The notes under the pieces were generated by a model. That model saw only the letters and a list, made by a program, of their open reading frames with translations, was not told where the DNA came from and did no database searches. From Rhizophagus irregularis (lineage: Eukaryota): a DNA stretch of 64,000 nucleotides. Location of the stretch: positions 5,704,001 to 5,768,000 of the forward strand of contig NC_089429.1 in assembly GCF_026210795.1 (NCBI RefSeq), in the 5' to 3' direction. Every line of letters starts with the position of its first letter. Position 1 is the first letter of the stretch. Below are positions 1 through 64,000 of this stretch, piece by piece. The position numbers and the translations under genes are program-made.

Positions 1-819
1 ATCTCTGTTTTTCAATAATTTCTTAGTTTTTCCACGAATATATGGAATATAATTACGGCTGAAGTTATCAAAAGCGAAAAAATGAAAAATTCCTGCTAAA
101 TGAGTTTCAAGTGATTCAATAAGTTTTTTAGATTCGTCTGATTTTTCATTTTCTTTTTCATTTAATGAATTGCTATTAATTAATATTTTATAATAAGAAG
201 CGATAGCATCATTTTTTGTTCCAGTAGCAATTTTAAAAATCATTTCATTTGTAAATCTACGCATCCATATTATTAGGTCAAATTCATGATTTTCACCAAG
301 ATTATTCCAATAAGATTCCATTTCATTCCATAGTTCAATTGTCCATTCAATAGCTTGATGATTGAAACTTGGAGTCATCATTGCTTGACTGAAAAATTGA
401 CGATTATATTTCCAAGATTTAAGATCACTATTAAATCCTAATCCTACACCAGCTTCAAATCCATATTCCACGATTCCATCCTTACTATGTAATCTAATAG
501 GATATTTAGTTTTTGATGAAGCAACATACAAATTTTCAGTTAAATCGGGTCTACATAGTACAATCATACGTTCACCTCCTAAAATTATTTCGAACATATC
601 ACCATATTTTTTATGTAACGATAATAACCAATCATCAACTCCATCATATCCAATTTGTTGATAAGCGCTACCAACGATTGGAAGTGGAAATGGACCCGGT
701 AAAGGGTTAGGACGAGTAAAATGATGATAATAAAAACGAGTTATGTAGACAATTGGAAAAATTATTAAGAGAGAAAGGATATTTGAAATTTCAAAAGATG
801 AAATAAATGTAGTAATCAT
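1..819 (-). CDS. Cytochrome P450, 5' part of exon 1; runs off the window edge
   Basis: ATG at 819 on the minus strand. Near-identical to the P450 at 3105-4832 (membrane anchor, PNPLPGPFPLPIVG hinge, WKYNRQFFSQAMMTPSF). No stop seen down to base 1. Confidence 0.9.
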   Translation of the reverse strand, partial: MITTFISSFEISNILSLLIIFPIVYITRFYYHHFTRPNPLPGPFPLPIVGSAYQQIGYDGVDDWLLSLHKKYGDMFEIILGGERMIVLCRPDLTENLYVASSKTKYPIRLHSKDGIVEYGFEAGVGLGFNSDLKSWKYNRQFFSQAMMTPSFNHQAIEWTIELWNEMESYWNNLGENHEFDLIIWMRRFTNEMIFKIATGTKNDAIASYYKILINSNSLNEKENEKSDESKKLIESLETHLAGIFHFFAFDNFSRNYIPYIRGKTKKLLKNRD

Positions 820-1814
820 TTTAAAAAATATTAAAAGATGAAGAGAATTATAACTGATAAAAATTTTTTGGAAAGTAAGGTCCTTATATGCATAAATGCA
901 TCAAAAATTAAGGTCAGATGATAATTAATTTAATTTAAACAGATTTGTATACATAAAGACAAAAATTTTCGTTTGAAGTACAAGGAAAATTATATACTAT
1001 CCTGATTTATATTATTGTAGAATAGAAAACTGCTAATTTTTTATCGTCAATTTCGTATTGTTATTTAATTTAGTAAAATGCGCCCAATAGTTACACGCTA
1101 ACTAAAGTTGTATTATTGATTCCTATTTCGTTTTTTTATTCCATATTTCATGTTATTTCCCGTAAATGTATAATATTCGTATTATTTAGTTCTAGAATCG
1201 ACCTTTATTTAGCAATTTATATATAGAATAATTACTCAAGTTAGTTTAAATAATTTTTTCTAATACTTACCTTAAGAATGAACGATTTTTACTGATCATA
1301 TCCAAAAATGGTTAGACAAAATGATTAAAGTCAATATAAATCAAAACCGGTATTCAAAACATGATCTGAGTAAACTTGCAGAACAGGCTAAAATACACCT
1401 ACCATAAATAGTTTGGAAGGTTATATGTGGCTTTTATTTTATTAAATATAGACGTAGATTGGGGTGGTAGGTTATATATGTGACATTTGGGAAAACGATT
1501 TTTCGAAAGTCACGTGATAGAGCATTATGAACGTTTTTAACGAATATTTTTTTTAATATTTTTCTATTTATTAATAATTGATTAAATTACTCAAAAAAAA
1601 AAAAAAATTCGAAAAGAAAGAAGAACTAAACATTTTCATTGGTTAAAATTAGTATTATGAATAAGAAATATTACCTGGGGGTGGGGTGGGAGTAAGGTCC
1701 TGCCCTAATAAAAACGAGCAAAATTTTATGCGCCACGTGATATGATTGGTTGTTTGTCACAAATTAATTTACGAATAACGTAGATGCCGTTATATTGGGC
1801 ATGAGTTCCACCAA

Positions 1815-2829
1815 ATATATCCGCGCGCATGATCCGGATGATAATTATAAAACTTTTTATTGATCCGATCGATTCTTTACGCCACACACCACCTTTCTTT
1901 CTTTTACGAATATTTTTCTAAAAAATTGTTAACATGTCATATCAACAACAAAATAAGGTTTGTAAAGGGTGTCATTATATAGAGAAAGTTGGGAATTTTT
2001 AATGAAAAAGGAATTATTTTGAAAAATGTTGCAAACGCTAAAATAATATTACAAGATCACATTCAATAAAAAAAAAACAGAAAATCTGACGCGACAATTA
2101 CTAGTTATGCAGGATATAACAGAAACTATATATAATTCCTTAACCTTTTATAAATAATACTAATAAATTTTATGAAGGAAAAAATACTGAACTAAGAATA
2201 AGTATTGTATTGAGTTATCAACAGTGAAGATATTGAAAATATTTTAATTGTGAAATTGGGCGTTATATAGTAGTATCTCTTATATCAGAAGGTGATGGTT
2301 ACATATGGGTTTACACATTAAATTAGAAAAAGGCCATTCTTCTTTATTTTGACATAGCATGTTTAATAATATTTCATATTTGTAATGTTTAAGAACAAAT
2401 TATTTAGCGAAAATCAAGTTAATTATATTTACAAATAAAATACATGATCTATTATAGCGAAAGTAAGTAAAATGTAGTATCTTAATAGTTTATTATAATA
2501 AACAATAAAATTAAAAGTACATAGTAACTTTATAACATTTTTTGTCAATAAAAAAATACATCGATAAAATAAAATTACCAAAATAATTTAACACAAAAAA
2601 TTTTTTTTTTTAACAGACCAAAATTATTTCAGGTTTAATTATACAACTTATATTTGTTTTATATATTTTATTTTTATTCTAGGGTAGCGTAATATAAATT
2701 TGTATAACTATACTTTCATAGGTAAAATAGCTTTTTTTTAATTAATAATTAATAATATAATAATTACCGAAAATAATCATCCGGATCATGTGCGCAAAAA
2801 TCTACCATTTTTTTATGGTATTGCTAGGG
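1815..2829. mobile_element. ~1-kb non-autonomous DNA transposon, inverted copy of 29872-30912
   Basis: Internal blocks are reverse complements of 29872-30912, e.g. caacaacaaaataaggtttgtaaagg near 1943 vs cctttacaaaccttattttgttgtt near 30744. Inverted catgatccgga/tccggatcatg motifs lie near both ends. The right end reads ...atggtattgctaggg; the left boundary is approximate. Confidence 0.7.
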
Positions 2830-3104
2830 TCGTTAAAAAAATTAGTCACCGAGACACCGATCGCACTAATTTCATAAAACGGTGATTAAATATTTTAAAT
2901 TTAAAAAACTTTTAATTTCAACCGCTGTTCGCGATATTGCTAATAAAATTACGCAATAAATTTTATTTTATTTAATTTTATATTTTCAATAAAGATAAAA
3001 TATATTCGACAAAAAAAACCTTGGTAACAAAATAATATCATAAAATAAATGAAATAAATGGAAAAAGTAACTAATCTAAAAATAATGATAGATAATTATA
3101 TTTT

Positions 3105-4832
3105 TTAAAATTTTCTTGGTTTAATCCTAACCTTTAATTCTGTACAACAATTAATAAAATCAGAACTATATTTTAATGGAGCATTCATGTCAACTAATTC
3201 AATATCATATTTTCTATAAATTAATATTAGTAAACATTTTAATTCTATAATTGCCAATTTTCTTCCAGGACACATTCTAGTTCCTCCTCCAAATATTGGA
3301 AAAGTATTCCTCAATTTTTTCTTTTCGAGTAAATATTTATCACTTTCTTCAACTCTGTAAAATCTATCAGGATCAAACTTTTCAGGTTCAGTCCAATAAT
3401 CCTTATGTTTCAATACTGCGGAAGTAAGCATTTGAAATGTAGTTCCTTCTTTCCAATCGTATCCTCCAACTTTGTCGCTTTGAAAACTTACACGTCCAAT
3501 TAAATAGGCTATAGGGGAGTGACGATATATTTCATTGGTAACTGCATCGCAATATTCTAATTCATTAAGATCTTTATTTGTTATTGGTCTTGTTAAGTCA
3601 TTTCCAAGAACTCTATCAAATTCTTGTATCAATCGTTGTTTTATTTCTGGATAATGTCCAAGGTAATATGCAACAAAGCAAAAAAAATTCGCTGTCTATG
3701 ATTTAAAAAAAAAACAAGATTTTAAAAAATTTTGAAGCACATATTTTAAATAAAATAAAATAATTTATTTACTTACGGTATCAGTACCTCCGAGCATTGC
3801 TTCGAGTATATTACCAGTAATTTCTTTATCAGTCATTGGTCTTAATAAATCAACGTCGGCATGTTTAATAGTGTTGATATCACGTGGTGTATTCGCGGTT
3901 ATGAATGACGTCATCATATCGTTACGAAGTGGTTGATCTAATGGTGTATTTTCAATCTCAACCCTTTTTTCTTTGATAAGGGTACATAATTTATCAAATA
4001 AGTAATCTTTATTTTTCAATAATTTCTTAGATTTTCCACGAATATATGGAATATAATTACGGCTGAAGTTATCAAAAGCGAAAAAATGAAAAATTCCTGA
4101 TAAATAAATTTCAAGTGATTCAATAAGTTTTTTAGATTCGACTGATTTTTTACTTTCTTTTTCATTTAGTGAATTGCTATTATCGTTAATTAACATTTTA
4201 TAATAAGAAGCGATAGCATCATTTTTTGTTCCGGTAGCAATTTTAAAAATCATTTCATTTGTAAATCTACGCATCCATTTTATTAGGTCTAATTCATGAT
4301 TTTCACCAAGATTATTCCAATAAGATTCCATTTCATTCCATAGTTCAATTGTCCATTCAATAGCTTGATGATTGAAACTTGGAGTCATCATTGCTTGACT
4401 GAAAAATTGACGATTATATTTCCAAGATTTAATATCACTGTTAAATACTACTCCTACACCAACTTCAAATCCATATTCCACGATTCCATCCTTACTATGT
4501 AATCTAATAGGATATTTAGTCTTTGATGAAGCAACATACAAATTTTCAGTTAAATCGGGTCTACATAGTGTGATCATACGTTCACCTCCTAAAATTATTT
4601 CGAACATATCACCATATTTTTTATGTAATGATAATAACCAATCATCAACTCCATCATATCCAATTTGTTGATAAGCGCTACCAATGATTGGAAGTGGAAA
4701 TGGACCCGGTAAAGGATTAGGACGAGTATAATATTGATAATAAAAACGAGTTACGTAGATAATTAAAAAAACTATTAAGAGAGAAAGGATATTTGAAATT
4801 TCAAAATATGAAATAATTGTACTAGTAATCAT
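3105..4832 (-). CDS. Cytochrome P450, 2 exons (4832-3777, 3695-3105), ~548 aa
   Basis: N-terminal TM helix, PGPFPLP hinge, I-helix GGTDT|TAN split by an 81-bp GTAAGT..TAG intron (3776-3696), K-helix EIYR, PDRF and heme motif FGGGTRMCPG. The exons join in frame. Confidence 0.95.
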
Positions 4833-6602
4833 TTTAAAAAATATTAAAAGATGAAGAGAATGATAACTGGTGAAAATTTTTTGGAATATACGGTCCTTAT
4901 ATACATAAATGTATCAAAAAATAAGTTCAGATGATAATTTAATTTAAACTGATTAAATGATTGTATAATTGTATAATAAAAAACAAATATTTTCGTTTAA
5001 AGTACTAGGAACATTATACCAATCGTATATTATACTGATTTTATACACTGATTTTATACAATAATACATTATATATGTATTAAAAAATAAAGGTCAAATG
5101 ATAATTTAATTTAATTGTATAAAAATTTTCGTTTGAAGTACAAGGAAAATTAGTATCAATCGCATACTATCCTGATTTATAATAATACGTTATATTATTT
5201 AGTTAGCGGAAATTTATTTAAAACTTCGAAAACCATGATACGCATTAACAATACAAAACTATTGTAGAATAGAAAACTGCTATTTTTTTATCGTGTGCAC
5301 TCGGTTGTTATTTAATTTAGTAAAATGCGCCCAATAGTTATACGCTAACTAAAGTTGTATTATTAGTTCCTTATAAAAAATTATTTCGTTGTTTATTTAT
5401 TCCATGTTATTTTCGTAAATGTATCATATTCAAATAAATTTTTTACAGGGTATTATGTAGTTCCCACACTCTTTGAATAAATCTTTATTTAGCAATCTAT
5501 AGACGGAATAATTGCACAAGTTAGTTAAATATACTTATCTTAATTAGGGGTCATCTAAGCCGGGTTCGGCCTCGTGACTTTTAAAATTTATTTTTTTATT
5601 TTCGCCAACACATAAAACTTTCATAGTATATGCACTATCATTACATCTAAAAACCTCCCGATAATCTTGAATTATTTTATTATCCTTTTTCTTCAAGCTC
5701 CGATTAATTCCTTCTATCAATTGTTCATATTCTTTTATCATCGGTACACTTATTTTTTTTCTTTTGGAGTTTATGTAATTTATACGCTTATGCAGTGAAG
5801 TTAATTTAATACATATTAAGTCTTAAATGGAATCAAGGAAATACATTATTTACCCAGAAATTTTGGATTTTTTTTGAAATATAAATGTACAAAATTTCAT
5901 TATTTATACATTTTGATAGATTTTTTATTTTTAAATACATATATTTTATGAATACAGGCAGGAATACATTAAAAAAAAATCAAAATCTTTTATTTTAAAA
6001 TTTAATAATTTAATAAATGGGCGGACTTCGCAGAAAAGGTGGGTTCGGCCAACCAATCAGATTTTGAGATTTTTTGATAATCAGATGCCTATTGGCCTTA
6101 CCTTTATGGGGTATTATTTTTCCATCAAATATATTTAAGTTTTTTTTCCATTGTAGTGTTATTAAAAAACGTCAGCAGAAATATCGTAATAAAAAATACG
6201 GAATATGGTATGCTAATATTTTAAAGATGGGTTTGAAAAATTAAGAAAAATCACATGAAAATCATGCGGAAACTTTAATTGCCGCCCAAATACAGTTAGA
6301 AAAGTTTGGCTTGTAAGTAAATTAACTTGTAATATAAGGATTATTATTATCATCATTCTGCATGTGAAACGTCCAATCATACTAAACCACGATTTATTTT
6401 GACTCGTTTAAACATGTATATTATGTATATTCGGTATTCAATAAAATGTGCTTTAATAATTTGTTGTATCTATTAATAAAATATATTAAAATTCTCCACC
6501 TGAAATTTAATAATCGGATGTTCTTATGATTATAATTAGCTTAAATATCTAACAGGGGAATGCGCAGATATTGTTTAATAAATATTTGTCACCATCGTCC
6601 AG

Positions 6603-6683
6603 CCCTATAAAAAATTTTCCAGAAAAATGATCAATGTGTCTGAGTCATTTATCGGAGTTTTTTCCAGAATTTTTTTTATAGGG
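6603..6683. mobile_element. 81-bp MITE with CCCTATAAAAAA...TTTTTTATAGGG termini (CMC/EnSpm-like)
   Basis: Terminal inverted repeats flanked by the 3-bp direct repeat CAG. A degenerate relative lies at ~6822-6919. Confidence 0.8.
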
Positions 6684-8104
6684 CAGCCTAGGAAATAAAA
6701 ATTTCATTCATTTTTTTTGCCGGAATAAAAGATTCTTTTACATATTAATTATATATATATTACGAAGCTTCATATAGTATAAATACTATATAAAAATATT
6801 TGAAAGATATATTCAAAATTTTTCATAAAAAATTTTCCGGGAAAAATTCCGATAAATGATAGTTTTCATTCAAAAAAACTCCGATATGAGATCAATTTTC
6901 TAAAAAAAGTTTTATAGAGTTTATCTGCTATTTATGCAGGAGTTCATTTTAAAAAAAAGTATATTTTTCCATATACATAAAAGAATGTCCCTTTATACAA
7001 TTCCACTTTAATTTAATTGCATTACGCTCTTTGTATACATTAACACATTTGGCTTCATTGCAAGTAGTAATACAATTATGCATTTTACATATTATTTGTT
7101 TACATAGAAAGTAATTGTGTTTTTTAAAAAATTTCTATTCATTATATAAATAATGAATTATTCCATTATTACAATAAATGAAATAAAATGGAATTGAAAT
7201 TGCCGATCATTTCGGCCAAAATTATTGAATTTTTCCGGTGAGTATTTGTGCACTCTATTTATTCATGTGATACAATTGTTAATCTGGCCAGCACTATAAA
7301 TTCGGCCCAAGTTATTCCGTATATTACGTCTCTAAGATTTTTGCAAGAATTTTGAATTTAGCGACATCTCATAGTAGTACACAAACTATTCTACGAAACC
7401 ATCCTTACTCCGTGAACTGCTGTAAATAGAGTTTGATATTTGAAGTATGAGATCATTTTTATAAAACTGTGTCGAAGAAGTCAGTTTATAATTATTTTTA
7501 ATGATAGTAGATGGGTTACTGTTAATTATATTAAGGTAACCAATTGTTTTTTACTTTATAGATAAGAAATTCAAAAGTTTCTAATTCTAGAATTGGGCCG
7601 CTTTAAATAAATAATTTTTTTGTTTTTTTCGATCACATTTTAATTTGGATTAAAAAAGTTTTGAAATGTGAAGAACAAAAAATAAAATAAAATAAAATAA
7701 CGATTGGCTAAATGGCTAATACTAGTTTGTCATATAAATTTGTATACTTTGTGTAAAATTTTCTTTTATTTTTTGTATTAAATGAGTTTTTTTTAGATGC
7801 ACAGATCGAACAACTTCTTCTTTCTCAAATATTTTCACACTTATTAGTTTCTCCAAACCATATTTACAAAGTAACGAAGCCTTTTTTTACATTTACTAGT
7901 AAGTTATTTTGCAATTTGAAGTTTTTCTACCTTTGAGATCTGATTTTTTTCAGGAATTTTATTATTAATGCAAGAAATAGCCTCGTGACCGACTTTGTTA
8001 ATAAAGTCATATCCTTAATCTTTATATGATTTTTTTTTCAAAATGCAGGATCGTTAAAGCTGTACATCTAATTGAACATTAAATATATAATGGGTAGTCA
8101 CAAA

Positions 8105-8241
8105 TCATCTTTTTTCCGTAAAAGGCTCATATTTCCGGAATTAATAACCTTGTATCACGGAATTTATCGAAGTATTTACATTTTCCGTGAATGGTTCCGT
8201 GAAAGGCTCACTTTTACGAGTTTTTACAGAAATAACAGATA
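8105..8241 (+). mobile_element. Truncated copy of the ~180-bp CCC..GGG MITE
   Basis: Internal sequence matches 12602-12779 (ttccgtaaaaggctcatatttccggaattaataacc...ttttccgtgaatgg); the termini are missing. Confidence 0.8.
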
Positions 8242-11200
8242 TAGAGATCTTAGGACCCTTGCGGTATATCCGTATTTCTAGGATTTTAATGATGATAAAA
8301 GTGACTCGACATGGATTGATTTATTTATACACAAAGCAATCAAAGAAAATAAAAAGTCACGGATTAAGCATCGTATTATACAGTTTATATTAGATGAAAA
8401 TGAACTTTCTTTTATTAATTTTCTGCAATATCACAATCAACCATATATATTATTAAAAGTCATATGATTATTGAAAGTTTGTTAGTAAAATAATTATGTC
8501 GTTAACTCGTTGTTATATAGCTCAGAAATCATTGTAAATAGAATCACATTCGGAAACATTAGATCAATTGTTCCGTGCTGCCGCAATTTTTAACTCTTTA
8601 ACCTCAACAAAAAATTAAGAATCAAGGTGTGTATCTATACTAATTCGACCTAGCATAAAAAACATTGAAAAAAAAAGTGTCGATTTCTAACATTTCTAAT
8701 ATATATTTTTTCTGATGTTTTTTCTGTTAATTAATAACCGATGAAATTGCTCAAAAAAAAAAAATTTCTAAAAAAAAATCTTAAATAAAATTCACTCACG
8801 ATTCCGTTAAAGTAAAATACGAAATTTCGTAATTATAATTATAACTAAAATTGAAAATTTAAAGGTGAAAATTAAAAAAACAATCAAAGTAATACTAAAT
8901 CATTTTTTCAAAAAAACGCCTATAGTTGGAGGGTTAAAAATTCCATTGCAACAGAATTATTTTATTTGTATTACAAGCTAGGGGTGGGTAAGATCATGAT
9001 CATATTTGTCCTACATTACTAATTATTTTATCGTAGAGTAAAAACAGACAATAGCCTTTTCCTATTCGGTAATCTGTTGTACTCTCTGAAATATAGTGTT
9101 ACAATTTTTTTTTATATTTTTTATCAGCAAAGTATATGTGATCTACACGAAAAATTTGCCAGCGAATTTAATATCTTAGATTTTAGATTATAGATTTAGT
9201 AATAAGAATAATGAATCCTAAATCTAAGAGTAAAACCCTAACCCTTCCTCCTTATGAATCGATGGGCTATACTGTATATATATTTTTTTCTTCATTTTTT
9301 TTTTCATATTCAAAAAAAAATAAAGAAAAAAAAGTTACTTTACATAATACGCAATATTTACTTACGCAAATTACGCAATTTACTTACGCAAAAAAAAAAT
9401 AAAAAAAAAGTTTTATGTATTACTCAAAATAATCAATATTACTTTATTTACACTCAACTTATTCAAATCAACAAATCAAAAAAATTTTCTTCATTTTCTT
9501 CATATATAAAAAAATTTTAAATATATTATGCAATATTTACAACGTATTACTCAATATATACTGTAATATAATATAAAAATTTATAAATTACCGCAATATA
9601 TATAAAAATTTTACACGTTACTCAAAATCAGTATATTTTACAATTTAAAATTTATTTCTTTATATAAAAAAAAAAATTTAAATCAATTTTTTTTTTTACT
9701 CATTTACTCAATCAAATTTCATGTAAAAAACCGGAAAAAAATTTTTTTTTTTCGCAACTTTTATTTGATTGTTCCAATTTCCATAAAGGTATAAATATAT
9801 CATCAGATGATGTAAGTTGTTTACGATATAATATAAATTTTTTATATGTATTATCTATATAAAAAAGGACAAATTCGGGATGATGTGGCTTAAATAATTA
9901 CATAAATTACTCGTGCTTCTAAAAAAAATTCCCAAAATAGGTATTTTTTCAAACTCCTTTATGAAAAAATAAATCTTTGGGAGTGCAAAAGCTTTAATTT
10001 AATAAAAAAACTTTTTACATTAATTAAAATATTTTTTTTTTATAATTTTCTCATGTCAAATTCATGTAACTTACAAATCAAAATCAATTTGTTGAATTCC
10101 TATTACACGTCTATTTTTACAGGAAACTCGGCTGATCAGACCAGTCAATTATGGTTTGTATGCCGAATGATAATCTTTTTTTTTTTACTACTTTCTTTAG
10201 ACGGATATTTTCTCTTTGTTCTTTCAACTTTGATTCAACATTGCTGGTTCTTTTCACCTTTGGCTTCGGAACGTGAGGTTTTTTAGAATATTAACTTTAT
10301 AGAAACATTTTACTGATGTTTCTTTTTTATTTGTAGGAATTGTCAGCTAGAACGAACCAGACTTTAAGGTAAAGCTGACCTACTTTTTTTATTTAATTTA
10401 AGAAACGAACTAACTTTACCAACACCCTACAAAAAAAAAAAATGAAAGAAACGTAAGAAATGGTGAAGGAGAAAAATTTTTTAATGTAATTTAAGAGATG
10501 AAATGACATTTCTTTTTCATTGTCTTTTTTGTAGGATGCCGCCTTGGACATAAAACTGGATTCCAAGCTAAAAAATGAAAAATGGGGAAAGGGAAGGAGG
10601 ATTTTTTTTTATTTTTAATTTAAGAAATACATTAACGTTTCTTTCTCATTATTTTCGTAAGGTGCCAGCTTGAACATAAAACTGGGCTTTATAAGGTATG
10701 AAATGGGGAGGGAAGAATTTTGTTTATTTTTAATCTAAGAAACGAATTAACATTTTTTTCGTTATTTTTTTATTTAGGGTGCTGGCCTGGTCACCTGGGG
10801 ATTTCTCAACGTTGGGCATTCCTTGGACTCTCTTCTTTTGTAGGTTGGTGTTTTCGAATGGATTGGTAAGTTTTGAAGCAAATTTGAAACTTTTTAAAAT
10901 TTATTTTATTTTTATTACTAAAGTTTTTTAATTTTTTAGCAAGTATTGACCCTGGATGATATGATCGGTAACTTTCAAAAGTTTCATTTTTCAAAACTTT
11001 TTAAATTTTGTTTTGAAGAAACCAACCATTTCTTTATTTGTCTATTTTGTAGGTATCATTTTTCGAATTATTATTTTTAGGTCGGACTTATGTGTTTCTT
11101 TAGATATAGCGAATTGAACTTGGAATATAGGTTTCGACTAGACTTATCTTTTCTTTAAAAAACATTTCATGGATGTCTCCCTGACTTTACTTCTACGTCT

Positions 11201-12601
11201 CAGCATCTTTTGGAATGGATGATTATATTTTTATACTTTAAAATGAGAGACGATTTTTAACGTTAGGATACAGATCACGTGATTAAAATTGTGAATTAAT
11301 ATAGACCGATTTTAGCTTTTTTATTTATTTATTTATAACTAGAAAACCAGTCAATCATTAGGATCCATATTATGAGAATATCATAAAATAAAATAATTTT
11401 TTGTTTCGTTTTGAATTTTTATAATTAAATATATATGTATGAATTTTATTGGTGCTTTTTTTTTAAAACGTCGAAACATAAAATTTAAGTTATTTAGGGG
11501 TGATGTCTTCAATTTTTCTTTTTTTTTTTACAAAAATATGTTGTATTTACATGACTTTTTTTTTAATTAATAAAAATTGCCTTTTTTATTATTCTTTAAA
11601 GTAATAAAGCAGATTTAAAATCGGGAATTTTTCATACAAAATAAAAAAAAACATGAAATAATCATCTATTGTTCAAATAAAAAAAGTTAAAAAGTGTTAA
11701 TCTTAATTAGAATTAAGAACCTATTTTGATTTTGTTTTTATGAAGACAAAGTCTAAAACTTCATAGACTAGCTACCACTGAATCATCATATACTGTATAC
11801 AGAGTGTGAATACGAAACCAGAAATCCTGATTCTGATCTATTTCCAAATAATAAAACAATCCATAACCAGCATACTGGCGGCCTTCTCTAAACTACAAAG
11901 ATTATATTATAAATTTACAAAATAATATTGGCCTTGAATAGCTTGTGTACTGTGGAAAACTTCTACTTCTTTGCCTTAATAGGATCATCTAACCGTGGAT
12001 ATTGGATGGAAATTTATTCGCTAGTTAACTTAAAATTTTACATTCGTAAATTAATTTTTGACACAAAAAATTTTGCTATGCCGTCTTTAAATTAAATAAC
12101 TTATTGTATAATTAACTTACTGTTCAATAACGTTTTACAGTCGTTTACGACAATTAATCAAATAATATCCCTTAAACGTAAATAATTCGTGGTACCATAC
12201 CGTCTAAACAGATATAACAAAACTTACAAAAAATATTTTTAGGCATTCTCTTGTTTGTATCATAATATTGTATAATTATTCATCCTACGTATTCTATGTG
12301 AAGAGAAGGACTTTTCTTTGAGCAGTTTTTGAAGCTCTGAAAGGGTAAAATTAATTTTTATATCTTTTTAAATTTTAGGTCGATCGAATATGATGATTTA
12401 ATACTACTGACGCTAGTAGTAGTGTAGTACAAAAAGTTTGTGTGTCAAAATTGTTTGTTTTAAATTTTCATGATACACGACATTGACAGGAGTATTACAG
12501 GCCACAAAGATATAATTAACTTGTTCTTTTGAATTTTCCTATTTCACAAACTTCAGTTGCAGTATAACAGAAATTTAATTCGTAACACAAATGCACCACC
12601 A

Positions 12602-12779
12602 CCCTGTAAAAAAAGTCGATCCGTTTTTTATATTACATATTTTTTCCGTAAAAGGCCTCATATTTCCGGAATTAATAACCTTATATTATCGAATTATTTA
12701 AATTTTCCGTGAATGGACCCGTGAATGGCTCATTTTTACGGAGTTTTTACAGAAATAACGGATAAAATTTTTTATAGGG
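12602..12779 (+). mobile_element. 178-bp MITE with CCCTGTAAAAAA...TTTTTTATAGGG termini (CMC/EnSpm-like)
   Basis: TIRs plus 3-bp TSD CCA on both sides; several related copies occur in the window. Confidence 0.9.
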
Positions 12780-13663
12780 CCACGTGGAAGAAAAAATTGA
12801 CTACTATTTTCCATTTAATTATAAATTAACGCCGATACCTTCTCTGATAAAAAATAAAGATTATCAAAGAAGTCATCTAATCTTTATATTATTTCGAATT
12901 CCAGAATTTATTGTACTTTTATTTATCGCACAGGTGATTGTCGATCAAAATAAAATTGAACGACTGAAACGATTAGTTTATCGAGAATATCTTTACTGCT
13001 AAGATACTAAAAAAACCAATTTTGTAAAAAAAAATGAAACCAATCCCTTTTATTTTATCTAAAAATAAGGACATAAGGTTGGGTTAAATGCTTTATTCTC
13101 ATATTCCGGTTTTTTTTTCGCTATTAGCAGCTATTTCTTTTTTTTTTAAGGGACGCTGGAACTTTAAAAAGAACGTGTCTACTTAAACGTTGGGTAGGTG
13201 AAATCAATTATAGCCTTTATATATTGTTTAAATCCGCTTAAAGAAGCGCTACCCTTTCCAAGCCTTCCGCCTTATTTAGAGACAAAAAATGAATCTATAG
13301 AATTAGTTGAATCTCATAAGATTTAGGCGATCGACATATTTATTTTATTTTGTGCGAGTTCAACTAAATATGTCACCAATTCGTAAAACGGCAATACTCG
13401 TACTGAATTATTATTTGGTTTTATATTAAATTTTTAAATTGAGATTCAGAATTTAACCGTTGTTCTAATGAAATTTTTTTTTATTTTTTTTATTCAATTT
13501 TATATTTTCAATAAAATAAAAAACATTTGGGGATAAATAATATATTGGAAAAAGCAAAATAATGTAGATATATTTCTAATTACATTTTTTTATGTGTAGT
13601 ATACTGTAAGTAAATTTACGCACTTAATAGTTAGTTTACTATAAAGTCTCTAGGCCGCGCTGA

Positions 13664-15394
13664 TTAAAATTTTCTTGGTTTAATCCTAACCTTTAATTCT
13701 GTACAGACATTAATAAAATCAGAATTATATTTTAATGGAGCATTCATGTCAACTAATTCAATATCATATTTTCTATAAATTAATATTAATAAACATTTTA
13801 ATTCTATAATTGCCAATTTTCTTCCAGGGCAAATTCTAATTCCTCCTCCAAATATTGGAAAAGTGTTTTTCATTTTTTTCTTTTCAAGTAAATATTTATC
13901 ACTTTCTTCAACTCTATAAAATCTATCGGGATCAAATTTTTCAGGTTCAGTCCAATAATCTTTATGTTTCATTAATGCGGAAACAAGCATTTGAAATGTA
14001 GTTCCTTCTGGCCATTCATATCCTCCAACTTTGTCTTTTTGAGCATTTAAACGTCCAACAAAAAAAGCTATAGGAGAATGACGATATACTTCTTTGGTAA
14101 CTGCATCACAATATTCTAATTCATCAAGATCTTTATTTGTTATTGGTCTTGTTAAGTCATTTCCAAGAACTCTATCAAATTCTTGTCTCAATCGTTGTTT
14201 CACTTCTGGATAATGTCCAAGATAGTATGCAGTAAAGCAAATAAAATTCGCTGTCTATGATTTTAAAAAAAAACGAGATTTTAAAAATAAGCGATGAGAA
14301 TTTTGAAGCACATATTTTTAAATAAATAAAATAATTTATTAACTTACTGTATCAGTACCTCCGAGCATTGCTTCGAGTATATTACCAAAAATTTCTTTAT
14401 CAGTCATTGGTCTTAATAAATCAACGTCGGCATGCTTCACAGCGTTAATATCACGTGATGTATTCGCGGTTATATATGACGTCAACATATCATGACGAAG
14501 TGGTTGATCTAATGGTGTATTTTCAATCTCAGTCCTTCTTTCTTTAATAATGGTGTATAATTTATCAAATAAGTAATCCTTATTTTTCAATAATTTCTTA
14601 GCTTTTCCACGAATGAAAGGAACATAATTACGGGTGAAATTATTAAAAGCGAAAAAGTAAAACATTCCTGCTAAATAAGTTTCAATGGATTCAATAAAAT
14701 TTTTAGATTCGTTAAGTTTTTCATTTTCTTTATCATTTAAAGAATTTTTATTATCGTTAATTAACATATTATAATAAGAAGCGATAGCATCATTTTTTGT
14801 TCCGGTAGCAATTTTAAAAATCATTTCATTTGTAAATCTACGCATCCATTTTATAAAGTCTAATTCATAATGTTCTCCAAGATTATTTAAATAAGATTCC
14901 ATTTCAACCCATAACTCATTGGTCCATTCAACAGCTTGACGATTGAAACTTGGAGTCATTATTGCTTGACTAAAAAATTGACGATTATATTTCCAAGATT
15001 TAGTATCATTATTAAATGCTACTCCTACGCCATCAAATCCATATTCGATAAAACCTTCCGAATTAGGTAACCTAGTAGGATATTTAGTCTTTGTTGAAGG
15101 TACATTCATATTTTCAATTAAATCGGGTTTACATAGTACTATAAAACGTTGGCCTGATAAAATTATTTCATACATATCACCATATATTTTATGTAATGAT
15201 AATAACCAATCATCAAATCCATATCCAATTTGTTGATAAGCATTACCAATAATTGGAAGTGGAAATGGACCTGGTAAAGGGTTAGGACGAGTAAAATAAT
15301 TATAATAAAAACGAGTTACGTAGATAATTGAAAAAACTATTAAGAGAGAAGGGATGTCGGAAATTCCGAGAGATGAGATAATTGCGGTAATCAT
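13664..15394 (-). CDS. Cytochrome P450, 2 exons (15394-14348, 14254-13664), ~545 aa
   Basis: Same architecture and intron position as 3105-4832 (93-bp intron 14347-14255). EVYR, PDRF and FGGGIRICPG motifs present. Confidence 0.95.
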
Positions 15395-16717
15395 TGTTTT
15401 TTTAAAAAATATTTAAAAGGTGAAGGGAATGATAAAAAAAAAGTTTTGAGAAAGTACGGTCCTATATATATATGATTCAAATCAAAGAAAAATCGAATTT
15501 TAAATTTATTAAATAATTTATTTACATAAAAATCAATTCGTCCCAAAAAATTTAGTTTTGAAGCAGTAAAATTAAATGCCAATCGTACCAATCGTATATT
15601 ATCCTGAGTGCATGCAATAATAAATAAGCAAAACACTTTCGATCGAATTCCGGATTGGGAAATGATGAATAAATTTATTTGTCATATCTTTATAATCTTT
15701 ATGTTTTCGTAAATTAAACTAACAGAAAATTCGTTTCGAAATTCCCGAAAATGTTGTGTACATAGGACAGTATACACAATATGCATTAACCAATGCATAG
15801 TTATTATTTATCTAATTGTAGACATTTAGTTCGATTAATAGAATTATAAAAATTCACAAGATAATAGAAAACTTTGCTATCATTAAATTTCAAATTTCAT
15901 GTGTATTTGTTTAATTAGATAAAATACGCCGAAAGTTAAAAAAGCTAACTAAAGTTGTATTTTCATTTGAATACAGAATCCGTCGATCACTTTATCAATT
16001 TAATTAGAATTAAGTTTTTTGATTTTTGGAAATTTTTAATGAAAGATTTTCAAAAAAAAGGTTAAATTAGTAAATTAGAAGTCGGACACATTTTTCGAAA
16101 AAAAACAAGCTTTATTTTAGCAATCTATAGATAGAAAAAGTATGATAGCCATTAATTGATATTTATTTAAAGAAATTATCCATGTGAACTTTAATTCTAC
16201 GAGGTTGTTTTGACGATCTTTTTAATACTTACCTTAATTGGAAACGCAAATTTTTGAGTTACAATTAATTGCATGCAATTAATTTTTAAATTAATTATTC
16301 GTTAATATTACGTTATCACACTGCTTCGTCCAATTGAAGTTAACTAAACTTTTTAAGCTTAGCATAAATTACGTCTTTGATAGAATCAGATATTTTGAAA
16401 CAATTAGTTTTACCTCCGTGGATAAACAAAAAAAAAGTGCATAAAAGTAAATGAAATCTTGAGATTTTTGCTTTTAAGCTTAAAAAAAGGGGGGGGGGAA
16501 TATCTGATAAAGTTTAGATACCAATTTCAAATTTCACCACTGACTGCTAATATATAGCAGTAAAAACGTAGTAAAAACGTTGTTATGTTTATCATGTGAT
16601 CAAATTTGACAGGTCGGGTTTCGGCATTTCTTGAGCCGAATGTAACCGAGATTACCAATATTATTATGATATCTACAGTATTACACATTCCCTTTCATTA
16701 ATGTACAATAAAAAGTT

Positions 16718-16857
16718 CATCCGTTATTTATGTAAAAATGAGCCATTCACAGAAAATGTAAATAATTCGATAAACTCCGTGATATAAGGTTATTAATTTG
16801 AGCCTTTTACGGAAAAAAAGGACGGAATATAAAAAACGGATCGACTTTTTTTTAGAG
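16718..16857 (-). mobile_element. Degenerate reverse-orientation copy of the ~180-bp MITE at the 5' end of the BTB-TLDc pseudogene
   Basis: Reverse-complement similarity to 12602-12779 (ccattcacagaaaatgtaaataattcgataa, aaaaaacggatcgactttttt). Confidence 0.75.
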
Positions 16858-18273
16858 ATAAAATTGCCAAAATATACTAATGCTATTACAATTGAAGTTG
16901 TTAATGACCCTTGCGTAAAATTTTTCGACTAATATGGTCATTTTAAATTATCGTTCTCCTTATTTGCGAAGAATTTTATTAAAAATAATGGAATTTTGGC
17001 ACACAAAAAATTACCAAATATTTTACCTGAATTTTTCAAATAATCTTAAAGTGAGAGAATTGAAGTAAAAAATTTGTGATTTTTTTTTTCTTTTTTTTTT
17101 AAAAAAAAAGAGAATCTTTTTATTTTACGGAATATTCATTTTAGATAATATCTATGAAGGAAGACTTCCTTTAGAGGAGCATGATACTTTAGATATTATT
17201 GAACTTTGGTGAACTTAATCTTCAAGAATTAATCATTGATTCACAATCATTTTTAATTGAGAACAAAATTTTATCGTGATATATTAAAATTTCCAAAATA
17301 CCAGAAAAATTTTTAATTCAACGATTTTAATTCAATTCTAACAGAAAAATGTCTGATCTCACTTATTCAACAATTCAACATGACAACGAATGATATTCAA
17401 GTTTGGGAACATGCACTTTAATGGGATATTGTCCAAAATTCCGATCTTCCTTCCTTCAGACCTTCAAAATTATTCAAAAGATGATTTTAGTACTTTAAAA
17501 AAATACTTTGTAACAATTTATTCCTTTCATTAAATTTTATAATTTATGCTTAAATTATGTATGGTTGAAGTTTAATTAATAAATGTATTCTTTTATGCTT
17601 TATTACATATTGTGAATGTTTTGAATGTCTCAAGCGCTTGTCTCATTATATTAATTTTACGACCTTCTCCATATAAAAAAATCATACCTAGTAAGAAATT
17701 ACGTGAAAATTTAATTAAATATTTTTTAAATCCTAGTAAAAATCTAACAAGAATTTTGTGATGATCTCATAATATAACAATTATTAAAGTGAAAGATAGC
17801 AATGAAATTCTTGGGGATATAATCCGATCGTATGGAAGTCTGGTGGCTGATATGGCATCACTGAAGATAGTTTATCATATTCACATTTAAGAACGAAAAT
17901 TATATTTAGTCGAATATCAGTTGTAATAATCAAATCGGTTACGGTCCATCATACTGGTTGCGACCTTAAATTTGTGGAATAGTTTATATTATTATACCGG
18001 ACGTTATAACAAATCAATTAGAGAAACTATCCTGTAAAAAAAGTCATTCAGTTTTTATATTCCATCTTTTTTTATCTTTTTTTCCGTAAAAAGCTCATGT
18101 TTCCGGAATTAATAACCTTATATCACGGAATTTATCGAATTATTTATATTTTCCGTGAATGGACCCGTGAAAAGCTCATTTTTACGGGAGAAATAACGGA
18201 TAAAATTTTTTATAGGGCTAATGGACACTTTTTTGTAGAAGAATATGAAGTATTTCTAATTATGAAAAATTGA
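16857..18273 (+). pseudogene. BTB-BACK-TLDc pseudogene
   Basis: Collinear with 19224-20713 (attgaagttg..aatgaccc, intron, gtttgggaacatg, gaagaatatgaagtattt) but carries many deletions, frameshifts, stops and a MITE insertion. Confidence 0.92.
18030..18217 (+). mobile_element. 188-bp CCC..GGG MITE inserted in the TLDc-coding part of the pseudogene
   Basis: TCCTGTAAAAAA...TTTTTTATAGGG with TSD CTA. The paralogue near 20650 shows the empty site agagaaaCTAatgg. Confidence 0.93.
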
Positions 18274-19096
18274 TTCATATTTTTGATGCCAGTATAATAT
18301 ATGTATAAGTATTATTTATTAATTGTTGCGACAATAACTAAAATGATATTTTATCATTTTCAGTAATTACGAATAAGTAATTTAACATATAGTATTTATA
18401 TATGTTATATATGGTATTTTATATGAGATTAGCAAGTAATAAAAATTGATAATTATTATTTATATCTTTTCTAAGACAAATCTATATTTTGTATTTTAGT
18501 AGTAAAATTATTTATAATAATATATTTTGAAGCTTGATACTAAGGTGATAATTTAAATAATAAATTTCTTTAATTATATGGTTGGTAATATTGATTTATT
18601 AGTTTTAACATGTTTAGTAAATAATTCAAATATACATTTCTAAATCCTATTATGATGATAGTGAAATCTGTTATAAAGAAAGTATATCCGGAACATTCAG
18701 ATTGTTATTATCTTCAATAGATTCACCATTTCACCTCCCCGTCAGTGGTATATCAGATACCACTCAGAAACCTCAAATGATATATATATTATATAATTAT
18801 ATTGAGATCCTTTAGTCGTTCTGGAGGTTCTGATAACGTTTGTTCTGACGACTTACATCGCTCCGCTCAAATCTTTATAGCAACCGTCAATTCAAAATAG
18901 TAAATTTCGTATTAGTCTTAATTTGAAAATTAACAAAATTTTTTATACTCTGTATGATTATAATAAAATTAACTTTGGTAGTTACTTTCTCCAATTTTCT
19001 TACGAAAGGGCAAACCTTTGTGAGTGTAAGTAAGAAAGTTTAAGTTTATGATATTTCAATTATTTCTCCAAAATAAATAAGATATGTGCTATATAA

Positions 19097-19172
19097 CACG
19101 TGATCATCCTGTGCTTCGGTGTTTCTCGGACCGAAATACCACCCGAACCGAACAATAAAATATAAGGTTAGG
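19097..19172 (+). promoter_or_regulatory. Conserved promoter module of the BTB-TLDc genes: CACGTG, a TCGG-N-CCGA dyad and TATAAGG
   Basis: CACGTG lies about 110-137 bp upstream of the ATG at 19097, 22482, 46993 and 49921, followed by CGG/CCG dyads. TATAAGG follows in three of the copies. Confidence 0.55.
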
Positions 19173-19223
19173 AACTTCACATTTTTTTTTTTTCATTTCT
19201 TAAAGGTACGAAATTCGATTATA

Positions 19224-20713
19224 ATGTGCGATAATAAATTTTTGCCAAAATTATCACAAAATTTACTAGAAATTTTAGAAGATAATGAATTTTATGATAT
19301 AACTATTGAAGTTGGTAATGACCCTTACGTAAAAATTTTTCGAGCTCATATGGTCATTTTAAATTATCGTTCTCCTTATTTGCGAAGAATTTTATCAACA
19401 AGCGTTAATAAAAATAAAAATGATGGAAGTTTGACACATATTAAATTACCAAATATTTCACCGGAAATTTTTCAAATGATCTTAAGGTGAGTAAAAACTT
19501 AGCGTTTTTTTTAAAAAAAAAAGAGTAATTTAAACTTTACGGAAATATTCAAATTTTTTTTTTCCGTTTTAGATATATTTATGGAGGAAGTCTTTCTTTA
19601 GAGGAATATACTAATACTTCGGACATAATTAAAATTTTGGTCGCTTCCAGTGAACTTAGTCTTCAAGAATTAATCACTCATCTAGAATTATTTTTGATAG
19701 AAAAAAAAAAAAATTGGATGGAACAAAATTTTAACTTGATATATAAAATAAGTTTTGAGAATGGCTCTTTCTTGGAATTGCAAAATTTTTGTAGAGAATT
19801 AATATCTAAAGAACCAGAAAAAATTTTTAATTCAAAAGATTTCAATTCAATTTCAGAAAAATGTCTGATTTCACTTATTCAACACGATAATATTCAAATG
19901 AATTATATCAAAGTTTGGGAACATGTACTTAAATGGGGTATTGCTCAAAATCCTGAACTTCCTTTAGATCCTTCTAGTTATTCAAAAGATAATTTTATTA
20001 CCTTAAAAAATACTTCACAACGTCTTATTTCTTCTGTCAATTTTTATAATTTAAATTCTGAAGAATTTTTGAATAATGTATATCCATATAAAAAAATTAT
20101 ACCTAAAGAATTACGTGAAAATTTAGTTAAATATTTTTTGAATCCTAATAACCAATCAATTAATTCAAAAAGTATAGACTCAAGAATAATTACGATACAG
20201 CATACCGAATTAATATCGAAATGGATTGATAGATTAGAAATCACTGACAAGATGAAAAGTTCATATGAATTCAATTTGATTCTTCGTGGATCTCGTGATG
20301 GGTTTTCGCCTAATAAATTCCATGAGATTTGTGATAATCAATCTCATACTATAACAATTATTAAAGTGAAAGATAGCAACGAAATCCTTGGAGGATATAA
20401 TCCAATCATATGGAAATCTGATGGTGGTTTTGATACCACTAAAGATAGTTTTATATTCTCTTTTAAGAATAAGGAAAATATTAAAAATTGTATTTTAAGT
20501 CGAATATCAGCATATCTTGAAGATTGTGCTATATTCAATAACATGGATTACGGTCCATCATTCGGTGCTGGTTGCGACCTTAAATTGTATGGAGACAATT
20601 GTTATGATCAGAGTGAATATCGTCATACTAGATGTTATAACAAACCAATTAGAGAAACTAATGGTCATTTTTCTGTTGAAGAATATGAAGTATTTCAAAT
20701 TACGAAAAATTGA
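19224..20713 (+). CDS. BTB/POZ-BACK-TLDc protein A, exons 19224-19486 and 19573-20713, ~467 aa
   Basis: BTB (DITIEVG..FRAHMVIL..RSPYL; phase-2 intron in ILR|YIYGG), BACK (VWEHVLKWG) and TLDc (LILRGSRDGF..FHEICD, GGYNP, SFIFSF, GPSFG, VEEYEVF). The splice restores the frame. Confidence 0.93.
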
Positions 20714-21099
20714 TTGATATTTAATGATTAAAGATCATGTCAGTATGTATAAGTATTATTTATTTAATTGTTATGAAAATAAATAAAATGTTTTAGTAAT
20801 TACAATTTAGTGATTTAGGCATATTAATTTCTCTGATTGTTTTATATATGCTATATACGGTGATTAGCGAGTTAAAAACTGATTTTTATTTTATATATTG
20901 TATCTTAGTAGTTAAAATTTTTATAAAATAAAATTAATAGTGTAAATAATAAATTTCTTTAACTAAATATTGATTTATTAAATTTAACATACTTACCGTC
21001 AATTTCATAAAATTTTTTTATGCTTTGCATGATTATAATAAAATTGACTTTGGTATAAAACCTTTGTGAGTGTCCGAATACATAAGTAAAAAGTTTAAG

Positions 21100-22440
21100 C
21101 ATTTTATTTATTTTATTTTATTCAAGAAAGATGACATTCGTGCTAACTTTGTGTAGAAAACTGACTAGTGGTATAAGATAATAGTAAAAGTAGACTAACT
21201 AAAGCAAGTTACAAAAGTGTACCTCATACAGGTTCACCCTTCGTAAGAAAAAGAAAGCTAACACTAGTAAAACTACGCTGCTAGGTTAACCATGTCGAAC
21301 AAAAGAGAATAAAATTAAAGACGAACTATCTACAAAATCTATAAATTGATACCAAGTTCCGCTATGTAAAAATTCGAAGTAAAACGTATCCATAAAGATG
21401 ACATGTCAGGCGGATTTCTAAAATCATTGAAAGGGTCTGAATATAACCAATTATTTGTCGGAATGTCTTCGTTACGACTTGAGTGATCGCGGTTGCGTTT
21501 GAAAGTTTTAAACGAAGTTATCGTTATATTATTTGTCAACTTCCATAGTGTGAAATATTGGTTGCGAGTTTCCATACTCCGTTGTAAATATCTAGGTGCA
21601 AGTTATAAACAAACGGTAAAAGTAATTTTTTAATTGTTTTTTGAGAGCTGATATGGGTTTCAAAGATTCCCACGAGATCTATAGGGATAAAATTGGTTAA
21701 AAAGGGAAAAGGTGGTATTCACTAGTAATTTTGTCTATTATATATACTTCTTTAGTCCATTTGAAGAGTTGTGCTCCGTTGTGTGTTAACGAAGTATGAT
21801 GCGCCAAAAGCCAGCCGTAGCCCATTTTGGTCAATTATGAGCGTCTTTCTTTAGAAAACCATCCGAATAAAAGGTAAAAAGAATCGAATTGTTGTAACTG
21901 TTTAGAAAATTAAAAAAATATCATGTAATTAAAGTAATGGGTAAAAGTAATGATTTGATAAATAGTTTATTTAACGTTGAACTTGGGGGTTATATAGGTA
22001 GTTGAAATGGTGGAGGGTGAATTATAATAAGATGCGGTAAAAGAATTTTTTCGAAAAGAAATAAAGATCGTTGAAGATAATAGTTTTGTGTGTAATATGA
22101 TGTCTGTGGAGTATTTTGTGACGTGAATTGTGTTGAGGGGAATTTTTTGGACGTTGGATTTTAATGTGTCCACTAATGATACAAAGTGGTCGAAGTGTCA
22201 CCTATAATATGAGTTGTGTGGGATAAAACCTTGACATGGTTGTATAATTGCTGGACGAGATTTTGGAGTGAAAAAAGAAATATATGAAGTAGTAGTAGAA
22301 TTAGTATTAAAATTTAAAATCGTAATAATATTGTATCATAGGGGTACTATATGGTAAATGGAGAATTTTAATACACGACCATAAATTTAATATCTAGGTT
22401 TTGTATAATATTGGTATTGAAGTCTATAAGTAACAGAATA
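21100..22440 (-). mobile_element. 5'-truncated, internally deleted non-LTR (LINE) retrotransposon fragment with RNase H remnant
   Basis: Minus-strand translation across frameshifts gives FTFYSDGFLK..TKMGYGW (RNase H start motif) and IYNGVWK/TRNQYFTLWK..NIT (ORF2-like C-terminus), then a 3' UTR ending in an (AATAA)n tail at ~21102-21122. It is absent from the paralogous upstream region at ~19040-19090. Confidence 0.72.
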
Positions 22441-22618
22441 ACGATATGATCTAATCCAAAATTGTGCCTGTGCCATATAAACACGTGATCATTTTTAGTC
22501 AGGTGCTTCGGTGTTTCTCGGACCGAGACCTCCCGAACCGAATAACAGAATATATAAGGTTAGCCATTTAGCAGAATTACCATTTTTTTTTTCATTCTTT
22601 GAACGAAATTCGATTATA

Positions 22619-24110
22619 ATGTATGATAAAAAATTTTTACCAAAATTATCTAAAAATTTACTAGAAACTTTAGAAGATAATGAATTTTATGATACAACTA
22701 TTGAAGTTGGTAATGACCCTTACGTAAAAATTTTTCGAGCTCATATGGTTATTTTAAATTATCGTTCTTCTTATTTGCGAAGAATTTTATCAACTAGAGC
22801 TAATAAAAATAAAAATGATGGAAGTTTGACGCATATTAAATTACCAAATATTTCACCGGAAATTTTTCAAATGATCTTAAGGTGAAAAATTTCAGTTAAC
22901 GATTTTTCTTGTTTTCTTTTTTTTTTTAAAAAAAAATATTTAATTATTTTCATTTAGATATATATATGGAGGAAGACTTTCTTTAGAGGAATATGATACT
23001 ACGGATATAATTAAAATTTTGGTCGCTTCAAGCGAACTCGATTTTCAAGAATTAATCATTCATTTACAATCATTTTTAATTGAAAACAAAGAAAGTTGGA
23101 TGGAACAAAATTGTAGTTTGATATATAAGACAAGTTTTGAGAATGATTCTTTCTCAAAATTACAACATTTTTGTAGAGAATTAATATCTAAAGAACCAGA
23201 AAAAATTTTTAATTCAAACGATTTCAATTCAATTTCAGAAGAATGTCTGATTTCACTTATTCAACACGATAATATTCAAATGGATGTTATTCAAATTTGG
23301 GAACATATACTTAAATGGGGCATTGCTCAAAATCCGGAACTTCCTTCAGATCCTTCTAATTATTCAAAAGATGATTTTATTACCTTAAAAAATACTTTAC
23401 AACGTCTTATTTCTTCTATCAAATTTAATAATTTAAATTCTGAAGAGTTTTTGGATAATGTATATCCATATAAAAAATTAATACCCAAGGAGTTACGTGA
23501 AGATTTGATTAAACATTTTTTGAATCCTAAAAACCAATCAATTGAAAATTTGAATAATTCAAAAAGTATTGACTCAAGAATAATTACGATACAGCATACC
23601 GAATTAATATCGAAATGGATTGATAGATTAGAAATTACTGACGAGATGAAAAGTTCATATGAATTCAATTTGATTCTTCGTGGATCTCATGATGGGTTTT
23701 CGCCTAATAAATTTCATGAGATTTGTGATAATCAATCTCATACCATAACAATTATTAAAGTGAAAGATAGCAACGAAATCCTTGGAGGATATAATCCAAT
23801 CATATGGAAATCTGATAGTGGATTTGGTTCCACTAAAGATAGTTTTATATTCTCTTTTAAGAATAAGGAAAATATTAAAAATTGTATTTTAAGTCGAATA
23901 TCAGAAGATCTTGAAGATTGTGCTATATTTAATTGCATGAATTACGGTCCATCATTCGGTGCTGGTTGCGATCTTAAATTGTGTGGAGACAATTGTTATG
24001 ATAAGAGTGCATATTATCATACTAGATGTTATAACAAACCAATTAGAGAATCTAATTGTCAATTTTTTGTTGAAGAATATGAAGTATTTCAAATTATGAA
24101 AATTGATTGA
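22619..24110 (+). CDS. BTB/POZ-BACK-TLDc protein B, exons 22619-22881 and 22958-24110, ~471 aa
   Basis: Same motifs and intron position as gene A; in-frame splice. Confidence 0.92.
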
Positions 24111-24949
24111 TATTTTAATATTTAAAGATGCCATTATATTATATATTTATATTTATTTATTTATAATAAATCGATCACTTTTGGTTAAAATTACACAAAG
24201 GTTGGAACTGGCTAATTAACCGATTAACGGTTAACCGGTTGAGGAATCTTCAAGATCGGTCAATTGTACCACATGTTCCCAAACTCGAAGTTTTAAGACT
24301 GAATTTTTCCTATTTATTAACAGTTACTGTAATAACAATATTAATGAAATATAGTCTTCACAACTAAATTTGCAAGTAAAATAAAAAATCGGCACAATTT
24401 GCAGCCAAAAAAAATTCTAAAGTATCTTTAATATTAACCAGTTAAGGTTCATTTCAAACTCTAACACAAAGTATAATATTGATGATTGAAATTTATATGG
24501 GAAATTATATTATTTAATAAACCATTGCAATTTCATATAAATAAAGTCTCATTCAGGAATTTTTTTATGATAAAAAAGAGAATAATTGTTCGTGCTGCAG
24601 CATTGCTAAATCTCACTGCAGGTGATTTTCATTAGCAAATATTAACGGGCAAGGTTTCATGACATTTTTAATTCCGCCAAAAATTATACCTAATTCTGCT
24701 AATTCTGGTAAGGTGACGATCATCAGCAGCAATACGTAAATTTAAATAAGAATAAAATTAAAAAAAAACAAATTCGAATAAGATTCTAAGTAATGCAAGA
24801 AGATTTAAAATTTATTTGCAATTCGGTTAAACAAAATAGAAGGAATAAAAAATCAAATCATTTTCCTTTGAAATATATTCTGTAGACATAAATTAAGAAA
24901 ATTAGGTTAGAATTTTAATATTAAAAATTATTATAGTATATAATTAATT

Positions 24950-26500
24950 ACTTACCGTTATTATATCCAATTTGATTTCTTTTGTGAAATAATCTAAAGA
25001 AAAAACATACGAAAATTTTATTATTCAATTATGAAATTGATATATTGTCAAAAAATTATTATTTTCATTTCAAATATTTTTTTTCTTTTAATACTTTGAC
25101 CTAAAGAAATTTAGCTAATAAATATTGACGTCCTAAAATCTTATCATAGGTTGCAAATAAAATCATACCATTATCATTATCTTCTAACTTTCGTTTGACC
25201 TTTTCTAAGTTAATAGATTGGCTTCTTAAACTCATTAAAGACATTGCAGAATTAATCATGTCGCTTAAAGGTTTATTTCTCTATAATTGGCACCTGGATG
25301 ATTTGTTGTATTTTAGTTGGACTCTTTTTATTGGAATTTACTAATCATTTATCCACATTTCTCTAATTCTATCATATAAATTAGTAGCAGCTGTTGGCCT
25401 TTTATCTGGACTAGAATGCCAGAATTCTTTCAATATATCCTCCAGGTACAATTGGAGGTCGTGACTCGTGAGCCATCGATTATATCGATATCGTGTTTTC
25501 GATCCCAAAAAGGTCTTCTACATGTCGTAAAATACCACATAATCAAAATTATATATATCTAAAGCTTTGATTCTCAATATAACAAGCTACCTTTAAGTAA
25601 CATTAGTTATACGGCTTGAAGTGTCGAATAAGTGATTTATCCGGTATCACGTGATTTGAAATATTTCCTGATACACGAACCATTATCTGTAGATTCAGTT
25701 GCAGATTTATTTATTTTATGTAAGATTTTTATATATACTAAAAAAGGTGTTTCCGCTAGTGCTTCGATCCGAATTGATCCGTTGATTAGTATCACAACAT
25801 TTTCTATTATTTTTGTCAAACTATAATTTTTGTTAGATTTTAAAAAATTATTCTTCTACAAGTTTTATTAATTTTGGCCAAATTTATAGCTCCAACTCAA
25901 ATAAAACCGTAGTAAACCGCGGATTGATCCAGTACTAGTTTCCGCTATGTAATAAATCCCTATGAATAATATCTAAATTATGGATATTAATAAGTCCATT
26001 TGTGATATGCTTTAAATTGTTAAGCTTATTACCCTTATAATATGGCATAATAATCATAAAATCTCGTGTATTTAAGTCTTGAGTAATACCAAATATTTAC
26101 CATCTTTGCGAGGTATATCATTAATTATCACGCTGCGTTTAGCATTTTATTAAAACATATTATTATTGAGAATATTGTATGTTTCCTCGCTTAACTCCTT
26201 AAACGTAATATTTTTAGAATTATTCAGTTTTTTGAGTAAAAATTAAATTGACCAGGAATATATTTACGTTTAATCGGACCGTCAATCCAAGTTGCTTTTT
26301 AAATTTTGCTAAATCTTTCTTCAGCAATGAATTCAATTTTTTTTTGAATTGATCATAGGGAACAAACTCCATTTTTCGTGTGTACTATCTGATCAATAAT
26401 TTTGGTTCCGCTCGGTCTAAATTTTTTCTTCATTTTGTAACAAACGTGACGAATCAGGTGACCTTCGTCTAAAGGCTTCCTTCTTTTATTACATCATTAC
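24950..26500 (-). pseudogene. Tyrosine-kinase-like protein kinase pseudogene
   Basis: Minus-strand remnants FGITQDLNTRDFMIIMPYY, IIHRDL..HSG, MWYFTTCRRPFWDRKHD and WHSSPDKRPTA, broken by many frameshifts. Boundaries are approximate. Confidence 0.85.
25640..25938 (+). mobile_element. Candidate non-autonomous Helitron inside the kinase pseudogene
   Basis: Ends in CTAG followed by T, preceded by the imperfect hairpin CCGTAGT-AA-ACCGCGG. A candidate 5' TC follows an A at 25639. No TSD. It interrupts the kinase right at HSGN. Confidence 0.5.
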
Positions 26501-27439
26501 ATTTCTTTTTTTTATACTTTTATTTGACTATGGGGTGCTTTAATTAAAATGATGATGTGTCATTTGATATCAAAAAAGTTAATTTTATGTTTTTAACTGT
26601 TTCATAATTATTTATTTGTTTATTTTTTTTGAGTATATTAAAAGAATCGGCCTACTGTACAGTATGGTATATACTTTTAATAAAAATGGATTATTCATTT
26701 AAACAATAAATTCTTTATAACTAAAAAAAATTCTACACATGATTCCCAATAGAAGTTTCTGATGTTTCAAACAAAATGGATCTTAAAATCGATTTATCTT
26801 GGCTAAAAATCATTTCCAAAAGATGTTCCATCGCAGAATTCTTAGGACTATCACAATGTGACTTGCATTGTGCAACGCAACGTTAAATTTAAGTTTCATA
26901 AACTTACACAATATTAACAATCAAATAATCAAATACGATCTTAAATAAGAATAATACCAAATAAATTCTTTCGTAAGTAAGAAAATACTTAATCCAAGGT
27001 TCTTTGAAGATCGAACAATTAATTTAGAATTTAATAAATAAACAGAGATGTTTTTATATTTTGTAAAAAAATCTCTATTAATAAGGACCATATATGGTTA
27101 ATTATTTTCAAATTTAAAGAATTTTATTAGAAGTCTGGAAGAAAAAATTTAGTGATTTGTAATTTAATAAAATTAATTTATCAAATTTATCTTGCGTACC
27201 TATATCAATAATAATAAAGGTATAATGCGCCAAGATTGATAAATACCAAATTTGTTAATGATTTTTAACATAGCCACAAATTGTTTAGCAAATTGCATTA
27301 TTCTTTAAATATAGTTTTTAGTATTTTTCGTAATTTAATTGATTTTAATTGTTTTAAGAGAAAATTTGATTCACAAAGCATTTGCTAATAATTAAAATTT
27401 AAAAAAAATGAAAAAAATAAAAGGCCATTTTTACTTCAA

Positions 27440-27555
27440 ATCACCGGGATGATCATCACCGTTGGCCGGAATTATCAATTTTTACCGGCACTATATTTTT
27501 TAATACTGGTCGATCGTCATAATTTCAGTCACCGGTGAACATCACTCCCGGTGAT
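27440..27555. repeat. Short fold-back element
   Basis: ATCACCGGGATGAT ... ATCACTCCCGGTGAT inverted ends with internal ACCGG motifs. Confidence 0.5.
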
Positions 27556-28416
27556 AGTTAGAAAAATTCAATTAATAAAGGTTAAATGTGATAATTAGAT
27601 ATTTTTACCAACAGTTTACCTTAGTCATTGTTTATTTACTCACTTTGTTGGTAATTAATTTGTTTATATTAGATGTTTGTTACATTGGCGATTTGGCGTA
27701 AATCTATTTATAATTTAATTTTAGCGTTTCAGAACATAATTCACATGTAACAATTGCACAGTGATGTAACATCTAATAAATAATATTTCGAATTCACTAT
27801 TTTTTACAATAGAGGCGCTTAATTTTTTGAGTATATGTTAATTTTCAATGTTGAGAATTATATCGATGATATTTTCCGATCTGATGGTCGTGGAAAAATA
27901 AAATTTAGTTCATAGGATTCGTCTCAATGAAATGAATCCAATGGTATAAATTTCATAATTTTTTGAATGAATATTTATTATTATCAAAAGGCGCTTATTT
28001 TAGGTTAAAGAAAATACGGTAATTCACATGCAACTCACAGTGACGACAGTGACGTATCAAAGATACATGCAACTTCTGCATATATGTATAATGACAATCA
28101 CATTTAATTAGGGGAATCTTTATTTGTAAATATTTGTATTATTCTTTTATTGAATAAATTATTACGTTATTTGAATAAGATAACAAAAGCGGTTAATTAA
28201 CTTTGACATTATTAACCATTCCATCTTGTTAAAAATTTACATATATCCATGTAAATACATAATTAATAAATTTTTGATTGAAATATTTTTATTTAAATGG
28301 CAAATTTGACATCAGATTTGGATTCTCTTTAAAAAAAAAAAATACCTTTTACTTTACGCTCAGTTTTTAATATAACAGATAATTTGTTACCCTACATATA
28401 GTAGTAACTATACCAA

Positions 28417-29742
28417 ATGAGAAAGAAGGGTCCTATTTGGAACCATTTTACTATAGAAAGTAAAGATTACAATTCTCATCCTCATGTACGATGCAATTAC
28501 TGTTCAAAAGATTTTCAACGAGCCGTTCCTGAACGAATGCAAGCTCATGTTGACAAGAAGTGCTCAAAAGCACCAAGTAATGTGAAACAACAAAATACTA
28601 TGATATCAATAACTGACAACAATGGTTTCCATATGAGTGAAAAAGAACAAAGCTCTCTTGAATCTTTACTAACAAAAAAGCTATCTTCATCTGAAGTTCT
28701 CCTTTCTTTTGTAAATAATCCGGTAATAATCCAGTTTTTTCAACATCTTTGCCCAACCGTCAAATTGCCAAATAAAAATGTGGCAAACATGCCAATAGAT
28801 GAAATAGATGATAGCGATGATGGAAGAAAATCTGAATTTTATTATCAAAATGAAATAAGAACCGAAGAAATTGAGATTCAATCGTTTAAATCATTTAAGA
28901 GAGAAGCAAAAAACAATCATATTGATTCAATCTATAATCTCGGATGTTGTTATCATTACGGAATGGGAACTGAGAAAAATGAAATTAAAGCATTTAAATT
29001 ATATAAGGTATCAGCTGAGAAAAATCATGTTAACTCAATGTATAATCTTGGATATTGTTACCAATATGGAATAGGAACCGAAAAAAATGAAGTTAAAGCG
29101 TTTGAATCATATAAAAATGCAGCTGAGCGTGGCCATATCGATTCAATATATAACCTTGGAGAATGTTACTATAATGGAATAGGTACTGAAGAAAATGAAA
29201 GTAGAGCAGTTGAGCTTTATGAAAAAGCAGCTCAAAAGGGTCATATTATTTCAACCTATAATCTTGGATGTTGCTATCATCAAGGAACAGGAATTGAAAA
29301 AAATGAAATCAAAGCATTTGAATTATATAAACAGGCCGCTGAGCGTGGTCATATTGATTCAATGTACAATCTTGGAGAATGTTATTACAATGGAATAGGA
29401 ACCGAGGAAAATAAGATTAAAGCATTTGAAGTATATGAAAAAACAGCTACTATTAAAGGAGATGTTGATTCAATAAATCGTCTTGGAATTTGTTATGAAA
29501 ATGGAATAGGTACTGAGAAGAATGAAGTTAAAGCATTTGAATTATATAAAGAAGCAGCTGAAGAAGGTGACACTAACTCAATAATTCGACTTGGGCATTG
29601 TTATCGACATGGAATAGGTATTGAAAAAAATGAAACTAAAGCATTTGAATTGTATAAAGCCGCAGGATATATAAAGCCAGAAAAAAATGATAAAATTGAT
29701 AAAGATTATCTGTCTAGCTATCATCATAACAATTGTTGTTAG
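28417..29742 (+). CDS. BED zinc finger / hAT-transposase N-terminus fused to seven Sel1-like repeats, 441 aa
   Basis: GPIWNHF...CNYC...H....C (zf-BED), then LSFVNNPVIIQFFQHLCPTVKLP (hAT DNA-binding/dimerisation-like segment), then 36-aa repeats YNLGxCYxxGIGTEKNExKAFELY. Single uninterrupted ORF. Confidence 0.9.
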   Translation: MRKKGPIWNHFTIESKDYNSHPHVRCNYCSKDFQRAVPERMQAHVDKKCSKAPSNVKQQNTMISITDNNGFHMSEKEQSSLESLLTKKLSSSEVLLSFVNNPVIIQFFQHLCPTVKLPNKNVANMPIDEIDDSDDGRKSEFYYQNEIRTEEIEIQSFKSFKREAKNNHIDSIYNLGCCYHYGMGTEKNEIKAFKLYKVSAEKNHVNSMYNLGYCYQYGIGTEKNEVKAFESYKNAAERGHIDSIYNLGECYYNGIGTEENESRAVELYEKAAQKGHIISTYNLGCCYHQGTGIEKNEIKAFELYKQAAERGHIDSMYNLGECYYNGIGTEENKIKAFEVYEKTATIKGDVDSINRLGICYENGIGTEKNEVKAFELYKEAAEEGDTNSIIRLGHCYRHGIGIEKNETKAFELYKAAGYIKPEKNDKIDKDYLSSYHHNNCC

Positions 29743-29871
29743 TTTTATTTGTTTATTTTTTTGAAGCACTTAATGCCGATCAGGTAGATTTAATTTTACC
29801 ATCCTAACTTCAAAAAAGGAAGGATCTGAGCTTTAAAAGGATCAGAAAGATAAATCGGCCCAAAAAGTCAA

Positions 29872-30912
29872 GCCTAGCATTACCGTAAAAATGGTAGCCA
29901 GATTTGTTGCCAGGTTACACGATCTGAGCACATGATCCGGATTAATATTATTACCTACATTACTTATGATATACTAATTTATATTGACTAAATTTATATT
30001 TTGGCTAACACAATGCAACATACTGCGCCAAGGTTATATAATTAGACCAATTTAACCTGAAAATTTTTTAAAATTTTTGGTTTGATAACTAAAAAAAATT
30101 CGTGAAATTATTTTTTGTTAATTAATTTAAATATATTTCTTTAATGCCAAAAAAATTTATAAACTTATTTATTCTAGGTACTTTTATTTTATTATTTATT
30201 GTAATAAACTATTATTTTACCCACTTTCGCTATATTTTATTGTTAACTTGATTTTCGCTGAATAATTTATAATTTATTCTTATACATTATCAATATTATT
30301 AAACTTGCTACAATACATTGTATTATGGGCGTGGATGTAATATTTTTGTGAGAATATTTAATGCTAATTCAATATTTATTGTCTTGGTATATCTCTTACG
30401 ATGGATGTTTTCTAGAACTGAAAGTATATCAAAAGAAGAGAGTCCTTTTTCTGATTCTTAATATGGTAAACCCATATGTAACCATCACTTTCTGATATAA
30501 CAGTAAGAGATATCATATAACGCCCAATTTTACAATTAATATTTTCAATATTTTCACTATCATTATTTTCTAAAATTACATTAACTAATTGTTGATAACT
30601 CTATTTATTATCTAAATAGGTTAAGAAATTATACATGGTTTCTGTTATATCCTGCATAGCTAATTATCGTGTCAGGTTTTATATTTTTATTTTTTATTGA
30701 ATGTGATCTTCAGCCTTTGCAACTTTCTCTAGTACAATGACATCCTTTACAAACCTTATTTTGTTGTTAACAATTTAGAAAAATATTTATTTTGTAAAGC
30801 ATAAAGGATCCAATCAGATTAATATAAGTTTATAATTACCGAAAATAATCGTCCGGATCATGTGCACAAATCATGTGTGCAAATCATGTGTAACCTGGCA
30901 ACAAATCTGACC
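29872..30912. mobile_element. ~1-kb non-autonomous DNA transposon
   Basis: Exact 22-bp inverted repeat CAGATTTGTTGCCAGGTTACAC (29899) / GTGTAACCTGGCAACAAATCTG (ends 30909). The body is the reverse complement of 1815-2829. Confidence 0.8.
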
Positions 30913-31145
30913 AAGCAAAGCATGTGACAATTGTGACATTGTGACAGTCACCGCTCTTATAAAAATTCTCATCAAAGAGCTTGTGGAAAATAGAATAAGA
31001 TTTAATTATGGAAAGAATCTTCTGAGTTGTGCTTGGGTGTCATCTCTTTTAATAGTAGTTTATTATAAATTTTTCTCAGGTATAAAATTTTATTTATTTA
31101 TAGGAACAGCAGAACCTTTCGTACAGATAGCTATGTATTAGGCAT

Positions 31146-31282
31146 AAAAGGCTCATATTTCCAGAATTAATAACCTTATATTACAGAATCTATCAAATTA
31201 TTTACATTTTCCGTGAATGGATCCATGAAAGGCTCATTTTTACAGAGTTTTTACAGAAATAATGAATAAAATTTTTTATAGG
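31146..31282 (+). mobile_element. Truncated, CpG-decayed copy of the ~180-bp MITE
   Basis: Aligns to 12602-12779 and 18030-18217 and ends ...ttttttatagg; most CG sites are changed to TG or CA. Confidence 0.85.
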
Positions 31283-32116
31283 CTAGTCCTAGTATTGATT
31301 ATAACATAATCTAGTTTAGTAATTTAAAGATTTTTACATACTGAACATATTATTATGTCATTCGCAAGTTTACTTGATTATTGGAAGGTAATCATTGCTT
31401 TTCATGAGATTATAAACCTGTCCTAATAGGGTTAATAGGGTATTAATTCTCATTGATATATTGTAGTAAATTTGTATCAATTTTTGCAAAATAATATACT
31501 AATGCTATTCTATAATTTGATTGCAACTCATAAAAAGTAATTAAACTTTTATGTTGATACTGCCATAATAAACATGTACAGTGCTGATAGTTAACCAAAT
31601 AACAGCTAGATTTTTCAGTAAAAGTTACCTTAGTTGATATAATTGTAGATGTCAATGTCAATAGCTTTTCTGCCAATGAATATGCTCATTATATAAGTTG
31701 GGTGCCATTCCTACTTCCTACCATGTTACTTGAACTAGTATACTTTTTATAGTGTGAAGTAATGTAATCATCCAGTAATTTCCAGACTGAAATTCATCCC
31801 TATAAAAAATATGTATACGGTTTTTATACTGTATATACGTATTTTTGATACAGTTCGCATTTTTACATACGGCATATCAGTATAATGTATACTGTTCGCA
31901 AAATGTGTTTAGTAAAAAATACAATAAAGTATACGGTAAACATACTGTGTGATACGGTTATATTAAATTCATACGTCTATAACGTATATCATTTCTACTG
32001 TATATCAGTATTTTGTATACAGTTCACAAAAATATTGTAAATAAAGGATATGGTATATGTATTATTCTACAGTATATTAAAATTCATACGTTTATAACGT
32101 ATTTTCTACAGATATA

Positions 32117-34215
32117 CACAGGTCAAATAAATAAAAATCAGATTTTTGCCCTTTTTAATATGGCTGTCTGATTTTTTGGCAATTTTAATATAATATTTCC
32201 GATTTTAATAAATATTTCTAATTTTAATATAATATTTCTGATTTTTAACATGAAATTGCCGATTTTGGTTATTTGTAATAGGATTTTTCAATTTTAATAT
32301 AAAATTTCTGATTTTAATATATAACATGTGATTATGTATTACGGTTTAATATTTATTTATTAACTTAGATTTTTTTTTTATTTCAGTTATAATTATTTTT
32401 TTGCCTCAAAAACTTTACTAAAATACTTTTTAAATACTTTATAAAATAGAATTAAAATATTTTTTTTCTTAAATATAAATACATTTAAATTAAGTAACTC
32501 ATAATTTAAAATATAAACAAATATTATATTTTTTTTACATATATTTCAAAGTATGGTTTGAGCATTTCGGCTGAAGTAAATCTTATTCTTTTAATTAAAA
32601 GTAGTTTAGTAAGTTTAAAACTGTTAAGAACATAAAAGTATAGTTAATATTTTTGGAATTATTTACATTTTTTATATAATACAGTAGTATTAAGTTACAA
32701 ATTTTTTTACTTTCAGAGCGTATTTTGAGATCTTTAGCCAAAGTAAATCAACTTCTTATATTAATTGTAAGTTGTTCAGCAAGTTAAAATCTACTTGGAT
32801 ATTAATTTTCACGAAGGTACGAAGGTACAGTTAATACTTGATGAGTTATTCACAATTTTCACAACAGTACTCATTCACGAATTTTATTTTTTTCATTTTG
32901 TCACTTCAGAGCGTATTATAAGCACTTTATCCAAAGTAAACCAACTTCTTATATTAATTGAAAGTTGTTTAGCATGTCAAAATCTACTTGAATATTAATT
33001 TTCACAAAGGTACAGTTAATTCTTGATGAGTTACTTACGATTTTCACAATGGTACTCATTTACGAATTTTATTTTTTTCCGTTTTGTCACTTCAGAGCGT
33101 ATTTTGAGCACTTTAGTCAAAGTAAATCGACTTCTTTTATTAATTGAATGTTGTTTAGCATGTCAAAATCTACTTGAATATTAATTTTCACGATGGTACA
33201 GTTAATACTTAATGAATTATTCACGATTTTCACAATGGTACTCATTTACGAATTTTATTTTTTTCCGTTTTGTCACATCAGAGCGTATTTTGAGCACTTT
33301 AGTCAAAGCAAATCGACTTCTTTTATTAATTGAAAGTTGTTCAGCAGGTCACAATCTACTTGGATATTAATTTTCACGAAGGTACAGTTAATACTTGATG
33401 AGTTATTCACGATTTTCACAATGGTACTCATTTACGAATTTTATTTTTTTCCGTTTTGTCACATCAGAGCGTATTTTGAGCACTTTAGTCAAATTAAATC
33501 GACTTCTTTTATTAATTGAAAGTTGTTCAGCAGGTCGCAATCTACTTGGATATTAATTTTTATGAAGGTACAGTTATTACTTGATGAGTTATTCACGATT
33601 TTCACAACGGTACTCATTTACGAATTTTATTTTTTCTATTTTGTTACTTCAGAGCGTATTTTGAGCACTTTAGCCAAAGTAAATTGACTTCTTTTATTAA
33701 TTAAAAATTGTTCAGCAGCTTAGAATCTACTTGAATATTTATTTTAATGAAGACACAGTTAATATTTGTGGAGTTATTAATTTTTTATAATTGTGCGTAT
33801 TACATTGAATTACAAGTAAATTTATATTCTTAATGTATTTTGTTTAAAATTTAATTATTTAAGATTAGTTTTTTATTTAATATTGCTTAATAAAATATTT
33901 TTTAAAATTTAATTCAATATTACAATATAATTTTTTATAAAAATATATATTTCATAATATATATACAATTTTTTTGTATAGTGAAAAAACTGAAAAATGT
34001 GGTTAAGAATTAATAATACGGCTGTAAAAAGTCACAAATCGGACAAATATAGCTAAAATCAGCAGTCTGATTTGAATATGCAATTTAAAAATTGGCATAT
34101 CCAATTTTTGTCAATTCATGCTAAAAAATCGGCTACAAAATGCTACAAATCAGACAAATATAGCCAAAAATTGGCTATCTGATTTTTTTGCCAATTTTTA
34201 TTTATTTGATGTGTG
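32117..34215. mobile_element. 2.1-kb non-autonomous element with CAC..GTG termini nested in the 5.5-kb element
   Basis: TIR CACA(GG/CA)TCAAATAAATAAAAAT with 3-bp TSD ATA; subterminal (T/C)GATTTT / AAAATC(A/G)G repeats. Confidence 0.85.
32545..33790. repeat. Tandem array of ~186-bp units (~6.5 copies)
   Basis: The TCAGAGCGTATT anchor recurs at 32713, 32906, 33092, 33278, 33464 and 33649. Confidence 0.95.
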
Positions 34216-34409
34216 ATAGGGTAAGTTTTTCTACACTTTAAATCATTAAACAATACTAGTATCCGCTAATATGTACTACTCAAAAACTCACTGATGTAAA
34301 ATCACTTATTTAAAAATTCGCAAGAATTTTTGTTAATACTGTTTAATTTTTAAGTTCAAAGTCCGATTGATAATACTAAATTCAAAAACTCAATTATAAA
34401 TCATTTTTA

Positions 34410-36080
34410 TAAATTATAATTTAAAAATTAAGCAATATCAAGGAAAATTCTCATGAATTTTTCTTAATACTACTTAATTCTAATTTAACTAATTTAGTAT
34501 TAAGGTTTTATTAATTTAAAAATTAAGCAGTATCAAGGAAAATTCTTGCGAATTTTTCTTAATACTGCTTAATTCTAATTTAACTAATTTAGTATTAAGG
34601 CTTTAATTTAAAAATTAAGCATTATCAAGGAAAATTCTTGCGAATTTTTCTTAATACTGCTTAATTCTAATTTAACTAATTTAGTAGTATTAAGGCTTTA
34701 ATTTAAAAATTAAGCAGTATCAAGGAAAATTCTTGCTAATACTGCTTATATCTTCCAATTCGTGAAATTAGCCAAACATAAAGATTTGCAAGAATTATGT
34801 TTCACAAGCTTAAATTGTATGTGTTACATAATCAGATGATCTAAATCTATCAAAAAATAAAAAAAAAATTTTTATCGTTTATTCAAAAATAACAATGGCA
34901 ACTACTTTCTTTTTCAATCACTTTTCAATCACTTTTCAATCAGATTTTTGTTAGGTGACTTAGAAAAGTTTATAGGCATATATAGCAGGTTTTTTTTAAT
35001 CAGTAAGTAAGAAAACAAATATTAATAATTTTTATTAATAAGAAAAATCTTTTTTCATTTATTTTTAACCTTAGTTCCTTCATTTTTTTTAGTAAAAATA
35101 TATACAAAATAAAAATGTGAGTTATGATTTAGAGTTTTTGAGATGTTTTTTTTATTTTTTACTATACTAATTTTATTCTACTTGTTAATTACTTTTTAAA
35201 ATTGATTTTATTAATTTATTCAATTTAAAACAGAAATGGCAAATAAAAACTTGTTAAGTAAAGTAAAAAGAGCCCAATAATACCTGTAAAGATCATCTTT
35301 TGGTAAGAATTATAATTTTAAAAATTTTTGTGTCAGAGTTTTATTCAATTAACAAAATCGTTAATATCTTGGCGTACATGTATGCTAAACACATATATTT
35401 ATATTCATATGAAAGCCCAGAATCTACTCTACCTGAACGAAAAAAGATTATTCAAATTGAATTACTAGATGTAAAGATATTAACGATCAAAGTCAAAGGT
35501 TAAAAATAAATATATTGAACGTAATTATTTGGCAACTTGTGATCCAATATAGCTCTTGATTACCTCTTTCTGATGAATATAAATTCATTCGTCTAGCACA
35601 CATACACGTTAAGTTATTCAATATTTTGTCATGACAATTATATTTAAATTTTTTAATTTTAATGATATTATTAAAAAAAATCAAAAAATAATATAATCAA
35701 ATCAATTTTATTTATATCAGTGGTGTGAATCTATCATTTTCATGTAACTTGTATTTGCATTTTCTTAATAAAGTTAGTTTTTTGAATATGAAAACTTAAT
35801 TCCATAAATCAGCCCATATGTTAATTCTAATTTAACTAATTTAGTAGTATTAAGACTTTAATTTAAAAATTAAGCAGTATCAAGGAAAATTCTTGCGAAT
35901 TTTTCTTAATACTGCTTAATTCTAATTTAACTAATTTAATATTAAGGCTTTAATTTAAAAATTAAGCAGTATCAAAGAAAATTCTCACAAATTTTTCTTA
36001 ATTCTAATTTAGCTAATTTAGTATTAAGGCTTTAATTTAAAAATTAAGCAGTATTAAGAAAAATTTTTACAAATTTTCTT
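34410..36080. repeat. Two blocks (34410-34750, 35820-36080) of 92-95-bp tandem units, each containing a 25-bp-arm palindrome
   Basis: AATTAAGCAGTATCAAGGAAAATTC-TTGC-GAATTTTTCTTAATACTGCTTAATT recurs with a constant linker. Confidence 0.9.
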
Positions 36081-39000
36081 ATTAAAAAAAAGAACTTTTA
36101 AATTACTAATTAAACTTTAAAAACAATCTGTATAATTTAAATTTTAAAAAAAATACTTCTGCTTTTTAATTTTCGCATTTCTATATTTAACCAATTAAAA
36201 TTCAGCTGATCGCTGATCACATGCATTAATAACACGTTATTGTTTATTTTTTGTTTATTTTTTCAAAAATATTCTTTTCTCTTCTTTTTTTTAGAAAAAA
36301 AAAGACAATAAAAATGAATACCAAAATTATTTTAACATATAATAATAAAAATTAAATAAAAAACTTATTTTGATAATATATAATATATATTTGTACCAAA
36401 CTACTAATTATACAAAAAGTGATATGCATGTATATCAATTAACAATTACTTTCACTAATATCTCTCAGGAATTGTAATGGTGAATTTTAACAATATTAAT
36501 TAAACAACTATATGTACACCGTTTTATGTTTTTATTTTTATATTAATATTATATGTTAACATATATTAATTATATTTTTTTTTTACTTTTATGTATTTTA
36601 TTTAATTTTTTTTAATATATTACTAACATTATTACTACTATCGTTTTATTACTTTTTTATATCTAACTAATATATTAATAATATTACTAACTTTTTATTA
36701 TTTCTTTTTTATATTTAAAATAATGATAATATTACTAATTAAATTTCTTTTTTTTTGTTTATATTTTGCTAATATTATTTTTTTTACAAATAGTATATTA
36801 TTTTATACTAGTTTTTTATTTATATTATTTATAAAAAATATTTGTATATTTAATATTATTTAATAAAAATTTTATTGATTATAAATGCATTTTAAATTCT
36901 GTTTGCAAATATAAAATATACGATTTAATTGAATAATATATACTATTTATCAGTACAAAATATGCAGTTTAAACTGGAAAAAAGTACTGTTTATCAGTAT
37001 AAAATATACGGTTTATCCTGGAAAAGTATACTGTTCGCAATATAAAATATAAAACAATATACTGTTTATTAGTATAAAACATACAGTTTTTCTACTGTTT
37101 ACAAGTATAAAACATATGGGTGAAACTGGAAAAATATACTGTATGCAAACCGTATATATGATACGGTGTGCAGAATACCGAATATATACAGTATGTGAAA
37201 ATACTGTAATTATACGGTAATAATATTATAAATATACTGTTCGCAAAATACGAAAATACAGTATACTAACCGTATATATATTTTTTATAGGGCATCAATC
37301 TGCAAAACTAAAATCAAATTGCTATGCTCATCCAACTTCTTTTCTCTGCAAATCAACACAACGACTTCTTCATATTCATAGCCTTCAGTACTATTCATCC
37401 AAGTTCTAGCTTGAATTGTAATTGTAATAATTGTGATTGTAAATCCTATCACCACCCTCATTATTCTTTGTTTTGGATCCATGATCATCACCATAATCCT
37501 CTTTTTCATCATCACCACCCTCATTTGGGCTATTCTATTTTCACAGAATTTTGTGAATTATGCAAATATTTTAAATTTCTCCTCTTTAAATTGAGGATGA
37601 TATAGTATTTGAGATTGTTGTCTATCCTTCTCTTCAAAATGTGAATACCCTGGGCAATATTGTGATCAAGGTAGGTGTAGATGACCATGATAATTTATGG
37701 TGTATTTATCTACAGATTCTTCTGACTCCCATTTGCCAAAGTTTAGTACAAAACAGTCCACAAGTAGTTCATCCTTATAAGGATATTGCAATCAAAATGG
37801 TTTAGGAGTAAAGGTAATATCCATGGATTTTCTTCCTAAAGGTAATTCTCCTAAGTCAAACTTGTGAACTCCCCAACTCAATTGAGTAATCTGTTCTAGA
37901 TTTTCTTAGGAGTTACCCATTTTGCAAAATAAAAAATCACCCATCACCTTTCACCAACCTAAGCAAACAAATCCAAGTAATCTCTTAAATAAACTAGGAA
38001 CTCCCTGACTCAATTGAGTAATCCATTCTTGACTTTGCTTAGGCATTACTCATTTTGCAAAATAAAGTTAAACACATCACTTTTAAAGGTCTTGTCAAAT
38101 AAACCATATGGAACTGTAGATCATATGATTGCATTTAGAAGTAATTGCAATTTGTCACAGATTTTTTTTTCAGAATGTGGTTTCCAGATAAGATTGGCTG
38201 TAAATGTTGTAATAACTTGATAAAATTTTATATAGAATATATTTTTCCTAAAGTAACAGAATCTATTTCAGAGAAAAAAGTATTTTTTAAGAAAGAAGTT
38301 TAAAATTTAAAGGAAATTTTTATATTAAATATATCTTTCTCAAAGTATAAGTATTGAGATACTTGAAATTATCATAATTATCATTAGCCATAAATTGTAA
38401 TAATCATTTTTATAAATGTGTAACCTAAGGTTTTGCATACTTTTATAGTTTTCCATAGTATGAATCTTTGATATCAAAATAAGATGTTAAATGTCTTGTA
38501 GATCAGAAAACATGTCAAGAAATTGGCATAATCCAAACCTTTGAAAAAATAAACCTTTTTGATCAGTTTATTGGTCATATAGAAATAATTCTTGATCTCA
38601 GGCAGTGATAGAATTTAAAAGTTTCATAAGCTCTCATGGAGCATGATTTTTAATCTCTGTTACTTTATCTCTAACTGTTATAGTACTTGATAGAATAGTG
38701 TTTATACTCAACAGCTTATCAAAAATAGTAGAGAATAAAGGAGTTATATACTTGTAAAAATCAAGAGAAAATGCAAAAAATGTCATTGTAGAATTGGAAG
38801 GAACTAAAGATGTAATTTATGTTTAAAATATGAAATAGGAGAATAATATGAAAGAAAAAAAATAATATTTGAGAGGAGGTAATGTTTGAAGTAAGAGAAA
38901 AAAAAGAATGTATTAATTATAGATTTTATTAAAATAGAGAGTAGAACAAGTGTATTATTAAGAATATTTGTATTTATATGTAATAAAAAAGCAAAAAGAA

Positions 39001-39820
39001 TGTATAGGTAAGTGATGAAAAAATATTAGAAGGTATATTTTCTCTGAAGTAATAAAATATATTTTCATGAAGTGTATTTTTTAGAGAAAGAGATACTGTA
39101 TATTTTAATAAAAAAATTTTTTTTTTTTGTAAGCATATTTTTTTTTAAAAAAAGTGTATGAAAAAACTTGTGTACAAAAAAAACGTGTTTTTTTTAAAAA
39201 AAAAGAGTATGTATTTTATGAAAAAAATATTTTTTATATTTTTTTCATAAGTGTATTTTGTATTTTTTTTTAAAAAAAAAAAGAGGGTTGAGAAATTTTT
39301 GAGGGTATATATATACCTTTTTGAATACAATGAGTAATATTTATAGGAGGTATATGGATTGTGAGTCATATTTATCATATCAATCGATCCTAGATCAAAA
39401 TTTAATTGCGTAATATCATTACCATATTTACTAATAGTCTGCCATCATTAAAATTTTATCTATTTTTGTACAACTGAAAATATATAAACTTTTATTTTAT
39501 TATTTCTACATATTTCTACATAAATTTTTTTTTTCTACTTAAACTTTTCTTTTTCTAAAGAATATAAACCTCATTTAACGATAATTCACATCATTGAAAT
39601 ATTATTTCTCAAAAAATTGTGTGCGTATTTCCACTTGCTTTCATAAGTTTCGCAAGTTACTATTTACTACTCTCTTACTCTAATATTATATAGTTTAAAC
39701 TGTTTGAAGTAAATTGGTGTAATGGTGCAGTGTCACGTAACGTTTTGATGATTAATTAATTACTGCACCACCGTACCACCGCGCCATTTGGTTATCTTGT
39801 AACTTGTTTCTTAAAGAAAG

Positions 39821-39907
39821 ATGAAACTTCCAAAATATGATGGAAATATTCATCCAGATGAATGGATAATGCAAATTAGAGAATGTTACTTCATTAAACG
39901 AACTTAA
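39821..39907 (+). pseudogene. Gene-head fragment with a Gag/capsid-like N-terminal motif
   Basis: MKLPKYDGNIHPDEWIMQI then an early stop. Resembles the LPxF/YDG..xEW motif of retrotransposon Gag-like N-termini. Confidence 0.4.
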
Positions 39908-40913
39908 TATAATTTATTGAATTTAAGAATTACAGTTAAGAATTTTATTTAATCAATATTAACTATATTAATCATTAATTTAATAATCCATTTATTAAAG
40001 AATGTAATTTTATGAATGATTTTTATTGGGTTATTCAAAATGGTTAAAAATAATTCATGTATAATCTTTTCATCTTTGTGCCATTCAAAATCAAAAGCTC
40101 AATATGTCCTGGTGTTCCAAACACTTCAACAGAACCATCAGAAAAGTAGAATGTGAGAGCGTTAATAAAGTTATCAATATAATCAGATTTGTTAAAATTG
40201 ATCTTGAATTCAGTGCAATCTCTATTCGTCACATTCATCAAATCTTCAAGGAATGACAAATCTGAATATCTGCTTATTTACTATGTTTTAATCATGACAA
40301 TAATTGTTGATGACAAAATTCTAAATGCGACATAAGAAAAATACAAAATTTAAAGTGTTTAGTACATTTATAAACTTAATTTTCAAGCATAATAAAGTAG
40401 GTATAATGATATTTGATATTCAATTATCGATGTATTATTAAAATTTAATATAAATTAATTATAAGTTACAAATCGTGAGATATGTTTTTGTACTCTGATA
40501 ATTGTGAAGTCATTTTATTACTACCTGTATCGTGGTATTAAAATAATTCTCCAAGTGATCTCTCCCCAAAACCATCGCTAACATGTAAAACATAATTATA
40601 ATTAAAAAATTTGGCTAGCTTAAATTTTATTTTATAATTGGCGAATTAAAACAAATGTTCTAACTCAGATTAAGTTTTTTTTCCAAAATTTCATAAGAAA
40701 TCTTTATACTGTGTATTATTTCGAAATTATACTGTCAATAGAGGCCTACGTTGGATCAGGTTCAGGTTGAATCTTTGGCAAAAACTTATAGGCCCAGACC
40801 CGGTTTTATATGTTTCGTCCAGCGCAGGCTTCTAGTTGCCAATAGTTCGATTGAAAGTCAAATGGAAACTTCATTCCTTTAAATTTAATTATAATTAATT
40901 ACTAATTTTATTA

Positions 40914-41126
40914 CAGCTATTTATAAAAAAACGGATGACCTAATTCGATCTGCGTATGAAATTTTCATACGCAGTCATACGCAGTCATACACGCATAGTA
41001 AACTGCTAGAATTATTGTGATATAACTGCGGATGACTGCAATTTAAAAAATGAGTTCACTGTAACGGTCCGGGTTCATACGCAATCAAAAAATGATTAAG
41101 TGGTCCGTTATTTTCGCAAATAGCTG
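40914..41126. mobile_element. 213-bp Tc1/mariner-type MITE
   Basis: TA|CAGCTATTT..AAAA..ACGGA ... TCCGTTATTTTCGCAAATAGCTG|TA: imperfect TIRs with TA duplication. Confidence 0.8.
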
Positions 41127-42309
41127 TAAACCTGTAATTTAAAAAAACAGTAAATAATTTTTATCATTTACTATTTATATTTGTTATTTGTTCTTCCTCT
41201 CTTGGATATTAACCGCAGAATATTATCACATTTAATAACGAAACATTATTTAAGTATATAACATATAACAACAAATGCACCATCTTTATTATCATGAACA
41301 TTATGGACACGCCAATAAATAAAAAGAAAATTTTGTAAAATTTTAAAATTACTTTAGGATTTTCAAAGTAAACTGACAAACCGAAAATATATTATTTTAA
41401 TGTACGTTATATACACTTCCACGGAATGTTGAAACTATATCGTTCCTTAGTCATTTTAAATTTCACCGTAATAAACATCATGTTAAAAAAGGAACTTTAA
41501 CTTTTAATAATTTTCTACTAAGAGAATATTAACAAATGAAAAATGATATAAATAATCTCAAATATCTAAATAATCTTGTTAAGTCATATGACTTAATTAT
41601 GTCAAATTACTTAAGTTTTAGGCTGCAACATCTAAATTAATTAAATAAATACATACTGTATATATTTATACATTTACTGTACTGAAATAAAAACTTCTTA
41701 ATTGATTTTCAGATGTCGTTATCGACGTAGATATATGATTCAAATGATGGAATTCCAAAGACAAGATTCACACATTAAAAATTTCGGGATCACTTTTTCA
41801 CAAATAAATATTAAAAAAAAATGTATACGCTAACTAAAGTTGTATTATTAGTTTAACACGAATTTGTCGAATTGACATTTATAAAAGGATGATCAATGTT
41901 TAAAGAAATTTAGTTAAGCTAATTTTCCTAGTTTTTTTAAATATTCTTAAAATACTTATAATTTTTTCAAAAAGGGTTCTTTTGTAATTTTAAATTGTGT
42001 ACTTTTCCTGATCAATACGCCAATTTTGATTAATTTCTGTGATGAAAGTATTAATGCATGTGATCAAAGTTTTATATACTAGGATTTATCTGATATACTG
42101 TAAAATAATAGAAAAGTATTAATATTGCTTTTAAGAATATTAAGAGGTGTCGAGTAATTTGTTAAAATGAATAAAATAAATGTAAGAAAGAATAGATTTA
42201 ACGTTATTTGCTGATACTAATACTAAATTCGGAGGGTTACGGCAAAATTGCTATGTAAAAGTTAAATATAATTACTCATATAAATAAAAATGCAAGAAAA
42301 AATTACTCA

Positions 42310-43200
42310 CACAATCCTTTAAGAATTCTTGTGTAAAGATCATTGTGAAGTACTTTATCCGCAATGGTTGCCAAATCTATTGATTTTTTAACCTCTTAGG
42401 GGTGTATCGTAATGGTGGTGCCATTATTTCGGTGAATTACATTAAATAACTTAAGAAAAGGATTTTTTACAACACCTTAGTGGTCAAAAGTCCTAATAAT
42501 CCGAATAATATTTAATTGCAAGATAGTTATTACGCTTAACTTCAGTTCCAAGTGACAGAACACCTCCAATTCTCTCACGTTTTGGTGTTGTTGATGATTC
42601 AACTACATGAAAATAATAAAATTGTATCTGTTGCAAAGGCAAAAACAAGTAATTCACCAAAGGCAAGCATGGTCCAAAATTTAAAGTAATAATCTAAATC
42701 TGCCGCTGCAGTTGCAAGTGTTGAATTAGCAGCTTTCTCCTCGCCCATTATTACAAGTACGTCTCTACAATAAACTAATACATCTGGTCGGACTTTTTTC
42801 TTGTTAGTTGTAGTGAAATCATTCATTTTATTGTTGCGAGCTCATTATAATTCAGGTGTACCAATATATTTATCAGCAAGTTGATGCATTTTCCGAATGA
42901 CATTGTCGACCATATAACTGGTTTCCATCTCCTGGTTATTCTTACCCTTATAGAGTTCCATAGCATTCCCAACAGCAACCATTACGTCAGGAAGAAACTC
43001 GATACCTTTTTGATCAAAAAAGTCAGGATGCTCACGACATAGAATGTGGGGGGGTGGCAACTTCCTTCGTTGCGGTGTATTAAAGTATAAATTGATATTA
43101 TTACAATCGACTGGTTTATCAAAAGGAGCCAAGAGTTCTTGTAAATATTCGGTTGTCTTATCTTGTATAAGTCCCATTCCCATATCTTCATCGAAATGAA
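42310..43200 (-). pseudogene. Crinkler-type PD-(D/E)xK nuclease (REase-fold) pseudogene
   Basis: RNN...TTT.KKVRPDVLVYCRDVLVIMGEEK motif. ORFs 43183-42845 and 42826-42599 are in the same frame, separated by TAA TGA; a frameshift follows. Confidence 0.65.
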
Positions 43201-44044
43201 AAAAGAATATGACTATTAGCGATCAAAAATCCGAAAATCAGATTGAACTGTCCTAATTTTAAAAATTTTAAAAATCATATATAAATATTAAATTTATTAT
43301 TTATTCTGTAACTAATACAAATAAATAATAATTTATATAATAAATCTTTGTTATTATCATTAGGGATAAATTCTCTAACAATAATAGTTAACAATATTTC
43401 TAATGTACTGTTTCTAAACGCACTAAAAAAAAATAGAATTCATCTGATTTTGTCGTAGTAACATAATATAAATCTTAAAAGTATTTAATAATCTTCAATA
43501 TATGTTTCTCAAAAGGATATTTACAGAATGTTTGTCTGTTGGGCAATCATGATGTAACCAAATCAATAGCTCAGAATATAATTTGATAGAAAACCCTGAA
43601 AAATCGCAAAAAGGAAAAAATCTCCAAAGGTCCTTAGGAATTAAAATTAATTAGTCGCAGTATATGAATAATGACTCAAATTATATTGTTCCTCCTAATT
43701 ATCGTGCTTGTTGTCCATTTATGGATTGATTTAACATTTTTTTGAATTTTCAAATCAATCGAGCGATCAACGCAATTTTATACTCATTTTAAATTATTGG
43801 CGCATCAGCCTGTGAATTTTCTTTATGAATATCGAAACTATTGTGGACTTCTACAGATAATATATCATGTGATAATTTGGCCCAATTTGGAAATCGGTAA
43901 ATCGATATAAGAAATCATTTATTTTGGCTTAGGTCAATTTACGATTATCCACACCAGGAGATTTTTTTAGAAGCTTTTTTATCCTTTTGCAAACAATTTA
44001 TTTATAACTTCCAACTTTTTTTTTTTTAACTTTGTTTTAAAAAT

Positions 44045-44200
44045 ATGTTTACCACTATCATCTCATCTTTCGGAATTTACGATATTTTTTCTATTTCAAT
44101 AATTTCTTTGATTATTTACATAATTCGATTCTATTATCATTATTTTACTAGAGTTTTCATTTGTAAATTAAAAATATCTCAATTTATTACGTCAAAATAA
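44045..44200 (+). pseudogene. P450 membrane-anchor-only fragment (51-aa ORF)
   Basis: MFTTIISSFGIYDIFSISIISLIIYIIRFYYHYFTR aligns with the N-terminus of the window's P450s; similarity stops just before the PNPLPGP hinge. Confidence 0.8.
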
Positions 44201-44416
44201 TCTATTAATGTTACACGAGTATAGTATTCAATTTTTCCAAAGTACTGCATCAGTGTCCGTGCAAATGACTTGAAATGACAAATGATTCAATTGATGTCAA
44301 CTTCATTATTCAATGACAAATGACCGAGTCATCTGATATTAATGTTATTCAACTACATGTCATTCCTGAACACTAATAAAATTGGTTATCATTATTTTAA
44401 TGCAAAAAATTCTTTC

Positions 44417-45201
44417 ATGTCTAAAGTATCTGAAGAAAAATTAAAAGAACTTAGAGAGTCAATCCGGTCAACTATTGATTGGGGTGCTTACTCTAAGTGG
44501 ATTGCAGAAGGAGAGCCGTACGAGGAACACGAAGAAGTATTATTATTTTTGAATCAAAAGAAACATGAAAGTGAAATTGCTTACTCAAAACCAGATGGTA
44601 AGTCTATTTATTTTAAGGTTTACTTGGTGTGTATTCTCGCTTATTATTAAACTAACTATAATTTTTTTTAAAGGAACCAGACGACATAACCCTGACAGAG
44701 GAAGAGGATATTATAATGGAAGAACTTCTAACAGAGGTTCCAGAAAGACCGATCAAAAGACCAGGAAAGCGAGCAATCATATCACTCCAACCAAGGGAGC
44801 CAAAACCACCACCCGTAACAATGGTCAACATTGTAGTAAAGTCCCTAGATCCAACGAAGTTTCCAATCCAACAAAGATACATAACAAAAACGCTAAATGA
44901 CTTGAATAATGCTGGAATATTAAATAATGTTATAGGATTAAATGTCAAGGGTAAAATTAGAGAGTTTAACAAAGAAAAAACAAAATTGCATCCCGCAGTC
45001 AGTGTTCATGATATAGTTCCTAAAGGTTTAAATATGTACGCTTTGATTTTACCCGATGGACAATATTTAATCTTGCGACATATTCGTGGAAGGTGGTTTA
45101 GGTGTTTAGCATTCTTCACTGATCATAACCTTTATTCTGATTTCCTTAATAATTTTTTTACTAATAGCATGAATATATATAATAATAATAATGTTTCTTA
45201 A
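44417..45201 (+). CDS. Hypothetical protein, probably 2 exons (44417-44597, 44681-45201), ~233 aa
   Basis: Two protein-like ORFs with a GTAAGT donor at 44598 and ACTAAC branch site at 44651. The CAG acceptor ending at 44680 joins them in frame. No domain recognised. Confidence 0.65.
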
Positions 45202-47103
45202 TAATCTACATTTAGTGTTATTTCTCCGTTACAATAAAATTCAAACTGTTCTTTACATTATTTTCATAGTGTTACTTTTATTAAATTTTGGTCATGCTGT
45301 TATTTTATTGTCGATTTTATCAAAAATCCAGGTCTTATTGACGAAAGAAATCCAAGCATAGGTTGATCTTTATTAATGACTTGTGTAATTTCATACTAGT
45401 TTTGTTATTTTTATAGGAAAGGGGAGGACTGAAATGCTATAATGCAATTATACTTGTATTATTTATGGATGGCTGAAGAAAATTAATCTTTGGATCTTGA
45501 AATGTAGATTATATGGTAAATAGTTGTTTATGATTCATTAATATTCGAAGAACTTTTGATTCATACATGAATGCTTTAAAAACCTCTTTCACAAATTTTA
45601 AATTTTCCTCACATATGTGAAGGGTAGACTTTTATGTTTACGATCATACCTGCAGATTCCAAGTTCATAAATAACAAATCCGATATCTTTATTAAACAAG
45701 TGAAATATACGCTAAATAAAGAATGATTTGTAATTAATTTTTTTTTTAAAAAAAATAAAAAAACTTAATCATTGACGCTACAAAAATTATCTTTATCAGT
45801 TTACCTACCAATAAAGATAACTCAGAAAAATAATCAAATTAAACCAATAATTCTCTCAGCTATATAAAATTAAAGAAAAAATTTATTATCTTGTTATAAA
45901 TTAAATTCTGTTTATCTTGAACGTTAATATCTATATGTTTTGAACATAAAATATTGATATCCATGAATCTATGGGCCAAAAGTTCGTAATTTACCCAGAC
46001 TGTTTCTTACTCTGCGATACTCTGCGAAATACCCTCAACCCTTAAAGGAGTAAGTTAGGTTTGTCCACGTGTACAAGTTCCATTTTCTTTTTGTTATATG
46101 TGGCTGTAGTATAGTGCATTAATATGGAAATATTATAAATTTATCTCGAGAAAATTAAAACATTAACGAGAAATCAGTATATCTAAACTATTTTTATAAA
46201 ATTTGTCTTTGTAATAAATTAGTTAAAAAACTAATCACAGTTTGGTAAATTTCCTCAATGTTGTTGCTAAATTTTATCTGGAATTATTATACATCTTTTG
46301 AAAAAAAATGTATTTCAAAATCCGTACCAAAATGGTTAGTTAGAATTTAGCTTAGGGAATCCTAGCAGGATAGGTCTTTAGTATTATAAGGAACATTCCT
46401 GGACATTCCTTACGCCCTTAGATAAAATCAAAAAATTTAAAACCACGTCACTATCCTTGTTTGAGAAAAAATAAATTGCTTAAATGTAATATAATATGCA
46501 CAAGCAAATTTCCAATATTACATTTCAAATATTATACAAAAATAAAAAATACAATATAACCTATTTTATCGTACAATTAAATATAAGTTTTTCAAATTAA
46601 ATTTTGTAAGTTATCATATTTATTTCTTTTTTGGGTATGTGCTTACCTTTGAGATTTCACAATGAATTTCTTGGTGGAGATCAGGGGATAGCCACTGGCT
46701 GCTATAAAGGCTTCCGATTTATAACACTTAATGAAAGATATAAATAATCATAATTCCAAAATTGTATTTTAATCGGAATTTATTTTCATGACATTTTATA
46801 ATTTATTGCATCAAATACTCTCTTCCGCCGTGGATAGATGAAAAAATATAAACATAGCTTATTTTTATTTTATTTGTCAGAAAAAACCAGATACGACACA
46901 ATCTACAAGAAATAAAATCTTAAAGTAGAACATAAGAACATAAGATCCTATGGTCGGTCGTACAGAAACAAAGCATTGTTATTTGCAATAATCACGTGGT
47001 TAACCTTTGTTTCTCGGGCCGAAAATTTTCCGAACAAGAATATAAGGCTTAGCTATTTAGCAATTTTCTTTTTTATTTCTTGAAAATACAAAATTTGATT
47101 ATA

Positions 47104-48629
47104 ATGTATGATAATAAATTTTTGCCAAAATTATCACAAAATTTACTTGAAATTTTAGAAGATAATGAATTTTATGATATAACAATTGAAGTTGGTAATG
47201 ATCCTTATGTAAAAATTTTTCGAGCTCATATGATTATTTTAAATTATCGTTCTCCTTATTTACGAAGAATCTTATCAACTAGCGTTAGTAGAAATAATAA
47301 TGATGGAAGTTTAACACATATTAAGTTACCAAATATTTCACCGGAAATTTTTCAAATGATCTTAAGGTGAGAGAATTGAAGTAAAAAATTTAGCGATTTT
47401 TTTTTTTTAAAAAAAAACTAATATTTTAAAATTTACGAAAATATTCAAAATTTTTCATTTAATATTTTCGTTTTAGATATATCTATGGGGGAAGGCTTTC
47501 TTTAGAGGAATATGATACTTCGGATATAATTAAAATTTTGGTCGCTTCCAGTGAACTTAGTCTTCAAGAATTAATCACTCATTTACAATTATTTTTAATC
47601 GAAAATAAAAAAAATTGGATGGAACAAAATTTTAACTTGATATATAAAACAAGTTTTGCGAATGATTCTTTCTTAAAATTACAAGATTTTTGTACAGAAT
47701 TAATATCTAAAGAACCAGAAAAAATTTTTGATTCAATCAACTTTATTTCACTTTCAGAAAAATGTTTGATTTCTCTTATTCAACATGATAATATTCAAAA
47801 GAATGTTATTCAAGTTTGGGAACATGTACTTAAATGGGGTATTGCTAAAAATCCTGGACTTCCTTCAGATCCTTCTAATTATTCAAGAGATGATTTTATT
47901 ACTTTAAAAAATACTTTACAACAATTTATTCCTTTTATTAATTTCTTTAATTTAACTTCTAAAGAATATTTAGATAAAGTATATCCGTACAAGAAAGTTA
48001 TACCAAAAGATTTGCGTGAAAATTTAATCATACATTCTATTGATCAACCGAAAAATAATCCAGAACCAAAAATAATTACCAAAGAGACTAGTTCAAAAAG
48101 TATTGATTCAAAAATCATTACAATCAAACATGCTAAATTGATATCGAAATGGATTGATAGATTAGAAATTACTAACAAGATGAAAAATTCATATGAATTT
48201 AAGTTGATTCTTCGTGGATCTCGTGATGGATTTTCATCTCAAAAATTCCATGAGATTTGTGATTATCAATCTCATACTATAGCAATTATTAAAGTGAAAA
48301 ATAGCAATGAAATCCTTGGTGGATATAATCCGATTGTATGGAAATCTAATGATACATTTGGCGCCACTAAAGATAGTTTTATATTCTCTTTTAAGAATAA
48401 GGAAAATATTGAAAATTATATTTTAAGCCGAGTAAAGAATGAAACATATGCTATAGTAAATAATCTTGGATTAGGTCCATCTTTTGGTGATGGTGACCTT
48501 AAATTACGTGGAAATAATTATAGTTGGAGCGTTTGTCGTTATACCGGATTTTATGACAAATTTATTAGAAAAGTCAGCGGTTTGTTTTCTGTAGAAGAAT
48601 ATGAAATATTTCAAATAATTAAAGATTGA
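47104..48629 (+). CDS. BTB/POZ-BACK-TLDc protein C, exons 47104-47366 and 47477-48629, ~471 aa
   Basis: Same motifs and intron as gene A; in-frame splice. Confidence 0.93.
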
Positions 48630-49138
48630 TTAATATTTCTAATGATTAAAGGCGCCAATGTAAATATTCTGTATGATATATATATATTTTGTTATTTTTT
48701 AATAATTACCATTTAGGAGTAGTAAAATTTGTTTATCGGTTTTCTGTTTAATTAAAATTCTATTGTTCGCGGAATTTAAGAATTTTTCATCCTATAGTTT
48801 ATCAAAATTTTTATATGTAAAAAATTAGTTTGCGTATTTTTGGGCTAATCTTATATATATAATATATTTACTGAACGTTAACCGCATTGTAATATTTAGT
48901 ATTAATTAAAAGAAATTTCTAAGGATTAAAAAGTGAAATTTTGGAAAAATATTATTGGTTTTATAAATAATATAAGAAGTCATGATAAAATAATTTAAAC
49001 TTAATGCCTGCGTACTACCCATATAAAAAAGTCTCTGCGTACAGCTCATAGTAAAAAAATTTTTCGCCACCTGACCCTTATACTGTATATATATATTTCT
49101 GGGTCCTCCATGCATTGCTTCATAAATTCGACCGGAGC

Positions 49139-49894
49139 GGCCATCCTTAACCTGATCCGCCGGTCCAGATGCTTATTCTGGACTAGTCAACTTTTGATTG
49201 GCTAATCAGCACTTTTTATTACATAACTCCGGCATAATTTATTTTATCTTTCACTCTTCCTATCTTTCACTCTTTCTCTATTCTTTTTTGTGGTATGTTA
49301 GTACTTAGTATTTCATATTTCATTTCAGTTTGTATATTTAATTTTAATTGTATTTATTGTAGTTTTATGATAATACTAAATGTTTTTTATTTTCTTTTTG
49401 AAGAGTTTTATGATACAGTATATTGATATTATTCTGGAAATCAAGTTGTTTTTTTTAAAAAAAAAAGCTTTGGGGTTAAGCGAAGTTGTTCAAAAAAGGT
49501 TGTAAATTACACATTTATAACATTACTTATAAAGCTAATATAATATTACTTTGTACTTTTGTTTTGATATTAACGTTAAAATAATTTTAATAATAATATT
49601 ACAGTAAAAAATAATGTAAAGACCTTTTTTATAAAGTTATATATGCAATTTTACTTATTTAGTATTAATAAAGTTTAATAAAATTCATACCAAAATACAA
49701 AATTTAAATGACATATTACTTTAAAACGGTAGTATTAAATGCTTTTAAAAAAAGGCATTTCGTAACTTTTTTTAAAAAAACGCGAATTGTGTTTTTTTTT
49801 TTTTAAAGACAAATGTTACACAAAACAATCTCATCCAATTAGATTTGCTGGTCTAGGATAAGCATCTGGACCGTGGCCCAGGATAAGGATGCTC
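49139..49894. mobile_element. 756-bp non-autonomous Mutator-like element
   Basis: ~48-bp imperfect TIRs (G..CATCCTTA.CCTG...GGTCCAGATGCTTAT) and an exact 9-bp TSD GACCGGAGC (49130-49138, 49895-49903). Confidence 0.85.
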
Positions 49895-50041
49895 GACCGG
49901 AGCAGAATACTCTTAACAATCACGTGATTTAATTTTTGAGTCAGGTGTTTCGGTATTTTTTGGAGCCGAAATTTACCAAATAAATCGATAAATCGTTCAC
50001 AGTTCAACAATATTCTACTTTATTTCTTGAAAGGACTTATA

Positions 50042-51564
50042 ATGTACGATAATAAATTTTTACCAAAATTAACACAAAATTTACTTGAAATTTTAGAAGA
50101 TAATGAATTTTATGATATTACTATTGAAGTTGGAAATGACCCTTACGTAAAAATTTTTCGAGCTCATATGGTCATTTTAAATTATCGTTCCCCTTATTTG
50201 CGAAGAATCTTATCAACTAGCGTTAGTAGAAATAATAATGATGGAAGTTTGACGCATATTAAATTACCAAATATTTCACCAGAAATTTTTCAAATGATCT
50301 TAAGGTGAGAGAATTGAAGTAAAAAATTTAGCGACTTTTTTTTTTTAAAAAAAAAACGAATATTTTAAATTTTACGAAAATGTTCATATTTTTCATTTAA
50401 TATTTTCGTTTTAGATATATCTATGGGGGAAGACTTTCTTTAGAGCAATATGATACTTCGGATATAATTAAAATTTTGGCCGCTTCCAGTGAACTTAGTC
50501 TTCAAGAATTAATCACTCATTTACAATTATTTTTGATCGAAAATAAAAAAAATTGGATGGAACAAAATTTTAACTTGATATATAAAACAAGTTTTGATAA
50601 TGATTCTTTCTTGAAATTACAAGATTTTTGTACAGAATTAATATCTAAAGAACCAGAGAAAATTTTTAATTCAGTCGATTTTATTTCACTTTCAGAAAAA
50701 TGTTTGATTTCTCTTATCCAACATAAAAATATTCAAAAGAATGTTATTCAAGTTTGGGAACATGTGCTTAAATGGGGTATCGCTCAAAATTCTGGACTTT
50801 CTTCAGATCCTTCTAGTTATTCAAAAGATGATTTTATTAATTTAAAAAATAATTTACAACAATTTATTCCTTTTATTAATTTCTTTAATTTAACTTCTAA
50901 AGAATATTTAGATAAAGTATATCCGTACAAAAAAGTCATACCAAAAGATTTGCGTGAAAATTTATTTAAATATTTTATGGATCAGCAAAGTAATAACCCA
51001 GAACCAAAGATAACAACCAAAGAGACCAGTTCAAAAAGTATTGATTCAAAAATCATTACAATCCAACATGCTGAATTAATATCGAAATGGATTGATAGAT
51101 TAGAAATTACTGACAAGATTAAAAATTCATATGAATTTAAATTGATTCTTAGTGGATCTCGTGATGGGGTTTCGCCTAGTAAATTCCATGAGATTTGTGA
51201 TAATCGATCTCATACTATAACAATTATTAAAGTGAAAAATAGCAACGAAATCCTTGGTGGATATAATCCGATAATATGGAAATCTGATCCTAGCTTTGGC
51301 ATTACTAAGGATAGTTTTATATTCTCTTTTAAGGGTAAGGAAAATATTGAAAATTATATTTTAAGCCGAGTAAAATATGAAAATTTTGCTATATACAATG
51401 ACTCTGGATTTGGTCCATGTTTTGGTGATGGTGACCTTAAATTAAGTGGAGAAAATTACGAACTGAGTTGTTCTTATATTGAATGGTATGACAAACCAAT
51501 TAGAGAAACCGAAGGTTATTTTTTTGTAGAAGATTATGAAATATTTCAATTTATTAAAGATTGA
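50042..51564 (+). CDS. BTB/POZ-BACK-TLDc protein D, exons 50042-50304 and 50415-51564, ~470 aa
   Basis: Same motifs and intron; tandem duplicate of gene C. Confidence 0.93.
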
Positions 51565-53292
51565 TTAATATTTCTAATGATTAAAGGTGCCAATGTATAT
51601 ATTCTGTATGATATATATATTTCTTGTTATTTATTATTTTTTAATAGTTACCATTTAGGAGTAATAAAATTTCAGTTGTTTATCGGTTTTCTGTTTAATT
51701 AAAATTCTATTGTTCACGGATTATTCAAAATATATATTATTTATTTATATTATATATATACTTTACATGAGTATAACGAGAATTATTAATTGAAGTATTA
51801 ATATTATTTGTATTGGTTCCATGAAAATTGTATATTTTGTATTTTGACAGTATAATATTTATTATAAATGAAAAATAAAAAAAAAATATTTTGGTGATAA
51901 TTTAAATAATAAATTTCTTTAACTGTATAGTTAGTGATGCAAACATTATGAACCGAAAATTAATTTAATAAATTGAATTATTCTAATGCTCCAAACTTAA
52001 TAAAATTATTTCTTAATATCCCTCGTTATAACCTCGCTCAGTAAAATTAGAATTTCACTATACGGCCACGGAGTACATCACGAAATTTTTAGGGTAGATC
52101 GGTCACGTAATTCCTATTAGTTCCCCACTTATTTTAATCTTCGAAATTTTGTGGATCTACGCCAAAAATACTGTGTTTTGTCACAGAGTATTTGGAAAAT
52201 ATTGGAACTATTCAGATTTCCACATAATTCCACATGAATTTCCATGTGGATTTTACGTGGAAAACATTTCCTGATTAAAGTTACGCCTTTTACATCATCG
52301 CAATCAAAGTTCACATCTTTCCAGTGATTTTCTCTTCCACACAGGAATAACACAATGCACAAAAACGTTGTTTAAATCCTTCGCACATCCTTCTGTGATT
52401 TATAACATTCTCATACATGTCTTCATACTTTGATTACCTTCAAGATCTTTACTGAAACGTACCATCTTCGTTTGTTGAGTACGTTGATCGTGAATTGGCT
52501 TAATATTGTAAGGAAAAGCAATATACCTAAATTTTGATCATCATCCTTCATAAAAAAACGGAGTTTTTCCAATGAGTCCACCCCAAAAAAGTAAAAGAAG
52601 AACGTTAATAAACGTTCTCAAAAAAAAATAATAATAATAATAAAAATAATAAATATTTATTACCGGTACAGTTTCAAGCCGGTTCAAGACTCCAATTCCA
52701 GCTTCCAAGGAGTCCGCTCTAAAGAAAAATAAATAAATAAGCGTTCTCAATTAAAAAAAAAATAAAAAAAAATAAAAAATAAAAAATATTTACCGAATAT
52801 TTTTTTAATAATAGTAAAAAACTTACTATGTAATAAGTGGAAAATTTTAGGTTCTCTTATTAATAATAAATGGACTTGAAAATTTTTTATAATTGTTACT
52901 AATTTCAACATAAATTTCGATTAAAATTTGGCGTCAATTATTAAAAATTATTAGTACTCTCATTCTACGCTACAAGATTATAAGTAAATAAATTTGGTAT
53001 ATGGTTTTACGATAGGGAATAGGAAATAACCACTAGGCAATAACAATAAAGGCTCCAATAAATAAATATCAATAACTCAAAAATTGTATTTTTCGATAGT
53101 AACAATAATTAATGTTAGTAGGACCTTATCCGTCTATCGCTCAATGACCGTGAAGTTCACTAAATCTATTTATTTTTTGCATAATCATATTTTATTTTTT
53201 ATTATAAGACAGAGCCCACCTCCTTCCCCCTGCGTTCCTTTCATCAAAAACTTTCTCCCGTGGATAAAAGATAATAATGTGTATAATAAAAA

Positions 53293-53420
53293 CAAAAATT
53301 TTATCCGTTATTTCTGTAAAAACTCCGCAAAAAATGAACCTTTCACGGGTCCATTCACGGAAAATGTAAATAATTCGATAAATTCTGTGATTAAGGTTAT
53401 GTAGATCGACTTTTTTTATA
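53293..53420 (-). mobile_element. Degenerate reverse copy of the ~180-bp MITE
   Basis: Reverse complement of 12602-12779 (ttttatccgttatttctgtaaaaactccg...gatcgactttttt). Confidence 0.8.
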
Positions 53421-53545
53421 TGCATTTTTTCATAATTAATCATGTGATTAGCCTTGAGTCAGGTGTTTCGGTAATTTTGAGTACCAAATCAATAACTTGG
53501 CGTTCACAGTTCAACAATATTCTACTTTCTTAAAAAATACTAATA

Positions 53546-53731
53546 ATGTATGATAATAAATTTTTACCAAAATTATCACAAAATTTGCTTGAAGTCTTAG
53601 AAGATAATGAATTTTATGATATTACTATTGAAGTTGGAAATGACCCTTACGTGAGAATTGGTCGAGCTCATATGGTCATTTTAAATTATCGTTCCCCTTA
53701 TTTGCGAAGAGTTTTGTCGACTAACGTTTAA
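53546..53731 (+). pseudogene. Truncated BTB gene (first 61 codons only)
   Basis: Matches exon 1 of the paralogues up to RRVLSTNV, then unrelated sequence. The upstream region resembles that of gene D. Confidence 0.9.
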
Positions 53732-54230
53732 ATTTCAAAATGTGCTGGTTTTGTGTCGGTGATTACATGAATATATGTACCGGTTTTCTCAGCAATGGGT
53801 TTTAGGTTACATCCTTCACGACCAATCAATCTTCCCAATTGAAAATATGTATAGGGATCAACGTTTTTTCTGAAAAAAAAAAGGCAGGACTTTGATGGGA
53901 ACTTTTAAGTAAGTCTATGATCGTATTTAATAATGATCATCTAGAACGACATGAAAAAAGTATTATTTGTTGAAAAGATGTCGGGTATTTGTAGCAACAA
54001 TAAAAACAAGATCTTTTTTTTTTGAGAGTATCTCGCATAAATTACATGTAAGATATGTAAGTCAAAATTTATTTGATTATTATCGACCCTTATTGAGTTT
54101 ACACTACATCCAAAATTGCTGACGCAAGGATTAAGAGTGTGATAAATACCACCTTGTAGCGATAAACCGCAGATCTTTAACGATACAAAATCGATTGTTT
54201 GAAGTACTAACAAAGAAATTTTTCATGTTT
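53729..54230 (-). pseudogene. KH-domain protein fragment
   Basis: Minus strand 53872-53729 reads RKNVDPYTYFQLGRLIGREGCNLKPIAEKTGTYIHV (KH GxxG loop, IGREG). The upstream part is frameshifted or uncertain. Confidence 0.65.
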
Positions 54231-55080
54231 TGAGCCTTGCTACTTAATTTATAACATAATAAACTTTATCTGTATAATTAATTATGACTCTAAAATGGCT
54301 TGCACTTCTAACAATGGCAATAAAATTATGAAAGCTTAACGCAGAACTTTATTTTAACTTTGAATAACGAGTATCTATTAATAATTCAACAATTAATAAA
54401 TAAAATTTTATTTGAATGTCGCACAAAAAATTGATATGATATTATATAAAGTTTGAAATGGTACTAAAATATTTATATGTGGCGAAGTGGAATGTTTTAA
54501 AACCCGATCAAAATTATTATTATATTATATATACAGTATATACAGTATATTTTTAAATTTAGATAATTTCCCGCAAAACACTTCGGAGAATATGTAATCA
54601 CTTTTGCACTGCGCAAGATATAAATTTTTTTATCGAACACTATACAAAAAACGCATGAAAGAAATTACTTGATATAACACATCGAAGAACAATCGTAATT
54701 AACAATCACAAATGTTCGTCTAATTTTTATTTCTATTTATCTAACGTTAAGACTTAAAGATTCCCTCCAGTTATGATAAACTTTTTAAAAATATGTTTAG
54801 AATTTTAGAATTTAGAGAATGATGACTATTTTCAATAAATAATATACTGATACAAAAGAATTCCATTTTTACTAAATTAAATTCATCTATATTAGCAAGG
54901 TATTAAAATATTATTTAATTTTACAGTAATTAAAATTTATTCTAGAATAATTCAAGGTTATCACTTATCACTACAAGAATGTATAATGGTAACTACAAAA
55001 ACAAATAAAAATCATATTTATCGTTCTGTAAATTTTTCTCAGTAAAAAAATATATATATATATATAATATCGAACCATTA

Positions 55081-56567
55081 TCAATTTTTCATAATTTGAA
55101 ATATTTCATACTCTTCTACAGAAAAACGATTTTTGGTATCTCTAATTGGTTTTTCGTAATCAAAATTACAGCAACTACTCTCATCATAACAATTGTCTCC
55201 ATACAATTTGAGGTCACCGACACCAAATGAAGGACCAGAGTAAGCACTATTATCTATAGCATATTTTTTATTTTTTACTCGACTTAAAATATATCCATTA
55301 ATATTTTCCTTATTCTTAAAAGAAAATATAAAACTATCTTTAGTAACGCTATCACTATAATCAGATTTCCATATGATCGGATTATATCCTCCAAGAATTT
55401 CATTACTATCTTTTACTTTAATAATTGAAATTGTATGAAATTTATTATCACAAATCTCATGAAATTTACTAGGTGAGAATCCATCACGAGATCCACGAAG
55501 TATTAAATTGAATTCATATGGATTTTTTATCTCTTCCGTAATATCTAATTTATCAATCCATTTAGAGATTAATTCAGCATGTTGAATTGTGATTATTTCT
55601 GAATCAATACCTTTTGATCCAACTTCTTTAGTCATCATTGGTTCTGGATTATCACTTGACTGATTTACAAAATGCTTAATTAAATTTTCACGTAAGTCTT
55701 TTGGTAAAATCTTTTTATACGGATATACTTTTTCTAAAAATTCATTATGATTCAAATCGAAGAATTCAATAAAAGGAATACATTGTTGTAAAGTACCTCT
55801 TAAAGTAATAAAATCTTCTTTCGAATAACTCGAAGGATCTGAAGGAAGTCCAGGATTTTGAGCAATACCCCATTTAAGTACATGTTCCCAAACTTGAATA
55901 ACATCCATTTGAAAATTATCATGTTGAATAAGAGATATCAAACATTTTTCTGAAAGTGAAATAAAATCGATTGAATTAAAAATTTTTTCCGGTTCTTTAG
56001 ATATTAATTCTGTACAAAAATTTTGTAATTTCAAGAAAGAATCATTCTCAAAACTTGTTTTATATATAAAGTTAAAATTTTGTTCCATCCAATCTTTTTT
56101 GTATTCAATTAAAAATGATTGTAAATTAATAATTAATTCTTGAAGACTAAGTTCACTAGAAGCAATTAATATCTTAATAATATCTGAAGTATCATATTCC
56201 TCCAAAGAAAGTCTTCCTCCATAAATATATCTAAAATGAAATTTTCGAATATTTCCGTAAGTATCAATAAAAAAAGTCGTCATAATTTATTTCAATTCTC
56301 TTACCTCAATATCATTTGAAAAGTTTCAGGCAAAATATTTGGTAATTTAATATGTGTCAAGACTCCATCATTTTTATTTTTATTAATGTTAGTTGATAAT
56401 ATTCTTCGCAAATAAGGAGAACGATAATTTAAAATCACCATATGAGCACGAAAAATTTTTACGTAAGGGTCATTACCAACTTCGATAGTAATATCATAAA
56501 ATTCATTATCTTCTAAAATTTCAAGAAAATTTTGAGATAATATTGGTAAAAATTTATCATCATACAT
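55081..56567 (-). CDS. BTB/POZ-BACK-TLDc protein E, exons 56567-56305 and 56230-55081, ~470 aa
   Basis: Same motifs and intron position; in-frame splice. Confidence 0.93.
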
Positions 56568-56705
56568 TATAACAAATTTTGTTTAATTTTTTTTTTTTAA
56601 AAAATATAGAATTTATCTTGTATGAAACAATTTGGCTAAACTGTAACACTTTATTCTATCATGTTTTAGTTACCTAAAACCATATTGAGTAAAATGAGGT
56701 AGATC

Positions 56706-57186
56706 TGTACGATACGGACGTACGGTCGTACGGTTGATCAAATTTCCGAAATTCCAAAAATTCTGTATCGTACCATCGTACCGTAACTTGTCCTATATAT
56801 ACTATATATATTTTTTTTGTAACGTCCAATTATCCAAATAACCATTATATTGAACGGACATTATAACTACAATAAAGTGTCCAAATTATCACTATGGTAA
56901 AATGGACATTTGGACAATTGGTTATCCAAATAACCATGTCCAAATGTTCAAATAACCTAAAATGGATATTGGTGTACAAATAATCAATATGCTAAAATGT
57001 ACCATTATTTGGACACCAATATCCTTTTAATTTAATATTTTGACACCAATGTCCAATGTCCATTTAATTTAATATTTGTCTGGATATTATTGTCCATTTA
57101 ACATAATAGTTATTTGGACACCACATGAAAAAAAGAAAAAAATTTTATCAACCGTACCGTATAAGTTTTCAAAATCGTATCGTACT
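56706..57186. mobile_element. Fold-back/MITE-like composite upstream of gene E
   Basis: GTACGATACG ... CGTATCGTAC inverted ends with CGTAC motifs; inner segment rich in TGTCCA/TGGACA inverted motifs. Not present upstream of paralogue F. TSD not resolved. Confidence 0.55.
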
Positions 57187-57623
57187 GAATAATATTTATA
57201 ATCCTCATATTCGTTATAATTTTATAACTCTGATGTTCTTTGAGACTAATACTTTTGCGATTCTAGGTGAATGTGCTGAGAGCCTGAGACCATCGTAATT
57301 CTTTCATTTAGATATCTCCAAAGCATAAGTGAGAGACCCATATTCGTTAAAATATCCTAAGTTTCCTAACACCATATAATATAATAATATATGTAATATA
57401 TTTTCATTTGACAGTTTAATTTTCTTAAAGCTTTTAATTTATATAGAAGCTTAGTATGGACTTTCACGTTCCATAGTATGGTTTTATCTCTACTGCTCAT
57501 TCTATCTTAACGCTAAAATTATTTAAAATACGTTTTAACATGTGCTAAAATTGAATAAATCAGTAAATCGAATACCTCATTTTTTTTTTAAAAAAAAATT
57601 ATATTTTGTTGAAAATACGAATA

Positions 57624-57980
57624 ATGAATAATAATAAATTTTACGAAAATTATCTCAGAATTTACTTAAGATAATGAATATTATGAAGTTTAATGACCCT
57701 TACGTAAAAATTTTTCATGCTCATAGATAGTATGCCCTGTAAAAAATCTGATCCGTGTTTTTTCTTTCCATGTTTTTCCGTGAATGTATCATTTTCATGA
57801 AATTTATAGCCTTAAATCATGGAAATTTTCATCTCGCACGGATATCCGTGAATGCGGAATTTTTACGGAAGACACGGAGAAATAATGGAAATATTCGGAT
57901 AAAAATTTTTATAGGGATGGTGTTAACGTTAATAAAATAAAAATGATGGAACTTTGTTATATATTAAATTACCAAATATT
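57624..57980 (+). pseudogene. Decayed BTB exon-1 fragment interrupted by a MITE
   Basis: aatgacccttacgtaaaaatttttcatgctcata and attaaattaccaaatatt match BTB exon 1; deletions and frameshifts. Confidence 0.85.
57735..57916 (+). mobile_element. 182-bp CCC..GGG MITE (divergent subfamily)
   Basis: CCCTGTAAAAAA...TTTTTATAGGG with TSD ATG. Confidence 0.88.
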
Positions 57981-58699
57981 CAACCACTTAATATTTTTAG
58001 TATATTTACGAGGACTTTTCCTTTTTTTAAAAGAAATAGTCTTTTAAAAGAACAAAAAAAAAGCAAGAGAATCTTCTCACTATAAGAAGAGTACACATTT
58101 CTTGGATCATTAGTTTAAACTACAGTAACTTGAATATCTCAGGAATTATTTAGTATTAAAATTTTATAACGCGACATCCATCGAAGAAATCAATACAATA
58201 GATAATATATTTTCATTATATATACTCGTAATTAAATCCAGTTAAATTTCCTGTGGGCTGTGGGAAAGTATAATATGTTTCAAATCATAAAATTGTTTAA
58301 ATAATGTATATATATTGATTTATATTTTCTGGCATACGAATGGTGTGAAGGTGGATATTTAGCACTTAACGTTAAACCTGTAAAGCTTTGGAAAGTATTT
58401 AATCCCTTTTTTGTACTGCGAAAGAAATGAAAGTTTTACGATTTAAAGTTACTTTTTTAATCGGACATTACATAAAAAAAATGCGGAAGAAATTATAATT
58501 AATAAGTTACACTTCAGTTAACAATTTCATAAGGTTAAACCAGCCTAATTTTCTTATTTTTATGATCAAATATAATACGTTAGTCTCGTGTATAAAGTGT
58601 ACAATATAAATTAATGGTAATTATTAAAACTAATAAAACGTCATCTTTATTGTTTCATAACATATTTTTTTCAGTAATAAAAAATACATAGTTGCTTTA

Positions 58700-60188
58700 T
58701 CAGTCTTTCATAATTTGAAATACTTCATACTCTTCTACAGAAAAATCCTTGTCTGTATTTCTAATTGGTTTGTCATAATGAATACGAAAGCAATAACTTT
58801 CATTAAAACAATTGTTTCCACACAATGTAAGATCACCTTCACCAAATAAAGGACCATAATCAGCGCAATTATTTATAGCATAATATTTATTTATTACTCT
58901 ACTTAAAGTATAATTATCAATATTTTCCTTATTAAAAGAGAATATAAAACTATCTTTAGTAACGCTAACACTATAATCAGATTTCCATATATTCGGATTA
59001 TATCCTCCAAGAATTTCATTACTATCTCTCACTTTAATAATTGAAATTGTATGAGATTTATTATCACAGATTTCATGGAATTTACTAGACGAAAATCCAT
59101 CACGAGATCCACGAAGAATCAACTTAAATTCATATGAATTTTTCATATTATCAGTAATTTCTAATTTATCAATCCATTTAGAGATTAATTCAGCATGTTG
59201 AATTGTAATGATTTTTGATTCAATACTTTTTGATCTAACTTCTTTAGTTATCTTTGGCTTCATTGGCTGATTTATAAAATGTATGATTAAATTTTCACGT
59301 AATTCTTTTGATAAAACCTTCTTATAAGGATAAACGTTGACCAAAAATTCTTTATTGTTTAAATTGAAGAATTTAATAAAAGGAATACATTGTTGTAAAG
59401 TACTCCTTAAAGTAATAAAATCACCTTTTGAGTAGTTTGAAGGATCTGAAGGAAATCCAGGATTTTGAGCAATACCCCATTTAAGTAAATGCTTCCAAAC
59501 TTGAATAACGTTCGTCTGAACGTTATCATGTTGAATAAAAGAAATTAAACATTTTTCTGAAAGTGACGTAAAATCGATGGAATTAAAAATTTTTTCTGGT
59601 TCTTTAGACATAAGTTCTATACAGAAATTTTGTAATTCTAAAAAAGATCCATTCTTAAAATTTGTCTGATATATTAAGTTAAAATTTCGTTCCATCCAAT
59701 TTTTCCTATTTTTAATCAAAAATAATTGTAAATGAATGACTAATTCTTGAAGACCAAGTTCATTGGAAGCGATTAAAATCTTAATAATATCTGAAGTATC
59801 ATATTCCTCTAAAGAAAGTCTCCCTCCATAAATATATCTAAAAATGATAAATATTCGAATATTTACATAGTAAGTATCAATAAAAAAAAAAAAGTCGTCA
59901 TAATTTATTATTTCAATTCTCTTACCTCAAAATCATTTGAAAAGTTTCAGGTAAAATATTTGGTAATTTAATATGTGCCAAGACCCCATCATTTTGATTT
60001 TTATTAATGTTAGTTGATAAAATTCTTCGCAAATAAGGGGAACGATAACATAAAATCACCATATGAGCACGAAAAATTTTTACGTAAGGATCATTACCAA
60101 CTTCAATTGTAATATCATAATATTCATTATCTCCTAAAATTTCAAGTAAATTTTGTGATAATTTTGGTAAAAATTTATTATCATACAT
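58700..60188 (-). CDS. BTB/POZ-BACK-TLDc protein F, exons 60188-59926 and 59837-58700, ~466 aa
   Basis: Same motifs and intron position; in-frame splice. Confidence 0.93.
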
Positions 60189-61738
60189 TATAAAAAACTT
60201 TGATTGATTTTTTTTTTAAAGAAATATAGAATTTATCACAATTTGGCTAAACTGTAACACTTTATTCTATCGGAATATTTTAACCCGAAATCACTAATCA
60301 CGTTACCTAAAACGGTAAAACCATATTGTAGCTGAATAATATTAGAAAGCAAAAAAGTTGTGATGAAGATTTGGGAGAGAAGACACGAGTTCTTCACACA
60401 AAATTAGTAAAGAGGATTCGAGTCAAACAAATCATGTAAGCGGCGTAACAAGAAAAAAAGAAGATCGGAGACACAAACATTCCCGAGATTCCGGTTAAAT
60501 TAACAACCGACGACATCGACGTAGCTTATCTAAAAAAAAAATTTCCGCTGTTCCACGTGACTTAACGTTACTTTCCAAGGACGAGGAAAAAATGAAAATT
60601 TGAAGCAGGTAGCTTATATAGAAAGTTTACAAGTTAAACGAAGTTATAAGTATAAGACTTTCGAGCCAAACTTCGCTTTACCAAAACATGTGAAAATATA
60701 CATAAGGTGAAGATTATTACTTCAGAAGGTTTAACTTGATTTTATAGTATAGAACAAGAATCTTATGTATTAATTTAGATTTATAGATACTTTATTGACG
60801 CAATGTATTTACGTTGATATGGAGATTAATTACGATTGAGTACTAATTATCTCTATACCAATTAAGTTTTAATTAAAAAAAAAGATAAAGTGCCATTTTT
60901 GTTGTACAATGTCACGTGCGAAGGAAAAAATATCATTCTTTGATATGTTTATATCATTTTTCTTAATAGAACATATATTACATATATTTATGATTATTAT
61001 TGATATATCAAGAATGATACTTTATCTGGACGGTATGTATTTATTTTCCTGAAAATTTTTGGGGCAATCATATAAAAATAATCAAATTTCAAACGCTTAT
61101 AACTTTTTATGTAGATATTTTTTTGAAAATCTGACCGGTAATTTAATAGTACTTGTCTTGTAGAACAAAGTTACCGGTTTATTTCTTTGAAATTCTATTT
61201 TATTAAAGTGTTGAAAGATTTATAAGTATCACAATTTTATTTTTGAGTATAGAGTTCCGGCACCATATAAAGTTAAAACTGAGATTCAAACCTCCTTATA
61301 CCCTTTAATAGTAGTTAAGTAAACTTGAAAAACACTTTTTAAATCGTGATCTATGAGTCAATCGCGAAGGATCTGTAGAAAATGGGAATCTAAAAGTCGA
61401 GATGATTTATATGAGCTTTTGCTATTGGTGGATGATAATCAATACATTGGAAAAATAAAGACAAAATTGAAAGGAAAAAAAAAATAATTATTATACAGTA
61501 AAATACTACTAGTGATCAACATAAATCTGCACCGAAATTAAATTTTTTTTTTTTTTGAAAATTGCCGCGCCACAAATCTGTTGCATAAAATTTTACCCGT
61601 TTCACATGATTTGCTGTTTAAGCTGACTGCTGTGTTCTGTTTCAGATGTTTAGTACTACATATGTACTACATATGAAAAAAAAAAAAAATCTTATTTCAT
61701 TTCTTGATTTCATTTCTTGAAAGTACGAAATACGAATA

Positions 61739-63248
61739 ATGTATGATAATGAATTTTTACCAAGATTATCTCAAGATTTACTTGAAATTTTAGAAAACAA
61801 TGAACTTTTTGATATTACTATTGAAGTTGGTAATGACTCGAAAACTTTTCATGCTCATATGATCATATTGATCTGCCGTTCCCCTTATTTGCGAAGACTT
61901 ATATCAACTAACGTTAACGTTAATAAAAATAAAAATGAACGTATTAAATTACCAAATATTTTACCTGAAACTTTTCAAATGATATTGAGGTAAGAGAATA
62001 GAAATAATAATTATGACGACTTTTTTTTATTGATACTTACGGAATTATTCGAATATTTTCATTTTTAGATATATTTATGGAGGAAGACTTTCTTTAGAGG
62101 AATATGATACTTCGAATATTATTAAACTTTTAATTGCTTCCAATGAACTTAATCTACAAGAATTAATCACTCATTTACAATTATTTTTGATCAAAAACAA
62201 AAAAGACTGGATGGTACAAAATTTTAGCTTGATATATAATACAAGCTTTGAGAAGGATTCTTTCTTGGAACTACAAAATTTTTGTAAAGAATTTATGTTT
62301 AAAGAACCAAAAAAAATTTTTGATTCAAGAGATTTTACTTCGCTTCCAGAAAATTGTTTGATTACTCTTATTCAACATGAAAATTTTCAAAATAATGTTA
62401 TTCAAGTTTGGGAACATGTACTTGAATGGGGTATTGCTAAAAATCCTGAACTTCCTTCAGATCCTTCTAATTATTCAAAAGATGATTTTAAGAACTTAAA
62501 GAATACTTTACAACAATCAATTCCCTTTATTAAATTCAATAATTTGAGTCATCAAGAATTTTTGGATAAAGTATATCCATATAAAAAAATTTTACCAAAA
62601 GATTTACGTGATGAATTAATTAGGCATTTTATAAACCAGTCAACTAATAGGCCAGAACCAAAGACTACCAAAGAAAATGATTCAAAAAATATTGATTCAA
62701 AAATCATTACAAAACAGCATGCTGAATTAATCTCTAAATGGATTGATAAATTAGATATTAAGGACGAGATAGAAAATCCTTATGAATTCGAATTAATACT
62801 TCGTGGATCTCGGGATGGATTCTCCCCTAAGAAATTCCATGAGATCTGTGATAATAAATCTCATACTATATCGATCATTAAAGTGAAAGGTAGCAATGAA
62901 ATCCTTGGAGGTTATAATTCGATCATATGGAAATCTGATGATAAGTGGGGTACTACTAAAGATAGTTTTATATTCTCTTTTAAGAATAAGAATAGTATTA
63001 AAAATTATACTTTAAGTCGAGTAAAATCTGAGGTGTGTGCTATAGATAATGACCCTGCACACGGTCCATCATTTGGTTCTAGTGACCTTGAACTGTATGA
63101 AAACAATCGTGGAGGTGCGTTCGGTCCAGTACATTATGAAACATCGATTAGAAGCACCAATGGTGAATTTTCCGTAGAAGAATATGAAATATTTCAAATT
63201 ACGAAAGAATGTGAGCCTGAAGAGGAATCAAATTGTAATATATCTTAA
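61739..63248 (+). CDS. BTB/POZ-BACK-TLDc protein G, exons 61739-61989 and 62069-63248, ~476 aa
   Basis: Same motifs with small in-frame indels in BTB and an acidic C-terminal extension. Confidence 0.92.
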
Positions 63249-64000
63249 AATTTTTTAAGGACATTCTATTTTATAAGTCTATAATTTATTGAACCCTCAA
63301 TCCAAGCGTATTTCATTATATTTATTACATTCCTTTTTAAATATTGAAGATTTAACGGCATGTTACTTAACATTGAAAAATAAGTTATTAGTATTATTAG
63401 TATATGATTAATTGATTGTTTCATATTTTTTTTTCTATGTAAAATCTAACAAAGAATTAATTAGAAGTTACTTATTTAAATTTTTCTAAAATCGGGAAAA
63501 TAATTGTTTTGAGTCAAACAAATAAATATTTAATTTACTCTTTATTCAAAATATGATATTAAAAAGGACATGAATAATCAGCTTTAATACAATTCATTAA
63601 AACTTTTATAGAATTCGGCCCGAGATTTTAATTCCAACCAGCACTATTATTGCCTGTTAATAATGCGTAAAAGGCGAATTCTTTTTTTTTTTACAAGAAT
63701 TAATAAAACCAAAATTGACACTTTAAGATTGCACAACGTATTGATACGGAAAATTTAAATTCGTTTATTTATTTAGGACCCGAAATATATATAAAAAGAC
63801 AAGGTGATAGCTGTACGCAGGACGGCAGGGTTATTACATCCTTCAGAAAATCGGAAAAATACGCAAATTAATTAATCATCATGTGATTCGCGTAAAAAGC
63901 GTACATTAAAATTTCAATTACATCTTTTCGACCAATATTAGAAACAGGGTGATGACTGATGAGTTAAAAGATTAAAGATTTTACATAAATTGTTAAACCC

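What the first reader, a model, noticed from the sequence alone, without database searches (positions are those of the whole stretch)
16857..63248. BTB-BACK-TLDc array with CDR-like hypervariable segments: candidate diversified Cullin-3 recognition (immune-like) system
Seen: seven intact and three dead paralogues share a conserved scaffold, but the TLDc C-terminal half varies at about five fixed short segments. After WKS: DGGFDT/DSGFGS/NDTFGA/DPSFGI/DYSDSV/DYSVSV/DDKWGT. Between LSR and AI: ISAYLEDC/ISEDLEDC/VKNETY/VKYENF/VKNKKY/VINKYY/VKSEVC. Between AI and GP: FNNMDY/FNCMNY/VNNLGL/YNDSGF/DNSAYS/NNCADY/DNDPAH. The other two are the stretch from DLxL to Y..IR (with length variation) and the residues after IR. 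Invariant framework (TKDSFIFSF, GPxFG, DL, VEEYE.FQ) separates them. Established: BTB-BACK proteins are Cullin-3 adaptors whose C-terminal domain picks substrates; nematode and plant F-box and MATH-BTB families show birth-death evolution with positively selected substrate domains; animal TLDc proteins include V-ATPase binders and the interferon-induced NCOA7 short isoform and IFI44. Inference: TLDc is used here as a variable binding scaffold that sends foreign proteins (viral, endobacterial, transposon or plant-derived) for ubiquitination. The family expansion in these fungi is known; I do not know of a description of this hypervariability.
Basis: partly seen in the sequence, partly recalled or inferred. 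Interest (0 to 1): 0.88.

Follow-up and report, generated by a model that had tools for sequence, protein, structure and literature searches.

The report
Fungal ubiquitin adaptors with hypervariable face
In the plant-root fungus Rhizophagus, a row of duplicated genes keeps a constant scaffold while about 27 positions of one domain (TLDc) diverge sharply between copies, likely under positive selection and likely on its partner-binding face, which would make this large gene family a repertoire of predicted ubiquitin-ligase adaptors, possibly for foreign proteins.

Summary
Observation confirmed: seven intact BTB-BACK-TLDc genes and three relics, identical to proteins labelled Rhizophagus irregularis. 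In 99 independent homologues, 26 of the 27 most variable sites lie in the TLDc C-terminal half. Codon models (own code, 7 genes) find positive selection there only: 21-26% of sites at omega about 3.3, LRT 13.5-19; BTB, BACK and TLDc N-half give LRT about 0, with equal synonymous depth. It survives indel removal, multi-hit models, leave-one-out and conversion nulls, but is episodic and vanishes if the variable codons get their own dS. Two variable sites align with mEAK-7 residues that touch the V-ATPase, three more fall in variable segments by interpolation: likely the canonical TLDc binding face. Correction to 'CDR-like': most alleles keep their loops (6 of 64 differences); a few slots swap specificity between isolates. 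Cul3 binding, expression and substrates are untested; the immune role is inference. The expansion is published (read as oxidative protection); I found no description of this selection in nine searches. New variant of a known kind.

The parts
16880..18029 (+). relic 1: decayed BTB-BACK-TLDc copy with many stops and frame changes
19224..20713 (+). g1, intact BTB-BACK-TLDc gene, 467 aa, intron 19487-19572
   Evidence: identical to P0123
22619..24110 (+). g2, intact gene, 471 aa, intron 22882-22957
   Evidence: identical to P0039; modelled
47104..48629 (+). g3, intact gene, 471 aa, intron 47367-47476; numbering reference; its slot holds a different-loop gene (P0004) in a second isolate
48228..48242 (+). 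g3 residues 339-343: invariant Gly339 (equivalent of NCOA7 G815 / mEAK-7 G276) next to 343, the only hypervariable site of the TLDc N-half
48348..48365 (+). g3 variable segment 1 (379-384); 380/381 align with mEAK-7 P316/Q317
48435..48449 (+). g3 variable segment 2 (408-412)
48456..48473 (+). g3 variable segment 3 (415-420)
48489..48551 (+). g3 variable segment 4 (426-446), carries indels between copies; alternating variable/fixed residues at 430/431/432 and 440/441/442
48561..48584 (+). g3 variable segment 5 (450-457); 457 has posterior 0.99-1.0 for omega above 1
50042..51564 (+). g4, intact gene, 470 aa, intron 50305-50414; nearest paralogue of g3 yet 21 of 26 variable sites differ
53535..53742 (+). 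relic 2: BTB start (61 codons) then a stop; this slot holds an intact gene (P0003) in a second isolate, inferred from consecutive accessions
55081..56567 (-). g5, intact gene, 470 aa
57584..58013 (+). relic 3: short decayed BTB/BACK pieces
58700..60188 (-). g6, intact gene, 466 aa
61739..63248 (+). g7, intact gene, 476 aa, with an acidic tail ending in a CaaX-like motif (63234-63245)

Best explanation
These are tandem BTB-BACK-TLDc paralogues whose TLDc C-half diverges sharply between copies, likely under positive selection, and which are predicted to act as Cullin-3 ubiquitin-ligase adaptors that likely use the TLDc partner-binding face to pick a different target each, possibly foreign or selfish proteins. 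Mechanism: (1, shown) duplication in arrays, loss of some copies, differences in copy content between isolates; (2, shown statistically, own code) amino-acid change above the synonymous rate at about a quarter of TLDc C-half codons, in bursts on some branches, while the scaffold stays under purifying selection; (3, partly shown) gene conversion between neighbours evens out the scaffold and now and then mixes loop blocks; (4, inferred) the variable residues form the surface that mEAK-7 lays on V-ATPase subunits A and E; (5, inferred from fold) BTB-BACK dimerises and recruits Cul3, so whatever the face binds is ubiquitinated; (6, inference by analogy) the moving targets are non-self. My odds: step 2 about 0.85, step 4 about 0.8, step 5 about 0.75, step 6 about 0.5.
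For: Entropy map in 99 independent homologues. Whole-gene LRTs over three codon-frequency models: M1a/M2a 12.0-14.1, M7/M8 28.4-30.9, M8a/M8 7.3-15.7. Region by region, each on its own tree: TLDc C-half M2a LRT 13.5 and 19.0, omega 3.2-3.4 at 21-26% of 93 codons; BTB, BACK, TLDc N-half LRT about 0; synonymous tree length 0.73-0.93 per codon in all four. Sites fixed beforehand from other proteins: omega 1.9-2.5, LRT 14.6-44.3; 1.7 and 2.3 with double and triple hits allowed. Without indel-bearing stretches LRT 12.8; 40 of 40 null simulations (20 with conversion tracts) gave at most 3.8. Leave-one-out LRT 7.6-23.2; without g3 and g4, 6.4 and 8.7. Eight metagenome loci repeat the pattern: C-half LRT 30.7 and 21.2, N-half 0 and 0.1, 8 of 10 top sites in the same set. 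Tyr at 10% or more at 13 of 27 variable sites against 4 of 35 other variable sites. TLDc fold Z 14-20 to 11 entries; mEAK-7 P316/Q317 align to 380/381 (contacts from PMC9263379). Top fold matches of the whole model are Cul3-bound KBTBD2, KLHL22, KLHL11 (TM 0.72-0.75 on the BTB-BACK target). Slot swaps between isolates: g3/P0004 19 of 25 variable sites, P0146/P0031 8 of 26 with only 2 BTB changes. Precedent: nematode F-box and MATH-BTB (passage in PMC4334554).
Against: If the variable codons are given their own synonymous rate, omega falls to 0.4-1.2 and is not above 1 (LRT 0.3-3.3); third-position C/T differences are 0.21 there against 0.11-0.16 in the other domains (permutation p 0.079). The signal is uneven: of 6 of 21 pairs fitted, g3-g4 gives omega 8-12 and g1-g3 3.6-4.9, but g1-g2 and g5-g6 give 0.7-1.1. 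In the eight distant loci the pre-set sites average only 0.78 and 1.41. Recombination is present (PHI-like p about 0.001) and can inflate site tests beyond what my simple nulls cover. Only 6 of 64 differences in seven allele pairs hit variable sites, which is not what a fast ongoing arms race at every locus predicts. Pfam BACK passes its cut-off in 1 of 3 full proteins. No relative was found in viral or prokaryote collections that might hint at a conflict partner. The conserved V-ATPase glycine leaves a V-ATPase-centred role open.
Confidence: 0.5

Rival explanations
1. V-ATPase-centred guards or decoys: the proteins still dock on the V-ATPase B subunit through the invariant glycine loop, and the variable face next to it evolved to read or intercept other proteins that bind there, or to mimic the host TLDc regulator as bait.
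For: Gly339 is invariant in 99 of 99, Gly369 in 99 of 99, Glu464 in 97 of 99, position 341 Ser/Thr in 87 of 99; they align with OXR2 G673, G703, E796, S675, equal to NCOA7 G815, G845, E938, S817, and G815A abolishes V-ATPase binding (PMC8608904; also G91A in 10.1101/2025.04.01.646557). A subclade including g7 ends in a CaaX-like motif that would anchor it to membranes.
Against: That glycine also sets a tight turn between helices, so it may be kept for folding. Contacts to subunits A and E map on the variable segments, whereas in Oxr1 many interface residues are strictly conserved (PMC8804929); a fixed host enzyme would not drive hundreds of different faces.
Confidence: 0.15
2. Same adaptors, but the targets are the fungus's own fast-evolving proteins (its expanded kinases, Sel1 proteins, transposon products) or non-self nuclei in hyphal fusion; diversification is a one-off division of labour after each duplication.
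For: Loops are mostly kept between isolates and, for g2 and g4, in R. diaphanus (3 of 27 and 5 of 26 differ); selection is episodic; kinase, Sel1 and BTB families are co-expanded (PMC8647823).
Against: High death rate (3 relics for 7 genes) and slot swaps between isolates fit disposable specificities better than housekeeping control.
Confidence: 0.17
3. No adaptive diversification: redundant copies with free surface loops, while gene conversion keeps resetting the scaffold, so loops look faster than they are.
For: Own-dS fit removes the signal; omega near 1 in two pairs; conversion is evident: three neighbours in the second isolate share Arg37 where g3 and g4 have Lys, and g2/P0131 differ at 13 BACK sites but 2 BTB sites.
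Against: Framework codons between the loops are not older than the rest (C/T 0.128 against 0.111-0.157; equal synonymous tree lengths); N-half loops and the BACK-TLDc linker show no such sites; composition departs from neutral drift (Tyr 12.4 against 8.0%, Leu 3.1 against 13.0%); most orthologous loops are retained.
Confidence: 0.13
4. The published reading: many TLDc copies protect the fungus from reactive oxygen, by dosage.
For: Stated for the up to 400 TLD copies of Glomeromycotina in PMC10079182 (passages); conserved TLDc residues are retained.
Against: Dosage predicts uniform copies, not positive selection on one part; it does not account for the BTB-BACK module; TLDc is now read as a protein-interaction module.
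Confidence: 0.05

Closest known systems
Nematode F-box and MATH-BTB cullin adaptors (seen as a passage in PMC4334554 citing the original study; the original not read)
   Same: Birth-death arrays; positive selection in the substrate domain and none in the cullin-binding domain; proposed detection of foreign proteins.
   Different: Substrate domain is TLDc, C-terminal to BTB-BACK; host is a coenocytic mycorrhizal fungus.
BTB-BACK-Kelch Cul3 adaptors (KLHL11, KBTBD2, gigaxonin; vaccinia A55)
   Same: BTB then helical BACK; best sequence and fold matches; database names call these proteins 'Kelch-like protein 17'.
   Different: No Kelch propeller: TLDc takes its place. Cul3 binding not shown here.
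TLDc V-ATPase regulators (OXR1/Oxr1, NCOA7, mEAK-7/Rtc5, TBC1D24; IFI44 listed as a TLDc protein in PMC12139955)
   Same: Fold (Z up to 20, rmsd 2.3-2.8) and the conserved Gly/Ser/Glu residues.
   Different: Few copies with a conserved binding face there; here hundreds of copies, fused to BTB-BACK, with that face likely hypervariable.
Published expansions of TLD and BTB/BACK domains in Glomeromycotina (PMC10079182, PMC3886924, PMC8647823)
   Same: Same family, same organisms, tandem arrays.
   Different: In the passages read the domains are counted apart and read as oxidative protection or signalling; no selection map or substrate-face idea.

Membership tests
BTB-BACK Cul3 adaptors | N-terminal BTB domain | tested here: met
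   Pfam BTB 66-76 bits against cut-off 20.5 in 3 of 3 full proteins
BTB-BACK Cul3 adaptors | 3-box/BACK helices after BTB | tested here: met
   Helical region 118-281 in the model; TM 0.72-0.75 to KLHL11 BTB-BACK; Pfam BACK above cut-off in only 1 of 3
BTB-BACK Cul3 adaptors | BTB homodimer | not tested
BTB-BACK Cul3 adaptors | Binds Cul3 and ubiquitinates a substrate | not testable with these tools
   No Cul3 sequence was obtained (one search found none); needs co-IP and assay
KLHL/KBTBD (Kelch) subfamily | C-terminal Kelch propeller | tested here: not met
   C-terminal domain is TLDc by Pfam and fold
TLDc V-ATPase regulators | TLDc fold | tested here: met
   pLDDT 90.6; Z 14-20 to 11 TLDc entries, next row 4.2
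TLDc V-ATPase regulators | Conserved residues equal to NCOA7 G815, S817, G845, G896, E938 | tested here: met
   G339 99/99, S/T341 87/99, G369 99/99, G425 81/96 (matched by the FG motif, one column off in HMMER), E464 97/99; L926 not mapped
TLDc V-ATPase regulators | Conserved surface for V-ATPase subunits A and E | tested here: not met
   mEAK-7 P316/Q317 align with hypervariable 380/381; T354, Y367, K384 interpolate into variable segments; Y341 uncertain (398-409)
TLDc V-ATPase regulators | Binds V-ATPase | not testable with these tools
   Needs pull-down
Rapidly evolving cullin adaptors (nematode F-box/MATH-BTB type) | Birth-death arrays with dead copies and strain differences | tested here: met
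   7 intact, 3 relics; two slots differ in a second isolate
Rapidly evolving cullin adaptors (nematode F-box/MATH-BTB type) | Positive selection in the substrate domain, not in the cullin-binding domain | tested here: met
   caveat of own-dS fit; own code, NEB only
Rapidly evolving cullin adaptors (nematode F-box/MATH-BTB type) | Foreign substrates | not testable with these tools
   No substrate data
Antigen-receptor-like (CDR) systems | Loop variation at each locus between or within individuals | tested here: not met
   6 of 64 allele differences at variable sites in seven pairs; exceptions at a few slots; within-individual variation not tested
Antigen-receptor-like (CDR) systems | Loops drawn from a shared donor library | tested here: inconclusive
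   Identical loops among distant paralogues within the shuffled range for 6 of 6 segments; near-identical above it for 2 of 6; block sharing seen only among close neighbours

The most novel reading that the evidence does not exclude
Arbuscular mycorrhizal fungi carry an intracellular immune repertoire of hundreds of Cul3 adaptors in which the V-ATPase-binding face of the TLDc fold was turned into a Tyr-rich variable paratope, renewed by duplication, bursts of positive selection and gene conversion between neighbours, differing between isolates, and used to destroy proteins of viruses, endobacteria, transposons or host plants.
Probability: 0.3. Interest if true: 0.88.

Novelty: new variant of a known kind. 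Interest (0 to 1): 0.7.

Why it matters
The function of the huge BTB and TLDc expansions of mycorrhizal fungi is an open question; the published guess is oxidative protection. A map of about 27 selected sites on one likely binding face turns it into a testable one (loop swaps, Cul3 pull-downs, isolate comparisons). If true it adds ubiquitin-based recognition to fungal immunity (a 2023 review, PMC10197012, has no occurrence of 'ubiquitin'), gives TLDc a role beyond V-ATPase control, offers a candidate cause of isolate differences in these crop symbionts, and points to a natural small scaffold with variable loops already wired to a degradation module.

Tried and rejected
No whole genome is held for this window, so genome-wide codon tests were impossible. 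Viral and prokaryote collections gave no relative (49 and 17 pattern matches, 0 confirmed): no sign of capture or mimicry, weak evidence. A search for a Cul3 gene to fold with found 0 matches. Longer fusions: 3 hits among 274 candidates, which look like merged neighbouring gene models; no immune-domain fusion claimed. A shared loop library among distant paralogues is not supported. A run-length test for conversion among the seven genes had no pair significant after correction, although a PHI-like test was. An older, swapped-in TLDc C-half cassette was rejected because synonymous depth there equals the rest. The contrast of cross-species orthologues against paralogues was not significant (p 0.055), that of alleles against g3-g4 was (p 0.002; pairs chosen by hand). 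First M7/M8 fits failed numerically and were redone. Weak antibody hits (E 0.6-1.1) are chance. Earlier findings of the scan: none by sequence or words.
Full report
What is there. The window is AT-rich (GC 0.22-0.30) eukaryotic DNA. It holds seven intact two-exon genes with Pfam BTB, weak BACK and TLD domains and three decayed copies. The seven spliced proteins are identical to database proteins labelled Rhizophagus irregularis. A homologue search gave 2026 hits among 4870 candidates; all named ones among the 120 listed are Rhizophagus or Glomus. The expansion is in print: up to 400 TLD copies in Glomeromycotina, read as protection from reactive oxygen (PMC10079182, passages); BTB and BACK make up about a quarter of annotated AM-specific genes (PMC3886924, one passage); BTB/POZ genes are high-copy, lie near Mutator elements and are among the subgroups with low CG methylation (PMC8647823, passages and section 7).

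The variable segments are real. All quoted strings check out. To avoid circularity I defined variable sites from 99 of the 120 listed homologues that are under 80% identical to every window gene: 27 sites exceed 2.8 bits, 26 at g3 positions 375-471 and one at 343; no BTB or BACK site exceeds 3 bits. It is not a general loop effect: 0 of 34 N-half loop residues against 22 of 63 in the C-half, and four ciliate-coded TLDc genes differ at only 1-2 of 26 equivalent sites. Pairs with 4-8% framework divergence differ at a mean 63% of these sites (11 pairs, range 15-84%). g3 and g4 differ at 4 of 133 BTB residues and 21 of 26 variable sites.

Selection. No PAML or HyPhy was installed; I wrote M0/M1a/M2a/M7/M8/M8a in Python (six beta classes, branch lengths from M0, naive posteriors). 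On 452 gap-free codons of the seven genes all nine LRTs favour a class above 1 (7.3-30.9). Split by region, each with its own tree, only the TLDc C-half shows it (LRT 13.5 and 19.0; omega 3.2-3.4 at 21-26% of codons), and synonymous depth is the same in all four regions. With sites fixed in advance, omega is 1.9-2.5, 1.7-2.3 under multi-nucleotide changes, 2.6-2.9 within the C-half alone. Removing indel-bearing stretches leaves LRT 12.8, and 40 null simulations, half with conversion tracts, reach at most 3.8. No single gene carries the result. Eight of the 21 metagenome loci (the rest partial, frameshifted or ciliate-coded; L001 has a stop upstream) repeat the regional contrast and 8 of their 10 top sites under F3x4 are in the same set. 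Against: with a free synonymous rate for the variable codons omega is 0.4-1.2; their always-silent C/T differences are somewhat raised (p 0.079); two of six pairs fitted sit near 1; pre-set sites average 0.8-1.4 in the distant loci; recombination is present. I read this as real but episodic positive selection, about 0.85.

Alleles. By consecutive accessions on one 131-kb contig of a second isolate, six of the seven genes have near-identical alleles; over seven pairs (those six and P0045/P0138) 6 of 64 differences hit variable sites. g2 and g4 have orthologue-like copies in R. diaphanus with 3 of 27 and 5 of 26 variable sites changed. But the g3 slot holds P0004 (19 of 25 variable sites differ), the relic-2 slot holds intact P0003, and the next gene beyond the window differs from its allele at 8 of 26 variable sites with 2 BTB changes, while a third isolate's copy differs at 0. 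So specificities are mostly stable once set, and isolates differ by gain, loss and occasional replacement. Conversion among neighbours shows in a BTB residue shared by three neighbours of the second isolate and in g3 and P0007 sharing segments 4-5 but not 1-3. 'CDR-like' fits the layout, not the genetics.

Structure. The TLDc model (pLDDT 90.6) matches NCOA7, OXR2, mEAK-7, Skywalker, Oxr1 and Rtc5. mEAK-7 binds the V-ATPase through G276/H277 (subunit B), P316/Q317/T354 (A) and Y341/Y367/K384 (E) (PMC9263379, passages). A profile alignment (E 0.02 on its own, backed by Z 19) puts G276/H277 on invariant G339/F340 and P316/Q317 on hypervariable 380/381. The alignment stops at residue 330; bridging through the OXR2 alignment and the chain ends bounds T354 to 413-423, Y367 to about 426-434 and K384 to about 440-450, all within variable segments, and Y341 to 398-409. 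So the variable residues likely form the canonical partner-binding face, which in Oxr1 is largely conserved (PMC8804929, passages). This is inferred, not measured on coordinates. The sites are Tyr-rich (12.4% against 4.3% at other variable sites and 8.0% neutral), as binding surfaces often are (recalled). The full model (pLDDT 84.7) matches Cul3-bound KBTBD2, KLHL22 and KLHL11 best; by sequence KBTBD2 and gigaxonin are among the top hits. In such adaptors BTB plus the 3-box bind Cul3 and the C-terminal domain binds substrate (PMC3597819, passages). Cul3 binding itself is untested.

Mechanism and rivals. Most likely (0.5): a germline repertoire of Cul3 adaptors whose TLDc face picks different targets, non-self being the likeliest single class. 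Rivals: own fast-evolving targets (0.17), V-ATPase guard or decoy (0.15), neutral loops with scaffold conversion (0.13), oxidative dosage (0.05).

Novelty. [quoted passage not shown] Nine full-text searches showed no paper on BTB-BACK-TLDc proteins or on selection in fungal TLDc; a 2026 TLDc review has no occurrence of BTB, cullin or fungi (PMC13570293) and a fungal-immunity review none of ubiquitin (PMC10197012). Also seen as passages: PMC8608904, PMC12139955, 10.1101/2025.04.01.646557, PMC9174246. The library lacks most subscription journals, where several AM fungal genome papers appear (recalled), and I opened no supplements; either could hold a prior description. Verdict: real feature, new variant of a known kind, interest 0.70.

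Noticed in passing
window 63234-63245 (g7 end): Acidic tail ending in a CaaX-like motif; the same end closes P0042, P0043, P0057, P0146-P0149 although their tails differ in length: a predicted prenylated, membrane-anchored subclade. The CaaX rule is recalled.
   Followed up: partly
window 28408-29739 +: One ORF with a weak BED zinc finger (E 0.003) ahead of seven Sel1 repeats: a possible transposase-derived piece fused to a Sel1 gene.
   Followed up: no
window 1-994, 3105-4913, 13664-15473 (-): Three cytochrome P450 paralogues 83-92% alike just before the array.
   Followed up: no
window 32712-33778; 34417-34736; 35821-36081: A 186-bp unit in 5.7 copies and a partly palindromic 81-95-bp unit in two places, between the two gene blocks.
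   Followed up: no
window about 48770-49900: Between g3 and g4, contigs of depth 200-4700 lie where unique flanks have 10-250: a dispersed high-copy repeat.
   Followed up: no
window 42602-43222 -: Two adjacent ORFs, one with a weak restriction-endonuclease-like hit (HSDR_N, E 0.011); resembles nuclease-fold genes common in these fungi (recalled).
   Followed up: partly
window 44324-45198 +: ORFs of 108 and 179 aa without Pfam match.
   Followed up: partly
window 2053-2653 and 30036-30710; 12603-12780, 16710-16852, 18031-18611: Short dispersed repeats shared between distant parts of the window, some flanking relic 1.
   Followed up: no
ESM Atlas: A cluster of 100 proteins with the same BTB-BACK-TLD set whose few recorded members are Cnidaria (phylum known for 3): the architecture may exist outside fungi.
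   Followed up: no

Follow-up and report, generated by a model that had tools for sequence, protein, structure and literature searches.

The closest described systems are the MATH-BTB and F-box genes of nematodes and plants, which form large, clustered birth-and-death families and show positive selection only in the putative substrate domain at the C-terminus (Thomas 2006, through passages of PMC4334554 that summarise it). Those passages report no such selection in the Cullin-side domain and propose surveillance of foreign proteins as the function. In the BTB-BACK-Kelch adaptors KBTBD2, KLHL11 and gigaxonin, the α3-β4 loop clamps Cul3 according to passages of PMC3597819. The TLDc proteins OXR1, NCOA7, mEAK-7 and TBC1D24 are V-ATPase binders (passages of PMC8608904 and PMC9263379). 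Finally, expansions of TLD and BTB/POZ genes in Glomeromycotina, with TLD copy numbers of up to 400, genes arranged in tandem and gene sets that are specific to strains, are described in passages of PMC10079182, PMC8647823 and PMC3886924, where the TLD expansion is linked to protection from reactive oxygen or called signalling-related.

The Rhizophagus family studied here, that of the neighbouring genes C and D, belongs to this already published expansion, and the passages on it contain neither the hypervariability of the loops, nor the selection, nor the adaptor role considered below. TLDc loop diversification in Rhizophagus was not found in the literature searched, though subscription papers on these genomes and supplements may contain tables of domain architecture or selection, and a search on TLDc/BTB expansion and Cullin gave no TLDc paper among the matches listed. 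Like the MATH-BTB and F-box families, the Rhizophagus family shows clustered births and deaths and selection in the C-terminal but not in the Cullin-side domain; it differs from them in carrying TLDc rather than MATH, in the presence of BACK, in its fungal host and in a moderate signal that falls on few sites. It has the TLDc fold and conserved core residues in common with OXR1, NCOA7, mEAK-7 and TBC1D24, but whereas those proteins are few and conserved, the Rhizophagus copies are numerous, are fused to BTB-BACK and have hypervariable loops.

The gene array and its proteins

The stretch of DNA analysed (the window, 64 kb) carries seven intact BTB-BACK-TLDc genes, A to G, and three broken copies (Table 1). 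The C and D proteins are identical, letter for letter, to the public entries P0122 and P0121 respectively, and the family as a whole accounts for 2029 hits among 4812 candidates. Another assembly has a different gene set with different loop types at this locus, and the loop type of D is also found in R. diaphanus. An Rfam scan of the window returned zero matches. Among the run contigs over the locus no listed joint cleanly skips the intron, and run X16 covers intergenic DNA too, so that they do not demonstrate expression.

Table 1. Positions in the window of the family members and of the features of C and D.
Feature	Position	Strand	Details
Decayed family copy	16880..17900	+	stops and frame changes; tblastn
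Paralog A	19224..20713	+	467 aa
Paralog B	22619..24110	+	471 aa
Gene C	47104..48629	+	471 aa; exon 1 47104-47366, intron 47367-47476, exon 2 47477-48629
TLDc domain of C	48099..48626	+	
Variable patches in C TLDc	near 48348-48365, 48438-48473, 48489-48551, 48561-48584	+	
Gene D	50042..51564	+	470 aa; exon 1 50042-50304, intron 50305-50414, exon 2 50415-51564
TLDc domain of D	51037..51561	+	residues 296-470
Variable patches in D TLDc	near 51286-51303, 51376-51411, 51427-51486, 51496-51519	+	
Truncated family copy	53546..53728	+	first 61 residues only; 90% identity to D
Paralog E	55081..56567	-	470 aa
Short exon-1 remnants of a family copy	57641..58013	+	
Paralog F	58700..60188	-	466 aa
Paralog G	61739..63248	+	476 aa

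The proteins carry a BTB domain (Pfam PF00651, E 2e-10 to 3e-10). The continuous BTB, 3-box and BACK region gives a profile match to KBTBD2 42-201 (E 2e-7), and the part after the BTB is helical in the structural model of D, although Pfam BACK is weak and found in A and B only; the BTB-BACK fold of this model matches KLHL11 (3i3n; TM 0.71 to target, rmsd 3.5). The modelled TLDc domain of D (pLDDT 90.5) matches NCOA7 (7obp) with a Z of 20.3 and an rmsd of 2.2 over 156 aligned residues, and OXR1/NCOA7/mEAK-7/TBC1D24-type proteins were matched at Z 17-20. The Kelch β-propeller of KLHL and BTB-Kelch proteins is absent, the C-terminal domain being TLDc, although the database label reads 'Kelch-like protein 17'.

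The continuous BTB, 3-box and BACK are thus common to these proteins and the BTB-BACK-Kelch adaptors, which differ from them in the propeller and in the α3-β4 loop. A hydrophobic-x-Glu in this loop is a motif of BTB-BACK Cullin-3 adaptors, and KBTBD2 has L-S-E there. The Rhizophagus family is without it: the loop is longer and basic or Asn-rich, with a Glu in few of 48 members. By analogy with the nematode MATH-BTB genes, the balance tips slightly towards the proteins being Cullin-3 adaptors, and we refer to them as predicted adaptors.

Divergence between genes C and D

The initial annotation had noted that C and D differ far more at the end of the protein than anywhere around it, and the recount agrees closely. 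Among the final 95 residues there are 29 replacements over 94 aligned positions and one gap (about 30 of 96 had been given), against 2 of 87 in exon 1. The introns, aligned over 109 bases, have 5 mismatches and 2 further columns with gaps, and the first 55 nt past the stop have 2 changes. All five quoted codon changes (GTA>TAC, AGT TGG>GAA CTG, TTT>TGG, TTT>CCA, GTC AGC>ACC GAA) are present, and codons with two or three base changes are indeed in excess (19 of 94; permuting positions gives an expectation of 10.0, p=5e-5). Same-base change pairs are more numerous within codons (11, 10 and 8, the last being non-adjacent) than across codon boundaries (4). The framework in between is as quiet as had been claimed, 61 of the 65 C-terminal codons for the same residue being identical at silent sites as well.

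What failed was the use of intron and UTR as neutral flanks. They have diverged about three-fold less than silent coding sites (11/237 against ~36/245, p=2e-4) and therefore understate neutral divergence, so that they were dropped as a clock. Exon 1 is not conserved at silent sites: 13 of 82 same-residue codons differ, which equals the non-sister rate (0.152), and its 2 residue changes thus reflect purifying selection rather than recent duplication. Silent divergence in BACK is far lower (9/166, P=0.009), indicating a gene of mixed ages.

A silent divergence as high as the replacement divergence in the TLDc segment had been proposed as the sign of one old recombined block. Taken naively the comparison is ambiguous, since dN (0.242) hardly differs from dS (0.211) when the last segment is treated as a whole. 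Just 4 of the 10.7 silent changes counted lie in same-residue codons, and dS is so high mostly because of pathway-averaged changes within multi-hit codons. Resolved by site class, the equality disappears. We defined 30 variable sites from 107 of 120 database hits, having dropped 13 close to the window genes, and the C-D changes are located at these family-wide variable sites: replacement there reaches 38.5/66.8 (0.58), against 10.5/113 (0.09) for silent change in the framework (P=2e-12). The excess of replacement over silent change between C and D therefore survives with silent sites as the baseline. In the model of D, 18 of the 30 sites are in coil and 12 in helix or strand.

Other copies show related patterns. 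The excess at variable sites is also seen between A and B (0.13 against 0.045, P=0.04), and it is weak between E and F (0.30 against 0.18, P=0.06). In the younger pair A-B the changes are mostly of single bases at the same sites, suggesting that the multi-base codons of C-D are likely stacked hits. Three further copies on one contig (P0001, P0003 and P0004) differ at 0-4 of 87 and 5-9 of 184 residues in the front parts, but their C-terminal segments differ at 28/94 to 33/91.

Evidence on possible conversion and selection, and competing explanations

Patch conversion, also suggested by the initial annotation, stood at the protein level and not at silent sites. In a quartet of C, D and two close paralogs (P0002 and P0007) the partners switch in blocks, giving a mosaic (runs p=4e-4) in which the sister relationship of C and D breaks down over residues 412-454; three other quartets and a PHI test of the close set were not significant (p 0.06, 0.09, 0.29 and 1). 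Among the seven window genes no silent-site recombination was detected (PHI-like p 0.48-0.74, congruent trees), MaxChi gave p=0.20 and AU tests rejected just one tree in one segment. All-site PHI gave p=0.0015 for these genes and was set aside, since clustered homoplasy at variable sites could yield it. The suggested search for donors, which covered the window and 21 loci, found none of 12 variable patches repeated in the window.

These results bear on the idea that residues ~408-462 are one old recombined block on a younger framework. The similar segment-wide dN and dS, the non-sister relationship in the quartet and a silent divergence (3/32) not clearly below the non-sister 0.22 (P=0.059) are what such a block would give. 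However, C and D stay sisters among the window genes in the C-terminal segment (78% bootstrap), further variable patches are located beyond the limits of the block (343 and 375-384), and its framework codons are of about the same age as the TLDc next to them: the share of C and D in tree length is 0.17 at non-variable codons of 408-462 and 0.15 over 296-407, against 0.37 at variable sites. We regard a single old block as very unlikely.

The diversifying selection proposed at the outset found support in codon models. For the seven window genes M2a was preferred to M1a in TLDc (p=5e-4; 0.003 without the indel loop) and not in BTB-BACK (p=1). When multi-base mutation was allowed, the TLDc signal of these seven genes alone was lost (p=0.11 and 0.23). 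Nine independent metagenome loci (of 21, 12 being dropped as partial, broken or distant in TLDc) gave p=3e-8, or 0.011 with multiple hits, and recovered sites 417, 438 and 456. With all 16 sequences and multiple hits allowed p was 3e-5, a result robust to F61 frequencies and to removal of indel loops, and the strictest test, M8 against M8a, gave p=0.012; in null simulations 0 of 20 exceeded a 2dL of 4.5, against ~21 observed. Sites with omega above 1 make up only 4-6%, those best supported in D being 415, 417, 426, 438 and 456. Omega at the sites that vary across the family was 5.2 on the branches of C and D, or 3.5 with multi-base mutation (p<=2e-4 against 1), in a test picked post hoc whose omega conversion may inflate.

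Part of this evidence can be read as relaxed constraint combined with patch conversion, whereby the loops would be free to vary, tracts would be copied from older paralogs or the framework homogenised, and multi-base mutation would add to the differences. The 30 variable sites taken as one class are about neutral (omega 1.1-1.7 with single hits, 0.66-1.2 with multiple hits), multi-hit models fit far better than single-hit ones (p=2e-5), silent divergence can rise less far at a GC3 of 0.146, and the mosaic quartet and the mixed ages of the gene would follow. Yet selection remains significant with multiple hits in both the metagenome set and all 16 sequences, at the same sites, and the multi-hit rate comes out at zero over the first half of TLDc. 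Relaxation, under which the proteins would not have to act in recognition, is on this evidence an unlikely account. Selection, with or without conversion, is probably what lies behind the divergence of the C and D loops.

The initial annotation had further allowed for a targeted diversification mechanism, and the results went against it. If living mycelium altered its TLDc segment by templated mutagenesis or by switching cassettes, this would account for clustered multi-base codon changes and for several loop types on near-identical frameworks, but likely alleles differ at few C-terminal residues (A 0/94, F 0/92, E 1/93, G 2/91, B 3/94 and D 4/94), and the P0007 loop type recurs with 1/94 and 0/94 differences in two other assemblies. 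Positions 51345-51582 of D lie on one contig with zero differences in four of four runs and C has zero differences from 48407 on in the two runs with that piece listed, bearing in mind that run contigs drop rare variants and that the four runs may be of one isolate; passages of PMC3886924 give nuclei of one isolate as >99.97% identical. Changes involving A (33/57 in the C-terminal segment, 53/78 elsewhere) show no adenine excess, and transitions at CpG number 18/82, a count for which no null was computed. The trait of diversity-generating retroelements, adenine-specific change from a template repeat, was not found in the window, which holds no template copy, nor was a linked reverse transcriptase found in the 17 translated stretches scanned, of 46 ORFs listed. 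Such a mechanism is extremely improbable here.

The variable face of TLDc could also be its V-ATPase-binding face, the family then serving as regulators, decoys or guards of the V-ATPase, or as protection from oxidative stress by dosage. Equivalents of the Ncoa7 binding residues are kept in the family (G815 and G845 in 127/127, E938 in 125/127, G896 in 105/127 and S817 in 78/127), and 4 of 6 mEAK-7 contact patches fall within ranges that overlap the variable loops, a rough placement by end-point offsets and not at residue level; in the profile search, mEAK-7 was not among the matches. However, most of these conserved Ncoa7 residues are structural according to passages of the Ncoa7 paper, loops facing one conserved target in the host would not become saturated with change (23 of 31 loop positions differ between C and D), and protection by dosage would predict conservation rather than diversification. 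We find this explanation improbable.

A putative recognition repertoire

Divergence of the TLDc loops by diversifying selection and patch conversion, in the setting of a predicted Cullin-3 adaptor, is the best reading of C and D, and one we hold to be rather likely as a whole. After duplication, the docking half (BTB-BACK) would be held by purifying selection and the TLDc loops would gain successive point replacements, selection favouring new binding surfaces, with short conversion patches likely reshuffling loops among close copies. A loop type, once formed, would persist, as the D type in R. diaphanus suggests, and copies would be gained and lost. The BTB-BACK half would putatively bind Cullin-3 and TLDc a substrate, so that each paralog would mark different, possibly foreign, proteins for degradation; that the targets are foreign is a tentative suggestion.

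A constant docking half, loops that diversify and persist, and gene sets that vary between assemblies fit a recognition repertoire better than dosage. C and D form a near-isogenic pair, with the five best-supported sites named in D. It is possible, though we put it forward speculatively, that the TLDc fold serves as a hypervariable binding scaffold on a putative Cullin-3 adaptor, and that the family, with hundreds of genes, is an intracellular repertoire for immune or non-self surveillance in arbuscular mycorrhizal fungi. Equally speculative candidates for its targets are endobacteria, viruses, transposon proteins or foreign nuclei, met by isolate-specific loop sets that micro-conversion may reshuffle. 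If true, this would suggest a form of surveillance inside the cells of a long-lived, coenocytic fungus, and the TLDc fold would have been put to a new use.

Architecture of the BTB-TLDc genes

The window consists of AT-rich eukaryotic DNA with a GC content of 22–30%. It holds seven intact genes, named A to G, each of two exons and encoding a protein of 466–476 aa that begins with a BTB domain and ends in a TLDc domain; three further family copies are broken. All seven gene models are identical to public R. irregularis proteins. The predicted structure of D runs from BTB through helical BACK and a disordered linker to TLDc; its front part matches KBTBD2 and KLHL11 and its rear part NCOA7, OXR and mEAK-7 (Z 17–20). 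Using D exon 2 as query we obtained 2029 matches among 4812 candidates, and the named sources among the best 120 of these were Rhizophagus irregularis, R. clarus, R. diaphanus and Glomus cerebriforme. In one R. irregularis protein (P0009) a C-type TLDc precedes another TLDc whose loop type differs, which suggests either unequal crossover or fusion in the gene model. Among four distant TLDc relatives (L016–L019, ~30% identity), three are interrupted by in-frame stops when read with the standard code, which may point to another genetic code or to introns.

Diverged copies of the MITE-like element were matched at its position in all four runs; the element ends ~170 nt upstream of the D start and may have replaced its promoter region. 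The two complete P450 copies differ in residue at 98/551 codons and silently at 43/434, which looks like weak constraint. Sel1-repeat genes are another expanded family in these fungi.

Features of the window with their positions
Feature	Position	Description
Gene C	47104–48629	two-exon BTB-TLDc gene
Gene D	50042–51564	two-exon BTB-TLDc gene
MITE-like element	49161–49873	between C and D; 26-nt inverted arms 49161–49186 and 49848–49873, 88% complementary
Tandem cytochrome P450 copies	1–994, 3105–5018, 13664–15530 (minus strand)	
Sel1-repeat ORF	28408–29742	between paralogs B and C
Tandem arrays	32701–33784 and 34417–36084	units about 190 and about 95 nt; self-blast
Dispersed short repeat, about 100–190 nt	about 8110–8241, 12600–12780, 16710–16852, 18030–18218, 31145–31282, 53294–53400	both orientations; at least six places

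Divergence between C and D

The initial annotation held that the coding loops of the sister genes C and D have diverged more than the adjacent intron and 3' UTR. This contrast is real: the two genes differ at 2/87 exon 1 residues, 5/109 aligned intron positions and 2/55 UTR positions, but at 29/94 C-terminal residues, where there is also one gap. Every codon change quoted in that annotation is present. In this last segment 19/94 codons carry multi-base changes, where 10 were expected (p = 5e-5). The younger A–B pair has such changes in only 2 variable codons, suggesting that multi-base codons arise by successive hits.

In an alignment of 127 sequences, entropy exceeds 2.5 bits in 28 of the final 94 columns compared to 0/271 in BTB-BACK, and the C–D differences sit on high-entropy columns (mean 2.73 vs 1.21 bits). 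The TLDc variable sites are a property of the whole family. When these sites were redefined from 107/120 matches, each <78% identical to every window gene, C and D showed 0.58 replacement changes per variable site compared to 0.09 silent changes in the TLDc framework (P = 2e-12); the values were 0.13 vs 0.045 for A–B (P = 0.04) and 0.30 vs 0.18 for E–F (P = 0.06). At variable sites C and D differ as much as the most distant pairs (23/31).

The low divergence of intron and UTR was upheld, but not their fitness as a neutral yardstick, since at 11/237 they lie threefold below silent coding sites (about 36/245; p = 2e-4). Silent differences in exon 1 (13/82) reach the level of non-sister pairs, with 9/166 in BACK. 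Taken with the low non-coding values, this indicates either that parts of the gene differ in apparent age or that its non-coding DNA is under unusual constraint. Both introns (47367–47476 and 50305–50414) and the first 140 nt past both stops are closer than silent coding sites, which may reflect conversion tracts or regulatory constraint.

Tests of selection, conversion and loop stability

Of the three mechanisms proposed for this pattern, diversifying selection is supported by codon tests using our own implementation of GY94 site models. Comparing M2a to M1a for the seven window genes gave p = 5e-4 in TLDc and no positive selection in BTB-BACK (p = 1); when double and triple hits were allowed, the TLDc value became p = 0.11. 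From 21 metagenome loci, the nine whose TLDc is complete and intact entered the tests. Alone they gave p = 3e-8 (p = 0.011 with multi-hit) and independently recovered sites 417, 438 and 456 (D numbering). All 16 sequences together gave p = 3e-5 with multi-hit, a signal that holds under F61 frequencies and without indel-prone loops. The observed statistic was not approached in any of 20 null simulations; M8 against M8a with multi-hit was weaker (p = 0.012). Treated as one class, the 30 variable sites have an omega near 1 (0.66–1.67 across data sets and models), which counts against selection, while the C and D branches, picked after the fact, have an omega of 5.2, or 3.5 with multi-hit, vs 1.0–1.2 elsewhere. 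The family therefore shows selection at a few sites, with many others free to vary, and C and D show in addition either a further burst of change or a mosaic ancestry.

Silent sites of the seven window genes carry no recombination signal, and their segment trees agree. A signal is present among closer relatives, in the quartet of C, D, P0002 and P0007. The last two lie in tandem on the large contig that also encodes the public proteins matching C and D exactly. In this quartet the partner of C is D at residues 19–158, P0007 at 176–305 and 412–454, and P0002 at 375–384 (runs p = 4e-4); three other quartets tested were not significant. This mosaic, seen in protein sequence, points to patch conversion as proposed. 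No donors of 12 variable patches were found in the window or the metagenome loci searched. A single old recombined block at residues 408–462 seems less likely: its non-variable codons are about as young as the remaining TLDc, yet its silent differences (3/32) fall below the rate of non-sister pairs with no more than borderline significance (P = 0.059).

The third mechanism, a targeted mutator, is not supported. The same cluster occurs on a 131-kb contig of another assembly, and its genes are, from order and identity, likely alleles of A–G members that are nearly the same in the last segment (A 0/94, B 3/94, D 4/94, E 1/93, F 0/92, G 2/91). On this contig two more genes, P0003 and P0004, combine the D framework with different types of loop, and the matches listed include no C type encoded by it. 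The R. diaphanus protein P0012 retains D-type loops (12/94 differences vs 11/126 in BACK). In 4/4 runs, from four studies, D 51345–51582 was a single contig with zero differences, and the C variable segment had zero differences in both listed pieces, although contigs lose rare variants and the runs may represent one isolate. No adenine bias of changes was found. Thus loop types, once formed, are stable, and the repertoire differs through gene content.

A predicted adaptor role for the family

The domain order resembles a Cullin-3 adaptor in which TLDc would take the substrate position. The 3-box/BACK is present, as in Cul3 adaptors. KBTBD2 carries a Glu in the alpha3-beta4 loop, the element that clamps Cul3 in KLHL11 (PMC3597819), but the family lacks this residue; we therefore consider the family likely CRL3-adaptor-like, with predicted Cul3 binding, rather than classing it as a CRL3 adaptor. 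It keeps TLDc core residues matching those needed for V-ATPase binding by Ncoa7 (PMC8608904). Of the six contact patches described for mEAK-7 (PMC9263379), four lie near variable loops by rough end-point mapping, so the ancestral binding face of TLDc may be reused, which we offer as a lead only.

In Glomeromycotina, TLD domains have been reported to expand to up to 400 copies, ascribed to protection from reactive oxygen (PMC10079182), and BTB and Kelch-like genes are described as high-copy, strain-variable families (PMC8647823; PMC3886924). A term search of the main text of a 2026 TLDc review did not return BTB (PMC13570293), and the open-access main texts searched gave no account of TLDc loops diversifying in this group of fungi. 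Nematode MATH-BTB and F-box genes are described with the same evolutionary pattern (PMC4334554, citing Thomas 2006). That the TLDc family forms a surveillance repertoire is a tentative reading that we think rather unlikely. The feature itself is real: this important symbiont has a diversifying family of predicted adaptor type in which the variable domain, TLDc, is an unusual one.
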